Assembly: GCA_024654625.1 (NCBI GenBank)
Contig: JANLHB010000005.1
Location: 7,191-71,190, forward strand
Reading direction: 5' to 3'
DNA length: 64,000 nt
Origin: Patescibacteria group bacterium
Lineage (GTDB): Bacteria; Patescibacteriota; Minisyncoccia; GCA-002772825
Part shown: piece by piece, positions 1-64,000 of the stretch
Position numbering within the stretch: the first letter of the stretch is position 1
Layout of the letters: each line of letters begins with the position of its first letter
Position numbers and translations under genes: made by a program
The notes under the pieces: generated by a model
Databases searched by the model: none
What the model was told of the DNA's origin: nothing
What the model saw: only the letters and a program-made list of their open reading frames with translations

Positions 1-285
1 TCATCTTTAGGCAACACTGAAGAAATTGCACTATTACAAAAATTAATACAATTTCCAAAAGAAATAATGCTAGCAGCCGAAGAATTTAATCCGTCTCGCA
101 TTACTAACCATATTTTTGAAATATCAAGAAGTTTTAATCAATTTTATAACAAACACAAAGTTATATCTGATGATGTACCCCACGAACTAACTGCTGCACG
201 TCTAAATTTTATTCATGCTACGTCCATAGTGTTAAAACAAGGGTTAAACATGATAGGTATTGATGTATTAGAGAGAATGTAATAG
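1..285 (+). CDS. argS: arginyl-tRNA synthetase, C-terminal end (gene start lies left of the window)
   Basis: Frame 1 reads through from position 1 as ...EEIALLQKLIQFPKEIMLAAEEFNPSRITNHIFEISRSFNQFYNKHKV...LNMIGIDVLERM*. This is the typical ArgS DALR anticodon-binding C-terminus, which ends ...M. Confidence 0.8.
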
Positions 286-830
286 GCGACTTCCTTAATG
301 TCTCAAGAATTGAGAGAGGGAAGATAGATTATGAATTTACCAAGTTTGACCTTGGTAAGCTCGTCGACGAACTCTTCGAAGAGTTTAGTCTTAAGATGAA
401 GGAGGAAGGGAAGACGGATCCTAAACTCTACTTTGATACCGAGGTGAAAGGAGAAGTCGTGATAAACGCCGACGAAGGGAAGATCAAGCAAGTCCTCTCC
501 AACCTGATAGATAATTCTATAAAATACACACCTGTCCACCCGAACGGGCCGTCCGGTTTCGTGAAGATTATTTTTACTTTACCTAAAGATAAAGATGTCG
601 CCCTTGTGACTATTAAAGACTCCGGCGCTGGCATGAGCCAAGAAACTATGGGGAGGCTTTTTGATAAGTTCTCTCGGGCAGACAACGCCTCTAAGTTTAA
701 CACTGCCGGTTCCGGCCTCGGCCTCTATGTGGCCAAAGAGTTTATCTCCAAGCACAACGGCCGCCTCTGGGCGGAGAGTGCCGGCGAGGGGAAGGGTAGC
801 ACATTCTTCGTGGAGTTGCCGAAGGGGTAA
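286..830 (+). pseudogene. 5'-truncated sensor histidine kinase fragment, copy 1 of 6 (end of HisKA plus a complete HATPase_c domain); it starts 3 nt after the argS stop and has no H-box
   Basis: Frame 3 translates GDFLNVSRIERGKIDYEF...IDNSIKYT...DSGAGMSQE...GSGLGLYVAKEFISKHNGRLWAESAGEGKGSTFFVELPKG*. The phospho-acceptor His region and the sensor part are absent. Confidence 0.75.
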
Positions 831-840
831 AAAATAAAAA

Positions 841-3459
841 ATGACAGAAAAATATCAAAATAAGTGGATTGATGAAATAAATGAGGCGCATAAAGCTATT
901 AGCAAAATTTGTGTAAAGACAGATGTGAGAAATTTGTCGTGGCTGAAACGTATTGCAGGGATTGATGCGGTTGGGAAATTTGAGAATCAACAAAAGACAG
1001 GCTCTTTTAAATTTAGGGGTGCTTACAATAGATTAAGACGCAATGATCATTTAAGAAATATAATAGTAGCATCAGCGGGAAATCATGGTTTAGCTATAGC
1101 TGAAGCCGCAAAGATTCTTGGATTAAATGCAACAATCTGTATTCCAACAACAGCAAGTCCTCTAAAGCGTAACAGATTAGCTGCTTACGGGTATTCAATC
1201 GTTCCAATAGGAACTCAGCTTGAGGAGTCAACGATTTATGCGAAAAATGTGGCAGAAAAAAATAATTGGGATTTTATTTCTCCATATAATGATTCTCAAA
1301 TTATACAAGGGCAAGCCAGCGTTGCTTTAGAGTTTCTAGAACAGGTCCCCGATATAGATGTCCTTATTGTTCCAGTTGGAGGGGGAGGATTAATTAGTGG
1401 GGTAGGACTCATAGCAAAACAGATAAAACCGGGGATAAAAATAATCGGAGTTGAAGCAGAATCATATTCTTCAGTAGCGTCTTCGCTTAAAGCGGGTAAA
1501 ATAAAAAAAGTAATTAATTATCCAACTTTTGCTGACGGATTGGCTGTGAATCTTGAAGACCGCAGTATCACTTTCGATATAATAAAACAAATTGCAGATG
1601 ACATAATTTTAGTGAATGAAGAAGAGATAGCCGCCGCAGTGTTGGCATTGCTTTATCATGAGAGTCAATTAGTTGAACCGTCTGGAGCTGTAGGTTTGGC
1701 GGCTGTGATAAGTGGTAAAATCAGAACTGGAGCTAAGATTGGTATTATATTTAGTGGAGGGAATATAACGACTGGGAATCTCACTAAAATAATGAATTTC
1801 CCATTTCAAGATAAAAATTTATTTGATTTTATTAATATACATGGAGAAAAAATCTTACACAAAGTTCCACTAAAGGGTATTGATTTTTCTCTTCAAGGGT
1901 ATAAACAAAGAGGATTTCTTTCAGAAAATCAAGAGCTGGATGCACGAGAAGATATTGAATATTTGACAACAAGATTTGATGAAATAAAGCAGATTGTCCA
2001 CCGTATTCAAAATAGACTGAAAGAATATTTGGATTATTGTAATGTAGAGAAATTGAATGTTGATGAATCTGCGGTGTATACAATAACAAATCTCGAAAGA
2101 AATATTACTGAACTACTTGAACAAAACAAAGTGATAAATTTAAATTCAAATTTATCACCTGTTGAGTATGGTAGGCAGGTTACATCTAAATTACAAGCAT
2201 ATAGGTCACTTCTTCACATGGTGATGGTATCTTCGATGGTGCTTGATTGGAGGTCAGCTTCATATGGTCAGAGTTGGGATACTATGTTTTTCGCTTTGGA
2301 TAGTCAGGGGAATCCGGGGGTTAATTATAATAGATACGAAAGCAATCAATTGATTTCTGTAGAAAGGCAACTAGCTGAAGTATTAGGGCTTAATCAAGAA
2401 GAAATTGGACTTTTAGTAACATCTTCCGGTATGGCGGCTTATAATATTATTGAAGCTTATCTTCAGCGACATGTTTTAAAGCCAGGTGACACTGTATTGA
2501 TTCCCCAATATATATATTTTGAAACTGATGAACAGATATCGAAATTACCAAACATAAATATTAAACGAGCTAATACTCATGATATTAATGAAATATGCAA
2601 CCTCATTAAAAAAAATAAACCCAAGGTCGTTTTTCTTGATCCATTGACAAATACTGTTGAATTGCGTTTGACAGATGTAGGGGCTGTGATTAAACATATC
2701 TCGAAAGAGAATCTTAAAAATGATATCTATTTTGTTGTTGATGGAACAATGATGTCAGGGGAAATAAATCCATTCCCCGCAAGTGGTGCAAATTCTCGCG
2801 TGAAAGTTTTATATTATGATAGTTGCAGTAAATACCTTCAGTTGGGACTTGATATTGCCATGGGTGGGCTTGTCGCCATCCCAGTTGAATTTACCGCATT
2901 ATTTGATCGATTAAGGAGAAATACCGGGACAATTATGTATGATTCAGCTAGTAATATATTTCCAACATATTCACGCGAGATACATAGCAAAAGAATGAGA
3001 AGAATGAGTAGAAATGCGATTTTAATCAGTAATGCTATTAATCGAGATAATGAACTCTCTCGGGTGGTGCGAGTTCATTATCCTAATTTGAAATCACATC
3101 CTGATTATGCGCTGGCAGAGAGGTTTAATTCTGTCGGAGGTTTAGTGACTTTTACTTTTACCGACCCTTTTCTTAATCAGCGTGATTCACTAAATAGTTT
3201 CATAGAGACCGCGTTGTCTGTTGCGAAAAAATATGGTATTTCATTGACAAAAGGTGTAAGTTTTGGATTTTCTCTCCCTAGAATATCAGCGGCAACAGCT
3301 ATGGCAGAAAATTCGCCGCCTTTCTTGAGATTGTCGGCTGGAGACAGATCTTACAATGAAACAACATTACTTGCCGACGCTCTTATCGAAGCCTTTAGAA
3401 ATTATATTCATAGTTTTGATAGCCTTAATGATTGTAATAGTGAGACTTCTTCCTCTTAG
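841..3459 (+). CDS. two-domain PLP enzyme: an N-terminal fold-type II threonine/serine dehydratase-like domain fused to a C-terminal fold-type I Cys/Met-metabolism PLP enzyme (cystathionine gamma-synthase / methionine gamma-lyase family)
   Basis: The N-terminal part has GSFKFRGA (PLP lysine), SAGNHG and VGGGGLISG. The C-terminal part has LVTSSGMAAY, VVDGTMMSG and DSCSKYLQLGLDIAMGG (the S-x-x-K PLP lysine context of the CGS family). A ~150-aa linker separates the two parts. Confidence 0.65.
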   Translation: MTEKYQNKWIDEINEAHKAISKICVKTDVRNLSWLKRIAGIDAVGKFENQQKTGSFKFRGAYNRLRRNDHLRNIIVASAGNHGLAIAEAAKILGLNATICIPTTASPLKRNRLAAYGYSIVPIGTQLEESTIYAKNVAEKNNWDFISPYNDSQIIQGQASVALEFLEQVPDIDVLIVPVGGGGLISGVGLIAKQIKPGIKIIGVEAESYSSVASSLKAGKIKKVINYPTFADGLAVNLEDRSITFDIIKQIADDIILVNEEEIAAAVLALLYHESQLVEPSGAVGLAAVISGKIRTGAKIGIIFSGGNITTGNLTKIMNFPFQDKNLFDFINIHGEKILHKVPLKGIDFSLQGYKQRGFLSENQELDAREDIEYLTTRFDEIKQIVHRIQNRLKEYLDYCNVEKLNVDESAVYTITNLERNITELLEQNKVINLNSNLSPVEYGRQVTSKLQAYRSLLHMVMVSSMVLDWRSASYGQSWDTMFFALDSQGNPGVNYNRYESNQLISVERQLAEVLGLNQEEIGLLVTSSGMAAYNIIEAYLQRHVLKPGDTVLIPQYIYFETDEQISKLPNINIKRANTHDINEICNLIKKNKPKVVFLDPLTNTVELRLTDVGAVIKHISKENLKNDIYFVVDGTMMSGEINPFPASGANSRVKVLYYDSCSKYLQLGLDIAMGGLVAIPVEFTALFDRLRRNTGTIMYDSASNIFPTYSREIHSKRMRRMSRNAILISNAINRDNELSRVVRVHYPNLKSHPDYALAERFNSVGGLVTFTFTDPFLNQRDSLNSFIETALSVAKKYGISLTKGVSFGFSLPRISAATAMAENSPPFLRLSAGDRSYNETTLLADALIEAFRNYIHSFDSLNDCNSETSSS

Positions 3460-3489
3460 GATTTTTATTGGAATTATAATTTAATATAT

Positions 3490-4035
3490 TTGTTTATGGA
3501 GAAATCAAATTTTTTTGAAAAACGTATTGAAAGAATGCATAATGCCATAGAAATGGTTCCCACCAAAATTGAAGATATTGATCTTATTGCATCTTGGGAA
3601 TCAAAAGAACCAAATATAATATCTTGGACTAAAGAAAAACATGAATCTATAATAAATAATCCGCAATTCTTACACCTTCTAATTAGTAAGAAAGGTGATA
3701 ATATTGTTCCTGTTGGGTACTCTATTTTGGAAAAGGATTCGCCGGATGAATTGTCTCTAGAGTTTATACGTCTCGTTATATGTGATGAATACAAGAATAA
3801 GGGTTATGGAGTCCTAGCTTTTGAAAATATTTGGGAATTAGCTTTTGATAAATTAAAATATTCTAGAGTTTGGCATGATGTATTTATTGAAAATGAAAAG
3901 GCTATTAATCTTTACGAGAAACTTGGTTATAAAAAATTTAAAACTAGCATTGATTTAACATCCGGTAGAGAGTTGATTTTTTACGAAATGTCTAGCGATG
4001 ATTATTTTTCTAGAGAGAAAGATAATAATTCTTAA
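3490..4035 (+). CDS. GNAT-family N-acetyltransferase
   Basis: Acetyl-CoA motif A-like RLVICDEYKNKGYG and motif B-like NEKAINLYEKLGY. The length is 181 aa. Confidence 0.65.
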   Translation: MFMEKSNFFEKRIERMHNAIEMVPTKIEDIDLIASWESKEPNIISWTKEKHESIINNPQFLHLLISKKGDNIVPVGYSILEKDSPDELSLEFIRLVICDEYKNKGYGVLAFENIWELAFDKLKYSRVWHDVFIENEKAINLYEKLGYKKFKTSIDLTSGRELIFYEMSSDDYFSREKDNNS

Positions 4036-4156
4036 GATATATATTGTGCATAATATCAATATTACGTGGGCCACATTCAATAAGTAATTGCAACTATTAA
4101 TACATAGTGTTATATTTTAATTATTATTAACAGGGCAGAAAATTAAGTAAATTTTT

Positions 4157-6712
4157 ATGGAAAAGCCACCTGATATGCCTAATATCCCCAAAAACTTAAA
4201 CGAAGCGGAAAAAAAAGTTGAAGAAAAAGAAAGATATAATCCTTTTGAAAAAGAAAAATACTGGCAAGATTTCTGGGAAAAGGAAGGTATCTATAAATTT
4301 GATCCTGAGCAACCGGGCCCTCTTTATACTGTAGATACTCCGCCACCAACAATCTCCGGGTCATTGCACCTTGGGCATATTTTTTCTTATACTCAAGCGG
4401 AGGTAATCTCGCGGTTTAAAAGAATGCAAGGGAATAATGTTCGTTATTCTTTTGGTTTTGATAATAATGGTTTGCCAACAGAAAGGTTGGTGGAAAAGGA
4501 ACTTGGGATAAGAGGCGCTAATATGGATTTAGAAGATTTCACAAAAAGCTGCCTTGATATTACGAATAAATATAAACACCTTTATGAAGATCTATGGAAA
4601 TCAATAGGTCTTAGTGTAGACTGGCGACTAGAATATTCCAGTATTTCGCCGGAAGTTCAAAAGAAATCCCAGTCCACTTTTAAGGAGTTATATGAGAGAG
4701 GGGTTATTTATAAAAAAAATGCCCCGGCTCTTTATTGCACAGAGTGTCAGACTTCATTTGCTCAAGCTGAAAAAGAAGATAAAGAAAAAGAAGCTGTTTT
4801 TTATGATTTATCATTTAAGACTGAAGATGATCAGGAATTGATCGTCGCAACAACTCGCCCTGAATTACTGCCCGCATGCAGTGCTGTTTTTGTTAATCCG
4901 GACGATATTAGATTTAAAAACTTAATCGGTAAGAAAGTTATCACTCCCTTGGGAGATGGGGTTGAAATAATGGCTGATGAGAAAGTTGAAAAAGATAAAG
5001 GCTCCGGGGCGGTGATGTGCTGCACCTATGGTGATGAAACAGATATCTATTGGACAAAAAAATATAATTTGAATGAAAAAATCATATTAAACAGATATGG
5101 AAAATTTGAAGATGTAGATGAATTGCCTGACTTGAAAGGGAGGAGAGTAAATGAAGCTAGGAAAATTATCGTTGAAAAATTAAAGTCTGACGGGTTTATA
5201 AAAAAAGAAGAACAGATCAAGCATAATGTTGATGTTCATGAGAGATGCGGTACCCTGGTGGAATTTTTACCGACTACTCAGTGGTTTATGAAAGTACTCG
5301 ATATGAAAGAACGCCTCTTGGATGCGGGAACTCAAATAAAGTGGCATCCTTCATATATGAAGACAAGGTATGAAGATTGGATTAATGGTCTAAAGTGGGA
5401 TTGGTGTATTTCAAGAGAAAGATTTTACGGAATACCAATCCCTGTATTTAGCTGCGATAATTGTGAGAACGTTTTAATCCCAGAGGAAGATCAATTCCCG
5501 ATTGACCCCAAAAAAGAGAAAAATATTCATAATTGTACTGCTTGCGGTGAAGGTAAAATGCTCCCGGAGAAAAATGTCTTGGATACATGGTTTACCTCGT
5601 CTTTATCGCCAGACATAAATAATGACAATCCATTAAATGGCGGATTGAATGGCAAGTTATATCCAATGTCGGTGAGGCCTCAAGCTCACGATATAATTAG
5701 AACATGGGCTGTGTATTCTATCTTGATGGGCTTGTATAAGCATAATGAGATTCCGTGGAGAGATTTAATGATCTCCGGACATATTTTGGTGCAGGAGGGA
5801 GAAAAGATTAGTAAGAAGACCGGTGGAGGAAAATATAAGCCGGAAGAATTAATTGCGACACATTCAGCGGATGCTGTCAGGTATGCGATGTGTGGCGCTT
5901 CGTTAGGCAGAGATTCATATTTTGACGAAAAGGAAGTGAAGAAGGGTAAAAAATTAGTCACTAAAATCTATAATGCCGGCAAGCTGGTGCTTAGTAAACT
6001 GGAAGGATTTGATCCTAAAGTAGAAATAAAAGAAGATGAGCTGGAGGCAATTGACAGGTGGATATTAGACAGATCATTTGAGACGGCAAGTAAGATGTCT
6101 GAATCTTTTGAAAATTATGAATTCAGCCAAGCGCGCCAGATTTTTGAAGACTTTTTTTGGAAAGATTTTTGTGATAATTATTTGGAGATTGTAAAAAGGA
6201 GGCTGGCAATAAAGCCGGACGATAATAAAGAGAAAATGTCAGCGCAATTCACGTCTTACAATTGTTTTCTTAGTGTTATGAAGATGGCTTCTCCTTTTAT
6301 CCCTCATATAACAGAAGAAATGTTCCACGCTCAAACAGTAAAGAAAGAAGATAATGGAGTTGTAAAAGAATCTGTTAGCTCGGAAAGTGGTGGTGGTTAT
6401 TTTTCCAATAATGAAAATATTAAAAGTATACATAGTACTCAGTGGCCATCAACATCACTTGAGTATTCTAATCATGAAAATAATGAAAATGCCAATTTAG
6501 CCTTAGATGTTATCTCAAAAATAAGAAGATTTAAGACTGATAATAAAATAAAATTTGGTACACAAATTACTTTGTTAAAAATAAGATGTCGAGAAGAACA
6601 AAAAAATAAATTAAACGGTTTTTTAGATGATATTACTTCTTTAGCAAAGGCAAATAGTGTTGAAATCGAAATAACAAGTGACGAAGAACTGATTGTAGAG
6701 ATTAGAGTTTAA
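4157..6712 (+). CDS. class Ia aminoacyl-tRNA synthetase (Leu/Ile/Val family), divergent copy with KISKK in place of the canonical KMSKS
   Basis: HIGH region SGSLHLGHIFSY...RFKRMQGNNV...GFDNNGLPTE; WDWCISRERFYGIPIP; DTWFTSS; GEKISKKTGG. The length is 851 aa. It has its own TTGCAA-17-TATATT promoter at about 4098-4126. Confidence 0.6.
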   Translation: MEKPPDMPNIPKNLNEAEKKVEEKERYNPFEKEKYWQDFWEKEGIYKFDPEQPGPLYTVDTPPPTISGSLHLGHIFSYTQAEVISRFKRMQGNNVRYSFGFDNNGLPTERLVEKELGIRGANMDLEDFTKSCLDITNKYKHLYEDLWKSIGLSVDWRLEYSSISPEVQKKSQSTFKELYERGVIYKKNAPALYCTECQTSFAQAEKEDKEKEAVFYDLSFKTEDDQELIVATTRPELLPACSAVFVNPDDIRFKNLIGKKVITPLGDGVEIMADEKVEKDKGSGAVMCCTYGDETDIYWTKKYNLNEKIILNRYGKFEDVDELPDLKGRRVNEARKIIVEKLKSDGFIKKEEQIKHNVDVHERCGTLVEFLPTTQWFMKVLDMKERLLDAGTQIKWHPSYMKTRYEDWINGLKWDWCISRERFYGIPIPVFSCDNCENVLIPEEDQFPIDPKKEKNIHNCTACGEGKMLPEKNVLDTWFTSSLSPDINNDNPLNGGLNGKLYPMSVRPQAHDIIRTWAVYSILMGLYKHNEIPWRDLMISGHILVQEGEKISKKTGGGKYKPEELIATHSADAVRYAMCGASLGRDSYFDEKEVKKGKKLVTKIYNAGKLVLSKLEGFDPKVEIKEDELEAIDRWILDRSFETASKMSESFENYEFSQARQIFEDFFWKDFCDNYLEIVKRRLAIKPDDNKEKMSAQFTSYNCFLSVMKMASPFIPHITEEMFHAQTVKKEDNGVVKESVSSESGGGYFSNNENIKSIHSTQWPSTSLEYSNHENNENANLALDVISKIRRFKTDNKIKFGTQITLLKIRCREEQKNKLNGFLDDITSLAKANSVEIEITSDEELIVEIRV

Positions 6713-6722
6713 TTTATTTAGA

Positions 6723-6978
6723 CTGCCCTCGTGACTATTAAAGACTCCGGCGCTGGCATGAGCCAAGAGACGTTGGATAAAATCTTCGAGAAATTCAACC
6801 GAGCTAAAGATGCCTCCAAGTTCAACACCGAAGGCTCCGGCCTCGGCCTCTACGTGGCTAAAGAGTTCATCGCCAAGCACAACGGCAAGTTGTGGGCGGA
6901 GTCAGCGAGCGTCCCGCCGTGGCGGGATAAAAAGGGAAAGGTAGCACATTCTTCGTGGAGTTGCCGAGGGAGTAGGGG
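6723..6978 (+). pseudogene. histidine-kinase 3' fragment, copy 2 (HATPase_c tail, frameshifted by a ~25-bp insertion that contains the palindrome cccgccgtggcggg)
   Basis: Translation: VTIKDSGAGMSQETLDKIFEKFNRAKDASKFNTEGSGLGLYVAKEFIAKHNGKLWAESA, then the insertion, then ggtagcacattcttcgtggagttgccgaggg. A 38-bp stretch is identical to copy 1. The rest diverges mainly at synonymous sites. Confidence 0.75.
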
Positions 6979-6980
6979 GG

Positions 6981-7469
6981 ATGATAAATATGTTTTATTT
7001 TATAAAAATTATAAATATTTTAAGAAAAATATATTGGTTTATATTCAGGCCTACCACAATAGGGGTCAGGCTTCTAAATATATACAATAATGAAGTTTTA
7101 CTTGTAAAACATACTTATTCTAGTAGCTGGTATTTACCCGGAGGAGGTGCTAAAAATGGAATAGATATTATAGACTCGCTTAAGAGAGAAATTAAAGAAG
7201 AACTCAATATAGATCTTAACGAAGGTCAATTGAGTAGTGCCGATCTGTTTGGAGTTTATGATAATTTCCAGGAATATAAAAACGATTATATCTTTCTGTT
7301 TATCTTAGATAATTTAAAATTAAATTTAACTAAAGCAAAAAATATTGAAATAGAAGAGGCTGGATATTTCAATATTAATAATCTCCCTGGTAGCATATCT
7401 GCCGGTACAAAAAGAAGAATAAATGAGTTTTTATCAAGAAAAGATAAAGTAATAATAAGTAAGTGGTAG
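6981..7469 (+). CDS. NUDIX hydrolase
   Basis: Nudix box LPGGGAKNGIDIIDSLKREIKEELNI. The start follows the gaggg/gggggg stretch at the end of the fragment, which can act as a Shine-Dalgarno sequence. Confidence 0.6.
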   Translation: MINMFYFIKIINILRKIYWFIFRPTTIGVRLLNIYNNEVLLVKHTYSSSWYLPGGGAKNGIDIIDSLKREIKEELNIDLNEGQLSSADLFGVYDNFQEYKNDYIFLFILDNLKLNLTKAKNIEIEEAGYFNINNLPGSISAGTKRRINEFLSRKDKVIISKW

Positions 7470-8749
7470 AGAAAGAAAATAAAATAAAGGCATTAACTCA
7501 ATACAGAGGATTTACTGTTCTTAAGTCTCTGGAGGCAGCTAGTGAAAGAATAGAAATATTAAAAGATATATTGGGAATTAGTGATAATCTAGAATTATTG
7601 AATATTGCAAAAAACGATCCAGAAAAGATACTTTCAAATCTCGGTAATTTATACGACGCCATAGGACCTCGGTCTATGGGGATCAATCCGACCCCTGTAT
7701 GTAATAGACAGTGTACTTTCTGTTCTAGTAGGCAAAGAAATAAGATAAATATAGAAGATAATATTGAAATAACGGAGGATAAATTAAGGAAAGTTTTTGA
7801 AGATTTTATAAGCATGAAAGGGGGAGGGTGTGTGCTGGTTGGTGGAGGAGAGGCATTATTAGCCTGCAAAGGCAAACTTAATGAAGTTATTAATGATTAT
7901 GATTTATATTATGGATTCAATACAAATGGTGTGAATTTGGATAAATTTACGCATGAAAAATTATTAGAAAAAACAAAATGGGTATCACTCAGTTTAATTG
8001 GACACAATAAAGATACATATAATTCTACAGCTGGATTAGATTCTTCAAGTGGTCAGTTTGATGTATTAAATGATAATCTTAAAAAATATATAGAAATAGC
8101 TGATGATTTAAATAGGGAAGGTAAAAGTCATCCCTATATATCAGCAAAAATATTGATATGTAGAGAGAATTATTTATATTCCGGAGAAATATATAATTAT
8201 GCAAAATATTTAGGATTCAAAGATATTTCCCTGAGATGCGTAAACAATTTTGAAATAGAAGAAGAATATAGAAAGAGAAAAATTATTCCTCAAGATATAG
8301 AGCTAACTAAGAAGGAGAAAGAGCAGATAAAAAGTATATTAACCAAAGAAACCGATTTATCAGAAGAGATAATATTTAATATATTGGGTTTACGGGATAA
8401 AATTAAAAATGATACGGTGGTTATAAACCCTACGCTATGTTGGAATGTAGTATTAGGTTTAATAATAAATTTAGATACAAACGGAGAAGTTTTTCTATGT
8501 AACCCAAGGATAGGAATGGAAAGTTTTAGTATTGGAAACATTAATTCAATGAGTCTAAAAAGTCTTTGGAGTGGTTCTATCCATGTTGATGTTGTTAAAA
8601 AAACTTATAAAACATTTAATAAGGGCGCTTGTGACTTAAGTAAATGTCGACACTTTCGTGTAGATCAAGTTATAGAGCAGTTTTTAGAAGGAAAGATATC
8701 ATTAAAAGATAGAAGTTTCGGTGATAAGCAAATGAGTTTTTTCCCTTAG
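7463..8749 (+). CDS. radical SAM protein with a C-terminal SPASM/twitch-like Cys-rich domain and a ~75-aa N-terminal extension
   Basis: CNRQCTFC (CxxxCxxC). C-terminal motifs: NLDTNGEVFLCNP and GACDLSKCRHF. Confidence 0.6.
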   Translation: MVEKENKIKALTQYRGFTVLKSLEAASERIEILKDILGISDNLELLNIAKNDPEKILSNLGNLYDAIGPRSMGINPTPVCNRQCTFCSSRQRNKINIEDNIEITEDKLRKVFEDFISMKGGGCVLVGGGEALLACKGKLNEVINDYDLYYGFNTNGVNLDKFTHEKLLEKTKWVSLSLIGHNKDTYNSTAGLDSSSGQFDVLNDNLKKYIEIADDLNREGKSHPYISAKILICRENYLYSGEIYNYAKYLGFKDISLRCVNNFEIEEEYRKRKIIPQDIELTKKEKEQIKSILTKETDLSEEIIFNILGLRDKIKNDTVVINPTLCWNVVLGLIINLDTNGEVFLCNPRIGMESFSIGNINSMSLKSLWSGSIHVDVVKKTYKTFNKGACDLSKCRHFRVDQVIEQFLEGKISLKDRSFGDKQMSFFP

Positions 8750-8753
8750 AGTT

Positions 8754-8988
8754 TTTTGGAGAAATTCAACCGCGCAGACAACGCCTCCAAGTTCAATACT
8801 GCCGGTTCCGGCCTCGGCCTCTATGTGGCTAAAGCCCCAACACTATCGCTTATCGCGAAAGTGAGGGGTAAAAATTCATCGCCAAGCACAACGGCAAGTT
8901 GTGGGCGGAGTCTGCCGGCGAGGGCAAAGGTAGCACATTCTTCGTGGAGTTGCCGTTAATCTCGACTGGTGTTGAGAAGAAGGGGTAA
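8754..8988 (+). pseudogene. histidine-kinase 3' fragment, copy 3 (disrupted by two short insertions)
   Basis: EKFNRADNASKFNTAGSGLGLYVAK [~40-bp insertion] FIAKHNGKLWAESAGEGKGSTFFVELP [~24-bp insertion] aaggggtaa. Confidence 0.75.
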
Positions 8989-9001
8989 AATGAGGTATAA
9001 T
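8972..9001 (+). promoter_or_regulatory. sigma70-like promoter TTGAGA-18-TATAAT, 7 nt upstream of the ATG at 9009 (leaderless-type arrangement)
   Basis: ttgaga at 8972-8977, which lies inside the second insertion of copy 3. tataat at 8996-9001, followed by ctctata and the ATG. Confidence 0.4.
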
Positions 9002-9008
9002 CTCTATA

Positions 9009-9893
9009 ATGAAATTTGAATTTAGAATCTCAAAATGGGCGAATTTTTATTATTTTGTCCAGAATCTCTCAGAATGGCATTTTAGTAATCGTAAAGATTA
9101 TAATATTTTTTGGAGAGAAAAGCTCAAATCTTTCTCAAAAGATGAGGAATCTGTATTAGAAAAATTTAAAGAGATTAGATTTAAATACCCTAAGACAAAA
9201 AGTTGTTTTGAAAGGGCTTTTTTTCTGTCAGAAAGCCCTTTTGAAGAATTGAATAAATGTTTATCTGAAAGAGAATATTTAACAATGAAGGAAATTTTTA
9301 ATGTTTTAGAGGATAAGTTTGATGCTCTGTATAAAGAAGATGAAGTTCTTCTTAAAAAATGGAAAGATGCATTGAGTGAAGAATCTAATGATAAAAACCT
9401 TATAATAAAAATATTGTCTATATTAAAAATCTTATACAAAAGCAATATTGATACACAAGAAGTTTCTGTCACTCTTTTATTTTCTACTCCTGAGCACATA
9501 GGAGGTGGTGCCAATATAGACCGCAATATGATTAGTCTAGAAGTTTCCCGTTACCCGATAGAAAATATAAATCAAGCCATAGGTATTATTTGGCATGAAA
9601 TAATACATTTGATGTTTCAAGAACGGTATTTTTCATTATTATTGGATTATTTTAAGGAAGATGAGCAGGTAGCTGACCTTGTTAATGAGTTAACCGCTGG
9701 ATCATTATTTCCAAATGGAATTTTAGGTATACGAATATTAAAGAATAAACCATCTACTCAATTATTGCCACAAGTTACCAAAGGGCAAACTATTATGATT
9801 ATTAATTTGGCAAAGGAGTATGTTGAAAAAGGCAGTCAACTGGACAGGAATTTTATCAATAGGTTGATAGATATTATTAAGGAGAAGAATTAA
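9009..9893 (+). CDS. hypothetical protein with an HExxH motif; putative zinc metallopeptidase
   Basis: WHEIIHLMF. There is no other recognisable domain. A convergent terminator hairpin at 9905-9938 follows it. Confidence 0.35.
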   Translation: MKFEFRISKWANFYYFVQNLSEWHFSNRKDYNIFWREKLKSFSKDEESVLEKFKEIRFKYPKTKSCFERAFFLSESPFEELNKCLSEREYLTMKEIFNVLEDKFDALYKEDEVLLKKWKDALSEESNDKNLIIKILSILKILYKSNIDTQEVSVTLLFSTPEHIGGGANIDRNMISLEVSRYPIENINQAIGIIWHEIIHLMFQERYFSLLLDYFKEDEQVADLVNELTAGSLFPNGILGIRILKNKPSTQLLPQVTKGQTIMIINLAKEYVEKGSQLDRNFINRLIDIIKEKN

Positions 9894-9944
9894 AAAAATG
9901 TCCGTCTGAGAAAATAAATTCTCAAACGGACATTTTGGAGGGGG

Positions 9945-10127
9945 TTAACCGCTTATGTCTCCCCACCCTGGGTCGCCGCCGCCGAGGTCGTCCCAATTAC
10001 CCCATTGGTCATCCCAGCCCTTAACGTCTTGTGCTTCTTGCTCTCGACATTCGCGCGGTGTGGCGTTTATGTCGAGGAGACTCCTTGTCCTTTCAGAAGC
10101 TCCCTTGATTGCGTTTGAGCCTGTCAT
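9945..10127 (-). CDS. 60-aa Trp/Asp/Gly-rich small protein translationally coupled to the upstream radical SAM-SPASM gene; candidate RiPP precursor peptide
   Basis: MTGSNAIKGASERTRSLLDINATPRECREQEAQDVKGWDDQWGNWDDLGGGDPGWGDISG. On the minus strand a strong SD, gaaaggagataaaaATG, overlaps the last codons of the radical SAM gene. The region is a local GC-rich patch. Confidence 0.45.
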   Translation of the reverse strand: MTGSNAIKGASERTRSLLDINATPRECREQEAQDVKGWDDQWGNWDDLGGGDPGWGDISG

Positions 10128-10129
10128 TT

Positions 10130-11266
10130 TTATCTCCTTTCTATCCGCGGGGGCGGATGGTTTATTTTCCTCACCTTATCTTCAAGGTAAGTAAAAATTT
10201 CTTTTCTAGTCTCGCAGTAGTAGTATTTTCCTTTTACACCTCCTTTCCTATGCATTGTGCAACCGTTATGACAAGCTTTTTCCCATTTGCACATAATGCA
10301 ATCCTGATGCAGATCGTTCACACCTTTTGCATAATTCATTCTTTCTGATCCATTTAGTATATCTAAGAGCGAAGATCTCGAGATATCACCTAATAGGAAA
10401 TTAGGTTGACCTGATGACCTGTCGCATGGGTAAATTCTCCCATCGTATTCAAGACAGAAATATCCCGAGCATGAGCCGTTAAATGAACATCCAGAACTCT
10501 TTTTCCCGAAGATGACCGCGATAAAGTTTTCAATCTCGCGAAGAGCAAGATTAGGATCGTCTTTATCGAGCCAAAGATTGATCTGTTCTTTGAGAAATCT
10601 CGTCAGTTGCTTGTTTGTCAGACCATGGCTATTTGATTTTAAGCCATTTTGTTCCAGGTCAAGATATACGTTCGTGCCCCACTTCTTGATGCCAAGCTCA
10701 TCCGCAAAAAAATGAAAATTTTCTTTTGTGGATGAAAGACTGGAGGATGTAATAGTCTGAATAAATCCCGGTTTTATGCCGTGCTTACGGATGATCTCTA
10801 GCCCTCTCATTACTGAAGAAAATGTCCCTTTGTCGTTGTTGTTTTTTCTGAATCGGTCATGGCTTTCTTTGTTACCATCTAAGCTAATGCCCACTCGAAA
10901 CTGGTATTTTTTGAAGAGCTCAGCCCACTCGTCGTTGATAAGAGTAGCATTGGTCTGTATAAAGTTTTGAACTTTTTGACCGTTTCTGGTGTTAGACGAT
11001 TGAATACGGACGGCTTCTTCGAAGAAGGGGATACCTGCAAGCAATGGTTCTCCACCGTGCCAGATGAAAGAAAGATTTTCGTTAAAGAGAAGTATGTATT
11101 CGCTTAAAAACTTCTCTAACAGTTCAAAATCCATGATACTGTGAGTAGACTGATCTTTGTCGTTATAGAAGCAGTAGCCACAGCGAAGGTTGCAGTAATC
11201 TCCCGCTGGTTTTATGATTGGGACCATCGTTTTAAGTGGGGAAGTAAGTAACACCCGGTTTTTCAT
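10130..11266 (-). CDS. radical SAM enzyme with a SPASM domain (anSME / RiPP-maturase type)
   Basis: CNLRCGYC near the N-terminus. SPASM motifs: CSGYFCLEYDGRIYPCD and CIMCKWEKACHNGC. A strong SD, aaggaggataaaATG. Confidence 0.75.
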   Translation of the reverse strand: MKNRVLLTSPLKTMVPIIKPAGDYCNLRCGYCFYNDKDQSTHSIMDFELLEKFLSEYILLFNENLSFIWHGGEPLLAGIPFFEEAVRIQSSNTRNGQKVQNFIQTNATLINDEWAELFKKYQFRVGISLDGNKESHDRFRKNNNDKGTFSSVMRGLEIIRKHGIKPGFIQTITSSSLSSTKENFHFFADELGIKKWGTNVYLDLEQNGLKSNSHGLTNKQLTRFLKEQINLWLDKDDPNLALREIENFIAVIFGKKSSGCSFNGSCSGYFCLEYDGRIYPCDRSSGQPNFLLGDISRSSLLDILNGSERMNYAKGVNDLHQDCIMCKWEKACHNGCTMHRKGGVKGKYYYCETRKEIFTYLEDKVRKINHPPPRIERR

Positions 11267-11320
11267 TTTATCCTCCTTGCGTTGTATAGATAAAGGTTAT
11301 TTTTATTTTTTAAAGATCAT

Positions 11321-11350
11321 TTGACAAAGTACAGTTCTAATATGTATAAT
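11321..11350 (+). promoter_or_regulatory. sigma70-like promoter TTGACA-18-TATAAT that reads into HK-fragment copy 4 and the MntA/HepT pair
   Basis: ttgaca at 11321-11326 and tataat at 11345-11350. It lies in a divergent intergenic region shared with the minus-strand radical SAM gene. Confidence 0.5.
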
Positions 11351-11433
11351 GCATATATTATGATTGAAAGTCAACATCAACAAGTTGTAAGCGCCCTAGT
11401 TGTTTTTAATAAGAAATTGCTTCTTTTATAAAA

Positions 11434-11610
11434 GCAAAATCTTCGAGAAGTTCAACCGCACTAAAGACGCCTCCAAGTTCAACACCGAAGGCTCCGGCCT
11501 CGGCCTCTATGTGGCTAAAGAGTTCATCAATAAGCACAACGGCCGCCTCTGGGCGGAAAGCCCGGGGGAGGGCAAAGGGAGTACATTCTTCGTGGAATTG
11601 CCGAGGGGGG
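11434..11610 (+). pseudogene. histidine-kinase 3' fragment, copy 4
   Basis: IFEKFNRTKDASKFNTEGSGLGLYVAKEFINKHNGRLWAESPGEGKGSTFFVELPRG. Its end, ccgaggggggtggtagtATG, supplies an SD for the next gene. Confidence 0.75.
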
Positions 11611-11617
11611 TGGTAGT

Positions 11618-12088
11618 ATGGCGTTAGGAGGTATTTCCTGGTATAATGTTTCTATGAATTTATCCAGAGAGCAGAAAATTAAATTAGCTGATTTTGCCGA
11701 AGCAAATGGTATAAAGTTTATAGTTTTGTTCGGCTCGCAGTCTAGAAAAACTTCTAAAAAAGATAGTGATTTTGATATTGCTGTATTAACAACGCCGGAG
11801 AAGAGCATTTTTGAGAGTTTGGAAAATTATAATAATCTTTTGTTTGGCCTATCTGCTATCTTAGAAATACCGGATTATAAGTTTGATCTAACTGATCTGA
11901 ACAATGCTAATATATTGTTGAGATATGAGATTGTTTCGAGCGGGCAGTTATTGTTTGGAGATGAGATCGATTATCTTGAATTTAAATCTTTTGCGACTAG
12001 GGAGTATATTGACGCTAAGAGATTGTTTGATCTTGAAGATTTTTTAATCAAGAAAAAGCAACGATTACTTTCAGAAGTAGTTCTTTAA
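11618..12088 (+). CDS. nucleotidyltransferase, MntA-type antitoxin
   Basis: LFGSQSRKTSKKDSDFDIAVL (GS...D-x-D). It is paired with the downstream HEPN gene. Confidence 0.65.
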   Translation: MALGGISWYNVSMNLSREQKIKLADFAEANGIKFIVLFGSQSRKTSKKDSDFDIAVLTTPEKSIFESLENYNNLLFGLSAILEIPDYKFDLTDLNNANILLRYEIVSSGQLLFGDEIDYLEFKSFATREYIDAKRLFDLEDFLIKKKQRLLSEVVL

Positions 12089-12093
12089 TTACT

Positions 12094-12561
12094 ATGATAA
12101 AAGAAGATTTTGTAAAAAGGAAAATATCATTGATCCAAGATGAACTCAGTAATCTTGAGCGTCTTTCGCATTATTCTTTTGATGAGATAGCAAGCGACCC
12201 CATAAAGCAGGGAGCATTGGAACGCTTTCTTGAAAGGGTTATTAATAGAGCAATAGATATCAATAATCATATTATCGCAGAGCTTGCAGGTCTTGATACT
12301 GCTACGCCGAAGGATTACACAGATAGTTTCTTGGAGTTGGCGAAGTTGGGTATCTATACTAAAGAGTTTGCGGAAAGTATTTCTAAAAGTGCTGGAACGA
12401 GAAATGTGCTTGTGCATGAATATGATAAAATTGACCAGACTAGGATTTATAATTCAGTCGCGGATTGCTTGCGTGATTATCATAAATATTGCGGATACAT
12501 TTTAGAGTTTCTTGAAAAACAACCAAAGGAGAAATACAACCAAAGGAGAAATAATTTGTGA
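12094..12561 (+). CDS. HepT/DUF86 HEPN-domain toxin
   Basis: R-x4-HEY motif RNVLVHEYD. Confidence 0.65.
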   Translation: MIKEDFVKRKISLIQDELSNLERLSHYSFDEIASDPIKQGALERFLERVINRAIDINNHIIAELAGLDTATPKDYTDSFLELAKLGIYTKEFAESISKSAGTRNVLVHEYDKIDQTRIYNSVADCLRDYHKYCGYILEFLEKQPKEKYNQRRNNL

Positions 12562-12576
12562 GGAGCTTGCTGGTGT

Positions 12577-12668
12577 CACGCCGTGGCGGGATAAAAAGAG
12601 GAAGGCTCGCCCGGATGAACCCGTTCGGACGGGGTAGCACATTCTTCGTGGAGTTGCCGAGGGGGTAG
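12577..12668 (+). pseudogene. histidine-kinase 3' fragment, copy 5 (only the last ~35 nt of the CDS plus the same cgccgtggcgggataaaaag element as copy 2 and a second small hairpin)
   Basis: cacgccgtggcgggataaaaag...cccgttcggacgggg tagcacattcttcgtggagttgccgagggggtag. Confidence 0.7.
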
Positions 12669-12677
12669 GGGATAGTT

Positions 12678-13085
12678 TTACTTTTTGATGAGATGATAAA
12701 TTTCCTTGATATATTCTTTTAGATTGTTATAGCTCAATACCGAAGATACCTCATTTGTCGGTACCCATTTAATGTCATCCCCTTTAAATTCCGGCCTTAA
12801 GAGGGTGTCGTCCTCAGATTGCACTAGAAACATTTTTATTGAAATATTATTTCCATTTGGATGTGTGTAATTTATGTCCGGTAAATCGCATAAAATTTCT
12901 ACTAATAGCCCTGTCTCCTCTTTAACTTCTCTAATCATTGCGTTAGTCGGATCCTCACCATCCTCAATGTGTCCCTTGGGAAAGGACCAATCTTTTTGTT
13001 TCCCACTATAAAGCAGGGCAATTTTACTTTGATCATCCTTACTCAAAATAATAGCGCCGGCTTTCTGGATTAATTTAATAGTCAT
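12678..13085 (-). CDS. NUDIX hydrolase
   Basis: Nudix box GHIEDGEDPTNAMIREVKEETGL. Confidence 0.7.
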   Translation of the reverse strand: MTIKLIQKAGAIILSKDDQSKIALLYSGKQKDWSFPKGHIEDGEDPTNAMIREVKEETGLLVEILCDLPDINYTHPNGNNISIKMFLVQSEDDTLLRPEFKGDDIKWVPTNEVSSVLSYNNLKEYIKEIYHLIKK

Positions 13086-13135
13086 AGTTAGTATTACACT
13101 ATATCACTTATATACCTTTTAGGTTGCAGGTACCC

Positions 13136-13831
13136 CTATTGGGTGATTTTTTTTGCAATTAAAATTAGCCTTGGACTGGTCAAAGAATATTCACTAAAAT
13201 CATAGTTGCCGATAACACGCTCAACAGAAAAACCGGATTTTTCCATCCATTGACTCCAAACAGGATAAGGTGGGTATGGAATTCTAAGATTAGCTTTTTT
13301 ATCGATAAGCTCTAATTTTTTCGCATCAAATGCAAATGGCGAGTTAGGATTTTTCTCAAGGTAAGAAACGATCCTAAATAAATTATCCGTATCAATCAGA
13401 ATTTTGCCTCCGGGTTTAATGTTGCGACCTATTGAAGAGACTGCCTTTTCAATGTTGATGTTGGCTAAGTCGGAGAAAAACCAGTATGCCTTGTCATATT
13501 TCTTTCTTAACTTTAGTTGTTCAATATTGGCTTTATAATAATTCGGCGTTCTTTTGCCGGATTTTTTAGATTCATCTTTTGCTTTACTAAGTAGGTATTT
13601 AGAAAAATCAACACCGTCTACTAAATAACCTCTTTCACTTAGGGCTTTTGTGTGGCGACCTTGCCCGCAAGCAATATCAAAGATGGTATCATTTTTTTTA
13701 AGACTAAGAGCTTTAATTAAAAAGTCAGAATCTTTCTTTATACTTGCTGAAGTTAGAAATGAATCATGATCCTTTAAATAATCACCCTTTTCTCCGTAGT
13801 ATTTAGATAAAAATTCTTTAGATTTTGACAT
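13136..13831 (-). CDS. class I SAM-dependent methyltransferase
   Basis: Motif I IFDIACGQGRHT. The length is 231 aa. Confidence 0.65.
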   Translation of the reverse strand: MSKSKEFLSKYYGEKGDYLKDHDSFLTSASIKKDSDFLIKALSLKKNDTIFDIACGQGRHTKALSERGYLVDGVDFSKYLLSKAKDESKKSGKRTPNYYKANIEQLKLRKKYDKAYWFFSDLANINIEKAVSSIGRNIKPGGKILIDTDNLFRIVSYLEKNPNSPFAFDAKKLELIDKKANLRIPYPPYPVWSQWMEKSGFSVERVIGNYDFSEYSLTSPRLILIAKKITQ

Positions 13832-13904
13832 GGTGTATTCTTATATGTATTAATATACTGGATAATATATCAAATAGAAGGTAAAGATGATAGTATGTAT
13901 AATG

Positions 13905-13938
13905 TGACCCATTCTTCGTGGAGTTGTCGTAGGGGAGA
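13905..13938 (+). repeat. histidine-kinase 3' fragment, copy 6 (shortest remnant: tgacccattcttcgtggagttgtcgtagggg)
   Basis: It matches the terminal ~30 nt of the other copies. It is preceded by tatgtataatg, the same -10 context that lies upstream of copy 4. Confidence 0.65.
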
Positions 13939-13977
13939 GAGTAGATTTGATAATAGTTTTTATGGTATAATGTTCTT

Positions 13978-14268
13978 ATGGAAAAAGACGTTATTATTAA
14001 AAAATTGGATAAAAGCCTGTCGGTTTTGAAAGAGAAATACAATGTGAGAAGCATTGGTGTTTTCGGTTCGTATGTAAGAAATGAGGCAAAGGCAGGGAGT
14101 GATTTGGATATTTTAGTCACATTTGAAAAGCCGATAGGATTGTTAAAATTTATAGAACTGGAAAATTATCTCTCAGAATTGACAGGAATAAAAGTTGATT
14201 TGGTATCTCAGAAAGCGCTTAAGCCCAGGATAGGAAAGCAGATATTGGAAGAAGTGGTGAATGTCTGA
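13978..14268 (+). CDS. nucleotidyltransferase, MntA-type antitoxin (second copy, a divergent paralog)
   Basis: VFGSYVRNEAKAGSDLDILV. Confidence 0.65.
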   Translation: MEKDVIIKKLDKSLSVLKEKYNVRSIGVFGSYVRNEAKAGSDLDILVTFEKPIGLLKFIELENYLSELTGIKVDLVSQKALKPRIGKQILEEVVNV

Positions 14269-14623
14269 TCTTATGAAAAGAGATTATCTGGATTATCTTC
14301 AAGATATTATTGACTCAATAAATGACATTGAGAGTTTTGTTGGTGGGATGAATTTTAATTCGTTTGAAAAAGATAAAAAAACTATGAATGCGGTTGTAAG
14401 GAGCTTAGAGATAATCGGCGAAGCTGTTAAGAAAATACCGGAAGATGTGAAGGATAAGTACTCAGATATTCCATGGAAGAATATGTCGGGCATGAGAGAT
14501 AAACTAATCCATGAATACTTTGGCATTGATGAAGAGATTGTTTGGAATGTTGCAATAGAAGAATTGCCTCCTCTTGGGTCATTGTTTAAAAAAATTTTAA
14601 CAGAATCGGGGACGGAGGAATAA
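14261..14623 (+). CDS. HepT/DUF86 HEPN toxin (second copy)
   Basis: RDKLIHEYFGID. Confidence 0.65.
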   Translation: MSDLMKRDYLDYLQDIIDSINDIESFVGGMNFNSFEKDKKTMNAVVRSLEIIGEAVKKIPEDVKDKYSDIPWKNMSGMRDKLIHEYFGIDEEIVWNVAIEELPPLGSLFKKILTESGTEE

Positions 14624-14627
14624 GGCC

Positions 14628-15377
14628 ATGCATATACTAAGGACAAGATTTAAAAAAGAGATAGTGGCTGAATTCTTACCTCCATCAAGGATGTTAAAAG
14701 AGAATAAAGTTATCATCTTTTGCCAGGGGATGCCTAGTGGATCTTCAAAGAAAGACCTTCTCGAATTCTTTAGTAAGAAGGGATACTGGGTATTTCACCC
14801 GCGTTATAGAGGTTCATGGGAGAGTGGAGGCGAATTCCTGAAGCTTTCGCCTCATCAAGATATCTTGGACATTATAGAGCAATTGCCAAAAGGGTTCCGT
14901 AGCGCGTGGGACGGTAAACTCTTTAAGGTGAATCCGGATAAAGTTTATCTTTTTGGTTCAAGTTTTGGCGGTCCGGCCGCTATTCTTGCTTCAGGGTATC
15001 CTTTAGTAGATAAGGTGGTGGTGTTTTCTCCCGTTATCGATTGGAGGTCTCCAAGTAAGGTGGAGCCTCTTGATCAACTGGGCAGGTTCGTCAAGACTGG
15101 TTTCGGAGAAGCTTATCGTTTTCCGATCAAAAATTGGAATAAATTAAAAAATGGCAAATTCTATAATCCTATTGCCGAGACAAAGGATATAGATGGGAAG
15201 AAAATATTTATCATCCACGCTAAAGACGACGAAGTGGTGTCATACATACCCTCAAAAAAATTCTCAGAAAAGACAGGCTGTAAGCTGGTTTTACTGAAAA
15301 AGGGAGGGCATTTATCAGCAAAAAATTTCATCAAAAAGAGTTTCTATAAAAAAATAAGGTGGTTTATTAAAGAGTAA
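14628..15377 (+). CDS. alpha/beta hydrolase (dienelactone hydrolase / S9 peptidase-like)
   Basis: Nucleophile elbow LFGSSFGG (G-x-S-x-G). Confidence 0.5.
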   Translation: MHILRTRFKKEIVAEFLPPSRMLKENKVIIFCQGMPSGSSKKDLLEFFSKKGYWVFHPRYRGSWESGGEFLKLSPHQDILDIIEQLPKGFRSAWDGKLFKVNPDKVYLFGSSFGGPAAILASGYPLVDKVVVFSPVIDWRSPSKVEPLDQLGRFVKTGFGEAYRFPIKNWNKLKNGKFYNPIAETKDIDGKKIFIIHAKDDEVVSYIPSKKFSEKTGCKLVLLKKGGHLSAKNFIKKSFYKKIRWFIKE

Positions 15378-15383
15378 TTATTA

Positions 15384-15671
15384 ATGACCAAAAAATTTCA
15401 GCGGAATATTGAGGACTTCGTGTGCGGGCATTGCGGGGCGAGAGTCAGGGGCAACGGCTACACTAACCATTGCCCCAAGTGCCTGTGGAGCAAGCATGTG
15501 GATGTGAACCCGGGCGACAGGGGAGCGGACTGCGGAGGGATGATGAAGCCCGTTTCTGCCGAGCAGAAGAGTGGAGAGTGGCGGATCCTCCATAAGTGTG
15601 AGAAATGCGGACATGAGAAGATAAACAGGCTATCAAAAGATGACGACTTTGATAAAGTGACGAAGATGTAA
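15384..15671 (+). CDS. RNHCP-domain zinc-ribbon protein
   Basis: CGHCG...TNHCPKC...CEKCGH. The gene is GC-rich compared with its flanks. Confidence 0.45.
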   Translation: MTKKFQRNIEDFVCGHCGARVRGNGYTNHCPKCLWSKHVDVNPGDRGADCGGMMKPVSAEQKSGEWRILHKCEKCGHEKINRLSKDDDFDKVTKM

Positions 15672-15711
15672 TCTTAACCTCGATATAAGTTCGTGATATA
15701 ATTACCTCGTT

Positions 15712-17514
15712 GTGACGGAAAATAAAAAACGAACAAAAAATAATAAAAAATTTTACGCGGGGTTTATAGTCACTTTGCGTTACTTGGCTGAGTATAAGAA
15801 TGATATAATCTTACTTTCTGTTCTCGGTGTAATCTCCGCGCTTGCCAACGGAGCAGTGCCTTACTTAGTGGGGCGTCTCTTTGATGCAATCATCTCTCCG
15901 GGGGTAATCTTTGTCGGCACCTCAATAGAGATGCCCTTCTGGCTCTTCTTTGTAATTATATGGGGAATAGCTCAGTTTATTGCTAATTTTGTCGACTGGA
16001 GGAGCGGTATAAGAAGCAATGAAATAAGTACCAACATGCATAGCGGTTATGTTATTAAGGGATTTAATCGTTTGCTGGAGTTACCGATGTCTTTCCATAA
16101 AGAACATAAGGTTGGTGAAGTTGGGGAGAAGATAAACAGAGCAGCTAATGCTTTTTTTGATATGACATATAGTGTGATCATTACTCTTGCTCCTCAGTTC
16201 TTGAGTATCTTTATCGCTTTTGCGATAGCGCTGTATCTAAATTATATCCTTGCTGGTGTGATGTTCTTCGGGGTCGTCGCCTATGTAGTAGTTATGCTAA
16301 ATGCAGCCCCGCCAATCGCTGTTCTCTCTAGGAAAATGAATAAAACTTATGGCAGGGTTTACGGTGATTCTTACGATGCCATATTTAATGCTCAGGCTAT
16401 CAAGCAGGCAACAGCTGAGAACTATGAACAAAGAAATATAACCAATAGATTTAAGAATCAAGCTGGTCGACTTTATATTAATATGATGCGCGGTTGGCAG
16501 GGGCTGACTTTCTACCAGAGAGTGATTGTCATGTTCACTCAACTCACAGTTTTTGTGTTATCGACCGCCTTTATTCAGAACGGGTCTATGACTATAGGAG
16601 AGCTCGTGATGTTTAATGGATACGCCATGATGTTTTTCGGGCCTTTTGTGGTGTTGGGAAATAATTGGCAAGTGGTGCAGAATGGATTGACTGCTATTGA
16701 ACAGGCTGAAAAAATATTATCCACTCCTGCTGAAAATTATGAACCTGAAAATGCGGTGATACTTGATGACATAAAAGGCGAGGTTGAGTTTAAGGATGTC
16801 TATTTCTCCTACGATAAGAAAGGAAAGTATGTCTTGAATGATATAAATATCAAAGTGAACCCCGGGGAGGTGGTGGCGCTTGTCGGCGAGTCGGGTGTGG
16901 GGAAGAGTACCCTTATAGACCTTATCTCCGGATATCATTTTGCGGATAAAGGGAAAGTGTTGATAGACGGTCATAATGTGAAGCAGTTTAACTTGAAGTT
17001 CCTCCGCTCCAAGATAGGGGTGGTGCCTCAAGAGGTAGTCCTCTTCAACGAAGCGATAAAGGTGAATATTAAGTACGGCAGTTTCGGCGCTTCTCTTCGT
17101 GATGTGAAGAGGGCGGCGGAAGATGCTCACTGCACCAGCTTCATTGAAAAATTCCCCAAGAAGTGGGACCAGGTTGTGGGGGAGCGCGGAGTGAAGCTCT
17201 CCGTGGGGCAGAAGCAGAGGGTGGCTATTGCCCGAGCGATACTCCGTGACCCGAAGATTTTAATCCTTGATGAGCCGACCTCCGCGCTTGACGCCAAGTC
17301 GGAGAAGATCATCCAAGAGTCCCTAGAGAGACTGATGAAAGGGAAGACAACCTTCATTATCGCCCACAGGCTAAGCACGGTAAGAAAGGCGGATAAGATT
17401 ATCGTCTTTGAGAAAGGCCGGATTGTGGAAATGGGCAAACACGATGAGCTTATAAAAAAAGAAAATGGTGTGTATCGGAACCTTCATGAATTCCAAGTGG
17501 GGCTGAATGATTAA
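15712..17514 (+). CDS. ABC transporter, fused permease/ATPase (type I exporter, MsbA-like)
   Basis: Six predicted TM helices. Walker A GESGVGKST, signature LSVGQKQR and Walker B ILILDE. Confidence 0.8.
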   Translation: MTENKKRTKNNKKFYAGFIVTLRYLAEYKNDIILLSVLGVISALANGAVPYLVGRLFDAIISPGVIFVGTSIEMPFWLFFVIIWGIAQFIANFVDWRSGIRSNEISTNMHSGYVIKGFNRLLELPMSFHKEHKVGEVGEKINRAANAFFDMTYSVIITLAPQFLSIFIAFAIALYLNYILAGVMFFGVVAYVVVMLNAAPPIAVLSRKMNKTYGRVYGDSYDAIFNAQAIKQATAENYEQRNITNRFKNQAGRLYINMMRGWQGLTFYQRVIVMFTQLTVFVLSTAFIQNGSMTIGELVMFNGYAMMFFGPFVVLGNNWQVVQNGLTAIEQAEKILSTPAENYEPENAVILDDIKGEVEFKDVYFSYDKKGKYVLNDINIKVNPGEVVALVGESGVGKSTLIDLISGYHFADKGKVLIDGHNVKQFNLKFLRSKIGVVPQEVVLFNEAIKVNIKYGSFGASLRDVKRAAEDAHCTSFIEKFPKKWDQVVGERGVKLSVGQKQRVAIARAILRDPKILILDEPTSALDAKSEKIIQESLERLMKGKTTFIIAHRLSTVRKADKIIVFEKGRIVEMGKHDELIKKENGVYRNLHEFQVGLND

Positions 17515-17572
17515 TAAAAACACATCTCCATTCATTTGGTCCACTTGGAAACCGAGTTTCCAAGTCCAAGTG

Positions 17573-17596
17573 TTCAATCCGCCACGGCGGATTGAA
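17573..17596. repeat. REP-like palindrome ttcaatccgccacggcggattgaa. Family members lie at 38296-38321 and, as a half-copy, at 60998-61014.
   Basis: Perfect inverted repeats with a GC core and AT-rich flanks. All copies are intergenic. Confidence 0.55.
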
Positions 17597-17610
17597 TAAA
17601 TAAGATAAAA

Positions 17611-17651
17611 ACACCCCATTTGGAGATCGAATCTCCAAATGGGGTGTTTTT
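17611..17651. terminator. bidirectional rho-independent terminator (17-bp stem flanked by an A-run and a T-run)
   Basis: aaaaacaccccatttggagatcgaatctccaaatggggtgttttt, lying between convergent genes. Confidence 0.7.
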
Positions 17652-17673
17652 ATTGTTTGTGTCGTTTGCCTGT

Positions 17674-17910
17674 TTACGCGGCGCGTTCTTGGTCGTTTCC
17701 AAATGTTTCGTCGGCAGGTATATGCACTGTTCCGTCCGGGTTTAACGCGTGTCTTGCGCTAAGTTGTTCTTTAGTTTTTTGAGAGAGACCTACTTCTCTT
17801 TTATCCATCTCTTCTTCGGACTCCTCTTTCTTTTCAGTAGATACTTCTTCTGCTTCATTTTTAGGTTCCTCTTGTCTTTTGTTTCCAAAAATATTTTCTA
17901 TTCCAAACAT
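17674..17910 (-). CDS. hypothetical small acidic protein
   Basis: ORF only. The protein is Glu/Lys-rich and has no recognisable motif. Confidence 0.25.
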   Translation of the reverse strand: MFGIENIFGNKRQEEPKNEAEEVSTEKKEESEEEMDKREVGLSQKTKEQLSARHALNPDGTVHIPADETFGNDQERAA

Positions 17911-18098
17911 AATTGATATTGTTAAAAATTGTTAAATTTATGGTTCTCGACCTTAATAATGATAATTTATAATTATTTTTTGCGCTAAATTAGCGTGGCT
18001 TATATTTAAAAATTATAGCTGTTGCCAAAAATTATGGCAATCATCACATTGGGATAACCGGACTTCAATTTTCTTTGTTTTATGGTAAAATCAAGCTT

Positions 18099-19427
18099 AT
18101 GCAACGAACATTAATTAAAGATATTAAGGATAAAGTGGGGGAGACAGTCTTGCTTTCGGGTTGGGTGGATATAAGGCGCGACCACGGCAAGCTTATATTT
18201 ATAGATCTTCGCGATACCTCGGGCAAGGTGCAAATGGTTGTTTTGCCTAATCATGAAGAGGCGCACAAGGTGGGAAGCGAAGCTCGCTCAGAGTGGGTGG
18301 TGGAGATAGAAGGTGTAGTAAATAAAAGACCGGAGAGAATGATAAACGTTGATCAGCTTTTGGGTATGATGGAGATAGAGGTTTTAAATATCAAGGTACT
18401 GTCAAAAGCGGAAGAGATGCCTTTTGAGAAAGGGGCCGATATGAACTTGGATACCTACTTAAATCATCTTCCTCTTACGCTTCGTGACGAAAAGAAAAAA
18501 GCTATTTTCAAAGTGCAGTCTAATATAATAAGAGCCTTTAGAAATTTTTTTACAAAACAGGGTTTTGTGGAGATACAGGCCCCTAAGATAATAGGGGAAG
18601 ACGCTGAGGGTGGAGCGAATTCTTTCAGTTTTGACTACTTTGGTCATACGGCTCACTTGGCGCAAAGTCCTCAATTCTATAAGCAGATAATGGTGGGTGT
18701 GTTTGAGAAAGTCTTTTCAACCGGAAATGTGTATAGAGCGGAGAAGCATAGCACCACGCGTCACTTAAATGAATACACTAGCTTAGACATAGAGATGGGC
18801 TTTATAAAAGACCATACTGACGTGATGGAGATAGAGACAAAAATGCTCGCATACATTTTTGAAGAGTTAAAGAAAGATAGTAGTGAGGAGTTTAAATTGC
18901 TGGGGGCGGATATTCCAGATGTGCCTGAAAGTATCCCTTCTCTCAAGCTAAGAGAAGCGCAAGAGATAATTAAGAAAGAGCACGGAGTGGATTGTGGAAA
19001 TGAGCCTGACTTAGAACCTCAACACGAAAGATGGATTGCCGAGTATGTCAAAAGAGAGCATAATTCGGATTTTATCTTCATAACTCATTTTCCTCTATCA
19101 AAAAGACCGATGTATACTTATGAAGATGAGAAAGACCCTGGCTATGCAAACGGTTTTGATCTCTTGTTTAAAGGGATAGAGATAACGACTGGTGGACAGC
19201 GTATCCATGAATACGACAAGCTCGTTTCTTCTATAAAAAACAAAGGATTAGATCCTGAGAAGTTTAGCTTTTATCTACAGGCTTTCAAGTACGGCATGCC
19301 TCCGCATGGCGGCTTTGGTATGGGGCTTGAGAGGCTGACGGCCAAGCTCTTAAACTTGGCTAATGTTAAGGAGGCAACCCTCTTCCCTCGAGATTTAAAC
19401 AGGATAGATTCTCTTCTTTCTGAATAG
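18099..19427 (+). CDS. aspS: aspartyl-tRNA synthetase, class IIb (archaeal/short type); AsnRS cannot be excluded
   Basis: N-terminal OB fold (GWV...RDHGKLIFIDLRD), motif 2 and GGFGMGLERL motif 3. The likely start is the internal M (MQRTLIKD). Confidence 0.7.
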   Translation: MQRTLIKDIKDKVGETVLLSGWVDIRRDHGKLIFIDLRDTSGKVQMVVLPNHEEAHKVGSEARSEWVVEIEGVVNKRPERMINVDQLLGMMEIEVLNIKVLSKAEEMPFEKGADMNLDTYLNHLPLTLRDEKKKAIFKVQSNIIRAFRNFFTKQGFVEIQAPKIIGEDAEGGANSFSFDYFGHTAHLAQSPQFYKQIMVGVFEKVFSTGNVYRAEKHSTTRHLNEYTSLDIEMGFIKDHTDVMEIETKMLAYIFEELKKDSSEEFKLLGADIPDVPESIPSLKLREAQEIIKKEHGVDCGNEPDLEPQHERWIAEYVKREHNSDFIFITHFPLSKRPMYTYEDEKDPGYANGFDLLFKGIEITTGGQRIHEYDKLVSSIKNKGLDPEKFSFYLQAFKYGMPPHGGFGMGLERLTAKLLNLANVKEATLFPRDLNRIDSLLSE

Positions 19428-19474
19428 CCAATAATACTGGTAAAATCGTTTTAAAATGGTATTATCTAAGACGT

Positions 19475-20191
19475 ATGGACGAAAATATAGGTCAACCTTA
19501 TAAGGTAAAAGCAGGGGAGTTTGAGGGGCCCTTTGAGCTTCTCTTGGAGCTTATTGAAGAGAGGAAATTATCTATAAATGAGATTTCTCTTACTGACGTT
19601 GCCGATAAGTATCTTGAGTATATTAAGAATCTAAAAGATTTTCCTATAGATGAGGCGGTCGGCTTCTTACATGTGGCTTCGACTCTTATGCTTATGAAGT
19701 CGCGCTCTCTCTTGCCTAGCCTTAAGCTGACTGAAGAGGAGGAAGAGAGTATCAGCGACCTTGAGGAGAGGCTTGTAGTCTACCGAAGGATAAAATTACT
19801 AGGACAGAATATTAAAGATAGATTTGGGAAAAATGTTCTCTGTAACAGGGAACCTTTCTCAGGCATACAACCGGAGTTTGTAGAGCCGGTTGGTATTGAG
19901 ACTGCCACTTTGTTTGAGGCGATGAAAAAAGTTTTAGTAAGTCTGCCTATTAGAGAGATAATCCCTGAAGCGGCCATCAAGAAGGCTATCAGCTTGGAAG
20001 AGAAGATAAGGGACATAGTTTCAAGGATAGAGGACGGAATAAAGATGAGTTTCCATGATTTTAACAAAGAAGGGCAAGAGAAGGGAGAGGTGATAGTGAA
20101 TTTTCTTGCAGTGCTTGAACTTGTGAAGCGAGGGTTGGTGCTGGTGGATCAGGAAAATAATTTTGGAAATATTGATATTATGAAAGCGTAG
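19475..20191 (+). CDS. scpA: segregation and condensation protein A
   Basis: FEGPFELLLELIEERKLSINEISLTDVADKYLEY. Confidence 0.75.
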   Translation: MDENIGQPYKVKAGEFEGPFELLLELIEERKLSINEISLTDVADKYLEYIKNLKDFPIDEAVGFLHVASTLMLMKSRSLLPSLKLTEEEEESISDLEERLVVYRRIKLLGQNIKDRFGKNVLCNREPFSGIQPEFVEPVGIETATLFEAMKKVLVSLPIREIIPEAAIKKAISLEEKIRDIVSRIEDGIKMSFHDFNKEGQEKGEVIVNFLAVLELVKRGLVLVDQENNFGNIDIMKA

Positions 20192-20294
20192 GGTGTTTTA
20201 TTAACTTATTTGTATTATGTTTATGGCATTTTCTGATTTTTTATAAGTTCTCAGTTTGAATAAATAATTATCAAATTTAATAAAATAAGACGGG

Positions 20295-20918
20295 ATGAAT
20301 TTAGAAAATAAAATCGAAGCAATACTTTTCATGAAGGGGGAGCCCCAGAGTATTAAAAGTTTAGCGAGTCTTCTGAAGTTAACGGAAGCTGAGGCAGGGG
20401 AGGCGGTCTTGAAACTCGCAGAAAGCTTGAAATCCCAAGGAAGAGGGATTAGGCTCTTAAGGAAGGACGATTCGGTAATGCTTGCCACTTCGCCGGAGGC
20501 GGCAGATGTGGTAAGAGAGATGGCAAAAGAGGAGTATGACTCTAAACTCTCGCCAGCGGCTGTTGAAACGCTTGCGATTATCGCGTATAAAGGACCTATC
20601 ATAAAGGCGGAGATAGACTATATAAGAGGAGTTAATTCCGGCTTTATATTGAGAAATCTCTTGATAAGGGGGCTTATTGAGAGAGTGACAAACCCTAGTG
20701 ACCGCAGGGCTTTCTTGTATCGGCCAAGTTTTGAACTATTGCAGTTTCTTGGAGTTGATAACGCGGGTGATCTGCCGGAGCATAAAGAATTCAACGAAAA
20801 GATGGATGAATCTGTCGCCGGTATGCATGAAGTGGAAAAGAAAATGGACGAAACATTTAAAGAGCTTGAAGAGGATTTGGCTAACACCGGTATAAATATA
20901 AATGAAACGAATTCATAA
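20295..20918 (+). CDS. scpB: segregation and condensation protein B
   Basis: GPIIKAEIDYIRGVNSGFILRNLLIRGLIERV. Confidence 0.75.
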   Translation: MNLENKIEAILFMKGEPQSIKSLASLLKLTEAEAGEAVLKLAESLKSQGRGIRLLRKDDSVMLATSPEAADVVREMAKEEYDSKLSPAAVETLAIIAYKGPIIKAEIDYIRGVNSGFILRNLLIRGLIERVTNPSDRRAFLYRPSFELLQFLGVDNAGDLPEHKEFNEKMDESVAGMHEVEKKMDETFKELEEDLANTGININETNS

Positions 20919-21798
20919 GATAATAATTATAATTATTGCTGTAGCGCTCTTGTTTGCGTTGTTGTTTCTTCTCTTGCCGGCGCGTAAAATAAGCGACGAC
21001 ATAGCTTATCGCGCAGAGAAAGCAGATCCGTTTGCGAGTATAAGTATTGAGGCGAAGGCGGTGTATGTCTTTGATATTGTAAAAGGCGAACCGATTTTTG
21101 AATTAAATAAGAATGCCCAACTCCCGCTCGCTTCTATAGTGAAGGTGATGACGGCTTTAGTAGCTTCAGGCGAAGCTCTGCCGGGTACTATTGTAGAGAT
21201 AAGTGGAGAGGCAATACAAGAAGTAGGGGATGATAACTTGTTAGTCGGTGAGAGGTGGCGACTCTCTGATATTTTGGATTTTACTGTTGTTAAGTCGTCA
21301 AACGATGGCGCTTCGGCATTGGCTCAGACAGTAAGCGCTTTCTCTTTCGGCGGGGATAAAGAAAGTTTTATAAATAAGATGAACGAGCTTGCCAAGGAGA
21401 TCGGCTTGGAGCAGACATACTTTCTTAATGAGACAGGCCTTGATGTGAATAGAAACATTTCCGGCGCTTATGGTTCGGCTGAAGATGTGGCGAAGCTCTT
21501 TGTCTATGTGTTGAAAAATAATCCCAAGATATTAGACGCGACACAATACTCTACACTTGAAGTCAGCTCTAAAGAGATGAAGCACAACATAGTAAACAGT
21601 AATAGATTAACCGCTTCTGTCTCAGGTATACTGGCTTCAAAGACGGGTTATACAGATTTGGCAGGAGGGAACTTAGCGGTCATTTTTGATGCCGGATTTA
21701 TGCATCCGGTGGTGGCGGTAGTCCTTGGTTCTTCTCAAGAGGGGAGGTTTGAAGATATGGAAAAAATAATGGAGGCCACTCTCACACGCCTCAAATAA
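20902..21798 (+). CDS. D-alanyl-D-alanine carboxypeptidase (S11, PBP5/6-like)
   Basis: SxxK (SIVK), SxN (SSND) and KTG (KTGYT) motifs. An N-terminal TM anchor. Confidence 0.65.
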   Translation: MKRIHKIIIIIIAVALLFALLFLLLPARKISDDIAYRAEKADPFASISIEAKAVYVFDIVKGEPIFELNKNAQLPLASIVKVMTALVASGEALPGTIVEISGEAIQEVGDDNLLVGERWRLSDILDFTVVKSSNDGASALAQTVSAFSFGGDKESFINKMNELAKEIGLEQTYFLNETGLDVNRNISGAYGSAEDVAKLFVYVLKNNPKILDATQYSTLEVSSKEMKHNIVNSNRLTASVSGILASKTGYTDLAGGNLAVIFDAGFMHPVVAVVLGSSQEGRFEDMEKIMEATLTRLK

Positions 21799-21850
21799 TC
21801 AAAAGGTCTCACCTTTTTGTATAGATCAAAGATGAGACCTTTTTGTGGGG

Positions 21851-21879
21851 TTGACAAAATAATATAAATATATATAATT
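21851..21879 (+). promoter_or_regulatory. sigma70-like promoter TTGACA-16/17-TATAAT upstream of the GC-rich gene at 21978
   Basis: ttgacaaaataatataaatatatataatt. It is preceded by small aaaggtctcaccttt hairpins. Confidence 0.45.
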
Positions 21880-21977
21880 TAGTTTGAATTTGTACATTGA
21901 AAAAGTGATTTTTCCTGCCTGCCGGTAGGCAGGTATTTATGCAGTAAAATCTTAAACCGAAAAACGGAGGGTGGATT

Positions 21978-22958
21978 ATGAAGAGATTATTGATTAAGGA
22001 AAAGAGGATAGAAGGATTATATGAAGTAGCACTCGGCCTTGTAACCATCGACAGTGTGAAGTATTCTGTAGATTTGATAAGAAAGGTTATATCCGTCAAG
22101 GATAATTTCCTTGTCGGCAGTATAAGGGCCGATGATAAAGAGATCTGGCACTTTAAAAATGCCAGATACAACGGCATTTGTGTCGTCACGGAAGTTGACG
22201 ACACAGTCGTCCTTTGTTTCCTCTCTCATAGCAACGAGCTCGAGTGGATAGTGCCACTTGAGCACCTGCGTGATTCGCAGATTATTGATGGTGAAATGGT
22301 CACCGCGATGGACGTGGGGGAGAGGCTTATCCTTAAGCAGGCCGCGGCAAAAGAGATCGGCGCCGTAGTTAAGCTTTCTCCGCTGGAGGAAAAAGTCTCG
22401 TCTTATCTTTCCGTGAAGCGGAGGGAGAAGGAAGAGGCAGAGAGACTTGAGAGGAGCCGTCTCAAAGAGGAGAGGCGCGCTGAGATAATGGCGCGTGAGA
22501 GCATCTCGGCGTATACTGAGACCGGCGCTGGTAGGTTTGGTAAGCCGGTCACAGCTGACGAGTGGCCGTGTCTGCCGAACGGCACCCGGGTCATCCTCGT
22601 CGAGAGCTTCAACAAGGAGACGGGCGAATGTGGCCCGACCAGAGAAGCCTTTATTATAAGGAAGGGAAAAGGAGGCAGGATAGAGAAAGAGAACGCCTCC
22701 GAGGTGGCGAGCGAGCGTCCGGCGCCTAAATTCGTCGAAGTTAAGGCGAAGAAGGTCATAATCGTCGATATGGACGGGGCCATGAGACAGATCCCCGTCT
22801 ATAAAACGACGGAGGAAATAGAGCTGGCCAAGAAAGCAGGCTTGAACGGAGGCTCAATGGTGACCTCCGAGGACCAGAGGGATGAGAAGGGGAGATATCT
22901 CATATCGTCCCTTAAGGGTCCGGTGGAGAAAAAACTGGGGTCCTTCATGCCCCTGTAA
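21978..22958 (+). CDS. hypothetical protein (GC-rich relative to the genome; likely horizontally acquired)
   Basis: A 326-aa ORF with no recognisable motif. It is followed by a very strong terminator. Confidence 0.35.
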   Translation: MKRLLIKEKRIEGLYEVALGLVTIDSVKYSVDLIRKVISVKDNFLVGSIRADDKEIWHFKNARYNGICVVTEVDDTVVLCFLSHSNELEWIVPLEHLRDSQIIDGEMVTAMDVGERLILKQAAAKEIGAVVKLSPLEEKVSSYLSVKRREKEEAERLERSRLKEERRAEIMARESISAYTETGAGRFGKPVTADEWPCLPNGTRVILVESFNKETGECGPTREAFIIRKGKGGRIEKENASEVASERPAPKFVEVKAKKVIIVDMDGAMRQIPVYKTTEEIELAKKAGLNGGSMVTSEDQRDEKGRYLISSLKGPVEKKLGSFMPL

Positions 22959-22982
22959 CAAGCTCAAAAACACCCTCCAAAA

Positions 22983-23027
22983 CCCCACCTGTTAAACACC
23001 CAGTGTTTAACAGGTGGGGTTTTTTTA
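22983..23027 (+). terminator. rho-independent terminator (17-bp stem plus T8)
   Basis: ccccacctgttaaacacccagtgtttaacaggtggggttttttt. Confidence 0.75.
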
Positions 23028-23076
23028 TTTTTATCCCTTTTGAATATTTGAGGGAAGAGTGGTATAATTTAGCCTA

Positions 23077-24135
23077 ATGATTATAGACGTCTTTAAAGTT
23101 TTCGTGCCAGCTACAGTGGCTTTTTTCATAGGTATTCTTTTAGCGCCGCTTCTGACGCATTATTTGTATAAATATAAGATGTGGAAGAAAAAGGCGCGGA
23201 CAAACGGTCTTGGGGGCGGAGGGACGCCTATTTTTAACAACATCCACAAAGAAAAAGAGGTTGGCACTCCTCGTATGGGTGGTATCTTGATCTGGAGTAG
23301 CGCGCTTCTAGCAATAATTATTTTTCGGTTGTTATCGGTAATATTTTCAAATCCGCTCGCTCTAAAGCTCGATTTCTTAAGCAGGTCTCAAACATGGCTT
23401 CCGATTTTTACTCTTTTTGCCGGGTCTATGGTGGGGCTGGCAGATGACCTTTTAGTTATTTATGGCAAAGGGAAATATATCGCCGGCGGACTTAAGTTAT
23501 CAGAGAGGATAATAATGGTCCTTGCCATAGGGGCTATCGGCGCTTGGTGGTTTTTCATAAAGCTCGGTATCTCTAGTATTCTTGTCCCTTTTTACGGAGA
23601 AGTTTCGCTAGGTCTTCTTTTTATCCCGCTTTTTATGATTATGATGTTGGCGCTGTTTTCAGGCGGAGTGATAGACGGCATAGATGGCCTGTCGGGCGGA
23701 ATTTTTGCAGCAATTTTTTCCGCTTATGGGGGGATAGCCTTTTTTCAAAATCAAATAGACTTAGCGGCCTTCTGCGCTGTGGTGGCAGGCGGAATTTTAG
23801 CATTCTTATGGTTTAATATACCGCCGGCGCGTTTCTATATGACAGAGACGGGTATTTTAGGGCTTACTACCGCTATTACAGTAGTCGCTTTTTTAACGAA
23901 GGCAGTTGTGGTCTTGCCGATAATCGCTTTTCCTCTTTTTGTGGCTTCCGGTTCGGTTATTATTCAAGTCACTTCAAAGAAGTTTAGAAACGGCAAAAAG
24001 GTATTTTTAGTCGCGCCTATTCATCATCATTTTGAAGCGTTAGGCTGGCCTTCATATAAAGTAACAATGCGTTTTTGGATTATAAGTATTATATTCGCAA
24101 TCATCGGGATGATTATAACGCTAGCGGGGAAATAG
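23077..24135 (+). CDS. mraY: phospho-N-acetylmuramoyl-pentapeptide transferase
   Basis: Polytopic membrane protein. GLADDLL, NIPPARFYMTETGILGL and HHHFEALGW motifs. Confidence 0.7.
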   Translation: MIIDVFKVFVPATVAFFIGILLAPLLTHYLYKYKMWKKKARTNGLGGGGTPIFNNIHKEKEVGTPRMGGILIWSSALLAIIIFRLLSVIFSNPLALKLDFLSRSQTWLPIFTLFAGSMVGLADDLLVIYGKGKYIAGGLKLSERIIMVLAIGAIGAWWFFIKLGISSILVPFYGEVSLGLLFIPLFMIMMLALFSGGVIDGIDGLSGGIFAAIFSAYGGIAFFQNQIDLAAFCAVVAGGILAFLWFNIPPARFYMTETGILGLTTAITVVAFLTKAVVVLPIIAFPLFVASGSVIIQVTSKKFRNGKKVFLVAPIHHHFEALGWPSYKVTMRFWIISIIFAIIGMIITLAGK

Positions 24136-24156
24136 ATTAATAGTTATAATAAAATA

Positions 24157-25725
24157 ATGGCTTACTATTCTATCTTGATAAAAAATGGCACAGTCTTTGA
24201 TGGAAAGGGAAATACCGGTGTTAAGACAGATATTGGCATTTCCGGTGACGAGATAAAAAAAATAGGCAACTTGTCTGGCGCTACAGCCGATGAGGTTATA
24301 AATGCCGAGGGTAAATATGTTTGCCCTGGTTTTATTGATACAACCGCTCATTCAGATACTCATTTTACGCTTTTTTCTTCGCCAAGGCAGGAAAGCTTTT
24401 TTCGGCAAGGCGTGACAACAATTGTCGGAGGCAATTGCGGGTCGTCTCTCGCGCCTCTTTTGTCTAAAGATGCGACAGAGAGCTTGGCTAAATGGACGGA
24501 CATATCAAAGATTAATGTTAACTGGCGCACGGTTGGCGAGATGCTTAATGAACTTGATAATCACAGACTGGGAGTTAATTTTTGCACTTTAGCGGGTTTT
24601 GATACTTTATATAAATCTATTGTAGGAGAATCAATAGAGATTAATGACGATATATTAAAGCAGTTAAAGCTAGTCTTGAGAAATTCTATTAAAGAAGGGG
24701 CTTTTGGCTTATCTGCTTCTTTGAGCGCCGAGAGTATTAGTCAGATCGGAGATGATAATTTTATTGAGATATTGAAAGAAGCGGAGGATCGCGGCGCTTT
24801 AGTTAAACATCATCTTGAAGATGAGGGTAAGAACATTTTACCGTCTCTTTCAAAAGTGCTTCATTTGGCTCGTAATTCCGGAGCAAGGACGCAGATTTCT
24901 CATTTTAAGGCATTAGGGAGGAGTGCTTGGAGTGTCTGGCCGCAGAGCCTTGAGATGATTAGGACTGCCAGAGAAGACGGGGTGGATATAATATGCGATT
25001 TTTTCCCTTACACGCGTACAGGTTCAAGTTTATTTGATTTTTTGCCTCTTTGGATCAAGAAAGAGGGGAGAGAAAAAATTTTAAAAATTTTAAGAGCTCA
25101 TGATTCAAACGAAAGGAAGGATTTGCTGACTTACTTAAAGAGCCTTACTTTGCATTATGACAGAATAACTATAGCTTCAACCTTGCATGATTTTTCAAGC
25201 GTTGGTAAAACCATAGAGAGTCTCGCTTTAGAATCCGGCTTAAGCGGGGAGGAAGTTATATTGAATCTTTTGGAGGTGAATAATCTCCATGTGTCTATAT
25301 TTAGTGAAGTAATAAGCGAGAAAAATATAGAGGATTTGGCAAAAGAAGATTATTCAATGGTTGCCTCAGACGGAGTTGGCTATGATGTTTCAAGTAACAC
25401 TTCAGAAATAATGAAAGACCTTGCGCATCCGAGATCTTTTGGCGCTTTTCCGCGATTTTTAAACACTTTTGCCAAAAAGGGGATTATCAGTTGGGAGCAG
25501 GCTATATATAAGATGACGGCTCTGCCGGCTAAAGCCTTAGGGCTTAAGGACAGAGGAGCTATCGCTAAAGGAAATTATGCTGATATTGTCATATTTGATC
25601 CGGAAGAGATAGAGGATCAATCTACTTATGATGCTCCTTATCGCTTGCCTCTTGGCATAGAGAGAGTGCTTATAAACGGCAAGTCGTCTTTTGAGATGGC
25701 AGGCAGGGTTTTAAGGTATAGATAA
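24157..25725 (+). CDS. amidohydrolase-family enzyme (D-aminoacylase / N-acyl-D-amino-acid deacylase-like)
   Basis: The N-terminus IKNGTVFDG...ISGDEIKKIG...VCPGFIDTTAHSD fits the metal-dependent amidohydrolase 3 pattern. Confidence 0.55.
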   Translation: MAYYSILIKNGTVFDGKGNTGVKTDIGISGDEIKKIGNLSGATADEVINAEGKYVCPGFIDTTAHSDTHFTLFSSPRQESFFRQGVTTIVGGNCGSSLAPLLSKDATESLAKWTDISKINVNWRTVGEMLNELDNHRLGVNFCTLAGFDTLYKSIVGESIEINDDILKQLKLVLRNSIKEGAFGLSASLSAESISQIGDDNFIEILKEAEDRGALVKHHLEDEGKNILPSLSKVLHLARNSGARTQISHFKALGRSAWSVWPQSLEMIRTAREDGVDIICDFFPYTRTGSSLFDFLPLWIKKEGREKILKILRAHDSNERKDLLTYLKSLTLHYDRITIASTLHDFSSVGKTIESLALESGLSGEEVILNLLEVNNLHVSIFSEVISEKNIEDLAKEDYSMVASDGVGYDVSSNTSEIMKDLAHPRSFGAFPRFLNTFAKKGIISWEQAIYKMTALPAKALGLKDRGAIAKGNYADIVIFDPEEIEDQSTYDAPYRLPLGIERVLINGKSSFEMAGRVLRYR

Positions 25726-25734
25726 TGCATTATT

Positions 25735-26832
25735 ATGACACGGAAAAAATATGATAAGGTTTTTTTAGCATCTTTTTTATTTTTAGTCTTAGGCGGATTT
25801 TTAATTTTTTCCTCATCGGCGATGGGTCTTCTTGCAAGAGACGGCGCTTCTTTTTATAAAATACTTATAAAACAGTTTGTAGTAGGATTTTTGGCCGGAG
25901 GCGGAGCTCTTCTTTTAGCTTATAAAATAGATTATAGGAATTGGAAAAGATTTGCCATATTTATTTTTGTATTTTCATTTTTAGTTTCTCTTTTGGTTTT
26001 TGTTCCTCAGCTTGGGTTTAAGCATGGCGGCGCAAGAAGGTGGATTGATTTGGGTTTTACTTCATTTCAGCCGTCGGAATTTTTGAAACTTGGATTTATA
26101 ATATATTTCTCATCTTGGCTTTCTAATCATAAAAAGGAAATTGATTCTTTGAAGTCCGGGTTGATACCTTTTTTACTGATGGTCGGGTCAGTCGGGCTTC
26201 TTTTGGCGGCTGAGCCTGACATAGGAACTCTTCTTGTAATTGTTATGTCGAGCGTTTCTATTTTTTATATAAGCGGAGCGAGTATAAAACAGATTCTCAT
26301 TTTTATTCTTGTCGGGCTTGCTTCTTTTGTGGCGCTTGTTTTCACGAAGCCATACCTTATGAATAGGATGATGGTCTTTTTGAATCTATCTAATGACATT
26401 CAAGGGATCGGCTATCAGCTAAAACAATCTCTTATTGCTGTCGGTTCAGGCGGTTTATATGGAAGGGGATTTGGAATGAGTATTCAGAAATTTAAGTATC
26501 TTCCCGAGCCGATTGGTGATTCTATTTTTTCAGTGACGGCTGAAGAGTTTGGATTTTTAGGCTCGATTATTTTAATAGGCGCGTTTCTTTTTTTCTTATA
26601 TAGAGGTCTTTTGATCGCATCTCGCGCGCCTGATATATTTGGGAGGCTTCTTTCGGCAGGAATTATAATTTTAATAGTAGGCCAGTCTTTTGTGAATATA
26701 GGGGCCATGATAGGGATACTTCCTCTTACCGGGCTACCTCTTATCTTCGTCTCTCAGGGTTCTTCCGCCTTTATATTTGCGATGATTGAAGTGGGGATAT
26801 TGCTCAATATCTCAAAACATACTTCACGTTAG
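25735..26832 (+). CDS. ftsW: SEDS-family peptidoglycan glycosyltransferase FtsW/RodA
   Basis: Ten predicted TM helices. PSEFLKLGFII and SIFSVTAEEFGFLGS motifs. It sits between mraY and murG. Confidence 0.7.
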   Translation: MTRKKYDKVFLASFLFLVLGGFLIFSSSAMGLLARDGASFYKILIKQFVVGFLAGGGALLLAYKIDYRNWKRFAIFIFVFSFLVSLLVFVPQLGFKHGGARRWIDLGFTSFQPSEFLKLGFIIYFSSWLSNHKKEIDSLKSGLIPFLLMVGSVGLLLAAEPDIGTLLVIVMSSVSIFYISGASIKQILIFILVGLASFVALVFTKPYLMNRMMVFLNLSNDIQGIGYQLKQSLIAVGSGGLYGRGFGMSIQKFKYLPEPIGDSIFSVTAEEFGFLGSIILIGAFLFFLYRGLLIASRAPDIFGRLLSAGIIILIVGQSFVNIGAMIGILPLTGLPLIFVSQGSSAFIFAMIEVGILLNISKHTSR

Positions 26833-26873
26833 ACCACTTTTTTAAATATTAAAAATAAGGTATTATATAGAAT

Positions 26874-28010
26874 ATGAAAATCGTTCTTACCGGAGGCGGA
26901 ACAGGCGGTCATTTTTACCCGCTTATAGCTGTTGCCGAGGAATTAAACAAGATAATAGACGAAGAAAAGCTTATTAATACAAAACTTATTTATATGTCCG
27001 ATGATCCTTATGACAAGAGATTGCTTGATGAAAAAGATATTAAGTTTAGAAAAATAAGCGCAGGGAAGATTCGCCGTTATTTTTCTTTGCTCAATATAAT
27101 AGATTTCTTTAAGATTATTTTTGGCACTCTAAAAGCAATGTGGAATATCTATACTGATTTTCCTGATGTCGTGTTTGGGAAAGGAGGGTATGCCAGTTTT
27201 CCTGTGCTTTTTTCGGCAAGATTCTTCAGAATTCCTGTTGTTATACATGAGTCTGATGCGGTGCCGGGAAGAGTGAATAAGTGGGCTTCAAAGTTTGCCA
27301 GAAGAGTAGCAATCTCTTTTTCTGAATCAATAAATTATTTTCCTGAGAAGACAAGGAAGAAGATAGCGGTTGTTGGAAATCCGGTCAGGGAAAATCTTGT
27401 TCGCCTGCCTAAAGAAGGATTTAGTGAATTTCTAGAGCTTGATAAGAGTGTACCGGTCGTCTTCATCTTAGGCGGTTCGCAAGGGGCGCAGAAGATAAAT
27501 GATATTGTCGTTGATATGGCAAGCGAGTTAGCCGCTAAATATCAGGTTATCCACCAGTGCGGAAAAAATAATTTTAAAGAAGTTGAAGGAAGAGCGGCTG
27601 TAGCCCTTGAAAAGTCTCCTTTTAAAAACAGATATCGCGTTTTTGGATTTCTAAATGAGTCGGCCATGAAGATGGCCGCCGCCGCTTCAGATATTATTAT
27701 CTCACGAGCCGGATCATCGGCGATATTTGAAATTGCCGCATGGGGAAAACCAAGTATACTTATCCCTCTCTCCGGTTCGGCGCAAGACCACCAAAGAGAA
27801 AATGCTTATGCTTTTGCCAGGACAGGCGCATCGGAAGTGATTGAAGAAAAGAATTTATCCCCGCATATATTGCTTTCTGAGATAGGCAGGATTTTGTCTC
27901 AGAAAGATCAATTGGAGGATATTAAACATAAGGCCAATCAGTTTTATAAGCCTGAGGCGGGACGCCAAATTGCAAGGGAGATAATCAACCTTGCGCTTGA
28001 ACATGCATAG
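26874..28010 (+). CDS. murG: UDP-N-acetylglucosamine--N-acetylmuramyl-(pentapeptide) pyrophosphoryl-undecaprenol N-acetylglucosamine transferase
   Basis: VLTGGGTGGHFYPLIAVAEEL. Confidence 0.8.
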   Translation: MKIVLTGGGTGGHFYPLIAVAEELNKIIDEEKLINTKLIYMSDDPYDKRLLDEKDIKFRKISAGKIRRYFSLLNIIDFFKIIFGTLKAMWNIYTDFPDVVFGKGGYASFPVLFSARFFRIPVVIHESDAVPGRVNKWASKFARRVAISFSESINYFPEKTRKKIAVVGNPVRENLVRLPKEGFSEFLELDKSVPVVFILGGSQGAQKINDIVVDMASELAAKYQVIHQCGKNNFKEVEGRAAVALEKSPFKNRYRVFGFLNESAMKMAAAASDIIISRAGSSAIFEIAAWGKPSILIPLSGSAQDHQRENAYAFARTGASEVIEEKNLSPHILLSEIGRILSQKDQLEDIKHKANQFYKPEAGRQIAREIINLALEHA

Positions 28011-28093
28011 GAGGGTATCGAGGGTCATGGTCGGTAGAAAATAAAAACACATCCACCTTTCTGGTCCTCTGAATTAATAAGCAAATTATTTTC

Positions 28094-28132
28094 AAACTTA
28101 TTTAACGACCGCACAAAAAGTTTGAAAGTTTT
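28094..28132 (+). repeat. direct repeat 1 (39 bp) flanking the 28193-28771 gene; it reads ...FKLI* in frame, i.e. it looks like a displaced gene 3' end
   Basis: aaacttatttaacgaccgcacaaaaagtttgaaagtttt here, against aaacttatttaacgaccgcacaaagagttagaagatttt at 28759-28797. The first 24 nt are identical. Confidence 0.7.
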
Positions 28133-28192
28133 CGTGGATGTTATATAATATACATGTGCAGGTAGTTAATATTAAGTTGTTGAATAATTAAT

Positions 28193-28771
28193 ATGAAAGA
28201 ACAGAAAAAGTGTAAAGAGGATAATTATGTAAAAGTGGCAATGATTGTTTTGAAAATCATCGGAACTGCCGGCTTGGTAAGCATGATCTTACTTGCGCCA
28301 AACGCCTTACAAGCTTTAGATGTTTTTTACGGTAAGGACAAAAAGAAATATTATAAAAAGGGGTACCTAGACAGAAGTATAGATAGATTGAAGAGAGGGG
28401 GGTATATTGAATTCAAAAAAAGAAACGGAAGAGTCTTTGTTAGTCTGACTGAGAAAGGAAAAGAAAAATTATTAAAGTATCAACTAGGAGAGCTTAAAAT
28501 TAAAAAATCAAAAAGATGGGATAGAAAATGGCGTATTATAACTTTTGACATAAGAGAATCAAGAAGGGGAGTAAGAAATACGCTAAGGAGAGAATTAGTA
28601 AACCTTGGTTTTATCAAGCTTCAAAATAGTGTCTGGGTTTATCCTTATGACTGCGAAGAAGTTGTCATTATGCTTAAATCTTATTTAAGGGTAGGAAAAG
28701 ATATTCTATATGTCGTTGCGGAGAGAATAGAAAATGATAAATGGTTGAAACAAGAATTTAAACTTATTTAA
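28193..28771 (+). CDS. hypothetical membrane-anchored protein with a winged-helix-like region and a C-terminal motif that resembles the Cas2/VapD fold (QNSVW)
   Basis: N-terminal TM helix. GYLDRSIDRLKRGGYIEF...LTEKGKEKL. RIITFDIRESRRGVRNTLRRELVNLGFIKLQNSVWVYPYD. Its last 13 nt form direct repeat 2. Confidence 0.3.
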   Translation: MKEQKKCKEDNYVKVAMIVLKIIGTAGLVSMILLAPNALQALDVFYGKDKKKYYKKGYLDRSIDRLKRGGYIEFKKRNGRVFVSLTEKGKEKLLKYQLGELKIKKSKRWDRKWRIITFDIRESRRGVRNTLRRELVNLGFIKLQNSVWVYPYDCEEVVIMLKSYLRVGKDILYVVAERIENDKWLKQEFKLI

Positions 28772-28797
28772 CGACCGCACAAAGAGTTAGAAGATTT
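28759..28797 (+). repeat. direct repeat 2 (39 bp), partner of the repeat at 28094-28132
   Basis: See the repeat at 28094-28132. There are 4 mismatches in 39 bp. Confidence 0.7.
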
Positions 28798-28997
28798 TAT
28801 TAAAAATTAAAAAAGCGTTTTTTGGTTTTTTGAACGCCATAGCGGATAAAACTTAGGGTGAGGAGTATGATAGGCGATATGTGAAATAATTTTATTAAGA
28901 GTGCATTCCAATCATCCCAGCCTCCCTTTTTGTGATTTTTATGTTAATATGAAATTATATTAGATGTTTATCTGGTATAAGATTTCTGTTAATTACT

Positions 28998-30350
28998 ATG
29001 GATAATAAAAAAAGTCAAGAAAAAATTGTAACTCGTTTTGCGCCGAGTCCGACAGGGCCGGTGCATTTGGGAAGCGCCAGGACAGCGTTGTTTAATTATC
29101 TTTTTTCAAAACAAAATAAAGGGAAAATGATTCTTAGGATTGAAGATACCGACCCAGTGAGATCCAAGCTGGAATATGAAAAAGACATAATAGACGGTCT
29201 TGATTGGCTTGGAATAAAGTATGATGAGTTTTATCGTCAGTCTGAGAGAAAGGAAGTTTATAAAAGATATCTTAAGAAAATGGTAGAAGAGGGGACGGCT
29301 TACATTTCTAAAGAGGAGCCAAAAGAAGAAGGTCAAAGGAGCGAGGTGATAAGATTTAAGAATCCTAATATAAAAATAAAATTCAATGATTTGATAAGAG
29401 GCGAGATAGAATTTGACACAACAGAGCTCGGGGATTTTGTTGTGGCAAGAGACATGGAAAGCCCTCTTTATCATCTGGCGGTCGCTGTCGATGATTTTGA
29501 AATGGGTGTGACGCATATAATCCGCGGAGATGACGGTATCTCTAATACGCCTCGTCAGATCCTTATCCAAGGCGCCATAGGCGCTATGAGGCCTATATAT
29601 GCGCATATACCGCTTATATTGGGCCCTGATAAGTCTAAATTGTCAAAACGGCACGGTGCAGTTTCCGTGAATAAATATAGAGAAGAGGGGTATATCGCGG
29701 AAGCAATCGTAAATTTCCTCGCTTTATTGGGGTGGTCTCCTCAGGGGAAGGATGGAACAAATGAAGAGGTCTTTTACATGGATGAGCTTATTAAAAAATT
29801 TGATATAAATAAAGTTCAGAAAAGCGGAGCGGTGTTTAACATTGATAAATTAAATTGGATAAATAAGCAGTATATAAGAAATGCCCCGTTAGATAATCTG
29901 GCGGATGTTTTATTTGACTTCTTGTCTGATGATTTAAAAAAAGAAGCTGAAGAAAAGCCTGATTTATGGAAAAGGGTTACAGCGCTTGAAATTGAAAGGA
30001 TAGAGAAATTTAGCGATATTAAAGATTCGGTGGATTATTTTTTTCAAGCGCCCGATTACGAAAAAGAAATGCTTAACTGGAAAGACGAAAAGGATATAAA
30101 TAAAACAAAATCTCATTTAGAATATATTGTTAAAATATTGTGCGACATTAAAGATAGTGATTTTAGTAAAGAGTCTATAAAGGATCTTATTTGGGGTTAC
30201 GCCGATAAAGAAGGAAGGGGTAATGTCTTATGGCCTTTTCGTGTTGCTTTGTCCGGCAGGCAAAAATCACCTGACCCGTTCATCTTAAGTGAAGTGTTGG
30301 GAAAAGAAGAAACTGTTAAACGTCTTAAAAATGCTATTGGGAAAATATAA
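28998..30350 (+). CDS. gltX: glutamyl-tRNA synthetase
   Basis: RFAPSPTGPVHLGSARTALFNY (HIGH) and KLSKRHGA (KMSKS). Confidence 0.85.
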   Translation: MDNKKSQEKIVTRFAPSPTGPVHLGSARTALFNYLFSKQNKGKMILRIEDTDPVRSKLEYEKDIIDGLDWLGIKYDEFYRQSERKEVYKRYLKKMVEEGTAYISKEEPKEEGQRSEVIRFKNPNIKIKFNDLIRGEIEFDTTELGDFVVARDMESPLYHLAVAVDDFEMGVTHIIRGDDGISNTPRQILIQGAIGAMRPIYAHIPLILGPDKSKLSKRHGAVSVNKYREEGYIAEAIVNFLALLGWSPQGKDGTNEEVFYMDELIKKFDINKVQKSGAVFNIDKLNWINKQYIRNAPLDNLADVLFDFLSDDLKKEAEEKPDLWKRVTALEIERIEKFSDIKDSVDYFFQAPDYEKEMLNWKDEKDINKTKSHLEYIVKILCDIKDSDFSKESIKDLIWGYADKEGRGNVLWPFRVALSGRQKSPDPFILSEVLGKEETVKRLKNAIGKI

Positions 30351-31620
30351 AATAATCTTTTTTATATTATTGCTGAGCTTGTTTGTGTCACCATTTTTCT
30401 CTGTGCCACAAGTTAGCATTGCTTCGGTAAACGAGCTTAAAAACAATATCCTAGACAGAAATAATAAACTGAAAGAACTTCAGAAAGAGATTGATGAATA
30501 TGAAGCGGAAATAAAAAGTCTAAGCAAAGAAAAAAATTCATTAAGTAATGAAATAAAAAAGTTGGATGTTACCGAAAAGAAACTTAAGGCGAATATACGT
30601 TATACTGAGGGGCAGATTGAAAAGGCAAGCCTTAGTATAGATAAACTTGCCATTGATATAGACCAAAAAAAAGAAGATATTGATTTAAAAAAAAGAGTTA
30701 TAGCAGAAATTGTAAGAGGGCTTAATGAAGATGAGTCTATGTCAATGATTGAGATGGCGCTTATAAATAATAATTTCTCTGATTTTTTCAGCGACATGGA
30801 AAGGATGGAGAATTTTCAGGAGGCTATAGGTGTTAATCTTGACGAACTCAGCAGGTTTAAAGAAGAGCTTGAGGTACAAAAAAATGATAAAGAAGAAAAT
30901 AAAAAAGAATTAGAAGAGATGAGGGGAAAATTTAAAGATCAGAATTCTTTAGTTCTTATAAATAAAACTAAGAAAAATACTTTACTGAAAGAGACAAAAA
31001 ATAAAGAATCAAATTATAAACAATTGCTTGCAGATAGAATTGCAAAAAAAGAAGCTTTGGAGGAAGAGATTAAGGACTTTGAGAATAAACTTAGAGTGGA
31101 AATAGACCCTGATTCACTGCCGCTTGTCGGGCCCGGTGTCTTGAATTGGCCTATTGATGACGTAAGAATAACTCAATATTTCGGCAATACTCCTTTTGCT
31201 ACAAAAAATCCGCAAGTGTATAATGGGGGCGGTCATAATGGAGTTGATTTTGGTGCAAGCATAGGTACGCCTTTAAAAAGCGCTGAGAAGGGAATTGTCA
31301 TCGGGGTGGGAGATACGGATAAAGAGTGCGCCGGTGTCTCTTATGGAAGGTGGGTTTTAATAGAGCATCCTAATAATTTAACGACACTTTATGCGCACCT
31401 TTCACTTATAAAAGTTACAAAAGGGCAAGAGGTCGCATCGGGCCAGGTTATAGGCTATTCCGGAGATACTGGATATACAACAGGTCCGCATCTTCATTTT
31501 ACTGTATATGCGGCGCGCGCCGTTGATGTCGGGATGATAACAAGCAAGGTTTGTGGGACTAAGATGACTCTTCCTTTGGCTCCTAGAGAATGGTATCTCA
31601 ACCCGTTGTCTTATTTATAA
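30331..31620 (+). CDS. M23-family metallopeptidase with a long N-terminal coiled coil (EnvC-like)
   Basis: HNGVDFGA...LYAHLS...GDTGYTTGPHLHF. The signal peptide starts at the internal M (MLLGKYKIIFF). The annotated ORF start at 30289 overlaps gltX. Confidence 0.65.
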   Translation: MLLGKYKIIFFILLLSLFVSPFFSVPQVSIASVNELKNNILDRNNKLKELQKEIDEYEAEIKSLSKEKNSLSNEIKKLDVTEKKLKANIRYTEGQIEKASLSIDKLAIDIDQKKEDIDLKKRVIAEIVRGLNEDESMSMIEMALINNNFSDFFSDMERMENFQEAIGVNLDELSRFKEELEVQKNDKEENKKELEEMRGKFKDQNSLVLINKTKKNTLLKETKNKESNYKQLLADRIAKKEALEEEIKDFENKLRVEIDPDSLPLVGPGVLNWPIDDVRITQYFGNTPFATKNPQVYNGGGHNGVDFGASIGTPLKSAEKGIVIGVGDTDKECAGVSYGRWVLIEHPNNLTTLYAHLSLIKVTKGQEVASGQVIGYSGDTGYTTGPHLHFTVYAARAVDVGMITSKVCGTKMTLPLAPREWYLNPLSYL

Positions 31621-31642
31621 ATGATGTTTATAATATAAATAT

Positions 31643-31972
31643 ATGTTTTTAAAGAATGGCGCAATTTCACGCCAAGGAGGATTGATAAAGATGATTATCA
31701 TTTTTATCATAGTTATCCTTATATTGAGCGTCTTGAATATAGATATAAGAAGTATCGTGGAAAGCGAAGAGGTGCAGACTAATTTCTCTTATATTTGGAA
31801 TTTTGCAAAAATAGTCTGGTCTGATTATCTTTCTGATCCCGTAACTTATTTTTGGAATAATATCTTTATAAGCTTATTATGGACATCTTTTGTAGATAAT
31901 ATGGAGAGAATCAAAGCGGGTGAGCCTACGGAGATGATGCTAAACGCCCCTAGGATAGACTTCGTTCAATAG
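31643..31972 (+). CDS. hypothetical small membrane protein
   Basis: ORF with an N-terminal TM helix. Confidence 0.25.
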   Translation: MFLKNGAISRQGGLIKMIIIFIIVILILSVLNIDIRSIVESEEVQTNFSYIWNFAKIVWSDYLSDPVTYFWNNIFISLLWTSFVDNMERIKAGEPTEMMLNAPRIDFVQ

Positions 31973-32126
31973 AGAATGATATATTACGACGTAAAAGGTA
32001 TATTGTACGACATAGTATCTTTTTCTTAACTCTACTCCCCTTAACTATAAAACATCATATAAATCAAACAGGCTTTATTATGGGCCTGCTTTTTATTTAT
32101 ATGATATAATTGATATAATCTTTTTT

Positions 32127-33302
32127 ATGAGAACATCTTATTCAGCGTTAGACACTTATAGGACTTGTCCGCTTAAGTATAAATACCAGAATCTTGATAA
32201 AATTCCTGCGCCAAAGCGTATTGAGGCCGTTTTTGGCTCTTTGGTCCACTCAGCGCTGAAATTTATGTTTGAGCGCGGTCCCCTATACCCCGCACTTGAT
32301 GAGGTTATTGACGTGTTTACCGATAAATGGAATAAGAAATCCGAGTTGATAGAATGGCCAAACCCTGACAAGAAAGAAGCATTTGAAAAACTTTATTTTG
32401 AAGAAGGGATAAAAATTATAAAAAATTTTTACAAGAAAAATCAGCCGTGGAAGTTTAACGCTGTGGAACTTGAAAGCCGCTTTAGTGTAACCTTGCACGA
32501 TGACGAAACTGACGAAGATCATACTATTATTGGTATCATAGACAGGATAGATAAGGATCCTGAAAGCGACGAGTATGAGATTATTGATTATAAGACAGGC
32601 AAGAAAATGCCGAGTGCTGAAACACTGAAAGACAATCTACAACTTTCTCTCTATCATATGGCTCTTCAAGACAGGTGGCCTAATCTCCCCGCTTCAAAGA
32701 TAAAGTTGTCATTATATTTCCTTAAGCATAATGAAAAGATAACCGCAGAGAAAGAAAATCCTGAAGAAGATATAAAGAAGACGAGAAGTTTTATCTTGGC
32801 CACCATAAAAGAGGTCAAGGAAAAGGAAGAAAAAAACAGTTTCTCCCCTTCCCCGTCAGCATTGTGCGATTATTGCGGATATAAGAAGATCTGTCCAATG
32901 TGGTCGCACGAATATAAGAAAGATAAACCGGAAACAAAAAGTGAGAAAGAGATTAATGAAGCTATAACTGAATTTTTTGAGATAAAAGAAAATGAAGAAA
33001 AAAATAAAAAAAGATTGAAAGAGCTCCGTGAGGATATATTGGCATTTATGGAGTCTAGTAATGTCGCGCGTGTCTTTGGTTCGCGCGGGTTTATCACAAA
33101 AAATGTGCAGGAAAGATTCTCATTTGATATGGAAAAGGTAAAGGAAATATTGCTTCCGGAGAATAAGTGGGAAGAAGTTTTAACACCGGATGATAGAAAA
33201 TTAAATAAACTCCTCTCTCTCTTGCCAACTAAACTGCAAGATAAGATATTGTCTTTTAGAAATAAAAAAGAATTTATTGTTTTGAAGCAGACGAAGAAAT
33301 AA
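32127..33302 (+). CDS. PD-(D/E)XK nuclease with a C-terminal Cys cluster (Cas4/RecB-family-like, Fe-S-type)
   Basis: CPLKYKY near the N-terminus, GIIDRIDKD...EIIDYKTGKK (D...E-x-K) and CDYCGYKKICPMW. Confidence 0.5.
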   Translation: MRTSYSALDTYRTCPLKYKYQNLDKIPAPKRIEAVFGSLVHSALKFMFERGPLYPALDEVIDVFTDKWNKKSELIEWPNPDKKEAFEKLYFEEGIKIIKNFYKKNQPWKFNAVELESRFSVTLHDDETDEDHTIIGIIDRIDKDPESDEYEIIDYKTGKKMPSAETLKDNLQLSLYHMALQDRWPNLPASKIKLSLYFLKHNEKITAEKENPEEDIKKTRSFILATIKEVKEKEEKNSFSPSPSALCDYCGYKKICPMWSHEYKKDKPETKSEKEINEAITEFFEIKENEEKNKKRLKELREDILAFMESSNVARVFGSRGFITKNVQERFSFDMEKVKEILLPENKWEEVLTPDDRKLNKLLSLLPTKLQDKILSFRNKKEFIVLKQTKK

Positions 33303-33308
33303 TTTATA

Positions 33309-34094
33309 CTACAGACTGTTTACCGGCCTCAGAGAACTGGCAATGAATTGTATCTCGGATTTAGACATCCATGTTGACCCGGCATACTCTATTCTGACCA
33401 TTAGGTCGTTATATGTTGTTATAGCTACTATGTTATATACACTGGTGCTATTATCCGTGAGGACGAGATCAGATTCACTTGTATATATATCTTGTCCGTC
33501 TATAGATGTTTTGCTTAGATCTTTCCCGGAAGAGACATTGGTAAAGAGCTCTCCGGTGGTTTTATTGTCCGGTGTGAAGCCAGATCTTATTGGGAATATT
33601 GATACTTCTATAACCCCCACGCCTATCTTCTTATAAGTAAAGTCTATGGAATTAATCTTACCTGACTTATTGTAATTTATATTAGTTTTGTCTTTTTCCA
33701 GATTGTACCCTAGTGGAATCTTTTTCGGTAGATATATAGTGAAGGGTGCTTCCTTCTGGATCTCTTTTACGGAAGAATAATCGATACCGATGACAAATGT
33801 CCATAATTTAAATTGGTATATGCTAAAGACCGCTCCGATCATAAGGATAATTATGGCTACTTGCCATATTGCCCGTCCCTTTTTTTTGCTCGTTGTTTCC
33901 TCCTCTCTTTCTATGGCATCATTCTCAATCTTGTCGGGAGCAGTAAGGGATCCGGTAAAAGTTTTCGGGTCGCCTATAAACAATGCGCATTTAGGACAAA
34001 ATAAAAGATCATTTTTTATGATAAGTTCATTATGGCAAAATGGGCACTTTTGATTTGCCAATTTTTGATTTTCACTATTATTACCTTCTGGCAT
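33309..34094 (-). CDS. hypothetical membrane protein with an N-terminal zinc ribbon
   Basis: CPFCHNELIIKNDLLFCPKC, then a TM helix and an extracytoplasmic domain. Confidence 0.35.
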   Translation of the reverse strand: MPEGNNSENQKLANQKCPFCHNELIIKNDLLFCPKCALFIGDPKTFTGSLTAPDKIENDAIEREEETTSKKKGRAIWQVAIIILMIGAVFSIYQFKLWTFVIGIDYSSVKEIQKEAPFTIYLPKKIPLGYNLEKDKTNINYNKSGKINSIDFTYKKIGVGVIEVSIFPIRSGFTPDNKTTGELFTNVSSGKDLSKTSIDGQDIYTSESDLVLTDNSTSVYNIVAITTYNDLMVRIEYAGSTWMSKSEIQFIASSLRPVNSL

Positions 34095-34156
34095 GTTTAC
34101 TATATATTATATCAGAACTCAACTTCCTCAAGGCACTTTGAGGAAGTTGAGGAAGT

Positions 34157-34969
34157 TTACTTTATCTCGTATTGTATAGTGACGTTAACAATAATTTCTT
34201 GCGAGCCGGGCTCTATTTGAGGCGCTGAAGCATCTTTAGTTTCCGTTATTGATGCCCCACTAATCCCGTAGCGGATAAAAGGTGTCGAATATCCTTCGTT
34301 TATTGAGATTATATCCCCTACTCTGAATTTTGCGGATTTTGCTATTTCTTTAGCTTTCTCGCGGGCTTCTTTAATAGCGGCGTCTCTTGCCTCTTTTTCA
34401 ATTTCCTTTTGATTATCTATTGTAAAGGTCAATGATGACACATCATTGGCGCCATTTTTAACGACTCCGCTTAATACTTCGCCAGTTTTGCTAAAATCTC
34501 TTAGTTTAACAGATATGGTTTGTCTTATGGTGTAGCCTACTATTTCACTTGGCGGACAAGGTTCTTGCGCAGGATATATAGTATCTATTCCGGTACTATA
34601 CAAAGGTCTTATCCCGCAATTATAATACTGATACCTTGGTTCTATGTTGTAACTTTGAGTTTTTATATCCTTATTCTCAACTCCATTTGCTTTTATAAAA
34701 TCAATCGCTTTGTTTGATTTGCTAGTGTTTTCTTTCTGAAGTTCGGCTATATCAACCCCTCCCTCAGTTATAATACTGAAAGTAAATTGGGCGATGTCAG
34801 GAATGGCTGTTACTTTCCCTTCGCCTGATACGGAGAAACTTCTTAGAGATGCCGGGTCTATTGACCTGGAGTAAGAAGATGCCAATGAAAGCGCAGTGTA
34901 AGATAATACAAGCATTATGAATATTCCGGTTATTTTTAGATATTTTTTTATACGATCTTCTTGATTCAT
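34157..34969 (-). CDS. SIMPL/DUF541-like periplasmic protein
   Basis: Signal anchor. The size and layout (GEGKVTAIPDIAQFTFSI...) fit the SIMPL family. Weak. Confidence 0.4.
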   Translation of the reverse strand: MNQEDRIKKYLKITGIFIMLVLSYTALSLASSYSRSIDPASLRSFSVSGEGKVTAIPDIAQFTFSIITEGGVDIAELQKENTSKSNKAIDFIKANGVENKDIKTQSYNIEPRYQYYNCGIRPLYSTGIDTIYPAQEPCPPSEIVGYTIRQTISVKLRDFSKTGEVLSGVVKNGANDVSSLTFTIDNQKEIEKEARDAAIKEAREKAKEIAKSAKFRVGDIISINEGYSTPFIRYGISGASITETKDASAPQIEPGSQEIIVNVTIQYEIK

Positions 34970-35068
34970 ATTATTTTTTTATTAGATTGATAATTTTCGA
35001 CTAGCTGATCTTATTTATTAATTATAATCCTTATTTTTAAAAATACTAATAGATATAAAGCAAAGAAA

Positions 35069-36040
35069 TTAATCCCTGTCCTCGTCTCCCCTGTTGCTTT
35101 CTTGATCTTCAGATTTATCCTCATTCTCATATATCTCTTTCATTACCTTTTCTCGGATTTCTTTCCTAGATTCTTCTCTGCTTTTAATAACTCCTCTCTT
35201 ATCTTCTTTATTCTTTATAGAATATCCCGATCCCTTATTGGACTCCTCCTCTTCGAGGTTATACTTATTTTCACTCTCTTTTATTTCCTTAGTTTCTTCT
35301 CTTTTTTTTGTCTCTAATCTTTCTAAGATTTCTTTGTTGATTCTTACTTCGACAAGCTCGTCTATTAATGTTTCTTTGGCAGCTGATTCCTCTCTAATCG
35401 TTTTTTTAATATTTTTTTCTAATTCTTTTTGCTTATTTTCTGTTTTCACCCTCTTTTCTTTTAGTATTTTTTCTAACGTCTCTTTATTTCTATTTATATC
35501 TTGATTTATATTTGTTGTTTCTTCTTCAAGTTTAACGGTTAGAGATTTTTCTGCTTCTATTATATCTGTAACTCTTGTAAGATTCTTTTCAAGCTGACTT
35601 AGAGCGATTTCCAGGTCTTCAGATTCGATTTCTGTTTTTTCTAAAACTTCTTTTATTTCATTGATTCGCTTTTCCGCAAAGCCCATACTTAGTTTCGCTT
35701 TCTCTTTATTTTTTAGTGCAACTACGGAGCGAACTTCTTCGGTAAATATTTTTACAAGGTATAGTTTTTCGCCAGGTAGGCTTCCCTGTGATGCGGTTGC
35801 AACACTAGTGCCCAAAAGTACGATGATCATAAATACAGCAATAGAAACTTGGGTCACTCGCAACCCAAATATGCTCTTTAGAGTTTCGTGTATAGGGTTT
35901 AGGGCTTTCCTTTCATCAGCGCCAGGGCAAGTATTCACCAACACTTCAAGCCTCGTCTTTAATGAGTTTAAGAAAATCTTATCAACAGGCTTTCTTCGCA
36001 GCCTCTTTAATTCTCTGATTATTCTTATCTTTTTAATCAT
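35069..36040 (-). CDS. putative anti-sigma factor (single TM helix, long K/E-rich coiled coil)
   Basis: It lies immediately downstream of, and overlaps, the ECF sigma gene. One TM helix follows an N-terminal cytoplasmic segment. Confidence 0.35.
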   Translation of the reverse strand: MIKKIRIIRELKRLRRKPVDKIFLNSLKTRLEVLVNTCPGADERKALNPIHETLKSIFGLRVTQVSIAVFMIIVLLGTSVATASQGSLPGEKLYLVKIFTEEVRSVVALKNKEKAKLSMGFAEKRINEIKEVLEKTEIESEDLEIALSQLEKNLTRVTDIIEAEKSLTVKLEEETTNINQDINRNKETLEKILKEKRVKTENKQKELEKNIKKTIREESAAKETLIDELVEVRINKEILERLETKKREETKEIKESENKYNLEEEESNKGSGYSIKNKEDKRGVIKSREESRKEIREKVMKEIYENEDKSEDQESNRGDEDRD

Positions 36041-36554
36041 ATTTTATCGTCTCTCTTAATGATTTTAATCCTCTATGGATAATCACTCTTATGTTCTCTT
36101 TTGTCTTGCCTGTCAGTTTGCTTATCTCAGGGATACTAAGGTCGTCAATGTATCTGTAGACAAGTATCTGTTTTTGGTCGTCTTTAAGCCTGAGCAATGA
36201 CGCTTCTATTAATTCTTTATCAAACGATTTTTCAATTTCTTTTTCTTGTTGGGCTTCAGTGGCGATAAATTCTTCACTTATGTCATCGATTGCCACTGTG
36301 ATTTTATTTTTTTGCCTGTAATGGTCAATTATAAGATTATTGGCCACTTTATAGAGAAAGGTCTTTAAGTTTGCTATTTCTTTATCTTTTTCTGATATGT
36401 ATCGCCATGTTTTGAAAAAAGTTTCCTGTGTTAAATCTTCAGCAAGCTCCTTATTACCTACTCTAAAGTAGATATGCCTCAGTATATTTTGAGCATAATC
36501 GTCGTAGGCTGTTAAAAAACGTTTTTTCATATATATAGACGGTGTTATTGCCAA
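36033..36554 (-). CDS. ECF-family RNA polymerase sigma factor
   Basis: Region 2 (LTQETFFKTWRYI) and region 4 (LSIPEISKLTGKTKENIRVIIHRGLKSLR). Confidence 0.7.
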   Translation of the reverse strand: MAITPSIYMKKRFLTAYDDYAQNILRHIYFRVGNKELAEDLTQETFFKTWRYISEKDKEIANLKTFLYKVANNLIIDHYRQKNKITVAIDDISEEFIATEAQQEKEIEKSFDKELIEASLLRLKDDQKQILVYRYIDDLSIPEISKLTGKTKENIRVIIHRGLKSLRETIKYD

Positions 36555-36598
36555 AAAATTACACTATTTGGCGTAATTTGGCAACAGCTTTGATTTTT

Positions 36599-36844
36599 TT
36601 ACATTAGGCCTGAGAATTTTTGGGCAACTGCCATTTGGGCTTGTTTAACGGCTTTATTGAAGCAGTTTTTTAATACTATTTCTTGTTTTTCTTTGTTAAG
36701 TTCCTGATTCAATAAGATTTCTTCTGCCATAAAGGCGCCGTTTATTACGACACGAGTCCCCTCCTCTTCTACTGTTATCTTTTCATTTTGGATATCTCTT
36801 GAGATATCTTTCATTTGTTTTAGTTGTCTTAGTTTATCAAACAT
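36599..36844 (-). CDS. YbaB/EbfC-like nucleoid-associated protein (tentative)
   Basis: An 81-aa protein whose size and pattern, ...ITVEEEGTRVVINGAF..., resemble YbaB. Confidence 0.35.
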   Translation of the reverse strand: MFDKLRQLKQMKDISRDIQNEKITVEEEGTRVVINGAFMAEEILLNQELNKEKQEIVLKNCFNKAVKQAQMAVAQKFSGLM

Positions 36845-36921
36845 ATATTTATTTACCCGTTTCTATTTGAAATTAGGGTTTTACCCCGCCAATAGGAAGG
36901 GCGTGGTTTCCCTCGTCTCTT

Positions 36922-37374
36922 TTAATCGGCAGGTTTTATTTTATCTATTAATTCAAAAGGGCGCTCATGGTAATAATTACCCTTAGCTATGAATTTTATT
37001 TTTGATTGTAAATTTTTCGGCATCGATTCTTCCACCATTTTATATAAATAATCAGGAGTAAAAAGATAAATACTTGTTATCTCATATTTAGATTGGATAT
37101 TTTTGATATACGCTTTCATCTCTTTTAAAAATTCTTGAAGATATTCTTTTTTTAAAGGTTCTTTAACTGAACCGGAAGAAGCTACTTTGCCGCCATTGCC
37201 AGCCCTGCCGAAAAATCCCTCATTGTCTGAAAAATGAATTTTATCAAGTTTGAATGAGTCAATCTTGTTAATCTCTCCGTCTGAGGCTATATGGAAAAGA
37301 GCTTCCATTGCTCCGGTTACGATAATAAGCGCTTTTTCGCCTGTAAATTGGTGTAATTTTTTAGTAATTTTCAT
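36922..37374 (-). CDS. hypothetical protein
   Basis: ORF only. Confidence 0.25.
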   Translation of the reverse strand: MKITKKLHQFTGEKALIIVTGAMEALFHIASDGEINKIDSFKLDKIHFSDNEGFFGRAGNGGKVASSGSVKEPLKKEYLQEFLKEMKAYIKNIQSKYEITSIYLFTPDYLYKMVEESMPKNLQSKIKFIAKGNYYHERPFELIDKIKPAD

Positions 37375-37502
37375 ATCTATATTATATCACTAAAAAACGT
37401 AGTGTAAACAATACCGGTTCTGGGCGTAAATCTAAAAGGTGAGACCTTTTTAAAAAGGTCTCACCTTTTAAAAACGCTAGCGTTGAGCCGTTTAGGTTAT
37501 TC

Positions 37503-38279
37503 TTATGAAAGTTTTTTAGAATCTTTTGCTTTATACTCCCCTACACTGGTGCGTATGAGCGAGAAAAGGATTGCGCTTGTGCCGAGCCTTTTTCCAAGTT
37601 CATGCGTTATGGATCTGATGTATGTACCGCTTGATACTAAGAATCTTATCTTCACTATTTTAAATGTTTGGTCACCTTTATCTTTTAACATTTTCTCCCA
37701 CCTGTTTTTTATCTCACTTTGCCTAAAGTCTCCAGAAACTTTGTCAATACGATTAACTATTGTTTTAATAAGATTTTCTAATCTAATATCATAACTTTTT
37801 AAAAATTCGATATCACGCACCTCTGTCTTTCTAAGCGGTATTTCAATCTCATTCAATTTCCCTTCTCTTGCCCAAGAAAAAAGAGGTTTGCCTTTTATCT
37901 TGTATGAAGAGTACGGAGGAAGCGGTAAAGAGATTTCTCCATGAAATTTTTCAAGCTCTTTCTTTATCTCTTCGCCCGAGACCTCATTCTTTTCTGCTCT
38001 CAATGGTAAGCCCAGGATGTCATAAGTATCCGTTTCAAAGCCGAAGAGAATCTCGGCCTCATACTCTTTTTCCATTTTTAGATAATAGTCTTTCTTATGG
38101 ACATTATCTCCGACTAGTATTAAAAGTACGCCCTCTGCCATGGGGTCAAGTCGGCCGGCGTAGGTCATTTTTAGCCCCCAGGGGGCTTCATTTTGGGCTA
38201 GAAAGCGCTTTATGGCTTCAAGCGGTGAAAGGCCAAGGGGCTTATAAATGTTTAAAATTTCGCTCTGCATAGTCTTCAT
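37503..38279 (-). CDS. truB: tRNA pseudouridine(55) synthase
   Basis: YAGRLDPMAEGVLLILVGD. Confidence 0.8.
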   Translation of the reverse strand: MKTMQSEILNIYKPLGLSPLEAIKRFLAQNEAPWGLKMTYAGRLDPMAEGVLLILVGDNVHKKDYYLKMEKEYEAEILFGFETDTYDILGLPLRAEKNEVSGEEIKKELEKFHGEISLPLPPYSSYKIKGKPLFSWAREGKLNEIEIPLRKTEVRDIEFLKSYDIRLENLIKTIVNRIDKVSGDFRQSEIKNRWEKMLKDKGDQTFKIVKIRFLVSSGTYIRSITHELGKRLGTSAILFSLIRTSVGEYKAKDSKKLS

Positions 38280-38467
38280 AGTAAGATTAAGGGGAGTAAT
38301 GTCAATCCGCCGCGGCGGATTGACATAGTATGAATCAAATAAAAAAAGGCGTCGTGAGGGGTCACGACGCCTTTGTATAAGTGTAAAGGTCTGTTTAAAT
38401 TATTTTATACTATAAGCCCATAACGCATAATTGTTTTTAGGGGTTATACGTGTTATAAAAATCAAAT

Positions 38468-39658
38468 ATGGAAAAGAATGTTTTTTATGATTATGCAATC
38501 TGTCATTACGATGAGATAGGGCTTAAGGGCAGAAATAGGAAAGTTTTTGAAGGTAAGCTGGTGGATAATATTAAGAACGGCTTAGTATTAAGAACGCCTG
38601 GTAGTTTTGAATATGTTAAGCGGATATCAGGAAGAGTGATAATCAAACTTTCCGAAAAAGGGAAGAATGATATTAAAGAAATAGAAGAAGTTTTAGGTCG
38701 AACTTTCGGTATTGCTTATTTTACTTTTGCCTTCTCTTCGTCTCAGGATATTGGCTCTATTAAGGCAAGGGTCTTGAGCCTTATGGCCGTGAAGAAGTTT
38801 AAAACTTTTAGAATTACTTCTCAAAGATCAAAAAAAGACTTTCCGTTAACCTCTCAAGATATTAATATTGAGGTTGGCGCGCATGTCTTAGATAATATTA
38901 AAAATATAAAAGTAAAATTGGAAAATCCGGCTATTAATTGTTTTATTGAGATAGCCGATAATTTTGTATTTATTTATTTTGATAAACTAAAAGGGCTTGG
39001 CGGTTTGCCGATAGGCATATCCGGCAAAGCGCTCCTTCTTGTTTCCGGCGGGATAGACTCCCCTGTCGCCGCTTATTATCTTATGAAGAGGGGCCTTGAA
39101 GTTTGTTATATTCATTTTCATTCATTGCCTTATACATCGCAAAGTTCCCTAGATAAGGTAGAGAGTCTTGTCAGCGTGTTAGATAATTTTCAATATAAAT
39201 CTAAAATTTATTTTGTTCCATTTTCTGAAATTCAAAAAGAAGTTATGCTCAATGCGCCGGATAAATTCAGGATAATTTTTTACCGGCGTTTTATGTTTAA
39301 AATCGCAGAAGAAGTCGCAAAAAAAGAGAAAATTATAGCCTTGGGGACAGGAGAAGCTTTGGGGCAAGTCGCTTCTCAGACAGTGGAAAATCTTATTGCA
39401 ATAGAAGATGCCGTGAAAATACTCATACTTCGGCCGCTTATCGGCTTTGACAAGAAAGAGATTATAAAAAAAGCTTTAGAGATAGGCACTTATGATATTT
39501 CTATAATTCCGCACGAGGATTGCTGCTCCCTTTTTCTTCCTAAAAATCCCGAAACAAAAGCGGATTTGAATGAAATAAAAAAGGCAGAGAAAGCATTTAA
39601 CATAAGAAAGATTGTTAAAGAAGCCTTAAAAAATATTGAAATAAAAAAGAGTTTTTAA
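38468..39658 (+). CDS. thiI: tRNA 4-thiouridine synthase (THUMP plus PP-loop)
   Basis: LLLVSGGIDSPVAAYYLMKRG. Confidence 0.7.
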   Translation: MEKNVFYDYAICHYDEIGLKGRNRKVFEGKLVDNIKNGLVLRTPGSFEYVKRISGRVIIKLSEKGKNDIKEIEEVLGRTFGIAYFTFAFSSSQDIGSIKARVLSLMAVKKFKTFRITSQRSKKDFPLTSQDINIEVGAHVLDNIKNIKVKLENPAINCFIEIADNFVFIYFDKLKGLGGLPIGISGKALLLVSGGIDSPVAAYYLMKRGLEVCYIHFHSLPYTSQSSLDKVESLVSVLDNFQYKSKIYFVPFSEIQKEVMLNAPDKFRIIFYRRFMFKIAEEVAKKEKIIALGTGEALGQVASQTVENLIAIEDAVKILILRPLIGFDKKEIIKKALEIGTYDISIIPHEDCCSLFLPKNPETKADLNEIKKAEKAFNIRKIVKEALKNIEIKKSF

Positions 39659-39735
39659 TCTTCGGCAAAGAGTTTTCCAAAGATATTAAGACTTTATTGT
39701 TTCATAATTCTTTTTTATTGTTTATAATATAAGAT

Positions 39736-40929
39736 ATGATATTTGCAGATGATTATGGGTCTCTAACTCCAGACCAAGGATTGGAGCGCCTTAATGTCCA
39801 TTATGGAGATTTTAATATTTATTGTTCCGGTTTTCCAAACGCTATGAAAAATTCAGCGCGAGACAGCCTTCTCTCGGCTATCTTAATGCTTGATAAAAAT
39901 ATGCTTAAAGATCAGCTTTCTTTATGCGCCGAAAAACAGGGCTTAAAACAAAATCCTTTGTCCGGTGAAGAACCAGGTAAAATATTTAATGAATTTCCGG
40001 CCTCCGCATCAAGAGGTCTTTCAAATGAGTATAATGCCTGCGACACAACCGCTTTATTTCTTATCGGGCACGAAGTGTATCAAAAACTGTCTGGTGATAT
40101 CCTCTTTGCAGACAGGTATAAAGATAATATTATTAAAGCCGTTGGATTTATAAGAAATCATTTAAAGGGATATTCTTTTATTGAGGACCCGTCTCTCTGC
40201 GGCGGAAAACATTTTTCGCTTAAGGTAACATATTGGAAGGATACGGGTATGCCGGAAAGAGAAAATGGCGAGCCTGTTTACCCTGTTTCGTATTCATTGC
40301 CGCATATACAAAATATGCGAGCGCTGAAGAGCGCGTCATTTTTGCTTAAAGACGATTCTTTTGGTCAGATAATAGAATGTATGAAAGATTATCTTTTAAA
40401 TTATCTATTCAGCAGAAATACAGGCCAACTGTGTCTTGCTATTGATAGAAATGGCCCTATTAAGACTGTCAGTTCGGATATTCTTCATTCGTTATTTTTT
40501 CTTGATGAGGGGGATATTACTCCGGAACATATTGAGAGTATCATCAATTCTTCTTTTGCGCTTGAGACTGATTTTGGTTATCGTTCCTTTCCTGAAGATT
40601 GCGTAAAGCATACACATAAGGGTTCTCTGCATTATTTAAGGTCTATCCTTCCGGTTGAGCAAGCACTGGTAAATATAGGCGCTAAGAAACATAGGATGTG
40701 GATAGAAAAGGCCGGCTTTACCCGTTTATCCAAAGGATTAAAAAAGATTGAGGATGTGAGTTCTATTATAAATGGGAAACTTACAAGTGTCCCTGAGGGT
40801 TTTATACTGGAAGATGATAAGATTAAAAAAACAGGGTGTGACCCGTATTTGCTTACAATCGCAACTAAAAAATATTTTGATTTCAAGTTGGGCGATAAGT
40901 TGAGATTGATTGATATTTTGTCCGGTTAA
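39736..40929 (+). CDS. amylo-alpha-1,6-glucosidase / glycogen-debranching-enzyme C-terminal-domain-like protein (tentative)
   Basis: GEEPGKIFNEF resembles the GDE_C E-P-G-K-I-x-H-E motif. Confidence 0.35.
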   Translation: MIFADDYGSLTPDQGLERLNVHYGDFNIYCSGFPNAMKNSARDSLLSAILMLDKNMLKDQLSLCAEKQGLKQNPLSGEEPGKIFNEFPASASRGLSNEYNACDTTALFLIGHEVYQKLSGDILFADRYKDNIIKAVGFIRNHLKGYSFIEDPSLCGGKHFSLKVTYWKDTGMPERENGEPVYPVSYSLPHIQNMRALKSASFLLKDDSFGQIIECMKDYLLNYLFSRNTGQLCLAIDRNGPIKTVSSDILHSLFFLDEGDITPEHIESIINSSFALETDFGYRSFPEDCVKHTHKGSLHYLRSILPVEQALVNIGAKKHRMWIEKAGFTRLSKGLKKIEDVSSIINGKLTSVPEGFILEDDKIKKTGCDPYLLTIATKKYFDFKLGDKLRLIDILSG

Positions 40930-41119
40930 TATCAGCGTCAGCGAGATATATTTATGAATTTATCCCTTCTTCTTGACTTTCTGCCCGGTAGATATAAAAT
41001 TATTTCTAAATAAGTCGAGGTGTCTTAATGGGCTTAGCATTAAATGAATTTAAGGCATACCCAAGTAAGTAAGGCGGCTTAAGATTAAAAGGTCGTTTTA
41101 TTTAAATTAAGAAAATAGT

Positions 41120-41419
41120 ATGGCATTTAAAAAATTTGACAATACTCCAAAAAAAATGTTTCAAGGCAATTGGAAGTGCGGAAAGTGCGGAAAAGATATT
41201 AACGAGCTTCCGTTTAATCCTGACCCTTCAAGATTAAGCCAGCTTACATGCAGAGACTGTCATAGCACAGGAGGAAAAAAAGATTTTTCACCGCGAAAAA
41301 TGGTTGAAGGCAATTGGACTTGCAGCGGTTGCGGAGGAAATATCACCGCTCTTCCCTTTGAACCTAGAGAAGGCACCCCTGTCTCGTGCAGAGATTGCTG
41401 GTCTAAGAATAGAGGTTAA
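41120..41419 (+). CDS. tandem zinc-ribbon protein (internal duplication)
   Basis: NWKCGKCGKDINELPFNPD...CRDCH is repeated as NWTCSGCGGNITALPFEP...CRDCW. Confidence 0.35.
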   Translation: MAFKKFDNTPKKMFQGNWKCGKCGKDINELPFNPDPSRLSQLTCRDCHSTGGKKDFSPRKMVEGNWTCSGCGGNITALPFEPREGTPVSCRDCWSKNRG

Positions 41420-41437
41420 GATAAATTTTGTTTATTA

Positions 41438-41470
41438 AAACACCCCGCCTCATGGCGGGGTGTTTTAATA
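41438..41470. terminator. bidirectional terminator between convergent genes
   Basis: aaaacaccccgcctcatggcggggtgtttt. Confidence 0.65.
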
Positions 41471-41517
41471 TTTACTGAATCGAAATTATAGTCTATTAGA
41501 GTATTTGTCTTACTACC

Positions 41518-42093
41518 CTATTCTGTTATTTTTTCTTTAATCACGCCATTAACAGAGATAGAAACATTGTCTACTGTTAAGAATTGTTTTAATGTTTCCG
41601 TTATCTCCGCGAGACTTGAAGCTTCTTTGCATTTATCCCCTGTCTCTTCTCCTGTTAAGGTGTTAACATCTATTGTCGCAATTCCTTCGTTTATGGTTAA
41701 TTTTTGGATTTTTATGTCTGAAGAAATGACGGTACTGAAGCCTAATTCTTTCTCTTCTATTGTCGGACCACGGAAAAGCTCTTCAAGCGAAGCTCTTGCC
41801 GGAGCGATTGTCTCAACGACAGAGCGATTTACAGGAAAAACTTCTTGGCAATTATTTGTGCCGCCTGCTGTCATAGTTGTATTCGGAAAATATATTTTAA
41901 GCGTCATCATCTTTTTTGGAGCGCTTGATAATAGGCTGGCTGTCATATCTGAACTTTCAATTTCTTCTGCTGTATAATCGTCATTTATTACTTCAAGCGC
42001 AAGGTCTTTATCTCTTGATTGAAACAAAAACAAACCGCCGACTATCAGTATTATGATAACAACATATATATAATTTTTATTTATCTTTTGCAT
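41518..42093 (-). CDS. GerMN-domain lipoprotein-like protein
   Basis: N-terminal TM helix. GerMN-like segment (ASLEELFRGPT...GIATIDVN). Weak. Confidence 0.35.
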   Translation of the reverse strand: MQKINKNYIYVVIIILIVGGLFLFQSRDKDLALEVINDDYTAEEIESSDMTASLLSSAPKKMMTLKIYFPNTTMTAGGTNNCQEVFPVNRSVVETIAPARASLEELFRGPTIEEKELGFSTVISSDIKIQKLTINEGIATIDVNTLTGEETGDKCKEASSLAEITETLKQFLTVDNVSISVNGVIKEKITE

Positions 42094-42173
42094 AGACTAT
42101 TTGAAATTTAATTTATAATACTTATACTATAATAGATACAGGTGTAAATTAAAAGTATAAATGTTAATTTATT

Positions 42174-42797
42174 ATGAATAATGTAAAAGTAGTATTAATA
42201 GCAATAGTTATCATCGTTTTAGGTATCTTGGCTTGGGTGTATTCTCCCAAGAAGGATCAAAGTGATAATATAAATATAGAAATAGAAAAAATGAGCAATC
42301 CAACAGTAACACTAAAGACAACTAAAGGAGACATAGAGATAGAGCTTTTTATAGATAAGATGCCGGTAACAGCAGGTAATTTTCTGAAACTTTCTAAAGA
42401 AGGTTTTTATAATGAGACAAAATTCCATAGAGTTATAGATGGCTTTATGATACAAGGCGGAGATCCAAATTCTCGCTTGGAAGAGACATCTGCCTATGGC
42501 ACTGGCGGACCCGGTTATGCTATAGAAGATGAGTTTGTCCAAGGTCTTTCAAATGTTAGAGGCACTATATCAATGGCAAACAGCGGACCGAACTCAGGAG
42601 GCAGTCAATTCTTTATAAATCTTGTTGATAATACCTTTTTAGATTTTGATAAAGAGCCTCTTCAAAGCAAACATTCTGTCTTTGGAAGAGTTGTAAATGG
42701 TATGGAGCTGGTTGACACTATAGCTAAAGTAGAAACAGGATCAAGAGATATTCCTGTTGAACCTGTTATTATAAAAGAGGTTATTGTTAAAGAATAA
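42174..42797 (+). CDS. ppiB: cyclophilin-type peptidyl-prolyl cis-trans isomerase
   Basis: FHRVIDGFMIQGGDP and GTISMANSGPNSGGSQFFI. Confidence 0.8.
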   Translation: MNNVKVVLIAIVIIVLGILAWVYSPKKDQSDNINIEIEKMSNPTVTLKTTKGDIEIELFIDKMPVTAGNFLKLSKEGFYNETKFHRVIDGFMIQGGDPNSRLEETSAYGTGGPGYAIEDEFVQGLSNVRGTISMANSGPNSGGSQFFINLVDNTFLDFDKEPLQSKHSVFGRVVNGMELVDTIAKVETGSRDIPVEPVIIKEVIVKE

Positions 42798-43212
42798 AGA
42801 CTGTAAAAAAATAAAAGCACCCGATATTTTGGGTGCTTTTTGCGTGTCAGACTGCAGATTTAAAATCCCGCGCGCCTTGCTCTCTCTTCCGTATCGAGAG
42901 GGTGATTTTCCTCGAAATGGAGCTCTAGTTCCTTTGTGTCGCCTTTGTCATAGACAAAGGCGCAAAAGTTATTAGGACATCTCCTTTTCGTTGTTTTTAA
43001 TGAACTGCTATCTATTGCGCTTGAAGCTTTTCTTATTTCAGGTGATCCTTTCGCCCATTTTTCAGTTTCTTTTTTCCTGAGTGCTATTTTTCTCAATAAA
43101 GTCTTAAGCATTAAACCCCCTTTTTGGCGCAATATTTTATTAATATAACATAATTTATATTTCAGATTATGTCAAATTTCTATAATTTTCTAAATTCGTA
43201 TATAATTTAACT

Positions 43213-44040
43213 ATGGAAATTATAAAAGCATCCGGGGAGAAAGAACTTTTTAATAAGAGTAAATTTTGCCTTTCTCTAAAAAAAGCCGGCGCACCTGGCA
43301 ATATAGTGGATGAAGTTTGTTCTAAAATTAACGAAGAACTAAAACCCGGCATGACTACCACTCAAATCTTTAGAAAGGCTTCACAATATCTTATGAAGGA
43401 CGATTTTGTCGTTGCGGCAAATTATAGCCTTAAAAGAGGAATTGCGGCTCTTGGTCCGGCTGGGTTTAACTTTGAGAAATTTCTCGCTGTCGTTATCGGT
43501 TCTTTAGGCTACAAAGTGAAATTAAATCAAATGATGAAAGGCCGTTGCGTAACTCACGAAGTGGATCTTACAGCTGAGAGAGGCAACGAGCACTTCCTCA
43601 TTGAGGCTAAATATCATAATGGCTCTGGCATCAAGACTCATATAGATGTAGCAATGTATGCTGACGCGCGCCTTGCCGATATCGCTTTTATAGAAGAACA
43701 GAAAGAATCCGCTCACAATAATCACAAAATGTGGCTTATAACAAATACCGAGTTTACAAAGACGGCTTTAAGGTACGGCCGTTGTCGTAATCTTAAGCTC
43801 ACAAGCTGGAGGGGGCCCGCTAAAGAAGGACTCAAAGATATTATAATCAAAAACAAACTTTATCCTATCACTGTGCTACCCTCTGTTAACAAATTCGCCC
43901 AAGAGGAGTTTGTCAAACACAATATGATGCTTGCTCGCGATCTTGCTCCTTATTCTGCCGATGACCTTGTCAGGATATTTAATTTTGACAGGCAAAGAGC
44001 AGATAAAATAATAAAAGAAGTTCAAGTGTTGATATATTAA
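43213..44040 (+). CDS. ATP-cone domain fused to a restriction-endonuclease-like (Mrr-cat / PD-(D/E)XK) domain
   Basis: The N-terminus MEIIKASGEKELFNKSKFCLSLKKAG resembles an ATP cone. HEVDLTAER...FLIEAKYH fits D...E-x-K. Confidence 0.45.
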   Translation: MEIIKASGEKELFNKSKFCLSLKKAGAPGNIVDEVCSKINEELKPGMTTTQIFRKASQYLMKDDFVVAANYSLKRGIAALGPAGFNFEKFLAVVIGSLGYKVKLNQMMKGRCVTHEVDLTAERGNEHFLIEAKYHNGSGIKTHIDVAMYADARLADIAFIEEQKESAHNNHKMWLITNTEFTKTALRYGRCRNLKLTSWRGPAKEGLKDIIIKNKLYPITVLPSVNKFAQEEFVKHNMMLARDLAPYSADDLVRIFNFDRQRADKIIKEVQVLIY

Positions 44041-44055
44041 CCAAAGTTTTATATT

Positions 44056-45243
44056 ATGAATGATATTGAAAAATCGATAAAAGATTTAATGCTCAAAAAC
44101 AAGAGGACGCTAAACAGCTATCAATATACTGTCCCTTCTCCCGATACATACCCTTATCAGTGGCTATGGGACTCATGTTTTCATGCTATAATCTTAAGTC
44201 ACTTCGACGTAGAGGACGCGAAAAAAGAAATTTTTTCCATAATCTCAAAGCAGTTCAACAACGGAATGGTCCCTCATATGATCTACTGGGAGAAGAAAGA
44301 TGTGATAAATTTTGACTGGGGTAAAGATGGGACAAGCAGTATCACTCAACCACCGATGCTTGCTTATGCCGTTTGGCAGATATTTCAGAAAGATAACGAT
44401 ATCGAATTTTTGAAAAGTATTTATATACCGTTATTTCATTTTTACAAATATCTTATAAACGACCGTGACCCGCACGAAAATGATCTGATCGGCATCATAG
44501 ACCCCGATGAATCCGGAGAAGATAATTCCCCGAGGTTTGACACTCTATTGAATTTACCGCCTGTGCAGACAAGAGAGAAAAGTTTAGAAAAGAGGCTCCT
44601 CTTAGTAAAGGAAAACAAAGAATGTAATTTTGATGCGCCGTTTTGTATGAAGAATTTCTTCTGGGTTAAAGACGTGCCGTTTAATGTGATTATGGTGGAG
44701 AATCTGCGAGCGCTTTCTTTTATCGCTGAGAAGCTTGGCAACAGTCATGATGTCGCTTATTTTAATAAAAAAAGAGATATGATAGTAAAAGCTATGAGAA
44801 GTCTTATGTATGAAGATGGTATATTTTGGTCAACATATGGAGAAGATTATCAGAAAATAAAACTGAAAACATGGGCAATATTCTCGCCTCTTTTTGCTAA
44901 GATATTGACGCAAGAAGAAGCGAAAAAACTCGTAGAAGAACATCTTCTAAATAAAGAAGAATTTTGGGGTAAATATCCCGTCTCTACGGTAGCGATGGAC
45001 GAACCGTCTTTTGACCCTGAAGGATTCTGGCGCGGTCCGACATGGATTGCCACTAACTGGATTATCCATAAAGGCTTATTGAACTATGGATTTAGCAAAG
45101 AAGCTAATGATATAAAAAACAGCTCACTTGAGCTTATAAAGAATTCAGGACTTAGGGAATATTTTAACCCTCTAACAGGAGAAGGGCTTGGCGCAAGAGA
45201 CTTTACTTGGGGTGGGTTGGTTCTTGATATGAACGGAAATTAG
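44056..45243 (+). CDS. six-hairpin glycoside hydrolase-like protein (GH63 / mannosylglycerate-hydrolase-like)
   Basis: YPYQWLWDSCFHAII. Overall alpha/alpha-toroid-type composition. Weak. Confidence 0.4.
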   Translation: MNDIEKSIKDLMLKNKRTLNSYQYTVPSPDTYPYQWLWDSCFHAIILSHFDVEDAKKEIFSIISKQFNNGMVPHMIYWEKKDVINFDWGKDGTSSITQPPMLAYAVWQIFQKDNDIEFLKSIYIPLFHFYKYLINDRDPHENDLIGIIDPDESGEDNSPRFDTLLNLPPVQTREKSLEKRLLLVKENKECNFDAPFCMKNFFWVKDVPFNVIMVENLRALSFIAEKLGNSHDVAYFNKKRDMIVKAMRSLMYEDGIFWSTYGEDYQKIKLKTWAIFSPLFAKILTQEEAKKLVEEHLLNKEEFWGKYPVSTVAMDEPSFDPEGFWRGPTWIATNWIIHKGLLNYGFSKEANDIKNSSLELIKNSGLREYFNPLTGEGLGARDFTWGGLVLDMNGN

Positions 45244-45279
45244 AGTATTAAAAAAGCCGTATGTATAGATAACATGATG

Positions 45280-46263
45280 TCATCTATACATACGGCTTGT
45301 ACTCTCAAGATTTTTTAACCTTTTTTGCAGCTTTTTAATGGCTACTTTCTCTATCTGACGCACTCTCTCGCGAGTTACGCCAAGCATTTTCCCTATTTCT
45401 TCCAGTGATTTTTCACTACCATCTTCAAGTAGACCGAAACGAAGGCTCACTACCTGAAACTCTTTATCTTTCAGGGTGTCTTTCATTATCTCACTGAGGT
45501 GTCTTTTCAATTGAATCTTTTCAAACAACTGATCAGGCCCCAAGTTGATCTCGTCTTTTATAAGATCAAGCAAGACCATATCTTCTAGCCCAGCCATAGG
45601 AGCTTCAAGCTGATAGAACCTTCTATTGTTCAACAACTCCAATTGCCCTACCCTCTTAGATCTAATCTTTTCCCCAACCTTAGAATCTAACTTTATTTCT
45701 CTAAGTATCTCTTCTTTATTTGGATCTCTTCTTAATCTCAAAGACAACTTCCTGTGGGTCTTTCTAAAGTTATTTAAGTCTATACTAAGATATACAGGAA
45801 GACGTATATCGTCATCATTATCAGCTACCGCCCTCTCCAGAGCTTGCTTTATCCAATGTGTTGCATAAGTAGATATTCTACATTTTCTCTCTGGGTCAAA
45901 CCTTTTAACTGCCCCCATAAGCCCTATATTCCCCTCTTGGATTAAGTCAAGAAACTTTAAATGAGGAGACCTGCCTATGAATCTCTTAGCTATACTTACG
46001 ACAAGCTTTAAGTTTGATCTCGTCATCTTGTCAAAAGCTTCTCTTCCGTCTTGAATCACCGGCTGTAACTTATTTTCCTCAATGAAGGATTTGATCTCTT
46101 CGTCGCTTAATCCTTTTTTTCTTTTTTTCTCAATCTTTTTTTCAAGAGCTCTCCATTTGCTTATCTCTGCTGAAAGCTTTTTCTCTTCTTTTTTACTGAG
46201 TAGAGGATATTTATTTATGTAGGAAAAATAAATACTGACAGCGTTATTGTCCTTGAAAAGCAT
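45280..46263 (-). CDS. RNA polymerase sigma factor, sigma-70 family (short RpoD/group-2-like)
   Basis: DLIQEGNIGLMGAVKRFD (region 2.2-2.4) and LEEIGKMLGVTRERVRQIEKVAIKKL (region 4). Confidence 0.75.
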   Translation of the reverse strand: MLFKDNNAVSIYFSYINKYPLLSKKEEKKLSAEISKWRALEKKIEKKRKKGLSDEEIKSFIEENKLQPVIQDGREAFDKMTRSNLKLVVSIAKRFIGRSPHLKFLDLIQEGNIGLMGAVKRFDPERKCRISTYATHWIKQALERAVADNDDDIRLPVYLSIDLNNFRKTHRKLSLRLRRDPNKEEILREIKLDSKVGEKIRSKRVGQLELLNNRRFYQLEAPMAGLEDMVLLDLIKDEINLGPDQLFEKIQLKRHLSEIMKDTLKDKEFQVVSLRFGLLEDGSEKSLEEIGKMLGVTRERVRQIEKVAIKKLQKRLKNLESTSRMYR

Positions 46264-46400
46264 AACCCCCCCCTTTATTTTAAGAATTATTTTGAATTTA
46301 TTTTAAAGAAGCTATTCCGCTTTTTATAATGCCTTATTTAGTATTGTTTTTCAATAGCGTTGAAAAAGCCAATTGAAAGCTCGGTCCCAAAATGGCTTTT

Positions 46401-48185
46401 TTATTTCCTATTTGATTTATTTCTGTCAGATTCTTTAAGATTTTTTTTCCTCAAGCGGACACTTTGAGGCGTAATCTCCAGATATTCGTCTTTTGCCATA
46501 ATTTCAAGACCGTTTTCTATTGTAAGCAGTTGCGGAGGTATAAGCTTCACCGCGTCATCAGAACCGGAAGCTCTCATATTGGTGAGCTGTTTGCCTTTAG
46601 TAGGATTAACTGTCATTTGTTCCCCCTTTGAAGTGTTCCCTATTACCATTCCTTCATACACCTCTGTATTTTCTTTAATATATAAGACGCCCCTAGTCTG
46701 AAGATTATCAAGAGAATAGGCCAATGTCTTTCCGGATACTTGCGATATCATTGAACCGGCTTCGTGTCTTTCTATCTCTCCGGCGTATGGTTTATATCCG
46801 ATAGTTCGGCTTGCCATTATGCCTTCTCCTTTTGTGTCTATCACAAATTTGTTGCGATAGCCGAAGAGCCCTCTGCTTGGTCCTTCAAATGAAAGAAAAG
46901 CTCTGTTTTCGTGAAGTTCCATATTTTTAAGAATAGCTCCCCTCTTGCTTAATTTTTCAATGATTGAGCCTTGGCAATCGTTTGGGACATCAATGACTAT
47001 CTCTTCAAACGGTTCGTGTAATTTACCGTCTATCTCTTTTGTAATAACTTGCGGTTGAGATACCTGCACTTCATATCCTTCACGACGCATATTTTCAAGG
47101 AGGATAGCGATATGAAGTTCCCCTCTTCCGTAGACGGTAAACTGATCTCCGCTTGCAGAATCAAAATCCACCTTAAGTCCTACGTTTACCTCCAACTCTT
47201 TCTCAAGTCGCTCTCTTATCTGACGGCTTGTCACGAATTTCCCTTCTCGTCCGGCAAAAGGAGAATTATTAACAAGAAATGTAAGTTCAATAGTCGGCTC
47301 ATCGACGGCAATTGTTTCAAGTATCGGCGATTCAGGTGAGCCGGCTATTGTGTCGCCTATATATACATCCGGTATTCCGGCTATCATCCCGATATCGCCC
47401 GCTTTTAGTGTATCTACGTCAGTCCTTGTCACACCTTCAAAGGCGAATAGTTTAGTTATTTTATATTTTTTTATATCATCCCCTTTTTTTGTATAAACTG
47501 TATCTCCGGCATTAATTTTACCGCTATAAATTCTCACAACGGCAACTCTGCCTAAGAAGTTGTCATAAGCAAGATTAAACGGTTGAGCAAGAAATGACGC
47601 ATTAATATCCCCTGTTGAAGCGGGTACTTTCTCTAGAACCATATCTAAGAGCGGTGTTAAGTCTTTTGATTCATCGGCCAATTCTCTTTTAGCTACCCCC
47701 TCTCGCCCGATGGCATAAATAACCGGAAAGTCCAATTGTTCGTCTGTTGCTCCAAGTTCGGCAAATAGGTCAAATACCTGATCGTGAGCGCGAGCCGGAT
47801 TTGCGGCCGGTTTATCTATTTTATTTATGACGAGTATCGGCTTAAGTCCCAACGCAAGAGATTTTTTAAGCACGAATCGTGTCTGAGGCATCGGCCCCTC
47901 TTGAGCATCAACAATAAGAAGCACTGAATCAATGGAACGAAGAACACGCTCCACTTCTGATCCGAAGTCGGCATGACCTGGCGTATCAACGATGTTTATT
48001 TTGGTGCCTTTGTATATGACGGCAGCATTCTTAGAGTAAATAGTAATACCGCGCTCTTTTTCAAGAGTATTGCTGTCCATACTTACTCCGGTATCAACCG
48101 CGCCAGTTTGACTTAAGATCGCGTCCGTAAGCGTTGTTTTGCCGTGGTCGACATGGGCTATGATTGCTATATTTCTGATTTCCAT
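46401..48185 (-). CDS. typA: translational GTPase TypA/BipA
   Basis: RNIAIIAHVDHGKTTL. The length of 594 aa and the domain order are typical of BipA. Confidence 0.85.
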   Translation of the reverse strand: MEIRNIAIIAHVDHGKTTLTDAILSQTGAVDTGVSMDSNTLEKERGITIYSKNAAVIYKGTKINIVDTPGHADFGSEVERVLRSIDSVLLIVDAQEGPMPQTRFVLKKSLALGLKPILVINKIDKPAANPARAHDQVFDLFAELGATDEQLDFPVIYAIGREGVAKRELADESKDLTPLLDMVLEKVPASTGDINASFLAQPFNLAYDNFLGRVAVVRIYSGKINAGDTVYTKKGDDIKKYKITKLFAFEGVTRTDVDTLKAGDIGMIAGIPDVYIGDTIAGSPESPILETIAVDEPTIELTFLVNNSPFAGREGKFVTSRQIRERLEKELEVNVGLKVDFDSASGDQFTVYGRGELHIAILLENMRREGYEVQVSQPQVITKEIDGKLHEPFEEIVIDVPNDCQGSIIEKLSKRGAILKNMELHENRAFLSFEGPSRGLFGYRNKFVIDTKGEGIMASRTIGYKPYAGEIERHEAGSMISQVSGKTLAYSLDNLQTRGVLYIKENTEVYEGMVIGNTSKGEQMTVNPTKGKQLTNMRASGSDDAVKLIPPQLLTIENGLEIMAKDEYLEITPQSVRLRKKNLKESDRNKSNRK

Positions 48186-48348
48186 TTTTTAAAAATTATT
48201 ATTTAAATTAATTATTTGATATAAAATATAAAAGCGATTAATTTTTCCTGTTAAGTTAAAGGAATATATTAACATCAATTTCATAAAAAGTATATTGATT
48301 TAACAAAAACATCCCGCTATTTGCGGGATGTTTTTGTTAAAAGCGTTA

Positions 48349-48549
48349 TTACGCCTTATTGACATTAACAGCATTGACTCCCTTAGGGCCCTCTGCTGTG
48401 TCAAATGTTACTTTGTCGCCTTCACGAAGTTCGTCGAAGCTGGCATTTTTTAACTCATTAGCATGGAAGAAAATATCTTTCTCCTCACCCTCTTGAGCTA
48501 TAAAGCCGAATCCACGTTCTGTGAGACGAGCTATAGTTCCTTGATTCAT
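48349..48549 (-). CDS. cspA: cold-shock protein
   Basis: GTIARLTERGFGFI; 66 aa. Confidence 0.85.
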   Translation of the reverse strand: MNQGTIARLTERGFGFIAQEGEEKDIFFHANELKNASFDELREGDKVTFDTAEGPKGVNAVNVNKA

Positions 48550-48690
48550 CTATAAGAAAAACTAGTGCGAATAAATTTCAAACCTAAAATACTGTACGAT
48601 AAAAACCCGACTTCGTTTCTCTTACAGACCTGATTTGATATATCTATTGAAGCATAATCCGATTAAAAAGTCAAGCGGTTTAGTCCTGAA

Positions 48691-49737
48691 TTCAACCTTG
48701 AAGTGCAACACTCCATACTTCTAATGGGGTCTTCCAGTCGAGGCGTTTCCTCGGACGATTGTTAATTTCACTTTCAACATATTTAATCTCTTCGTCGGTA
48801 ATTATACTAAAGTCTGTTTTCTTTGGGAAATAATCTCTAATCAAACCATTGGTATTTTCATTTGTCCCCCTTTCTCCCGAACAATACGGATGGGCATAGA
48901 AACAACTAAGTCCAATCTCTTTTTCGATAGTTGGCCAATCACTGTTCTCCGGCCCGTTATCTAAAGTAATTGTCTGTTTAAGTCTTTTCGGGACATCCTT
49001 AAATCTCTGCCCCATGGCATCCGTTGTTGCTTTAGCCGTCTTGTCTTTAAGTTTTGTTATGAAAACAATCCCTGACTTTCTCTCTACGGCAGTATTGATA
49101 CCCGGCTTATGGTTCACTGACTCTACGCTGTCTCCCTCCCAGTCTCCAAACCTGACACGAGTATCAATAATGTCCGGCCGCATATCTATGGAAACACCCT
49201 TTGGTTTAAAGATTCTTTGACATCTTCTGGTCCCATTTTTAATCCTCCTTTTTCTTCTTCGGCGCAAATACCGGCGCAAATCTTCATGTCCGGGGCGGAG
49301 ACAGCCCCAGCCATTGCGGTGAACCTGGGCATAGATGTATTGATAAATCGCTTCATGGGAAATCTTCTCTTTTAGGTCAGCTTGTATCCTTCCCGCGATC
49401 TGTTCTGGAGACCATCGGCGCTTCAGCTTTTGGACCACATATGACCGGATTTGATCATTTTTCAGCCTTTCCATTCTCCCACGACTTTTTCTCTTCCCGA
49501 GCGCTCTTTCATGAGCGGCGCGAGGAGTATATCTTTTCCTTTCAATCGGATTATTCCTTTGCAGCTCTCTTGATATTGAGGCCGGGTTTCGACCTATCTC
49601 TGCGGCAATTCTTCTGACCGAAGCTTTTTGCCACAACATTTCTTGTATTTTTTCCCTTTCCTCAATCGTTAAATGCTTGTATTTCATAACACTTTGATAT
49701 TATCTGTTTAATCAAAGTGTTGCACTTACTTGTTGAA
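48691..49737 (-). mobile_element. IS30-family insertion sequence (about 1047 bp) with imperfect ~20-bp terminal inverted repeats
   Basis: The left end, ttcaaccttgaagtgcaacact (48691-48712), is the reverse complement of the right end, agtgttgcacttacttgttgaa (49716-49737). It encloses a single transposase ORF. Confidence 0.7.
48692..49687 (-). CDS. IS30-family DDE transposase
   Basis: N-terminal HTH (LTIEEREKIQEM). DDE region with FGDWEGDSVES and TLDNGPENS. Confidence 0.75.
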   Translation of the reverse strand: MKYKHLTIEEREKIQEMLWQKASVRRIAAEIGRNPASISRELQRNNPIERKRYTPRAAHERALGKRKSRGRMERLKNDQIRSYVVQKLKRRWSPEQIAGRIQADLKEKISHEAIYQYIYAQVHRNGWGCLRPGHEDLRRYLRRRRKRRIKNGTRRCQRIFKPKGVSIDMRPDIIDTRVRFGDWEGDSVESVNHKPGINTAVERKSGIVFITKLKDKTAKATTDAMGQRFKDVPKRLKQTITLDNGPENSDWPTIEKEIGLSCFYAHPYCSGERGTNENTNGLIRDYFPKKTDFSIITDEEIKYVESEINNRPRKRLDWKTPLEVWSVALQG

Positions 49738-49766
49738 CTGACCCTTTCACGCATCCAAGACTGGAT

Positions 49767-50603
49767 TTATTCTTGAATCTGCATTTCTTTTGCGGATGAC
49801 AAAGCTGATAAATCAGGAAAAACTTCCACCCACTTAAGCTCTTGGATATTTAGAGGCGTCCTGAAAAAAACTCTTTGAAAAGCGTCCGCCATATCAGCTT
49901 TAATAAATTCCGCCATTCCAAGGATAAAAGGGTTAGCTCCGGGTGTTATAATCAAATCCCCCTCTTTGACATTATCTACTCTGGGAAGACTAATCTCAAA
50001 ATTCCCGCCTCCTACACCGCTTGCAACAGTAAAAATATTTGTATTATCTACAAGGACATTAATACTTTCTCCGGCGCTTGAGTAAAGCCTTATCCGGCTG
50101 GCGTCCTTGAATACTTTTTCAACATAGCCAAGTAGAATATCGCCGTATGCGCCCACAAGCATTCCTTCTTCTATGCCGTCATCTCGACCTATATCTATAA
50201 TCAAAACATCATAAGGAACTTGAGGAGGACGCAGTGTTACTGAAGCGATAATACTCCTCCTTTCTTCCGTCATCCTTCCTAAAAGATTCTTGAGCTCGTT
50301 ATTCTCTTTCTCTAAGAGGCCAAGAGTCATCAATCTCATATCTTTTTCCATTAACTGTTCCTTCATTCTTAGATTCTCATCAACTAGCAACTCCTTATCT
50401 TTTATAACGCGACTTTTATATTCATACCAATTATTAATAGAGCCTCTCGCGGCAAAAATAGGAGAAGCAATAGAGAGAGTCGCGCTTGAAATGATTCTAT
50501 TTCCGATAGCAAACATTATAGCAATCAAAATCATTGCCAATAACAATGTAAGTATTAAAAACTTCTTTCCTGTTTTTTTATTGTGGCGGGAGATCATCTT
50601 CAT
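49767..50603 (-). CDS. mreC: rod shape-determining protein MreC
   Basis: N-terminal TM helix, a coiled coil and TLRPPQVPYD. It lies downstream of mreB. Confidence 0.7.
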   Translation of the reverse strand: MKMISRHNKKTGKKFLILTLLLAMILIAIMFAIGNRIISSATLSIASPIFAARGSINNWYEYKSRVIKDKELLVDENLRMKEQLMEKDMRLMTLGLLEKENNELKNLLGRMTEERRSIIASVTLRPPQVPYDVLIIDIGRDDGIEEGMLVGAYGDILLGYVEKVFKDASRIRLYSSAGESINVLVDNTNIFTVASGVGGGNFEISLPRVDNVKEGDLIITPGANPFILGMAEFIKADMADAFQRVFFRTPLNIQELKWVEVFPDLSALSSAKEMQIQE

Positions 50604-51630
50604 TCTGGATTAAAACATCTTGAAAGTCATCAAGATTATCAAGAATAATACCCGTACCTCTCACTACGGCTGTCAAAGGTTCATCGGCTACGTAAACAGG
50701 AATTTTAACTTCAGAAGATAAATGCTCGGCAAGCCCCTTAAGATACGACCCTCCGCCCACAAGCATTATCCCTCTATGCATGATATCAGACACTAATTCA
50801 GGAGGAGTCTCTTCTATCACCTCTTTCACAGAGTCCACTAACGACTTGGTAGTCTTGGCTATCGCTTGTCTTACATCAGAAGCGGTCAAAATAACTTCCC
50901 TCGGCAAACCCGTTATAAGGTCCCTCCCTCTCACTGCAGATTCAATATCGTCATCCGCCTCAAGAACGGAACCGATAGCTATCTTCACATCTTCAGCTGT
51001 TTGCTCTCCCAAAAGAATCTTAAACTCATCTCGCGCATAATGAATAATATCTTGATTCAAACGATCGCCGGCCATCTTAAGGCTTTTTGAAAGAACTATT
51101 CCGCCGAGCGATATAATGGCCACATCAGAAGTTCCGCCGCCAATATCAATAACCATATTCCCGACAGGCTCTCCTATGGGTAGACGCATACCGATAGCCG
51201 CCGCCATCGGCTCTTCTACTATATACACGTCTCTGGCTCCCGCATTACGAGCGGCGTCGCGGACCGCTCTTGCCTCAACATTAGTCACGCCGGAAGGGAC
51301 ACCGATAACAACCCTCGGGCGAGACAATATATTTTTTCTATTCTGTTGAGCTCTTTTTATAAAATAAGCTATCATCTCCTCGGCAACTTCAAAATCTGAG
51401 ATAACTCCGTCCACAAGCGGCCTTACGGCATTTATATGAGCGGGTGTTCTGCCGACCATTTTTTTAGCTTCTGAGCCTATTGCCACCACTTGGCCCGTCT
51501 TTTGATTCACGGCGACAACAGACGGTTCATTGATAATAATCCCTTCTCCGCTTACATACACAAGAGTGTTAGCCGTGCCTAGGTCTATCCCTATATTATT
51601 AGAGAAAAAATTATTGAACTTTTTTAACAT
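50578..51630 (-). CDS. mreB: rod shape-determining protein MreB
   Basis: NIGIDLGTANTLVYV; actin-like ATPase. Confidence 0.85.
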   Translation of the reverse strand: MLKKFNNFFSNNIGIDLGTANTLVYVSGEGIIINEPSVVAVNQKTGQVVAIGSEAKKMVGRTPAHINAVRPLVDGVISDFEVAEEMIAYFIKRAQQNRKNILSRPRVVIGVPSGVTNVEARAVRDAARNAGARDVYIVEEPMAAAIGMRLPIGEPVGNMVIDIGGGTSDVAIISLGGIVLSKSLKMAGDRLNQDIIHYARDEFKILLGEQTAEDVKIAIGSVLEADDDIESAVRGRDLITGLPREVILTASDVRQAIAKTTKSLVDSVKEVIEETPPELVSDIMHRGIMLVGGGSYLKGLAEHLSSEVKIPVYVADEPLTAVVRGTGIILDNLDDFQDVLIQNEDDLPPQ

Positions 51631-52855
51631 AATTTAAAATATCTTCTTTTTTTATAATACTAGCCTCTTCCATATTACGCTTCTTTAACTCCACGCCGCC
51701 TTTTTCCATACTCTTCTCGCTTACGACAATCCTGCATGGTATGCCGATAAGGTCGCTATCGGCAAATTTTTCTCCGGCGCTTTTATCTCTTCGCTCATCA
51801 TATAATACTTCTACGCCGGCTTTTTGCAAACTTTCATATATTTCATCTGAAATATCTCTAATAGATTCACTAAGAAGAATCAAATGAACATCAAATGGCG
51901 CCACGTTCTCAGGCCAGATAATCCCCTTTTCATCATTGTGTATTTCAACAATCGTCCCCATAAGTCTTCCTAGCCCTATCCCGTAACAACCCATAAGAAC
52001 CGGAGTATTTACTCCGTCTTCATTCTTATATGTTAGATCAAAAGCATCGGTAAACCTTGTCTTTAGTTCAAAAATATTCCCCACTTCAATGGCTTTCTCT
52101 GTTTTGAAATTAGAATTACCGCACTCAGGGCAAACTTTCTGCTCATTTATAATCTCATCATTTATGGCAACCTTGCAACTATTGCAGACATATATGGTAT
52201 CTTCACCAGCGGAAGTTATAGTCTGAAACTCATGAGAATACTTTGAGAAACTCCCCCCGGAAGCAAAAGTAAGATAAGTCTCATCTCCTATACCGGCTCT
52301 TTTGAAAATATTCTTATAAGCTTGCTTCATTATCTCATAATATCTTTTAAGGTCGTCTTCGTCTTTATGGAAAGAGTAAAGGTCTTTCATCATAAATTCC
52401 CTTCCACGCAAAATACCGGACTTTGCGCGAAGCTCCATTCTGAATTTGTTTTGAATTTGGTAAACATAAACAGGCAAATCCTTGTAAGACGAAACAAATT
52501 TTTTAACAAGCGGAACAACTATCTCTTCATGAGTAGGACCAAGCGCGGTCTCCCTGTCGCCCGAGTCAGAGAGTTTATAAAGATCGTCCATTGTCTCCCA
52601 TCTGCCTGTCTTTTCCCAATTCTCTTTCGGCTGCATTGAAGGCATCAGAAGCTCTACCCCGCCTGATTTATTCATCTCGTCTCTTATTATATTTTCTATT
52701 CTTCTTAAGACACGCAAGCCTAAAGGGAGATACGTATAGACACCCGCCATAGTCTTATCTATAAAACCGGCTTTTATAAGAAGAGAGGCGTTCTTTGACA
52801 CCTCATCCTTTGGGGCGTCTTTAATTGTTTTCGTAAAGAGTTTAGACTGTAGCAT
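51611..52855 (-). CDS. proS: prolyl-tRNA synthetase (short archaeal/eukaryote-like class II type)
   Basis: Class II motifs. The C-terminal zinc-binding region CNSCKV...CPECG. Confidence 0.8.
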   Translation of the reverse strand: MLQSKLFTKTIKDAPKDEVSKNASLLIKAGFIDKTMAGVYTYLPLGLRVLRRIENIIRDEMNKSGGVELLMPSMQPKENWEKTGRWETMDDLYKLSDSGDRETALGPTHEEIVVPLVKKFVSSYKDLPVYVYQIQNKFRMELRAKSGILRGREFMMKDLYSFHKDEDDLKRYYEIMKQAYKNIFKRAGIGDETYLTFASGGSFSKYSHEFQTITSAGEDTIYVCNSCKVAINDEIINEQKVCPECGNSNFKTEKAIEVGNIFELKTRFTDAFDLTYKNEDGVNTPVLMGCYGIGLGRLMGTIVEIHNDEKGIIWPENVAPFDVHLILLSESIRDISDEIYESLQKAGVEVLYDERRDKSAGEKFADSDLIGIPCRIVVSEKSMEKGGVELKKRNMEEASIIKKEDILNYVKKVQ

Positions 52856-52860
52856 TAGAG

Positions 52861-52892
52861 ATAATAATATCCGAAAACCGCCTGTTAGTCAA
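52861..52892 (-). promoter_or_regulatory. sigma70-like promoter TTGACT-17-TATTAT that ends 8 nt before the proS ATG (leaderless-type)
   Basis: Minus-strand read: ttgactaacaggcggttttcggatattattatctctaATG. Confidence 0.45.
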
Positions 52893-52936
52893 AAATAAAT
52901 AAAACGCCTCACTCCTTCGAGAAGGAGTGAGGCGTT
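52891..52936 (-). terminator. rho-independent terminator (15-bp stem plus T-run on the minus strand)
   Basis: aacgcctcactccttcgagaaggagtgaggcgtt, followed on the minus strand by ttatttattttt. Confidence 0.7.
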
Positions 52937-52957
52937 TAAACAAGTATACATTTTGAT

Positions 52958-53031
52958 GCGGTCGTTGCTTTTTATATACATCATCAATTCACAAGATTTT
53001 TTATCCTTTTGAGGATTAGTTATAAATAAAT
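52958..53031. repeat. conserved ~75-bp intergenic element (cggtcgt...tttatatacat...aagat...ttttgaggattaRttataaataa). A second copy lies at 56096-56173.
   Basis: Blocks of 7, 11, 5 and 23 nt are shared in the same order. Both copies lie upstream, on the minus strand, of proS and frr respectively. Confidence 0.5.
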
Positions 53032-53323
53032 GACTGGCTGAATATAAAATTTCTGGCTTCCTGCTTGCAAGGAGAAATTTTAATGAAGCAAAAGGAATAT
53101 TATTTATCCAAGACGAGAACAAATAAAAAATCTGTGGATTTATAATGAAACTCACCTAACCTACCCCTTAGAACCACTGGTAGGTTTTCGTATCTGTCTT
53201 ATTTTGGAGACATTAATAGATTTCATGGCTATGAACTGAGAAGGCGTCCTATAGCCGGGCTTCCCTTTCTTTCCTCCAACTTTTGCATAATTTTTCATTA
53301 TTTTTATTTTTATCTTTTTATTA

Positions 53324-53860
53324 TTAATCCGTAACAATGATTGTTCCCTTCATAAAAGGATGTATCCTGCAATAGTAATCAAATGTGCCGGGTCTTGTAA
53401 ACATAAATATATAACTCTGACCTTTTGCCAAAATCTTAGATTCAAGTTCGGGCAATGGATTTTTCACAATACTGGAATCAGAGGCTATCTGATGCGCAAA
53501 GTTATCTTCATTTGTCCAAGTTATCTCGGTTCCTCTTTTTATAACAATTACCGACGGACTGAAAGCATTATTTTTTATTGATATAAAATTATTTTTGAGA
53601 AGAATTGTCTGATTTGGCTCGGCCTGAGAAGTGGGTTCGCTTGAAGCTTTCGGTATTACTTTTTGAGCGGGGACATTATTCTCGTCAATCAAAGCATTGT
53701 TGTTTTCTTCTATTAAGCCGCTTTTATCAGCTTCACCATCGCCATTATCAATAACCGAATCATCTGTTCTATAAAATTTAAAATAATACACGCTTCCTAC
53801 CGCTATCAATATAACTGCTATCACAAAATATTTATTTATAAAACTTTTTTTATTATTCAT
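53324..53860 (-). CDS. cupredoxin-like (type-1 copper) domain protein with an N-terminal membrane anchor
   Basis: FAHQI...YYCRIHPFMKGT, i.e. His/Cys/His/Met ligand spacing. Confidence 0.5.
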   Translation of the reverse strand: MNNKKSFINKYFVIAVILIAVGSVYYFKFYRTDDSVIDNGDGEADKSGLIEENNNALIDENNVPAQKVIPKASSEPTSQAEPNQTILLKNNFISIKNNAFSPSVIVIKRGTEITWTNEDNFAHQIASDSSIVKNPLPELESKILAKGQSYIFMFTRPGTFDYYCRIHPFMKGTIIVTD

Positions 53861-53896
53861 ACTTTATTTTATTATACTACTTATATATTATATATA

Positions 53897-54997
53897 CTAC
53901 AGTAATTTAATAATATCATTAAATGTGATAACAATCATCAATATTATAAGGATAGCGAACCCAACTCCGTTTAAAATCCCGGTGACTTTCGCATTTATAG
54001 GAGATCTTTTTATCGCCTCTATTAAGAGGAGAAATATTCTCCCTCCATCAAGCGCAGGAAATGGAATAATATTTAAAATAGCCAGGTTGATAGAAAGAAA
54101 AGCGGTGAAACTTAACAGATATATAAAACCAAATTCAGAGGCCTCGCCAACTAAGCCTATAATTCCAACGGGTCCGCTTATCTGAGAAAGACTCGCCTTT
54201 GCCGTAAAAGCATCTTTAAAGAAACTTGTCATACCGACAGCCGTCCCTACGGTAAGATTTATTGTCATTCTTAATCCGGCATACATTGCTTTATAAAAAG
54301 GCATTTTCACAACGCCTATCTCATCCATTGCTATACCTATAGCCGGACTTTCCCCAAAGATACCTTTCTCAGGCTGTATAAAAACAGAAATTACTTCCTT
54401 TCCTCTTTTATAAGAAAGTTCCAGCTCTTTGCCTTCACTTGAAACTATAAAACTTTGGATGGTCTCTGTTGATAATGGAGACACAAGCGATTCACCGTCT
54501 TTTAAAGACAAACTTACAATCGCATCTCCGGCTTTAAGACCGGCTCTCTCAGACGGAGAATCCTTTTTAACATTCAATATAAGCACTTTGGCATCCCTTA
54601 TATCCGCGCCCTCTGGAGCACCGGCAACACTAGTAGGAAAACCGGCAACAAAACCTGCTGTTATAAGAAACCACGCCAAGATAACATTAAAAATCACCCC
54701 GGCAGCAATCACTGCCACCTTTATATAAATAGGCTTGCTCACAAAACTCCTTGGACCGCTCTCATTATCTTCTCCAAAAATTTTTACAAAACCGCCGAAC
54801 GGAATAAGATTTATAGAATAAACTGTCTCTCCTTTCTTGAATTTAAATAGACGCGGAGGAAAACCTATACCGAATTCGTCTACCCTTATACCAGACTTCT
54901 TGGCAACGATAAAATGCCCGAATTCATGGACAAATATCAAAACACCCAATACTATAAAAAATAATAAAATACTCATAAGACAATTTTCAATTAACAA
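53897..54997 (-). CDS. rseP: site-2 protease, zinc metalloprotease RseP (M50)
   Basis: HEFGHFIVAK (HExxH) within the first TM helix, a PDZ domain and LDGGR. Confidence 0.75.
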   Translation of the reverse strand: MLIENCLMSILLFFIVLGVLIFVHEFGHFIVAKKSGIRVDEFGIGFPPRLFKFKKGETVYSINLIPFGGFVKIFGEDNESGPRSFVSKPIYIKVAVIAAGVIFNVILAWFLITAGFVAGFPTSVAGAPEGADIRDAKVLILNVKKDSPSERAGLKAGDAIVSLSLKDGESLVSPLSTETIQSFIVSSEGKELELSYKRGKEVISVFIQPEKGIFGESPAIGIAMDEIGVVKMPFYKAMYAGLRMTINLTVGTAVGMTSFFKDAFTAKASLSQISGPVGIIGLVGEASEFGFIYLLSFTAFLSINLAILNIIPFPALDGGRIFLLLIEAIKRSPINAKVTGILNGVGFAILIILMIVITFNDIIKLL

Positions 54998-55042
54998 TCT
55001 TCAATTTTCATTAAATAATCAATTTTTTAATTTTATAAACAC

Positions 55043-55399
55043 TTATCCTAAAGATGAAGTAATCTTTTGAAAAATTAACGTTAACTCGTGTGATTCTTGC
55101 CATAATTTTTTTATCTCCTCTTTATTTTCTGATATGCACTTTTCAATCATTCTTAGCCAATATTTAGTCTCCTGTGACTCTTTCTTGCAAATAAAAATTT
55201 TATTTCTAAAATCTTTCCTAGAACTGGCATTATTAGCTTCCATGTAATTTGCGCCCACGCTTGTACTGGAACGAATAAGTTGACTAATAACCGGCTTCGT
55301 AACTATATCCTGTTTTACATTCTTACAAAATCCAATAATTTCCTCACCAAATTTTGAAGTTCTCTCTTCCAAATCATATTTATTTGAAGATTGCATCAT
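55043..55399 (-). CDS. four-helix-bundle protein (the family often encoded in 23S rRNA intervening sequences)
   Basis: A 118-aa protein with the TIGR02436-like pattern KF..E....L..Q...SS.S...N..EA. Confidence 0.5.
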   Translation of the reverse strand: MMQSSNKYDLEERTSKFGEEIIGFCKNVKQDIVTKPVISQLIRSSTSVGANYMEANNASSRKDFRNKIFICKKESQETKYWLRMIEKCISENKEEIKKLWQESHELTLIFQKITSSLG

Positions 55400-55444
55400 T
55401 GGTAATTAATTGAAAATTGATCATTGATAACTGGTAATTGACCG

Positions 55445-55996
55445 TCATCCTTTTATTTCTACCTCCTTTTTTAAAGACATCTCTTCCAATACCTTGTTCC
55501 CTTCATCAATAATTTTCTGAAGCTCGTCTTTTAATCTGAACTTATCATCCTCTGAAATATTGCCGTCTTTTTCATCTTTCTGTATCTTATTCCAAACCTC
55601 ATCTCTTTCTTTTTTAAGTGAAATTCTGGCCTCTTCAAGCTTGGCCTTGATAATCTTATTTAATGTCTCCCTTCTCTCTGAAGTTAACTCAGGAAAAGAG
55701 ATTCTTATACCCACATTTGAAGTTGATGGGTTTATCCCTAAATTTGAAGAAGAGATAGCGCTCTCTATAGCCTGCATCAAACTCTGATCCCATGGCTTAA
55801 TCACAATAGTTTTAGCATCTTCCACAGTAATAGCCGCAATATGTTTTATCGGCTGTCTACTACCATAAGACTCCACAAAGATACTATCCAAGATAGCCGG
55901 TGTGGCGCGCCCGGTCCGCAGGCCAGAGAACTCTCTCCCTAACCACTCTTCTATCTCCGTCTTCCTCTTCTTAATGTTTGAAAAATCGTAAGCCAT
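55445..55996 (-). CDS. frr: ribosome recycling factor
   Basis: LRTGRATPAILDSI...; 183 aa. Confidence 0.85.
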   Translation of the reverse strand: MAYDFSNIKKRKTEIEEWLGREFSGLRTGRATPAILDSIFVESYGSRQPIKHIAAITVEDAKTIVIKPWDQSLMQAIESAISSSNLGINPSTSNVGIRISFPELTSERRETLNKIIKAKLEEARISLKKERDEVWNKIQKDEKDGNISEDDKFRLKDELQKIIDEGNKVLEEMSLKKEVEIKG

Positions 55997-56240
55997 ATTG
56001 AAAACTATTATATATTATTTCTTTAGATAAAGAAAACATCTAATAAATTAACAAAATTTTATGTCACCTTTAAAACTATAAGTATATTTTTTCTACGGTC
56101 GTAGATTTTATATACATTGGTCTAATAAACTAATAAGATCTTCAATCGTTTTGAGGATTAATTATAAATAATAAAAAATAGCCCTGCTCCGACGGATCGG
56201 AACAGGGCTAGAAGTTTGAAGTCTGCGACTACGGGGTGCA

Positions 56241-56597
56241 CTAATCAATCAGTTCACCCAACTTGTAGTGTCCCTCGTACGTCGTGGCCGTCACGACGTA
56301 CTTGGCAAGTTCTGGGTCAAAAACCGCGACAGCCCTGTAGAGGTCGGCCGTCGCACGACCGATGGCAATCGCCACAGGGATTCCTACAGTGGCAGGGCGA
56401 TAATCTATTTTGACTCTTAAAATCTTCCCTCCTCTGATTATCCCGTCCAGAATCATCTCGCCCAGGCACGTGACTACGTCACGGATGATGTTGTCCACTT
56501 TCTTTTCCTCAAAACGTCCAACCACAACATTGAGGACGCTACTGTAATAGTTATGATTGATACGGCAACTTCCTCTCCTTCTTCTAACAATCATCAC
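56241..56597 (-). CDS. hypothetical protein (a GC-rich island in an AT-rich context)
   Basis: ORF only. It is followed by a hairpin terminator at 56171-56203. Confidence 0.3.
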   Translation of the reverse strand: MMIVRRRRGSCRINHNYYSSVLNVVVGRFEEKKVDNIIRDVVTCLGEMILDGIIRGGKILRVKIDYRPATVGIPVAIAIGRATADLYRAVAVFDPELAKYVVTATTYEGHYKLGELID

Positions 56598-57033
56598 GCT
56601 ACCCCCTTTTTTTGTTTAAAAGTTTTCAGATTATCAAAAAACAATTATCATCACTAAATCTAGTGTAACTTATAACACAACGGCTGAATTTAGTAAAGAG
56701 TAGAAATATCTACACCACACCAGCTATATTCCTAATGTATACAAAATGAGACGACCGTCTCAAAATGTATACATTGCTGGATTCTTAAATCCATTACATC
56801 GCTGCATTGATTTTCATAATAAAATTGGTAGTATTAACTTATTCATAGAGAGGACTGGCCACCTTTTCTATTTCTCCGAAAGGGGACGACATGAATTAGG
56901 CTGCCGCAAGAGTCAGGGATAGGAGATTGAGTAGCGACGAGCGAAAAACCAGTGTGCAATAACATTGTACGCAGCACTATCATCCTGATGTAATTCTTGC
57001 GGCTTTTTTTATTTAAAAATGCTCTTTCGAATT

Positions 57034-58074
57034 TTATATCCTAAACTCAATCACATCGCCGTCTTTTACTATATACTCCTTCCCTTCCGTCCTTAAAAGC
57101 CCTTTCTCACGCGCGACTGCGTATGAGCCTGCAGCCAACAAATCTTGCCAATTTATAACATCGGCTCGTATAAACTTCTCTTTAAAATCAGTATGGATAG
57201 CGGCTCCCGCTTCCGGAGCTGTAGAGCCTTTCTTTATAGTCCACGCGCGAGTCTCCTCCGGCCCGACAGTAAAATAATTCATAAGCCCTAAAAGCTCGTA
57301 TGCCTCTGTAATAAGTTTATCTATATCACTTTCCACTTCAAGTTCCCTCATCTCCTCTTCTGTCATACTGCTCAATTCTTCTTCAAGTTTAATATCCAAG
57401 ACGATGTGCCTCTTGGCTTTCAATTCCTCAGGTATCAGAGAAGAGCCTGAGGAATTATAAATATACAAGACCGGCTTCATGGTAAGGAGGTGAAGATCTT
57501 TCACTAGCTCCGCTTCCCCTTCATCGAAGCCACTCTCCCGAGCAGGCTTACCACTCTCCAAGGCCGCTTTCACTTTCTCTATGGCACTCATCTTCTTCAC
57601 CGCCTCTTTGTCTTGCATTTTCACTTCCTTCTTAAGCTTGTCAGCCCTCTTGGTCACAGTATCAAGATCAGCAAGCACAAGCTCCGTCTCGATAATCTCA
57701 ATGTCGTTCAAGGGGTCTATCTTGTTGTGGACATGGATAATATTATCATTCTTGAAGACACGCACCACCTGAGCGATAGCGTCTACCTCTCTTATATGGG
57801 AGAGGAACTTGTTCCCCAGGCCTTCGCCCTCGGCCGCACCCTTCACTAGTCCGGCAATATCTACGAACTCCATCGCCGCAGGGATAATCTTCTTCGAGTC
57901 CAGTAAACGGCTCAACCGGCTGAGCCGTTCGTCCGGCACCTCCACCACACCTACCGAAGGGTCGATAGTGCAGAAAGGGTAATTAGAGGCATCAACCCCT
58001 TTCTGAGTTAAAGCATTAAAGAGCGTGGACTTCCCCACGTTTGGCAAACCGACAATTCCTACAGATAATGACAT
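57034..58074 (-). CDS. ychF: ribosome-binding ATPase YchF (Obg family, with a TGS domain)
   Basis: [19 protein letters not shown] and the C-terminus [17 protein letters not shown]. Confidence 0.85.
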
Positions 58075-58155
58075 GTCTACTAATCTAACAGATTCTCATA
58101 AAAATAAAAAGCGGCGCGCGGATAAAAAAAATCCGCGCACCGCTTGAGATGAATC

Positions 58156-58371
58156 TTAAAAATAAGATCTGTAAAGGGAAATACAATCGAGACAACAGGC
58201 CCCTCCTGTTTCCTTTATGTCACTACGGCAAACTGTCTCCCTGTTAAGAACTTTACACTTGTCCCTGCCTTGGAAGGAAAACTTCTTTAATCTATCCACC
58301 CTCTTTTTCTTTCTCTCTTTCTTTCTCTTTGCCTTATTCCTGTCTCCCCTTTTCCTCTGCGATATTCCCAT
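58156..58371 (-). CDS. hypothetical small basic Cys-containing protein
   Basis: ORF only. The protein is K/R-rich with CxxC-like pairs. The minus-strand terminator at 58110-58148 follows it. Confidence 0.2.
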   Translation of the reverse strand: MGISQRKRGDRNKAKRKKERKKKRVDRLKKFSFQGRDKCKVLNRETVCRSDIKETGGACCLDCISLYRSYF

Positions 58372-58890
58372 AGGCGACCCTCTCAGTTAGAGTTACGTTA
58401 CTTTACGATATATACAATTCTCGCAATAACTCCTGCCTACTCTTTTTATATATTTCTGGCAGTGAGATTCTCTCTCCGGTTCACCGCATATCCATTGAGG
58501 TGTGTGTGGAACACTTTTATAATATCTCCTTCTTCCTTTCTCTCTCTTTGACATAAGACACCTGCCTTTCTTATCGCGAGATTGGTTTACCAGAGGTAGC
58601 GGTACAATCTTTACAGATGGGACTATTTTTCTGCATCTTCCTACAAGCCTTTGAGTCAGGGTCATTGTCACATTTACGTGGACGGCCTTTCACTCTCTTT
58701 GCCATAAGCAAACCCTCCTTTTTTTTGTTCACCTTCCGTTATTCAATTATAGAGAACCAATGGACGATAATTTACTTCTATATAAAATCTAACCCAAAAG
58801 AATCCTTAACGCAAGAACTGACACGATGTCAACGTGGCAGGTTGACAACATTATTTGCCCTGAAAGAATGTTTAACTTATCATTAAGATA

Positions 58891-59532
58891 ATGATAGTGA
58901 AAGATAAGGAAACATTAAAAAATATTATCGCAATAATAATTATTATTGCGCTCTTTATAATCGTTTCTTATCTTACTCAAAGCTATTCGGAAATAATCAG
59001 AGAAATGGTAATATTAGACGGCATACTTGGCATGCTTCTATATGTCTTCATCACCGTAGTCGCCGTAGTCTTCGCGCCAGTAAGCACTCTTCCATTTCTG
59101 GCTATCGCCTCAGTCTTATGGGGAGGATTTATATCTGCCGTACTTAGCATTATCGGGTGGACTATCGGTTCAGCTATAGCCTTTAATCTCGCAAGGAAAT
59201 ATGGACGCCCGCTCGTCTCTAAATTTATAAACATTAAAAAAATAGAACGTTTTGAAAATATCGTTCCGTCCAAGCATGTCTTCTGGACAATTGTATTTCT
59301 AAGACTCGCTTTACCTGTGGATCTTTTAAGCTACGCATTAGGACTTCTCACCAAAATACCTTTTAGTGTATTTATGTATGCCACGGTGATAGGCCTCACC
59401 CCATTCGCTTTCTTATTTGCTTACGCCGTTGAACTCCCAACTTCTTATCAAATAATAGCCGGCACACTAAGTTTCGTCGTGATAATATTCATCCTCAAGC
59501 AAGTTTACAAGAATCTCCCGCCTAAGGAATAA
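58891..59532 (+). CDS. DedA/TVP38-family membrane protein
   Basis: Polytopic. WGGFISAVLSIIGWTIGSAIAFNLARKYGRP. Confidence 0.55.
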   Translation: MIVKDKETLKNIIAIIIIIALFIIVSYLTQSYSEIIREMVILDGILGMLLYVFITVVAVVFAPVSTLPFLAIASVLWGGFISAVLSIIGWTIGSAIAFNLARKYGRPLVSKFINIKKIERFENIVPSKHVFWTIVFLRLALPVDLLSYALGLLTKIPFSVFMYATVIGLTPFAFLFAYAVELPTSYQIIAGTLSFVVIIFILKQVYKNLPPKE

Positions 59533-60957
59533 CTATACGACCTGCACCAAGATAAGATTAGTCGTCCCCGAGGAGCCGAAGGGAATACCGGCTGAGATCA
59601 CTATTTTATCTCCCTTCTTCACGAGACCGGTCTTTGCCGCCTCTTCTTTAGCGACATCTATCATGGCGTCATGGTCTTTTATATTTTTTATCTTTTTTGA
59701 AAATGTGCCGAAGCTTAAGGCCATCATGTTGCGCACCTTTTCGTCATGAGTAAGGGCGAGGACCGGTTGCTTTGGCCGCCACCTTGAGATCATTCTGGCT
59801 GAAGAACCGGAGCTGGTAAAAACGACGATAAGTTTAGCGTCCAAGCGATAAGCCGTCCGACAGACTGATGCGCTTATAGAATCTACCACCGAGAGGTTGA
59901 TCCCGTCGCTTATAGACTTCAAAACCTGCTCATAAGGGAAAGACTTCTCCGTGTGCCGGCAGACTGAGGCCATCGTCTCAATAGCCTCCACTGGGTAAGC
60001 GCCGAGAGCCGTCTCCTCAGAGAGCATTATAGCGTCTGTGCCGTCAAGCACTGCATTAGCTATGTCGCTCACTTCGGCCCTTGTCGGCCGAGGGTTCTTT
60101 ATCATCGACTCCAAGACCTGAGTCGCGGTGATGACGGGCTTCCCCTTCTCGTTGCATTTTTTTATTATCATTTTTTGGATGAGGGGCACCTCCTCTAAAG
60201 GCACTTCTATGCCGAGGTCACCACGCGCCACCATTACTCCGTAAGCCTCGTCTATTATCTCGTCTAATTTTGAGACGGCTTCCTTTGTCTCTATCTTAGC
60301 GATAACTCCCGCCGAAGAACCACTCTTCTCTATAATCTTCTTAAGCACTTTCACATCTTCCCCCTTCTTCACGAAAGAGAGCGCCACGAAATCAACATCA
60401 TGCTTTAAGGCAAACTCCAAGTCTTTCTTATCTTTAGCAGTGAGAGCCGAAATACCTACGGAGACACCGGGGAGGTTCACCCCCTTCTTCGACTTCAGCT
60501 CCCCTCCCACAATGACGGTAGAGAAGACATTATTTCCCGAGACCTTATCCACCTCAAGCTTCTTTGAGCCGTCTTCCAACATTACAAAATCGCCCTTCTT
60601 TATCTTTAGGGTTATGTCTTTGCAATTGATAGAGACGATACTCTCGTCCCCCATTATGTCGTCCACGGTAAGAGTGAACTTGGCGCCCTTCTTTAGGAAT
60701 ATTTTACCGTCTTTGAAGTCGCCTATCCTTATCTTCGGTCCGGCAAGGTCTGCCAAGATAGCCATAGGCTTATCAAGTGCCTTAGAGACTTTGCGCACCA
60801 TCTTGATCTTGGCAAGGTGCTCAGCGTAGTTACCATGAGAGAAGTTGAGGCGCGCGACATTGAGCCCGGCTTTTGCCATCTTAAGGAGCGTCTCTTCATT
60901 CTCGCTCACCGGACCGATGGTCGCCACTATCTTAGTTTTCTTCGCGTTCGTTAGCAT
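59533..60957 (-). CDS. pyk: pyruvate kinase
   Basis: KTKIVATIGPVSENEETL...NVARLNFSHG. Confidence 0.85.
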   Translation of the reverse strand: MLTNAKKTKIVATIGPVSENEETLLKMAKAGLNVARLNFSHGNYAEHLAKIKMVRKVSKALDKPMAILADLAGPKIRIGDFKDGKIFLKKGAKFTLTVDDIMGDESIVSINCKDITLKIKKGDFVMLEDGSKKLEVDKVSGNNVFSTVIVGGELKSKKGVNLPGVSVGISALTAKDKKDLEFALKHDVDFVALSFVKKGEDVKVLKKIIEKSGSSAGVIAKIETKEAVSKLDEIIDEAYGVMVARGDLGIEVPLEEVPLIQKMIIKKCNEKGKPVITATQVLESMIKNPRPTRAEVSDIANAVLDGTDAIMLSEETALGAYPVEAIETMASVCRHTEKSFPYEQVLKSISDGINLSVVDSISASVCRTAYRLDAKLIVVFTSSGSSARMISRWRPKQPVLALTHDEKVRNMMALSFGTFSKKIKNIKDHDAMIDVAKEEAAKTGLVKKGDKIVISAGIPFGSSGTTNLILVQVV

Positions 60958-61180
60958 AAGATATAAGTTTATATCCTAGGCACCTCTTTAGCAAACCCCG
61001 AGGCGGATTGACATGAATCCAACGGCTCGACCAGCTGAGCCGTTCAAGAGAGGCCTGCCTCCTGCATGCGCCATGCCTGCGCATGCGGGAGGCAGGCGCT
61101 TAGGAAATTATATAATATGAGTAACACGGACGCTAAGGTTGCATTTGAATAAAAATAAGGTAGAATGTTTTAGTAAGTTT

Positions 61181-61256
61181 GGGCCGGTAGCTCATCTGGT
61201 AGAGCGCCTCATTTGCACTGAGGAGGTGGCGGGTTCGAGTCCTGTCCGGTCCACCA
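61181..61256 (+). tRNA. tRNA-Ala (anticodon UGC) with the G3:U70 identity pair and an encoded CCA
   Basis: gggccggtagctcatctggtagagcgcctcatttgcactgaggaggtggcgggttcgagtcctgtccggtccacca folds as a cloverleaf. A TTGCAT-16-TAGAAT promoter lies at 61139-61166 and a terminator hairpin at 61268-61290. Confidence 0.85.
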
Positions 61257-61407
61257 ATTTAAAACATTAGCACCTGAAAAGGTGCTTTTTGTTTTTTGGT
61301 GGACCCGAAGCGAGCCAAATGTTTGGCTCGTGTCAGGACGAGAAAGGATTTTCGTTATGAACGAGCCGGAGGTGAGAGAATCGAAAATCACCTGGATATG
61401 TAATAGC

Positions 61408-61427
61408 CGAGTCCTGTCCGGTCCACA
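61408..61427 (+). repeat. direct repeat of the last ~18-20 nt of tRNA-Ala (an att-like duplicate of the 3' end) 152 bp downstream of the tRNA
   Basis: cgagtcctgtccggtcca at 61408-61425 is identical to 61236-61253. Confidence 0.7.
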
Positions 61428-61495
61428 ACGTCAAAACCCCCTCTTCACAGACGGGGGTTTTGTTTTTCCATTATTTGTGTATAATTATTATTAAT

Positions 61496-61948
61496 ATGAC
61501 AACGTACTTAACACTTGAAGGTTTGGAAAAGATGAAAAAAGAGCTTGAACACCTAAAAACTGTTAAAAGAAAAGAGATAGCCGAAGAACTTGAAACAGCC
61601 ATATCTTTCGGCGACTTAAAAGAAAACGCTTCCTATCAATCAGCCAAAGACGCCCAGGGTCTTATGGAAGAGAGAATAATGGAAATTGAAGACGCAATAA
61701 GAAATTCAGTAGTCGCCAAAAAAAATAAAAGCGATAAAATTCAAATAGGCTCCAAGGTCAAAGCAAAAATTGATAATTCGGAGAAGACCTTCCATATAGT
61801 GAGTCCGAGCGAATCTGACCCGCTTGAAGGAAAGATTTCCTACCAATCGCCGATAGGCAGAGCTCTAATGGAGAAACTCCTTGGAGAAAAAATTAAAATT
61901 GAAACACCAGGCGGAATAAAAGACTGTGAAATACTAAGTATTGAGTAG
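61496..61948 (+). CDS. greA: transcription elongation factor GreA
   Basis: MTTYLTLEGLEKMKKELEHLK...FGDLKENASYQSAKD. Confidence 0.8.
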   Translation: MTTYLTLEGLEKMKKELEHLKTVKRKEIAEELETAISFGDLKENASYQSAKDAQGLMEERIMEIEDAIRNSVVAKKNKSDKIQIGSKVKAKIDNSEKTFHIVSPSESDPLEGKISYQSPIGRALMEKLLGEKIKIETPGGIKDCEILSIE

Positions 61949-61973
61949 TACTATATTTTATTTCACCATTTTA

Positions 61974-62948
61974 CTATCGCTTAAGCGCGATAGTTATAAT
62001 ATGATCCGCAAAATTAGGAAGCGACAGCCCTACAGCCTCTAACGATTTTGGCAGAAGCGACTCAGCAGTCAAACCGGGCAATGTATTGGTCTCCAATAAA
62101 TAAATTCCATTTTTTGATACTATAAAATCAGACCTTGAATAATGTCTGCAATTTAGAGTTTTATGAGCTAAACTGGCAAGACCTTCAATCTTTTTTTTAA
62201 TATCATTCTTAAAACCAGCTGGGCAAATTTCCGCAGATTTTCCGCTGTATTTTGAGTTATAGTCAAAGAATAATCTGTTATTAGGCGGCACAATTTCAAC
62301 AACCGGCAAAGAATAATGCTCTCTCCCCCTGAAACCCTCAACAATACCGCAAGTCGCTTCTTTGCCAACTATATATTCTTCAACCAATATCTTAGAACTA
62401 TATTCAAAAGCAAGAGATATTGAAGAAACAAGGTCATTAAAGCCGTTTGCAACAGATACGCCCAGAGACGAACCTGATGATGCCGGCTTCACAACCCACG
62501 AAGGACCGAGAACTTTCAATACGGAAAGGGCTGCCTCTTTTGGAGTCACTTCATTTGAAATAACAATACCCCTTGGAACCATTATGCCGACATCGGAAAA
62601 AAGTTTTTTACTCATAGCCTTATCCATGGCAAAAAGAGAAGCGGCAACTCCGGAGCCGGTATACGGAGTTCTGAAGCTGTCAAAGATTTGCTGAATCTTT
62701 CCATCCTCCCCATAACTGCCGTGAAGAGCATTAAACGCAACATCAATATTTTTAAAAACTTCTTGAGGAGAAGCGGGTAAGCCGTTTATATGCCATGTTC
62801 CATCCTTTGTAATAAGAATATCCTTTATCTGATATTTTAAAGGAAAATACTGCAAAAGAGCGGAAATAATACTTCCGCCTGTCTTTAAAGATACTTCATA
62901 TTCACCAGATGGTCCTCCTCTAAAAATTCCTACCTTTATCCTACCCAT
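61974..62948 (-). CDS. ddl: D-alanine--D-alanine ligase
   Basis: KVGIFRGGPSGEYEVSLKTG and an ATP-grasp body. Confidence 0.8.
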   Translation of the reverse strand: MGRIKVGIFRGGPSGEYEVSLKTGGSIISALLQYFPLKYQIKDILITKDGTWHINGLPASPQEVFKNIDVAFNALHGSYGEDGKIQQIFDSFRTPYTGSGVAASLFAMDKAMSKKLFSDVGIMVPRGIVISNEVTPKEAALSVLKVLGPSWVVKPASSGSSLGVSVANGFNDLVSSISLAFEYSSKILVEEYIVGKEATCGIVEGFRGREHYSLPVVEIVPPNNRLFFDYNSKYSGKSAEICPAGFKNDIKKKIEGLASLAHKTLNCRHYSRSDFIVSKNGIYLLETNTLPGLTAESLLPKSLEAVGLSLPNFADHIITIALKR

Positions 62949-63000
62949 AAAATTATTATAATTTATTTCTCTTAATTCTTTTTTATAATTATATCACAGA

Positions 63001-64000
63001 TTATATCACAGACCTTAATTTTTTATGATATCCGATGGCAAATCGATGCGCTTCGTAATTAGAAAGAAGTATCTCTTTCTTAAAATTATCAATCTGTTTT
63101 TTTAACCCCAAGAAGCCGGACGGTCTGTGTCTCTCGTCTTTAACCACGCTGACTACCGATATTTTTAATCTATTTTCTCTCAGTATTCTCTCAGCCATAT
63201 TCTTTTGAGCCTTACCGCCGTCTACAACAATCAAATCAGGTAGAGGCCATTCTTTATGAGACAATCTTCTTAACAAAATCTCTCTCAAAGAAGCGATATC
63301 ATCGGACTTCTTTACTCCTTTTATTTTAAATAAACGATAATCTGACTTCTTAAGTCTGCCGTCTTCTAAGACCGTAAATACACCGACTGTAAACTTGCCT
63401 GAGATATGAGCCACATCATAAGCTTCTATTCTAATGCGACGAACCGGCTTATAAGGATAATCGTCATCTTTTATAAGAGCCACATCTTGTATATGATTTA
63501 AAGAAAAAATTTTATTTTTTATAATATCGGCTTTTTCAAATTCGCGATTTTTCGCAAGAAGATTCATCTCTATCTTTAGATTTCTCAATATATTCTTTTT
63601 CTTTCCCTCAAAAAATAATTTTATATTTCTTATTATCTTGGCATAATCTTCTTTTGAAATCTCGCCTGAACATACTCCGGGGCAAAGCCCTATCTGCCTA
63701 TTAAAACAAGCCTTCCCGCTTAAGGGCAGGCACTTGTCTCTAAAAGGAAATATTTTGCGAATAATCTTAAGAGCGTCTTTTAGGCTTCCCCCTTGAGGAA
63801 ACGGACCGAATAAATATTTAACTTTAATATTTTTGGCTTTCCTCTCATCTTTCTCAATATCACGGCGGCGAAGCGCGAGTAAACGCGGAAATTCCTCCTC
63901 AGTAATTGCAATATAATTGAAACTCTTATCGTCCTTTTCTTTAATATTATATTTCGGCTGATATTTTTTTATAAGATTCGCTTCAAGTATCAGAGCCTCC
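63001..64000 (-). CDS. uvrC: excinuclease ABC subunit C (partial; the N-terminus lies beyond the window). The protein ends shortly after the RNase H-like region, apparently without the (HhH)2 tail.
   Basis: EALILEANLIKKYQPKYN... and LIVVDGGKAQ...EAHRFAIGYHKK. The frame stays open to the window edge. Confidence 0.65.
   Translation of the reverse strand, partial: EALILEANLIKKYQPKYNIKEKDDKSFNYIAITEEEFPRLLALRRRDIEKDERKAKNIKVKYLFGPFPQGGSLKDALKIIRKIFPFRDKCLPLSGKACFNRQIGLCPGVCSGEISKEDYAKIIRNIKLFFEGKKKNILRNLKIEMNLLAKNREFEKADIIKNKIFSLNHIQDVALIKDDDYPYKPVRRIRIEAYDVAHISGKFTVGVFTVLEDGRLKKSDYRLFKIKGVKKSDDIASLREILLRRLSHKEWPLPDLIVVDGGKAQKNMAERILRENRLKISVVSVVKDERHRPSGFLGLKKQIDNFKKEILLSNYEAHRFAIGYHKKLRSVI

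Follow-up and report, generated by a model that had tools for sequence, protein, structure and literature searches.

In the displacement model proposed for Rhs loci (Jackson et al. 2009), homologous recombination with circular intermediates shunts older modules downstream, and the study also reports partial cores that vary in length, as well as a contrast in GC (PMC2935791). There, as in the MafB and CdiA 'orphan' modules, co-oriented, 5′-truncated fragments of varying length lie behind an intact gene, a GC-rich conserved part stands against AT-rich variable DNA, the modules vary between strains and no dedicated recombinase takes part; each Rhs fragment runs in frame into a new toxin tip, then an immunity gene, and the process diversifies the protein. 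In tandem integrative elements at the 3′ ends of tRNA, tmRNA or protein genes, the intact target lies at one end and partial 3′ copies lie between insertions, older elements are displaced inward by newer ones, degenerate remnants are retained and cargo-only units occur; many encode tyrosine recombinases, and the att core is fixed. One such case is ICE/CIME accretion at the 3′ end of fda in Streptococcus thermophilus. The tycheposons of Prochlorococcus are also tandem integrative elements (10.1101/2020.12.28.424599). Chromosomal integrons combine IntI, attI and Pc with co-oriented repeats, more alike within one genome than across genomes, and with small cassettes that carry toxin-antitoxin, GNAT or NUDIX genes. 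IMEX elements and pdif modules, integrase-less modules in tandem at one chromosomal site with a short flanking repeat, borrow the host XerC/D; the dif-type sites, imperfect palindromes of 28 bp, lie near the replication terminus.

The array described here lies in a window (the whole stretch of DNA analysed, 64,000 nt) from a Patescibacteria genome. The sequence-only reading had called it not a standard described architecture; the layout does, however, have a described analogue in the displacement arrays of Rhs, Maf and CDI loci, with which it has the features given above in common. Unlike in Rhs, the host belongs to the Patescibacteria, each fragment stops at the kinase's own stop codon, the kinase protein is not diversified, and the variable part is made up of complete, unrelated genes, valS and argS among them. 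With a probability of roughly 0.5, we consider that the array is anchored on the 3′ end of a 7TM sensor histidine-kinase gene conserved in this Patescibacteria lineage, and that it grew there by accretion through ordinary homologous recombination.

A 20-nt core, CATTCTTCGTGGAGTTGCCG, occurs six times in the window, always on the plus strand (at 802, 6947, 8936, 11584, 12640 and 13910); it is near-invariant, with at most one mismatch per match and two in 120 nt, and the chance expectation is 0 (100 shuffles). Repeat families and alignment place these cores in co-oriented, 5′-truncated HATPase_c tails of a histidine kinase, which confirms the six plus-strand kinase-tail fragments between unrelated gene modules seen in the sequence-only reading. 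Six was an undercount, as a seventh copy, c0, lies at the contig start, upstream of the window. Measured against an intact kinase orthologue (HK coordinates), c1 to c6 retain 543, 231-236, 171, 177, ~66 and ~34-38 nt of the kinase; the proposed gradient in length thus stands, but it is not strictly monotone, since c3 and c4 tie.

Copy c1 (~285-830) spans HK nt 1084-1626, lacking the H-box and keeping the full HATPase_c domain, and its GC content is 0.48 versus ~0.35 for the cargo. Copy c2 (6723-6978) runs from HK nt ~1391-1396 through the stop, with a loop insertion and its first ~45 nt converted to the c1 type. Copy c3 (8750-9005) starts at HK nt ~1450-1456 and has an altered stop region; the length of 235 bp previously given for it includes a 39-nt insertion (~8838-8875) and ~40 nt of the promoter region that natively lies downstream of the kinase, a stretch common to the loci L024 and L001 that holds a promoter-like site at 8972-9001 (11/12 consensus matches). 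Copy c4 (11434-11610) extends from HK nt 1450 to the end, the short c5 (12557-12668) has a composite loop insertion related to those of c2 and of copy D in locus G821, and c6 (13901-13938) is a minimal remnant of the tail core with one mismatch in the 20 nt. The fragments start right after a cargo stop, as had been stated, except for c6, ~70 nt from the 5′ end of a minus-strand gene. Repeat lengths range from 34 to 744 nt, and left edges cluster, at 1450 and 1456 for the window copies and at 1510 and 1514 for those of G821. The right boundary varies, falling at the stop codon or else 40 or 90 nt beyond it, and the segment downstream of the stop moves with the tail and not with the next cargo. 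Because the copies have diverged (~60-85% identity), they are not a simple recent duplication, and the identical copies expected of plain segmental duplication were not seen; c3 and c6 are visibly decayed.

Cargo was assigned with Pfam and NCBIfam. The window begins with the 3′ end of argS (1-282, plus strand; DALR anticodon-binding domain, Pfam DALR_1 1e-24), the last gene of the array's first cassette, between c0 and c1. Behind c1, cassette 1 (841-6712, plus) holds a threonine-dehydratase-like PALP domain fused to a Cys/Met-PLP enzyme (841-3459), a GNAT acetyltransferase (3490-4035) and the class I aaRS gene valS (4157-6712; 915 bits against a cutoff of 738); valS and argS are essential genes inside the array. 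Cassette 2 (6981-8749, plus) comprises a NUDIX hydrolase (6981-7469) and a radical SAM-SPASM enzyme (7463-8749), and cassette 3 (9009-11431, mixed strands) a 294-aa HExxH protein with the motif HEIIH (9009-9893, plus), a second radical SAM-SPASM enzyme (10130-11266, minus) and a small ORF (11360-11431, plus) behind a perfect sigma-70 consensus promoter (11321-11350). Cassette 4 (11618-12561, plus) is a toxin-antitoxin pair of an MntA-like nucleotidyltransferase and HepT, and the inverted cassette 5 (12678-13831, minus) carries a NUDIX hydrolase (12678-13085) and a SAM methyltransferase (13136-13831). The distal cargo (13978-15671, plus) consists of a second MntA/HepT pair (13978-14623), an alpha/beta hydrolase (14628-15377) and an RNHCP protein (15384-15671), at which synteny with G821rc 16342 onward starts; then follow the backbone (15712-20918, plus) of ABC transporter, class II aaRS, ScpA and ScpB, and S11 peptidase, MraY, FtsW and MurG. 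Cassettes reach 5.9 kb and three genes, two are inverted, some have their own strong promoters and several begin 2-10 nt past the repeat.

The intact kinase, for which the sequence-only reading had suggested a search, is present in the same MAG, split over two contigs: the 5′ part is P0129 (MCR4343029, 475 aa, partial, on a 2.45-kb contig) and the tail, c0, is P0003 (MCR4342295, partial), probably the first gene of the window contig and, by accession arithmetic, five proteins ahead of the c1 ORF (MCR4342301). The last 32 aa of P0129 are the first 32 aa of P0003, and c1 differs from both there. The 5′ part had seemed missing because the assembly breaks inside the repeat; contigs L043, L044 and L024 likewise end just past the kinase. 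In L024, from a relative, an intact kinase heads the array, and in L035, L036, L038, L040 and L041 the kinase adjoins the 15.7-kb backbone or sits a few genes upstream of it. By this synteny, the kinase and the ABC/aaRS/ScpAB backbone are conserved neighbours.

Comparison with related genomes, also suggested earlier, shows that homologous arrays vary in cassette content and that the site can be empty. In L043, a strain from the same sample, the DNA ~85 nt past the kinase stop is 85% identical to G821rc 15486-15653, a stretch that in G821 sits more than 15 kb further on. The valS and c2 block is 89% identical to L001 7736-10612, with the junction between the valS stop and c2 kept, and the HExxH/radical SAM cassette region has 78% nucleotide identity to G821rc 4639-7026 (proteins 67% and 80%); in these matches, on the Ga0210057 contigs, both blocks have different neighbours. 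One G821 cassette is duplicated at 99.7% identity, the duplication ending inside a tail copy. L001 begins and ends with the same 141 nt, and L029, from another assembly, is a circular permutation of L001 that crosses this junction; a two-cassette unit thus closes on itself in two assemblies, which fits a circle or a tandem duplication. The same layout is found in a distant lineage, L037, built from its own kinase tail: the kinase has only 49% aa identity, and the tail copies (573, 144 and ~25 nt) are 95% like it. Although the kinases are only ~49% identical, the MntA/HepT cargo of L037 is 74% and 69% identical to the G821 pair, so that arrays of distant lineages have this cargo in common. Elsewhere, L042 carries a one-off kinase-tail fusion.

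Exchange between copies has left several traces. Copies c1 to c4 carry all four combinations of two sequence blocks (the R1/R2 mosaic), and c2 switches type at ~nt 45, far from the core: its first 55 nt are 89% c1-like, while the next 55 nt are 62% c1-like and 91% L024-like. HK235 is 100% identical over 110 nt to the intact kinase of its own genome, a match that points to recent conversion towards the resident allele. Between L024 and HK780 there are 24 differences over ~680 nt and then none over the last 157 nt, and c1 to c5 have exact shared runs of 26-41 nt, except for c4/c5 (14 nt). Copies of close alleles stay in frame, with synonymous to nonsynonymous differences of 13:5, 5:0, 5:0 and 4:0; because these are mostly synonymous, the closer copies must come from functional alleles. 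For c1 against c4 or the L024 group the differences are not mostly synonymous (16:20 to 20:16).

Scans of the array cargo, of window ORFs of at least 90 aa, of G821rc and of the L001 ORFs detected no tyrosine, serine or DDE recombinase, which agrees with the lack of integrases noted earlier, and the precomputed Pfam hits for L037 list none; an IS30 transposase ~35 kb away from the array is the sole exception. The scan covered the ~14 kb array, 50 kb of flank and ~40 kb of related loci, that is, part of each genome. As no integrase was found near any array, homologous recombination is the probable route and, if it operates, integrases are not needed. We propose that a DNA circle carrying a piece of the kinase 3′ end and cargo genes could enter by natural transformation; such a circle could arise when two tail copies recombine in another cell, or through illegitimate joining. 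Natural competence has been demonstrated in Saccharibacteria (PMC10633639). A single homologous crossover of this putative circle with the resident kinase tail would leave the kinase intact, the cargo directly behind it and the circle's truncated tail copy distal to the cargo. Repeated rounds would shift older modules away from the kinase, and the useless tail copies would be eroded with age, so that the longest copy would lie nearest the kinase and a ~35-nt stub farthest from it. Continued recombination among the tail copies, and between them and the intact gene, could then produce gene conversion, duplication, excision and cassette shuffling.

As the main alternative it is possible, if doubtful, that the terminal ~35 nt of the kinase, GGTAGCACATTCTTCGTGGAGTTGCCGAGGGGGTAG, are instead the attachment site of a recombinase encoded elsewhere, with cassettes inserted and excised as by Xer with IMEX, or by CIME/ICE accretion, and with the longer kinase fragments as passengers. 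Joints coincide at HK nt ~1585-1595, the left edge of this terminal core, in G821 (copies B and D) and L037 (copies 1 and 2), the L024/HK780 joint is compatible with that position, and precisely this core is what is left in the minimal remnants, c6 and the third L037 copy. Such shared joints and core-only remnants are the pattern expected of a site-specific att site and count against homologous recombination, as do the clustered left boundaries and c6 itself, at 34 nt too short for a good homologous substrate; homologous recombination, however, also predicts joints that end at the loop indel or where similarity collapses. Within a genome the core is more uniform than the sequence upstream and of one type (TTC..GAG in the window, TTT..GAA in the Ga0210057 contigs), and across distant lineages its synonymous sites are conserved in 8/10 codons versus 3/9 in the G2 box (hand count), but within the clade the G2-box block is conserved as well as the core. 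The second L037 copy, whose MntA/HepT cargo is the one close to that of G821, joins a resident-like left part to a core of the window-like type, a combination in favour of a site.

The core has neither dyad symmetry nor a significant fold and lies ~30 kb from the GC-skew turning point of the window, unlike the sites used by IMEX and pdif modules, which the array otherwise resembles as tandem, integrase-less modules flanked by a short repeat at one chromosomal site. With tandem integrative elements the array shares the features listed above, but no integrase was found in any array examined, the repeats vary on both sides, with the downstream segment going with the tail, and crossovers fall inside the repeat, far from the core in c2 and the R1/R2 mosaic. 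The earlier proposal of tandem integration at a gene 3′ end holds for stepwise accretion, given the intact kinase, the empty L043 site, the varied content and the divergence of the copies, whereas a site-specific mechanism is hypothetical, with left boundaries from 34 to 744 nt, variable right boundaries and crossovers within the repeats.

Less probable still is a static relic, in which the kinase region was segmentally duplicated long ago and subsequent 5′ deletions and gene loss left the fragments as decaying pseudogene stubs of an ordinary variable region with no mobility today. Essential valS and argS within the array, the decay of c3 and c6, the L042 fusion and the argS/c1 junction, the only one with microhomology (deletion-type, GAGAGAATG(G)TAATA), would suit such a history. 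It is at odds with the varying cassette content and the empty-site strain of the same sample, the 99.7% cassette duplicate, the self-closing unit, the recent conversion to the resident allele, the in-frame and mostly synonymous closer alleles and the MntA/HepT cargo recurring in distant-lineage arrays. An ancient fixed arrangement would keep the same fragments in the same order, and related arrays differ.

An integron-like platform, also raised in the sequence-only reading, in which the repeat derived from the kinase would stand in for attC and promoterless cassettes would be captured by an IntI-type integrase, is highly improbable. Co-oriented repeats between small modules, more alike within one genome than between genomes, toxin-antitoxin, GNAT, NUDIX and methyltransferase cargo typical of chromosomal integrons, and cassettes that start 2-10 nt after the repeat recall such platforms, but no IntI, other tyrosine recombinase, attI or Pc was found, and the coding-derived repeats, of very unequal length (34 to 744 nt), form no attC-like hairpin on either strand (fold z-scores -1.4 to +1.1). 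With two cassettes inverted, strong promoters of their own in some, and sizes up to 5.9 kb with three genes, essential ones included, this explanation is refuted on the features tested.

That an assembler threaded strain variants through a shared repeat is scarcely credible even though contigs do break in the repeat (c0, P0129, L043, L044, L024), as each junction between a cargo end and internal kinase sequence is unique and must exist in reads, the copies differ mutually, the valS/tail junction recurs in two environments at 89% identity, and L037 has the same layout with a different kinase. The 3′ kilobase of the kinase gene is GC3-rich in AT-rich genomes, which may be caused by GC-biased gene conversion.

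A 20-nt core at the conserved end of the kinase tail, CATTCTTCGTGGAGTTGCCG, matches the 64-kb window six times, always on the plus strand (at 802, 6947, 8936, 11584, 12640 and 13910) and with at most one mismatch each, where 100 dinucleotide-preserving shuffles gave an expectation of 0. By repeat detection and alignment, a 5'-truncated histidine-kinase HATPase_c tail ends in the core in every case, which bears out the six co-oriented fragments (c1 to c6) of the sequence-only reading. Compared with the intact orthologous kinase gene of the metagenome contig L024 (1626 nt; its coordinates are given as HK nt), these copies keep 543, 231-236, 171, 177, ~66 and ~34-38 nt, respectively. Their lengths had been described as falling monotonically; a gradient is present, but with one tie (c3/c4) and not as a strict series, and the 235 bp attributed to c3 include a 39-nt insertion and ~40 nt of native downstream DNA. 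By our own count, the chance of at most one inversion among six ordered items is 6/720 = 0.008.

Every fragment ends with the stop codon native to the kinase gene; the cargo is made of separate genes, and in c1 and c5 the open frame is kept through to that stop. Left boundaries of the repeats were found at HK nt 883, 1084, ~1391-1396, ~1450-1456, ~1510-1514, ~1565 and ~1590, and right boundaries at the stop codon, at +40 nt (c3 and L024/HK780, HK780 being a tail copy of the related contig L001) or at +90 nt (copies A, B and C of the related array G821rc); the downstream segment moves with the tail and not with the next cargo. Microhomology was rejected as a general rule at the fragment junctions, as it was seen only between argS and c1; at the remaining junctions, 2-6 of 24 positions match. 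The insertion inside c3 (window 8838-8875; CCCCAACACTATCGCTTATCGCGAAAGTGAGGGGTAAAA) has CCCC...GGGG ends and breaks the kinase frame. What persists in all copies is the extreme 3' end of the kinase gene. In c1, c2, c4 and G821 copy D, the start codon of the next gene lies 2-20 nt past the kinase stop, and the purine-rich tail end, GAGGGGGTAGGGG, could be a candidate ribosome-binding site for the following gene.

The 5' part of the kinase gene, previously reported as missing, is present in the same MAG. The c1 ORF is identical to MCR4342301, encoded on a 105,920-bp contig of an NCBI MAG, and six accession numbers before it, on the same contig, stands MCR4342295 (P0003), a "partial" 103-aa kinase tail 96% identical to c1. 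From the accession order we infer that P0003 sits at the contig start as copy number seven (c0) and that five genes, argS being the last, separate it from c1. A search with the intact orthologue, of the kind that the sequence-only reading had proposed, retrieved MCR4343029 (P0129; locus tag NUV40_03985), a "partial" protein of 475 aa encoded on a 2,451-bp contig, in which a 7TM sensor and HisKA are followed by the beginning of the ATPase domain. Since the last 32 residues of P0129, IKYTPVHPNGPSGFVKIIFTLPKDKNVALVTI, are the first 32 of c0 (c1 has KDKD at the matching place), the MAG has an intact kinase of ~546 aa, P0129 + c0, split by the assembler inside the repeat; the array sits directly behind it. 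The gene just upstream of the intact kinase in two relatives (L024 1-741; L043 4703-5449) encodes a homologue of the Autoind_synth/FeeM-like N-acyl-amino-acid/acyl-homoserine-lactone synthases, which may act with the kinase as its signal partner.

At five loci of more distant Patescibacteria (L035, L036, L038, L040 and L041), the orthologous kinase adjoins, or lies a few genes upstream of, a backbone of tRNA-synt_1b, ABC transporter, class II aaRS, ScpA, ScpB, S11 peptidase, MraY, FtsW and MurG genes, and the same backbone follows in the window from 15.7 kb on; to judge by this gene order, the kinase is native to the locus. Extra tail copies were found in 0/5 of these loci; the two kinases of L038 are unrelated paralogues and not an array, and L041, also taken as a candidate, is cut by its contig end. 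The kinase of a second strain from sample Ga0210057 (L043) shares 85% identity with the L024 kinase; ~85 nt past its stop, L043 has DNA that is 85% identical to G821rc 15486-15653, a segment that lies just ahead of the backbone and >15 kb into the G821 contig. On this alignment, L043 is an empty site.

Relatives carrying arrays were recovered by a core scan of metagenome contigs, which gave several contigs of the JGI sample Ga0210057, and L001 was taken from an ENA assembly. L024 encodes an intact kinase of 541 aa. G821rc, the reverse complement of L018 + L023 at the end of a 49.9-kb contig, has four tail copies (A to D), between which lie a C39 peptidase/arginase-family/ThiF block, an MntA/HepT pair, the HExxH/rSAM cassette as in the window (78% nt identity; proteins 67% and 80%) and a second MntA/HepT copy with 99.7% identity; distally come a glycosyltransferase cluster and the RNHCP/ABC backbone. 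The window and L001 have in common a valS + tail block (89% over 2.9 kb), in which the valS stop gives way to the kinase fragment at the same point; the neighbours differ on both sides. Contig L037, from Hainich groundwater, encodes a kinase only 49% identical at the amino acid level, yet it has the same layout with its own tail, in copies of 573, 144 (95% identical) and ~25 nt. Its cargo includes NUDIX, methyltransferase and MntA/HepT genes, the last 74% and 69% identical to those of G821 and therefore far closer than the kinases. A further degenerate core remnant, CTCGTGGAGTTACATAG, occurs right after the HepT stop (~7345-7370), and L037 may hold four tail copies instead of three. The comparison with related genomes suggested in the sequence-only reading thus revealed polymorphic cassette content, an empty site and copies that are not identical. 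That reading had named two findings that would speak against it, identity of all copies with the 3' end of an intact kinase and the same six fragments in the same order in relatives; the copies differ and the relatives are polymorphic, so both objections fail.

Three smaller features of G821rc were noted. A 93-nt inverted repeat (155-247 and 3498-3590, 92% identity) brackets the C39 peptidase/arginase-family/ThiF block and may reflect an inversion or a separate insertion within the array; a perfect 12-bp stem-loop, AGCCATCTACTT...AAGTAGATGGCT, follows copy A; and ~15320-15360, where the array ends distally, AT-rich DNA is interrupted by a short stretch rich in GC that contains GGTTCGAGTC, a sequence similar to a tRNA T-loop, ARAGORN placing no tRNA there.

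Synonymous and non-synonymous differences stand at 13:5 between c4 and L024 and at 5:0, 5:0 and 4:0 among L024, HK780 and HK235 (the second tail copy of L001). Being mostly synonymous, these differences argue that the closer copies derive from functional alleles and not from long decay in place; c1 compared with c4 or the L024 group is without synonymous enrichment (16:20 to 20:16). Two sequence blocks are present in all four combinations across c1-c4. In c2, the opening 55 nt resemble c1 (89%), and the 55 nt after them are closer to L024 (91%) than to c1 (62%); HK235, the orthologue of c2, shows 100% identity with the intact kinase of the genome it comes from, over 110 nt. By these alignments, tail sequence has been converted to the resident allele in each of the two genomes. 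Between L024 and HK780 there are 24 differences in ~680 nt and then none in the final 157 nt, and a 970-bp duplication in G821 terminates inside a tail copy. Exact shared runs among c1-c5 are 26-41 nt long, with the exception of c4/c5 (14 nt), and runs of 26-41 nt are sufficient for RecA-type recombination.

In L001 (MEGAHIT, k = 141) the first 141 nt equal the last 141 nt, and L029, from a JGI assembly, is a circular permutation of L001 that spans the end-to-end junction; X - HK780 - Y(valS) - HK235 is therefore a self-closing unit and, as assembled, either a circle of 10,471 bp or a tandem duplication. G821rc begins with 125 nt of the HK235 tail, private SNPs included. The chromosome order is probably intact kinase - Y - HK235 - G821 array, the X branch being an alternative path.

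The tails also stand out in composition, the window fragments having a GC content of 0.48-0.62 versus 0.29-0.37 for the cargo. In the intact kinase of L024, GC3 is 0.03-0.27 in the first 630 nt and 0.50-0.77 in the remaining 1,000 nt, and the gene upstream has 24% GC. Kinase GC3 in four array-free relatives is 0.23-0.31, equal to their background; it is 0.45-0.58 in L037 and intermediate in the empty-site strain. GC-biased gene conversion at a recombination hotspot would account for the GC3-rich tail, selection on DNA and a foreign origin of the tail being the other readings.

We place the probability that the array arises by homologous recombination at the kinase tail, in the style of Rhs displacement, at about 0.5. 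The array agrees with the Rhs C-terminal displacement model in its layout, its GC contrast, the varying length of its fragments, its circular or tandem unit and the absence of a recombinase; in that model, homologous recombination between core copies frees circles and a second crossover with the intact gene inserts them, shunting older modules downstream (PMC2935791). At the present locus, tail copies would recombine to give a circle, and a second crossover at the intact kinase would insert its cargo and push older modules downstream; the length gradient would then result from insertion beside the intact gene together with erosion of older, useless copies. Natural competence is documented in Saccharibacteria (PMC10633639), and uptake of this kind would be a plausible entry route for circles.

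As in Rhs/Maf/CDI arrays, 5'-truncated fragments of variable length stand in the same orientation behind an intact gene (P0129 + c0 at the head here, and also L024/L001/G821), and the conserved part contrasts in composition with the variable DNA. With regard to circular exchange of the Rhs type, we observed mosaic copies, tracts of conversion and a two-cassette contig that closes on itself (circle or tandem duplication). In Rhs/Maf/CDI arrays, however, each fragment is continued in frame by its own C-terminal toxin domain, with an immunity gene behind it. Because the kinase fragments end at the kinase stop and the variable DNA consists of whole unrelated genes, essential ones included, the kinase array works like a Rhs/Maf/CDI displacement array but is not a member of the family.

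The main alternative, which we hold to be unlikely but give some weight, is that a site-specific enzyme uses the last ~35 nt of the kinase gene. The joints of G821 copies B/D and of L037 copies 1/2 fall at HK nt ~1585-1595, and that of L024/HK780 is compatible; these joints, however, coincide with a loop indel or a collapse of similarity, where homologous tracts stop anyway. The minimal remnants equal the terminal core, which is uniform within a genome and, compared across distant lineages, shows unusual conservation at synonymous sites (by our count, 8/10 codons unchanged versus 3/9 in the G2 box). Against such an enzyme, the core is without dyad symmetry, and the other crossovers, like both repeat boundaries, vary in position, whereas an att crossover is fixed. 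Nor was a recombinase seen: searches for tyrosine, serine and DDE recombinases found none in the array, the scanned window ORFs of at least 90 aa, G821rc or the L001 ORFs, and the precomputed Pfam hits of L037 list none, the one exception being an IS30 transposase in the window well away from the array, so the earlier statement that integrases are missing holds for every array sequence examined. The geometry of tandem 3'-end integrative elements, with direct repeats of the target 3' end, the target left intact on one side and relatives in which the site is empty, is shared by the kinase array; some of those elements carry an integrase, in contrast to the array sequences examined here. Tycheposons (tandem tRNA-site islands) are similar in geometry as well, but no integrase like theirs was found in the array sequences examined, and in place of a fixed att site the kinase array has two or three joints that coincide and other crossovers that vary in position. 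In IMEX/pdif modules the site is dif-like, 28 bp long and made up of two Xer-binding arms in inverted orientation, while the kinase core has no dyad symmetry, no fold and no Rfam or tRNA hit.

A broader proposal, to which we assign rather low odds, is that Patescibacteria have a dedicated integron-like cassette-capture platform of different build, with the ~35-nt site in the last kinase codons as the attachment site. It would rely on a trans-acting recombinase, or on specialised homologous recombination coupled to constitutive DNA uptake, and would be a main route for gain, shuffling and sharing of accessory, even essential, genes across lineages in these integrase-poor, ultra-small genomes. 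A static relic is improbable, since the closer copies stem from functional alleles and not from long in-place decay. An integron-like system and an artefact share what is left, the integron analogue of the sequence-only reading having failed its tests: integrons have IntI, attI and Pc, and attC hairpins, whereas the array has a kinase gene at its head, no tyrosine recombinase in the window, and tail copies that do not fold (z-scores -1.42 to +1.09 for attC-like or other structures in single-stranded folds of both strands).

Several other candidates were tried and rejected. The hypothetical proteins of L001 and the HExxH protein, considered as hidden recombinases in unannotated cargo, gave no Pfam, NCBIfam or PHROG recombinase hit. 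No Rfam family or tRNA lies at the tails, the window having only a tRNA-Ala at 61181 and the related loci no tRNA. As promoters or terminators, the tails showed counts not above shuffled expectation and no recurrent site; the only real-looking promoters are in the segment downstream of c3 and at 11321. For a phage or plasmid origin, the core had no match in viral contigs, and PHROGs gave nothing relevant. As a genome-wide motif (uptake sequence or Chi-like), the core is confined to the six copies within 64 kb, and in GTDB representative genomes it found only single chance matches in unrelated taxa.

We found no description of kinase-tail arrays in Patescibacteria in the literature searched. 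In this group (candidate phyla radiation), genomes are tiny and gene acquisition is poorly understood. The locus is a recurrent hotspot, without an integrase in any examined sequence, where modules pile up behind one conserved gene and vary between co-occurring strains; they include defence, toxin-antitoxin, RiPP-like, nucleotide-metabolism and even aminoacyl-tRNA synthetase genes. If kinase-tail recombination is the driver, Rhs-type displacement would extend from toxin diversification to general gene acquisition, and gene gain would be tied to natural competence. The tail is also a candidate natural case of GC-biased gene conversion within a single gene, and it could be a homology anchor for DNA insertion in genetically tractable relatives. 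For MAG work it carries a warning, because assemblies break at this repeat and the intact kinase is then easily missed.

The cargo assignments made from sequence alone hold. PLP enzyme, GNAT, valS, NUDIX, rSAM, MntA/HepT and methyltransferase genes are present in the window, the class I synthetase being valS (NCBIfam, 915 bits, cutoff 738). At 841-3459, an 872-aa fusion joins a threonine/serine-dehydratase-like PALP domain to a Cys/Met-metabolism PLP enzyme, an unusual two-PLP-domain protein whose gene neighbours the GNAT gene and valS. A RiPP-like module (9009-11431) contains an HExxH protein without a Pfam family and a radical SAM-SPASM enzyme on the minus strand; it also has an 18-pair terminator-like hairpin (9895-9936, minus strand), and a 23-aa ORF, MIESQHQQVVSALVVFNKKLLLL, stands behind a perfect TTGACA-18-TATAAT promoter (11321-11350).

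Beyond the array, a 326-aa ORF without a Pfam hit (21978-22958, plus strand) lies between the S11 peptidase and MraY genes of the conserved cell-wall cluster, in a kilobase with a GC content of 0.52 against ~0.38. An Amidohydro_3 gene (24157-25725) sits between MraY and FtsW. In L042, another Patescibacteria contig (2696-3589, after MraY), the N-terminal part of such an amidohydrolase is fused in frame to a kinase tail that is not GC-rich and is followed by MazE; the fusion resembles a single, isolated insertion of a kinase tail somewhere other than the array site. The protein encoded at 28193-28771 (plus strand) has a PaaX central Cas2-like domain and matches CRISPR_Cas2 weakly, and a PD-(D/E)XK/Cas4-like nuclease is encoded at 32127-33302; no CRISPR array was noticed. 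An IS30-family transposase at 48692-49687 on the minus strand (NCBIfam transpos_IS30, 264 bits; Pfam HTH_38), ~35 kb from the array, is the sole recombinase or transposase seen in the window. Cumulative GC skew rises over ~33000-45000 to a maximum at ~44-45 kb and then falls, gene orientation switching too; this maximum, ~30 kb from the array, may mark the replication terminus.

Follow-up and report, generated by a model that had tools for sequence, protein, structure and literature searches.

Co-oriented 3' fragments of a histidine-kinase gene separate accessory-gene cassettes in a Patescibacteria bacterium and its relatives

The window, the 64-kb stretch of DNA analysed here from an ultra-small Patescibacteria bacterium, contains six nested, 5'-truncated 3' fragments of one histidine-kinase gene (c1 to c6), all on the plus strand, with unrelated genes between them and a conserved block of core genes beyond:

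67..282 (+): 3' end of ArgS, last gene of the cassette preceding c1; stop at 280-282
285..830 (+): kinase fragment c1; HATPase_c present, H-box absent; about residues 360-541 of the intact kinase
841..4035 (+): cargo; 872-aa PALP + Cys/Met-PLP fusion enzyme and GNAT acetyltransferase
4079..6712 (+): ValS unit, a promoter region plus valine-tRNA ligase; collinear with L001, a relative's locus, at 90% nt identity
6722..6975 (+): kinase fragment c2, starting 9 nt past the ValS stop
6915..6934 (+): exact 20-mer, mark of a net 20-nt frameshifting insertion in c2; also in c5
6981..8749 (+): cargo; NUDIX hydrolase and radical-SAM/SPASM enzyme
8750..8958 (+): kinase fragment c3, beginning at the radical-SAM stop codon; 38-nt insertion, stop region replaced
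8972..9001 (+): promoter-like TTGAGA-N18-TATAAT, 3' of c3
9009..11266: cargo; 294-aa protein of unknown function (+) and radical-SAM/SPASM enzyme (-)
11433..11615 (+): kinase fragment c4; 57 unbroken codons without a stop; nearest type that of L001/L017
11618..12561 (+): cargo; MNT/HepT toxin-antitoxin pair
12557..12670 (+): kinase fragment c5, degenerate; overlaps the HepT stop
12678..13831 (-): cargo; NUDIX hydrolase and SAM-dependent methyltransferase
~13905..13945 (+): kinase fragment c6; only terminal block and stop region left; the copy closest to the core genes
13978..15671 (+): second MNT/HepT pair, alpha/beta hydrolase and RNHCP protein, between c6 and the conserved block
15712..28010 (+): conserved core; ABC transporter, AspS/AsnS, ScpA, ScpB, S11 peptidase, GT4, amidohydrolase, FtsW, MurG

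The terminal 20-mer of the fragments, CATTCTTCGTGGAGTTGCCG, has six matches on the plus strand with at most one mismatch (802, 6947, 8936, 11584, 12640 and 13910), against a chance expectation of zero in shuffled sequence. The longest fragment, c1, is identified by its HATPase_c domain (Pfam E=6.9e-26), a tblastn match to the kinase and the NCBI ORF MCR4342301.1. The copies described by an earlier, sequence-only reading of this DNA are thus real, with c1 longer than it had supposed, its frame being open from 285, immediately past the ArgS stop. A seventh fragment (copy 0, MCR4342295.1) lies five genes upstream of c1 by accession order and, as a partial protein, is placed at the edge (the start) of the source contig; the intact kinase of the source genome is absent from the 64-kb window, copy 0 being cut by the contig end. 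Between the fragments lie genes for the PLP enzyme, GNAT, ValS, NUDIX, radical-SAM, MNT/HepT toxin-antitoxin and methyltransferase proteins, with one further gene-content boundary, upstream of ValS at ~4079, that has no kinase remnant. The array occupies the stretch between the kinase position and the conserved ABC-AspS-ScpAB-FtsW-MurG block.

All six window copies fall within 14 kb on one strand, as would be the case had the 3' end of the kinase been duplicated locally and left to drift neutrally, or had the assembly created the repeats. We regard either origin as extremely improbable, the evidence already contradicting both. Pairwise identity of the copies is 71-85%, so they are not collapsed repeats; another MAG contig matches the window at 100% identity over c2-c6; and in one relative the junction between ValS and a fragment is seen in independent ENA and JGI assemblies. 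Moreover, dN/dS between c1-c4 is 0.10-0.23, well below 1, at a dS of 0.45-1.3 (Nei-Gojobori), and differences show a strong third-position excess (10/7/28 at codon positions 1/2/3 for c1-c2, 8/4/26 for c1-c4). Because dN/dS is this low with dS up to 1.3, the copies are not neutrally drifting local duplicates. The suggestion that nucleotide differences concentrate at synonymous positions is therefore borne out, and the signature that it was taken to reflect, divergence under purifying selection as functional kinase genes and not drift in situ, is present.

The copies are also mosaic, as had been proposed, with recombination between them. Copies c1 and c2 share an identical 38-nt block (606-643 and 6731-6768, respectively), and the copies regroup along their length, {c1,c3} against {c2,c4} in segment A and {c2,c3} against {c1,c4} in segment B, such that all four A/B combinations are present (run tests: c1/c2 p<0.0002; c2/c3 p=0.01; c1/c4 p=0.03). 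Copies c1, c2, c3 and c5 agree exactly over their last 27 nt, whereas upstream positions are 14-25% different. Breakpoints are spread over several positions, not one: where the 38-nt block of c1 and c2 ends, where segments A and B swap, and ~160 nt into c2, where collinearity between the window and L001 stops. Among relatives, L001b equals L017 over the first 124 nt and L001a equals L017 beyond position 4643, and the two L019 copies are identical over 122 nt, after which 8 of 22 positions differ.

The reading frame is kept in c1-c4, as first claimed, only locally: the additional 20 nt in c2 and 38 nt in c3 shift it, so only c1 and c4 are uninterrupted. The exact 20-mer CGCCGTGGCGGGATAAAAAG, at 6915-6934 in c2 and 12579-12598 in c5, is the insertion that these two copies had been said to share; it shifts the frame and goes unmatched in the rest of the window and in the 18 loci compared, relatives' fragments included. 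It overlaps the palindrome CCCGCC-GT-GGCGGG at 6913-6926, which is imperfect in c5. Also as described before, c5 has a second small hairpin, cccgttcggacggg at 12619-12632, within an additional unique 29 nt (12604-12632), and c3 carries a unique 38-nt insertion at 8835-8872 together with the replaced stop region. An exact, palindrome-containing insertion common to two non-adjacent copies could suggest that the small palindromes in c2, c5 and c3 represent miniature mobile insertions or belong to recombination sites. However, the 20-mer occurs only twice in the window and in none of the related loci compared, the extra segments of c3 and c5 are each unique, the palindromes are absent from c1, c4, c6 and every fragment of the relatives, and the fragment ends fold no better than shuffles (z -1.0 to +1.0), with no attC-like fold; nothing thus favours the recombination-site role that the sequence-only reading had offered, and we consider a mobile or site function very unlikely. 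The shared 20 nt are better read as an indel that c2 and c5 have in common through descent or gene conversion. A frameshift common to both copies means that at least one fragment was duplicated or relocated when it was already non-functional; the copies are not all new captures from functional genes. Of the earlier interpretation, then, divergence in functional kinases and inter-copy recombination stand, the hairpin role does not, and capture needs this qualification.

At their left ends, the fragments meet the preceding genes in different ways. The final ArgS codons, GAGAGAATG-TAA, overlap the kinase sequence GAGAGAATGGTAATA (as found in L001), so that the left junction of c1 sits where kinase and ArgS share 9 nt of microhomology and is illegitimate; c3 abuts the stop codon of the preceding gene and c5 overlaps it. 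At their right ends, the PLP gene, NUDIX and MNT have their start codons 10-25 nt 3' of the block ending in GAGTTGCCGAGGGGG, and the TTGAGA-N18-TATAAT found 3' of c3 also follows the kinase in L001 and L017, there preceding an unrelated gene. Such spacing and recurrence would fit fragments retained for function, with tail, stop and G-rich or promoter sequence forming a portable expression signal (RBS, translational coupling, promoter), in which case the repetition would reflect selection and not history alone. We think this improbable, given that the 3' end of a minus-strand gene comes after c5 and a separate promoter-like TGGTATAAT after c6, and that a signal of this kind would account for the last ~40 nt and not for 180-550-nt fragments or their mosaicism. 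It complements an explanation by displacement and is no substitute for it.

Relatives show both array-bearing and array-free arrangements. An intact kinase (541/544 aa) is present in L017 and L016; within the part of it that is repeated, GC3 rises from 0.1-0.2 to 0.5-0.83. In array-free relatives, the intact kinase is followed only by aminoacyl-tRNA synthetase genes, and the conserved core block lies close downstream (ABC, AspS, ScpAB, S11, GT4 and FtsW in L021; the same block without ABC in L020). In the arrays of L001, L015, L018 and L019, kinase fragments of this kind enclose other cassettes, L019 being a distant lineage with its own two-fragment array, and in L023 a fragment is fused to an amidohydrolase and followed by MazE. 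The ValS-c2 junction recurs in L001 and L018 with different adjoining cassettes, and L001 carries four different genes where the window has the 841..4035 cargo. In L015, a kinase fragment is followed by a homologous pair of the 294-aa and radical-SAM/SPASM genes (79% nt identity), and in L019 a fragment is followed by a remnant of the 294-aa family; with the kinase adjoining a 294-aa gene in three lineages, the arrays need not record a strict time order, and chance may partly explain why the fragments shorten from left to right. Lastly, the L001 ends are identical over 141 nt and L018 spans those ends, which is compatible with a circular or tandem intermediate, or could alternatively be a de Bruijn-graph effect of near-identical repeats.

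Could an integrase have built such arrays? When ICE/IME/CIME elements accrete in tandem, and likewise in tycheposon islands, where partial tRNAs are scattered, each new arrival at the shared site displaces its predecessors inward, and decayed elements retain only att repeats, which are partial copies of the target gene (PMC5704250; 10.1101/2020.12.28.424599). By analogy, tyrosine- or serine-integrase elements may have inserted in tandem at the kinase 3' end, each bringing a replacement for it as e14 and phage 21 do at icd, and lost their integrases, or used one encoded elsewhere. Tandem decayed elements of this type are well known, and direct repeats that reproduce a target gene's 3' end with synonymous differences have a precedent in e14 icd/icdC (PMC13626634). 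Further points in its favour are the 27 nt that do not vary among four copies, a terminal variant particular to each genome (TTC..GAG in the window; TTT..GAA in all L001, L015 and L017 copies), and the L019 identity block of 122 nt that gives way to a divergent terminal block. However, no tyrosine or serine recombinase domain was detected in 61 ORFs scanned over the 64 kb, every large non-overlapping ORF included, and no integrase or remnant in ~12 cassettes (window, L001/L015/L018, L019) or elsewhere in the 64 kb. The breakpoints lie at several positions, the 5' ends of the fragments vary, with at least one on microhomology, the 1-6 kb cassettes include ArgS and ValS, and the terminal-block pattern was not found in the viral contigs searched. 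Rfam gave no family match in this sequence beyond one sub-threshold snoRNA hit (E=0.11). We therefore view site-specific accretion as possible, if doubtful.

On balance, a conserved sensor histidine-kinase gene of this Patescibacteria lineage has probably accumulated a displacement (accretion) array at its 3' end, and we favour homologous recombination over a dedicated integrase as the likely route. We infer how insertion, order of events and erosion may have run. Incoming foreign or re-circulating DNA would consist of a 5'-truncated kinase 3' segment plus cargo genes. A single Campbell-type crossover, located in the kinase 3' region or in any earlier fragment, would bring this DNA in through homologous (RecA-type) recombination with intermediates that are circular or flanked, along the lines proposed for Rhs C-terminal displacement. 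Each insertion would add one 5'-truncated tail, dividing the cassettes by co-oriented tails, and the low dN/dS would stem from tails having been shaped in working kinase genes of related organisms. Later exchange between copies (crossover or gene conversion) could then produce the mosaics and the homogenised last 27 nt, while copies would gain indels and deletions would erode their 5' side back to the stop codon of the preceding gene. The invariant last 27 nt of c1, c2, c3 and c5 would equally fit a protected recombinase site; this, the kinase-free boundary upstream of ValS and the absence of the intact kinase from the window count against this preferred reading.

For Rhs displacement, homologous recombination with small circular intermediates has been proposed, with the older piece shunted downstream (PMC2935791). 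Like Rhs/CdiA C-terminal displacement, the array is a co-oriented string of 5'-truncated fragments of one gene downstream of the intact copy, with variable fragment length, fragments all from the same gene clade and a distinct GC signature. In Rhs, though, the core end is conserved and a toxin tip with its immunity gene varies, whereas here conservation falls on the extreme kinase 3' end, itself not diversifying, and what varies is entire genes unrelated to one another (metabolic enzymes, toxin-antitoxin pairs, aminoacyl-tRNA synthetases). The e14/phage 21 elements insert in the 3' part of icd, supply a replacement 3' end and leave an icdC pseudogene, and the displaced fragment has mostly synonymous or conservative changes, with excision yielding chimeric genes (PMC13626634). 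In both cases the 3' part of a protein-coding gene is hit and the displaced fragment differs mainly synonymously; e14, however, is one prophage that encodes its own integrase and uses a fixed attachment site, unlike the at least seven fragments, several breakpoints and small cassettes seen here with no integrase. ICE/IME/CIME and tycheposon islands likewise arise by successive insertions that leave partial target copies, but with site-specific integrases, of which copies or remnants are normally present, and short fixed att cores, neither of which is seen here. Integron arrays resemble this one in their small, mostly one- to two-gene, repeat-bounded cassettes, toxin-antitoxin pairs included, whose content differs among relatives; this array, by contrast, has no intI, its repeats are remnants of coding sequence that lack an imperfect palindrome of the attC type, and some cassettes have minus-strand genes.

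A kinase-tail-bounded array is thus confirmed in this Patescibacteria bacterium, and the pattern is also found in its relatives. The accessory genes within the array look imported, and the sensor-kinase tails between them look like a record of repeated DNA insertion.

Between positions 285 and ~13,945 of the window, itself part of a 105,920-bp contig from a Patescibacteria MAG, lie six pieces of a single histidine-kinase gene (c1 to c6), all on the + strand, each reaching the 3' end of the gene and each cut off at a different point on its 5' side. All six end in a shared terminal block, CATTCTTCGTGGAGTTGCCG, with at most one mismatch (chance expectation of 0). A seventh piece, copy 0 (MCR4342295.1, known from its protein only), is 5'-partial and 96% identical to c1, lies by accession order five genes upstream of c1 and, being partial, must sit at the contig edge. 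A contig from a second MAG is 100% identical to window positions 5712-27514, so that c2 to c6 are not an accident of assembly.

Kinase fragments, the genes lying between them and the core genes that follow
285-830, + strand: c1; frame open from 285, right after the ArgS stop; HATPase_c only
Between c1 and c2: PLP-enzyme fusion and GNAT, then ValS
6722-6975, + strand: c2; starts 9 nt past the ValS stop
Between c2 and c3: NUDIX and a radical-SAM/SPASM enzyme
8750-8958, + strand: c3; starts at the radical-SAM stop; 38-nt insertion
Between c3 and c4: 294-aa unknown protein and a second radical-SAM/SPASM enzyme
11433-11615, + strand: c4; 57 codons without interruption
Between c4 and c5: MNT/HepT toxin-antitoxin pair
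12557-12670, + strand: c5; degenerate; overlaps the HepT stop
Between c5 and c6: NUDIX and methyltransferase
~13905-13945, + strand: c6; only the terminal block and stop region
After c6: second MNT/HepT pair, hydrolase and RNHCP protein
From 15.7 kb: core genes (ABC transporter, AspS/AsnS, ScpA, ScpB, S11 peptidase, GT4, amidohydrolase, FtsW, MurG)

Functionally, none of the six has the HisKA and HATPase_c domains that together make a histidine kinase: c1 retains HATPase_c without the DHp/H-box, its start lying past the H-box seen in the related loci L001, L016 and L017 (Pfam), c2 and c3 are frameshifted, and c4 to c6 span at most 57 codons. The intact kinase, a protein of 544 aa in L016 and 541 aa in L017 with a multi-pass membrane sensor, HisKA and HATPase_c, is seen only in these relatives; in the present genome the contig end cuts copy 0. 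In distant relatives that have an intact kinase and no array, the core block lies close downstream with only aminoacyl-tRNA synthetase genes between (seen in L021; in L020 the ABC gene is missing); the array therefore fills the gap that separates the kinase position from the conserved core.

Several features of the cargo and its surroundings deserve description in their own right. The PLP protein (841-3459) is an 872-aa fusion of a PALP-type domain (threonine dehydratase/cysteine synthase-like) with a Cys/Met-metabolism PLP domain, an unusual two-PLP-domain architecture. The radical-SAM/SPASM enzymes at 7463-8749 and at 10130-11266 (- strand) are two different enzymes in adjacent cassettes, and the interval from the 294-aa gene to the second of them (9945-10130) contains only short overlapping ORFs. 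Both MNT/HepT pairs are preceded by the motif TGGTATAATGTT(T)CT(T)ATG (11634-11656 and 13958-13980), an extended -10 box 6-7 nt ahead of the ATG; this suggests leaderless transcripts. The first MNT probably starts at 11654, not 11618. Within the conserved block, the S11 peptidase and GT4 genes have a 326-aa ORF with no Pfam match (21978-22958) inserted between them; it falls in the kilobase with the highest GC content of the window (0.517), and the second MAG (L024) carries it too. ValS was rejected as a compositionally foreign gene, its GC3 of 0.32 falling within the core-gene range. An Rfam search over 1-16 kb gave no family match, only one sub-threshold snoRNA hit, and promoter and terminator counts were not above those of shuffled sequence.

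Evolutionarily, the fragments bear the marks of former coding sequence. The sequence-only reading had proposed that c1 to c4 diverged under purifying selection, with differences concentrated at third-codon positions, and a codon-aware alignment bears this out: dN/dS among these four is 0.10-0.23 at dS 0.45-1.28, and differences are in two- to three-fold excess at third positions, which together exclude neutral decay of local duplicates. Its claim that the frame is kept in c1 to c4 holds locally but not overall, given the frameshifts in c2 and c3. The mosaic structure it described is equally evident, in that c1 and c2 have an exact 38-nt block in common and then drop to ~75% identity. One segment groups c1 with c3 against c2 with c4 and the next groups c2 with c3 against c1 with c4, so that every one of the four combinations is represented; for three copy pairs, permutation tests on tract length are significant, and the copies in relatives are also mosaic, all of which identifies homologous exchange between copies. 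The 20-mer CGCCGTGGCGGGATAAAAAG, noted as a shared insertion, occurs exactly in c2 and c5 and nowhere else in the window or in 18 related loci; as a frame-shifting addition of 20 nt common to two copies, it shows that fragments were also propagated, or converted, as fragments. Other insertions are unique (38 nt in c3, an extra 29 nt in c5), and an origin of the extra c5 segment as an inverted kinase piece was dropped (BLASTP E=0.055, single comparison). The suggested role of the hairpins as recombination-site components or inactivating miniature insertions fared less well: the palindromes are real, but they give no hint of a function, are limited to single or paired copies, are found in none of the relatives and fold no better than shuffled sequence. 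Overall, the earlier observation is real and was largely correctly read.

Comparison with loci from other assemblies indicates how the array varies. Four of these (L001, L015, L017 and L018) belong to a close relative whose ValS has 90% nucleotide identity to that of the window. It has the same junction between the ValS stop and a kinase fragment, with four other genes replacing the PLP enzyme and GNAT, a C39-like, arginase-like, ThiF-like and MNT/HepT set at the place of the NUDIX and radical-SAM genes, and a homologue of the 294-aa/radical-SAM cassette again behind a kinase fragment. Two synonymous changes in the terminal block occur in all copies of the close relative, the window copies sharing the other variant; the variant is uniform per genome, so within each genome the copies undergo concerted evolution. 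A distant lineage, L019, with a kinase only ~50% identical, has its own fragment pair, identical over 122 nt and then differing at 8 of 22 positions, the second fragment lying ahead of an MNT/HepT cassette. In another Patescibacteria assembly (L023, GCA_042577045.1, 2696-3589), a kinase 3' fragment is joined in frame to a truncated amidohydrolase, and a MazE antitoxin gene comes next; the fusion site is the amidohydrolase gene downstream of ScpAB-S11-GT4, and kinase tails with toxin-antitoxin cargo are therefore not confined to the kinase locus. In three lineages a kinase copy is immediately followed by the 294-aa family (window 9009-9893, L015 1537-2415 on the - strand, and L019 2392-2600), which has no assigned function and an N-terminus of the form ...NLSEWHFS.R.KD...; L019 has a frameshifted remnant of it, with an ATG that overlaps the stop codon of the kinase. 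This family may have been the original neighbour downstream of the kinase, and its recurring adjacency cautions that the order of the array need not be strictly chronological. The 324-aa gene that follows the kinase in L001 proved unrelated to it, and a further candidate (P0113/L022) is a kinase of the ordinary kind that is truncated where its contig stops. Searched against contigs from one genome per species, the source species not included, the terminal-block pattern gave 13 single hits in unrelated phyla and no arrays, all 13 being ordinary kinases with TFFVELP at their end; in viral contigs the pattern had no hits. The locus is a cassette array bounded by kinase-gene tails, of the displacement or accretion type, with no visible integrase, and recurring in a Patescibacteria clade.

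Mechanistically, we favour, on balance, repeated insertion by Campbell-type recombination at one gene with the older pieces kept. A crossover within a fragment would join the donor-derived 5' part to the resident 3' part, and the streamlined genome would afterwards lose useless DNA progressively from the 5' side, a step we infer because it fits the drop in fragment length from c1 to c6 and the start of several fragments exactly at the stop codon of the upstream gene. Collinearity of ValS-c2 with the close relative stops inside c2, as expected of a crossover inside the fragment, and the left end of c1 coincides with 9 nt of microhomology (GAGAGAATG) shared by the end of ArgS and the kinase, a position that points to an illegitimate join or deletion rather than a recombinase site. 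Over their last 27 nt, c1, c2, c3 and c5 are identical, with upstream positions differing by 14-25%. Frequent conversion in the segment common to all copies would yield such an invariant end; a protected site used by a recombinase that is encoded elsewhere would do the same, and for that reason we retain site-specific accretion as an alternative, albeit a rather unlikely one. The units are indeed flanked, as such accretion would have it, by direct repeats that correspond to the target gene's 3' part (the six fragments and the seventh). However, neither an integrase nor a remnant of one was found in ~12 cassettes of the window, L001, L015, L018 and L019. On a fixed crossover position the observations pull both ways: the invariant 27 nt would suit one, whereas exchange breakpoints lie at no fewer than four different positions along the fragment and kinase homology stops at varying distances past the stop codon. 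It is these spread breakpoints, together with the end of collinearity in c2, the c1 microhomology and the missing integrase, that lead us to favour homologous recombination.

The search for recombination machinery covered the whole 64-kb window, including every large non-overlapping ORF, and none of 61 ORFs had a tyrosine or serine recombinase domain (Pfam). A single gene of the window resembles a transposase, a 331-aa ORF (48692-49687, - strand) at a distance of 35 kb from the array, whose HTH_38 and HTH_32 domains look like the N-terminus of an IS30-type transposase; it has no catalytic domain at E<1e-5. Integrons have IntI beside the array, at an attI platform, and attC sites that are imperfect palindromes folding single-stranded with conserved R and L core sites. 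The kinase array differs on both counts: no IntI-type tyrosine recombinase occurs among the 61 window ORFs, and attC-like folding of the six fragment ends was rejected as not significant (z of -1.0 to +1.0 against shuffles, no shared hairpin). A dif/Xer-type site was likewise rejected, the terminal block having no dif-like palindromic arms by inspection against dif consensus sequences. Diversity-generating retroelements combine template and variable repeats at a gene's 3' end with a nearby reverse transcriptase and adenine-specific, protein-changing differences; the window has no reverse transcriptase domain, the differences are mainly synonymous and at third positions, and this candidate was set aside.

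Two observations in relatives bear on how cassettes might travel and how copies might be converted. In L001 (ENA, 10,612 bp), positions 1-141 are identical to 10472-10612, 141 nt being the assembler's k, and positions 5799-5939 of L018 (JGI) cross the L001 join with 100% identity. The two could describe a 10,471-bp circle or tandem unit that holds two kinase fragments and two cassettes, ValS among their genes; equally well, the L001 ends could result from the assembly graph looping through repeats that are nearly identical, and L015, which shares the L001 repeat end, leads into the chromosome. In L017 (742-2367), GC3 is 0.03-0.27 in codons 1-195, the membrane sensor, and 0.5-0.83 from about codon 210. 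The jump recurs in the intact kinase of L016 (5453-7087), the high part being the part found as fragments; summarized for the intact kinase, GC3 rises from 0.1-0.2 in the sensor half to 0.5-0.83 in the repeated half. In L020, which has no array, kinase GC3 is low throughout. As a compositional pattern, this would fit biased conversion or repeated replacement of the repeated half.

Several known systems follow the same logic of repeated insertion with older pieces kept. When prophage e14 enters icd, the icdC pseudogene stays behind (PMC13626634). Integrative elements accrete in tandem and decay into CIMEs (PMC5704250), and partial tRNAs are scattered through tycheposon islands (10.1101/2020.12.28.424599). 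In Rhs C-terminal displacement, fragments of variable length lie behind an intact gene, and the explanation proposed for them is homologous recombination involving small circles (PMC2935791). Accretion of the e14, CIME or tycheposon kind goes with an integrase gene or its remnant in at least some units, and none of the kinase-array units examined has either. With Rhs arrays the kinase array shares 5'-truncated fragments of variable length from one gene clade and homologous exchange between copies, the intact copy being seen only in relatives (L016 and L017).

From a genomic perspective, annotation pipelines call such kinase remnants 'ATP-binding protein' or 'WalK, partial', and signalling capacity is thereby overstated. 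Classical mobile elements are, to our knowledge, largely lacking in Patescibacteria, and gene gain and loss in these ultra-small, streamlined bacteria are poorly understood. Surveys report many genomic islands and little mechanism (PMC12455944), and nothing on arrays of kinase fragments in these bacteria turned up in our literature searches. The array is a readable record of where DNA entered, which genes came in (toxin-antitoxin pairs, NUDIX hydrolases, radical-SAM enzymes, methyltransferases, even ValS and ArgS) and how the copies later recombined. Far more speculatively, and with considerable doubt, we posit that in this clade the 3' end of a conserved sensor-kinase gene may serve as a standing platform for cassette capture, at which small circles of kinase tail and cargo would be excised and re-inserted by host homologous recombination or an unrecognised recombinase, with the invariant terminal block as the preferred exchange site and biased gene conversion raising the GC of the repeated part. 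Such a platform, if real, would be an integrase-less analogue of the integron, able to carry even aminoacyl-tRNA synthetase genes. If host homologous recombination alone drives the process, Rhs-type displacement would extend from toxin tips to general gene acquisition, and kinase tails would offer a simple sequence marker for such hot spots in other genomes.

Follow-up and report, generated by a model that had tools for sequence, protein, structure and literature searches.

The locus analysed here raises two questions: why six pieces of the 3' end of a kinase gene are interspersed among imported gene modules on a chromosome of Patescibacteria, and whether these pieces contribute to the expression of the genes that follow them. 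In the explanation that we favor, and that we consider probable as a whole, all six fragments derive from the gene of a WalK-like histidine kinase, as non-functional, 5'-truncated relics of its 3' end that were stacked at the kinase locus by recombination, and the cargo genes are expressed through leaderless initiation. The window refers below to the whole 64-kb stretch that was analysed.

Six truncated ends of a kinase gene

All six relics lie on the forward strand. The longest, copy 1 (285-830), spans 181 codons covering the end of DHp and HATPase_c; it begins 2 nt past the stop codon of argS, presents a G-run at 824-827 and terminates with FFVELPKG-TAA. Copy 2 (6722-6980) is shifted in frame by a GC-rich palindromic insertion of ~25 nt and ends with GGGGGG at 6975-6980. 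Its terminal frame stops at 6973-6975, and the ORF entering the copy (6731-7090) continues past 6981 in another frame. Copy 3 (8749-8955) is frameshifted as well, with a 35-nt insertion at 8835-8869, and presents TTAATCTCGACTGG in place of the G-rich tail. The frame of copy 4 (11432-11627) is intact (ORF 11400-11627), with GAGGGGGG at 11603-11610. Copy 5 (12557-12672) is a short relic with two GC-rich insertions that ends with PRG-TAG-GGG, 6 nt before the stop of a convergent gene, and copy 6 (about 13909-13936) ends with PFFVELS and a stop codon. The length of the fragments declines steadily along the array (545, 254, 207, 180, 113 and 35 nt), a trend that the recombination model accommodates but does not predict.

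The copies of the window are only 72-88% identical to each other and share an exact stretch of ~35 nt. We observed low dN/dS ratios between copies (0.06-0.13), with dS ranging from 0.1 to 1.2, which indicates that the copies accumulated their differences in separate lineages, when each still belonged to a functional gene. The GC3 of the fragments is very high (0.6-0.87); biased gene conversion as its cause is a conjecture.

The right flank of the array (15384-28010, forward strand) is conserved and encodes RNHCP, an ABC transporter, AspRS, ScpA, ScpB, an S11 peptidase, MraY, FtsW and MurG. It is syntenic with two related loci (L017 and L018), where a kinase lies one or two aminoacyl-tRNA-synthetase genes upstream of this block. 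In another locus (L021), an intact kinase of 287 aa is followed by a NUDIX gene preceded by TGATATAAT-7-ATG. We did not find a full-length kinase heading the array in any of the loci recovered: copy 1 abuts argS, and the first fragments of loci L001 and L012 (L001a and L012a) are cut by the locus ends. The array is genuine: it consists of stacked, 5'-truncated kinase ends that come from diverged donors, and it is located at the native kinase locus. Arrays were also found in the independent assemblies L001, L012 and L016.

Formation of the array

We infer that each relic represents the left edge of a DNA block imported from a different relative, and that each block would begin within the kinase gene of the donor and extend into the DNA that followed it there. 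The blocks would have been stacked by homologous recombination between kinase sequences, as Campbell-type insertions of circularised DNA, and the common 3' boundary would simply mark the end of the conserved kinase gene and the start of donor-specific downstream genes. The relics may later have been homogenised or swapped by recombination and their 5' sides eroded by deletions. Several comparisons show signs of recombination. The three copies of L001 are 98-100% identical, while copy 2 and its positional orthologue L001c are 87% identical. One of the insertions of copy 5 is common to copy 2 and the other is common to L012b, yet identity is only 28-34% in the toxin-antitoxin genes that lie between the flanking fragments.

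Island integration classically leaves inserted DNA between direct repeats of the 3' end of the target gene. Alternatively, the terminal ~35 nt of the kinase and GGGGTAGG could constitute an attachment site, with modules accreted as tandem integrative islands, as at tRNA/tmRNA genes, by a recombinase of the tyrosine or serine family whose gene lies elsewhere in the genome, or by a host enzyme of the Xer type. Indeed, the 3' boundary is common to all copies within about 5 nt, and the terminal ~20 nt (TTCTTCGTGGARTTGCC) are nearly invariant: synonymous sites are more conserved there than elsewhere in the fragment, even in the distant L016 lineage, and a site-specific target could also produce this conservation. 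However, the repeats are not of fixed length (35 to 780 nt), and their ends present no dyad symmetry and no conserved or attC-like hairpin. No integrase was detected among the scanned predicted proteins of at least 90 aa in the window, in the scanned cargo genes of L012 or among the Pfam hits precomputed for loci L001 and L016. Two copies of L016 (A and B), which flank a 4-kb insert without integrase, are 95% identical over 144 nt: about 124 nt match without a difference and the divergence falls precisely within the terminal 25 nt, which places the crossover inside the gene and not at its terminus. Site-specific accretion is therefore unlikely in our view, although not negligible.

Expression of the modules

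Bacteria with leaderless starts and a Pribnow box ~10 nt upstream form the "group C" of GeneMarkS-2 (PMC6028130). We found a -10 box 4-11 nt before the start codon of 26 of the 61 genes of the window, relative to 8.4% of all ATGs. The same was observed in the relatives (33/88 genes against a background of ~8%). The window contains 141 TATAAT hexamers, 16 of which have, 4-11 nt downstream, an ATG opening an ORF of at least 60 codons. Shine-Dalgarno-like motifs, in contrast, were not enriched (10/61 gene starts vs 14.7% of all ATGs), although a few native genes do present a G-rich or GGAGG motif: 14628 and 21978, as well as 10130, 45280 and 56241 on the reverse strand. Promoter-like sites are in total not more numerous than in shuffled sequences (48 vs 53 ± 7). 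The two best sigma-70 matches of positions 1-16000 are TTGACA-18-TATAAT at 11321-11350 (12/12 positions) and TTGAGA-18-TATAAT at 8972-9001 (11/12), both at the coordinates given in the preliminary description of this locus.

According to that description, the only strong promoters of the array lie directly upstream of fragments. This does not hold: fragments 3, 4 and 6 are each closely followed by a perfect TATAAT box, 6-7 nt before the ATGs at 9009, 11654 and 13978, respectively. These three modules would thus be expressed as leaderless mRNAs from a TATAAT located 6-9 nt before the ATG of their first genes, the ordinary rule of the clade. In module 3, the unit TTGAGA-18-TATAAT-7-ATG (8972-9011, forward strand) precedes a gene of 294 aa (9009-9893, forward strand), the box ending 7 nt before the ATG, as previously described. 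Modules 4 and 6 both present TGGTATAAT-6-ATG on the forward strand, from 11640 and 13964, respectively, and each encodes a toxin-antitoxin pair with its own putative leaderless promoter: an MNT nucleotidyltransferase of 144 aa (start 11654) with HepT (12094-12561, forward strand) in module 4, and an MNT of 96 aa (start 13978) with HepT (14261-14623, forward strand) in module 6. The -10-like box reported next to copy 6 was recovered as well: it is an orphan extended -10 (TGTATAAT, 13896-13903, forward strand) that directly abuts the copy and is not followed by an ATG.

Modules 1 and 2 differ. The first gene of module 1 (841-3459, forward strand) encodes an 872-aa fusion of PALP and Cys_Met_Meta_PP, and its start agrees with the deposited annotation; this module also includes valS (4157-6712, forward strand), a housekeeping valine-tRNA ligase gene. 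Module 2 is composed of a NUDIX gene of 159 aa (6990-7469, forward strand) followed by a radical SAM/SPASM gene (7463-8749, forward strand). We found no promoter or -10 box of their own at 841 and 6990, and in the kinase relics upstream of these modules the only -10-like hexamers are weak and distant from the starts. Transcripts of modules 1 and 2 would thus have to arrive from argS and valS, passing through fragments 1 and 2, and only these two modules appear to depend on such read-through. In their donors, both may have formed an operon with the kinase. Finally, module 5 lies on the reverse strand (a NUDIX gene at 12678-13085 and a methyltransferase gene at 13136-13831), so it cannot be expressed from fragment 5; it would be a divergent unit with its own upstream region. 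Of the initial proposal that the cargo is transcribed through or from within its fragment, only transcription through the fragment is retained, and for modules 1 and 2 only, as a likely scenario.

The two strong promoters also have origins of their own. The promoter at 11321-11350 is followed, after 9 nt, by an ATG and a remnant of 23 codons (MIESQHQQVVSALVVFNKKLLLL and a stop codon) at 11360-11431, the whole unit occupying 11321-11431 on the forward strand. Promoter and remnant have homologous counterparts in the intact NUDIX gene located upstream of fragment b in L001, namely its promoter and its N-terminus. Judging from this homology, the promoter belongs to a truncated NUDIX gene that was fused to copy 4 by a deletion. 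One of the insertions in copy 3 had been proposed as the source of the promoter at 8972-9001. In L001, however, this block (about 43/50 nt identical) follows the intact end of fragment b, before a non-homologous gene, which contradicts this origin.

Fragment ends as expression signals

The preliminary description viewed the fragment ends as portable expression signals for integron-like promoterless cassettes, combining Shine-Dalgarno supply, coupling to a leader ORF and promoters just upstream. We consider this model improbable. The conserved terminus on which it is based is well supported: GAGTTGCCGARGGG occurs five times in 808-14000 with at most two mismatches, relative to ~0.24 occurrences expected by chance in the whole window. 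Moreover, G-runs ending at 827, 6980 and 11610 do precede ATG codons at 841, 6981 and 11618, the description having placed purine-rich stretches 6-15 nt before these three codons. Two of these ATGs are not the actual starts, however. The NUDIX gene is annotated from 6990, and the deposited annotation and about 120 homologues place the start of the MNT gene at 11654, 43 nt from the G-run, and not at 11618. The G-run itself corresponds to the last codons of the kinase (Pro-Arg/Lys/Met-Gly-stop) and ~4 additional nt.

Several observations agree with the signal model: the distance from the G-runs to the ATGs at 841, 6990 and 11618 is 13, 9 and 7 nt, respectively, modules 1 and 2 lack promoters of their own, a few native genes do use G-rich or GGAGG motifs, L012b is followed by GAGGAGGGG-N9-ATG, and the 8972-9001 block accompanies the fragment end at two loci, before different genes. 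As a general rule, however, Shine-Dalgarno supply fails in view of the genome-wide statistics given above. At 841, the 13 nt between the G-run and the ATG include an A-rich spacer and exceed the usual Shine-Dalgarno spacing. The junction at 6990, with GGGGGG at a workable distance of 9 nt, is the only one where such a supply is plausible, and the G-rich tail would be at most an aid to initiation there. Among 13 fragment ends examined, at most three present a close downstream start with a G-rich upstream region. The kinase frame was also said to end at the downstream start in each case; it is broken in copies 2 and 3, which therefore cannot act as translationally coupled leader ORFs. Finally, the three modules with their own leaderless promoters, the inverted module 5 and the NUDIX origin of the 11321 promoter all argue against the model.

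Other explanations

A metagenome assembler could have used shared kinase sequence to chain alternative haplotypes, from different strains, of the DNA that follows the kinase: the modules resemble alternative versions of one locus and the source is a metagenome-assembled genome. Such an artefact is very improbable. The junctions between cargo ends and truncated kinases are unique sequences, the exact stretch shared by these diverged copies is shorter than the final assembly k-mers, and the junction between valS and fragment 2 is conserved in L001, an independent ENA assembly, with 89% identity. In addition, contigs of other samples, from JGI and ENA, also contain arrays, and two NCBI records carry the genes from the NUDIX gene (6990) to the second MNT gene (13978).

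That the truncated copies serve as gene-conversion donors for an expressed kinase gene, like pilS for pilE, is hardly credible: the copies are indeed 5'-truncated, promoterless and arrayed, and conversion among the L001 copies is in evidence, but several copies contain frameshifting insertions, no expressed full-length copy was found in the loci recovered, and a near-invariant protein with a dN/dS of ~0.1 offers no diversity to donate, which already contradicts this reading.

Comparison with known systems

In tandem genomic islands at tRNA/tmRNA genes, such as the Prochlorococcus islands and tycheposons, the 3' end of the target gene recurs as a fragment between successive islands. The present array resembles them in its direct repeats of a conserved gene's 3' end between AT-rich accessory blocks at a single hotspot. 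It differs by its protein-coding target, its diverged repeats of variable length, the lack of a detected integrase and crossovers that appear to lie inside the homology and not at a core site.

The orphan-module arrays of rhs, cdiA and maf (PMC6336857 for CDI orphans) also comprise 5'-truncated fragments of a conserved gene, each with a different downstream module, stacked by recombination in the conserved part, with old ends displaced but not lost. Here, in contrast, the conserved gene encodes a signalling kinase where those arrays have a toxin-delivery protein, even the head gene is truncated, and the modules are metabolic, modification and toxin-antitoxin genes instead of toxin-tip/immunity pairs.

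In integron cassette arrays, a recurring sequence likewise alternates with small gene modules, and chromosomal integrons contain interspersed toxin-antitoxin modules with their own promoters. The parallel drawn with integrons nevertheless breaks down: we found no IntI, attI, common Pc promoter or folded attC sites, the orientation is mixed, half of the modules present their own promoter and the recurring sequence is a gene relic.

The closest likeness in expression is to the leaderless bacteria of group C, such as Mycobacterium and Deinococcus (PMC6028130), with a TATAAT 6-9 nt before the ATG and no Shine-Dalgarno motif at ~40% of the genes here, including the cargo starts 9009, 11654 and 13978. 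The lineage is here Patescibacteria, for which we found no experimental mapping of transcription starts in the literature searched, and our case for leaderless initiation, like that for read-through, is drawn from sequence statistics. These statistics suggest that expression of most imported modules starts from ordinary leaderless promoters that the modules themselves carry and not from the leftovers of the kinase.

Organization of the kinase-fragment array

Using tblastn with the longest copy as query, we identified in the window six 5′-truncated pieces of one WalK-like histidine-kinase gene (HATPase_c) and no full-length kinase. Copy 1 (285-830) begins 2 nt past the stop codon of argS and is separated from copy 2 (6722-6980) by a PALP/Cys_Met_Meta_PP fusion gene, a GNAT gene and valS. 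Copies 2 and 3 (8749-8955) enclose NUDIX and radical-SAM/SPASM genes, copies 3 and 4 (11432-11627) an unknown 294-aa gene plus, on the minus strand, a second radical-SAM gene, copies 4 and 5 (12557-12672) an MNT-HepT pair, and copies 5 and 6 (about 13909-13936) a NUDIX gene with a methyltransferase, both on the minus strand. A second MNT-HepT pair is located on the right of copy 6. This cargo, which forms modules 1 to 6 on the right of the fragments of the same number, is not purely accessory because it includes valS, a housekeeping valine-tRNA ligase gene with orthologues in the thousands. Fragment lengths drop from left to right (545, 254, 207, 180, 113 and about 30 nt). The shortest copy adjoins the conserved right flank, and this trend would fit a greater erosion of older relics. 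Among the cargo genes, the fusion gene (841-3459) is a single 872-aa ORF in which a PALP domain, of the cystathionine beta-synthase or cysteine synthase type, is joined with a PLP domain of Cys/Met metabolism; its product is predicted to be a fused two-step transsulfuration-like enzyme. The 294-aa protein (9009-9893), which gave no Pfam match, contains the sequence WHEIIHLMF, an HExxH motif.

The window is chromosomal DNA from a metagenome-assembled genome of Patescibacteria (Parcubacteria), and its proteins are deposited in two NCBI records, MCR4342302-315, which belongs to a 105,920-bp contig, and MCR4284378-388. Genes outside the array are housekeeping genes: AspRS, ScpA/B, MraY, FtsW, MurG, GltX and MreB/C, as well as a ProRS-type synthetase, RRF, YchF, pyruvate kinase and Ddl. 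An Rfam search of the window returned a single tRNA-Ala and nothing else. Cumulative GC skew peaks at 33000-45000, where gene orientation flips from mostly plus to mostly minus, and this region looks like a replication terminus. The window has a single transposase-like gene (48692-49687, minus strand). Its 331-aa product contains HTH_38 and HTH_32 domains, resembling in this the N-terminus of IS30-type transposases, and gave no score for a catalytic domain.

The fragments end in a common motif, which occurs five times in the array region relative to 0.24 occurrences expected across the whole window and is therefore non-random. When 13 fragment ends from four loci were aligned, they all converged on ...GSTFFVELP-(R/K/M)-G-stop, encoded by CCG AGG GGG TAG G(G/C), and homology was lost about 4-6 nt past the stop codon. 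These shared codons indicate that the purine-rich run at the fragment tails (G-run) simply represents the C-terminal codons of the kinase itself.

Translation start signals in the genome

We listed the 45 nt upstream of each sizeable ORF and observed that a TATAAT box located 6-9 nt ahead of the ATG is recurrent across the window. A -10 hexamer (at least 5/6 matches, with A at position 2 and T at position 6, ending 4-11 nt before the start) was present at 26 of the 61 window genes versus 8.4% of all 1,820 ATGs. Out of 141 perfect TATAAT boxes, 16 had an ATG 4-11 nt further on that begins an ORF of 60 codons or more, when fewer than one such unit is expected by chance according to our rough estimate. 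In six related loci, the -10 box was found at 33/88 genes against a background of about 8%. Judging from these sequence patterns, putative leaderless promoter-start units are enriched over background in this genome. The proximity of TATAAT to the ATG matches group C of GeneMarkS-2 (PMC6028130), in which transcription is leaderless and the Pribnow box lies about 10 nt away from the start codon. We found no description in the literature of leaderless transcription measured in the Patescibacteria phylum.

We counted as Shine-Dalgarno-like any 4-7-mer of AAGGAGGTGA and any run of four or more G, the 16S 3′ end of this genome being located outside the window. These motifs were not enriched (10 of the 61 genes versus 14.7% of all ATGs), and the fragment tails account for three of the ten. 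The genes at 10130 (minus strand), 14628, 21978, 45280 (minus strand) and 56241 (minus strand) show clear GGAGG or G-run motifs upstream, so the Shine-Dalgarno mechanism exists but serves a minority of genes.

Start codons and reading frames at the fragment ends

The preliminary description proposed that the G-run, which ends at 827 in copy 1, 6980 in copy 2 and 11610 in copy 4, supplies the Shine-Dalgarno sequence for genes starting at 841, 6981 and 11618. The distances that it quoted are correct as sequence. The start at 841 is also correct: it is the first start codon past an in-frame stop, the PALP domain extends from residue 26 and the annotation agrees. The G-run ends 13 nt upstream of it, with the spacer TAAAAAATAAAAA, and no promoter was found within copy 1. 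For the second gene, the annotated start is not 6981 but 6990 (NUDIX, 159 aa); GGGGGG at 6975-6980 sits 9 nt before this codon, a workable Shine-Dalgarno spacing, and no promoter was found between the valS stop (6712) and 6990. The third start must be moved from 11618 to the in-frame ATG at 11654, located behind TGGTATAAT and 6 additional nucleotides. Indeed, the deposited MNT gene starts at 11654 (144 aa), about 120 homologues (131-165 aa) span at most 92-94% of the 156-aa ORF opened at 11618, and the resulting N-terminus, MNLSREQKIKL, compares with MDLAKSQKLKL in the closest homologue outside this genome. The annotation and the homologues thus place the G-run 43 nt upstream of the real, leaderless start. 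Initiation of this type calls for a purine-rich motif, complementary to the 16S 3′ end, some 5-10 nt ahead of a genuine start codon. With these spacings and corrected starts, the Shine-Dalgarno idea fits well only at 6990.

It was also suggested that the fragments are translated as short leader ORFs coupled to the cargo genes. This is no general possibility since the kinase frame is intact in copies 1 and 4 only. Copy 2 is frameshifted by a GC-rich insertion of about 25 nt with the palindrome CCCGCC-GT-GGCGGG, and the ORF that enters this copy from upstream (6731-7090) extends 110 nt into the NUDIX gene in a different frame. Copy 3 presents a 35-nt insertion and a frameshift, and copies 5 and 6 are reduced to 13 and 7 codons. 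The copy 4 ORF stops at 11627, leaving a gap of 26 nt before the true start at 11654, and the predicted ORF of copy 1 stops 10 nt ahead of 841. Small GC-rich palindromic insertions of this kind are located at 6905-6930 and 12574-12633 in the window and at 10965-11010 (minus strand) in L012, a related locus. Those of copies 2 and 5 and of fragment L012b share one codon position (GEGKGS loop), and copy 5 holds both types. We rejected a role of these insertions as terminators: no T-run comes after them on either strand.

Promoters and expression of the cargo

The two promoters named in the preliminary description, at 11321-11350 and 8972-9001, are indeed the best two sigma-70 matches in 1-16000 (12/12 and 11/12); promoter-like sites overall are as numerous as in shuffled sequences. 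The promoter at 11321-11350 is followed 9 nt on by an ATG (11360) that opens a 23-codon ORF, MIESQHQQVVSALVVFNKKLLLL*, stopping where copy 4 begins. In the related locus L001, an intact 136-aa NUDIX gene with the promoter TTGACA...TATAAA and the N-terminus MITGQPAKIVSAIIVANGKILLLL lies directly upstream of fragment b. The 23-codon remnant matches this protein, indicating that 11321-11350 is the promoter of a NUDIX gene. A deletion has taken the NUDIX body together with the 5′ part of the kinase, leaving the promoter at copy 4. The 11-mer TATGTATAATG is found at 11341-11351, within the promoter of this remnant, and at 13894-13904, abutting copy 6, and nowhere else in the 64 kb; the box TGTATAAT at 13896-13903 has no ATG behind it. 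An MNT-HepT pair comes after both sites. Copy 6 may be a larger-deletion derivative of the same NUDIX-kinase-MNT-HepT unit as copy 4.

The promoter at 8972-9001 was attributed to an insertion in copy 3. This attribution does not hold, as the same block, about 43/50 nt identical, trails the intact end of L001 fragment b. The block shared by the two reads GTTGAGAAGAAGGGrTAAAwTGAGGTATAAT-N7-ATGAAAT. This promoter block of about 45 nt (TTGAGA-18-TATAAT-7-ATGAAAT) is kept right after the fragment end at 8966-9015 in the window and 4710-4759 in L001. The matching promoters led us to expect related genes behind them, but the gene that follows copy 3 and the one that follows L001b showed no homology by BLASTP. 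Unrelated genes behind a conserved block place the breakpoint within a few nucleotides of the start codon.

Strong promoters are not confined to the upstream side of the fragments, as had been claimed, since perfect TATAAT-N6-7-ATG units are found downstream of copies 3, 4 and 6 (9009, 11654 and 13978). Module 5 is on the minus strand and its stop lies 6 nt from the end of copy 5. In the donor genomes, the gene behind the kinase would have been in one of two situations. Genes of the 9009 type, both MNT-HepT pairs, and those of L012a, L016B and L021 (NUDIX) would have been transcribed from leaderless promoters of their own, and those at 841, 6990, L012b and L016A (with an ATGA overlap) would have been operon partners of the kinase. 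Truncation of the kinase would leave such partners with read-through transcription only, here from argS and valS. The proposed transcription of cargo through the fragments would then apply to modules 1 and 2, which are devoid of their own promoter, but not to the other four. Cargo expression in this array appears to need no special mechanism.

The kinase locus in related genomes

The right flank of the window (RNHCP, ABC transporter, AspRS, ScpA, ScpB, S11 peptidase, MraY, FtsW and MurG) matches the related loci L017 and L018, in which the kinase precedes the ABC or AspRS genes with one or two aminoacyl-tRNA-synthetase genes in between. In L021, a complete 742-kb genome in which we found no kinase fragments, an intact 287-aa kinase is followed by a NUDIX gene with its own TGATATAAT-7-ATG unit, a methyltransferase and AspRS. 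This synteny and gene order indicate that the array occupies the native locus of the kinase.

Arrays were also observed in three other loci. L001 contains three fragments and has the valS-to-fragment junction in common with the window (89% identity). L012 contains two fragments around an MNT-HepT pair, followed by a glycosylation cluster, RNHCP and an ABC transporter. L016 contains three fragments and belongs to a lineage with a kinase of only 49% identity; what is left of a decayed homologue of the 294-aa protein is found there at 2392-2500, sharing NLSEWHFS and overlapping the stop of copy A (ATGA). In L023 (2696-3781), from another Patescibacteria genome, an amidohydrolase orthologous to that of the window (24157-25725) is cut after about 165 residues and fused in frame to a kinase 3′ fragment; next comes the gene for a MazE antitoxin, which has a -10 box of its own. 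Kinase relics are therefore also found away from the kinase locus. A scan for the terminal 19-20-mers yielded one relevant locus among metagenome contigs (L012) and unrelated kinases only among genome contigs. L019 was rejected as an array locus: its kinase is cut by the contig edge and is followed by a response regulator. We found no description of kinase-fragment arrays in the literature.

An MNT-HepT pair lies between kinase fragments in three loci: the window (11654-12561), L012 (11085-11889) and L016 (6360-7510). The pairs of L012 and L016 are 69-74% identical despite belonging to loci with kinases of diverged lineages, and the window pair is only 28-34% identical to either. A close MNT homologue without flanking kinase fragments is found in L025, so this toxin-antitoxin module is not tied to the fragments.

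Origin of the array

The copies diverge from each other with a dN/dS of 0.06-0.13 and a dS of 0.1-1.2. These low ratios indicate that they diverged within working genes of different lineages and not by decay in place, and therefore that each module came in with the kinase end of its donor. Three further observations are signs of homologous recombination. First, copies A and B of L016, on either side of a 4-kb insert without integrase, show 95% identity over 144 nt; their differences fall exactly in the last 25 nt, so that the crossover must lie inside the gene. Second, the three L001 copies (1-143, 4533-4709 and 10435-10612) are 98-100% identical to each other, whereas identity is only 87% between copy 2 and its positional orthologue L001c, with 89% for the adjoining valS genes. 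This contrast points to a concerted evolution of the copies present in one genome. Third, a private insertion is common to copy 5 and L012b, yet the toxin-antitoxin genes between the flanking fragments are only 28-34% identical.

The fragments also present a high GC-content (48-61%), with a GC3 of 0.6-0.87 that climbs toward the 3′ end and reaches 0.87 in the last 30 codons. Cargo genes present a GC-content of 29-37% and a GC3 of 0.22-0.43 (0.22-0.33 excluding the minus-strand radical-SAM and NUDIX genes), and the single-copy kinases of the related lineages L017 and L018 a GC3 of about 0.2. The high GC3 of the fragments may result from biased gene conversion at a recombination hotspot. Divergence under purifying selection, concerted evolution within the locus and high GC3 all point to recombination as the engine of the array.

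The most economical account of these patterns would be that Campbell-type homologous recombination inserted blocks spanning the interior of a donor kinase and the variable DNA downstream. The shared 3′ boundary would simply be where the conserved gene ends, and the relics would later have been nibbled from their 5′ side by deletions, as copy 4 documents. The array resembles rhs/cdiA-type orphan arrays in its 5′-truncated copies diverged under purifying selection and its different downstream modules, but it differs from them in that no intact full-length head gene is present in the window, where copy 1 starts at the argS stop; this comparison covers the window only, the heads of the L001 and L012 arrays lying beyond the DNA compared.

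Alternatively, the fragments could be working parts of an integrase-free, RecA-driven cassette-exchange locus, some of them with a portable promoter, of which the GC3 would be the conversion footprint; we consider this rather improbable. On such a reading, the GC-rich anchors would let modules (toxin-antitoxin pairs, NUDIX, methyltransferase, radical-SAM and glycosylation genes) insert, swap and excise as circles between strains, and the leaderless promoter block of copy 3 and L001b could drive whatever gene lands behind it. Another possibility is that the terminus GGGGTAGG is a recombinase target with a fixed crossover point; the last 20 nt of the fragments are unusually conserved at synonymous sites. 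Campbell-type insertion leaves the GC3, the length gradient and this terminal conservation unexplained, which keeps both possibilities alive.

The array shares with integrase-made island arrays the direct repeats of a target-gene 3′ end flanking the inserts, but its repeats vary in length, copies A and B of L016 differ exactly at the terminus and no integrase or recombinase domain was found, either in the scanned window proteins of at least 90 aa (a few short ORFs left out) or in the L012 cargo genes scanned. The likeness to integrons drawn in the preliminary description is not supported. An integron requires an adjacent IntI tyrosine recombinase, and none was found here. It also presents attC palindromes at each cassette boundary, whereas folding of 80 nt around 14 fragment ends on both strands revealed neither attC-like hairpins nor any shared structure (z from -2.5 to +1.6); no terminator-like structure was found at the fragment ends either. 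Finally, integron cassettes are co-oriented and promoterless under one Pc, whereas cargo genes here have their own promoters (9009, 11654 and 13978) and one module is on the minus strand. A pilS-like role of the copies as silent cassettes was rejected because of their low dN. Misassembly of the array is unlikely: its junctions are unique, an independent assembly contains one of them, two NCBI records include the genes from NUDIX (6990) through the second MNT, and the exact identity common to the copies is only about 35 nt.

Implications

For the proposal that the fragment ends act as expression signals, the outcome is mostly corrective. Two of the three starts thought to be supplied with a Shine-Dalgarno sequence were mis-called, since the longest ORF tends to swallow the promoter in a leaderless genome, and this constitutes a practical warning for gene calling in Patescibacteria. 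In the array itself, a hypervariable island of an ultra-small genome has accreted at a conserved protein-coding gene, and not at a tRNA gene, and without a visible integrase. If recombination is truly its engine, the locus would offer a way to ask how reduced, episymbiotic bacteria trade accessory genes.
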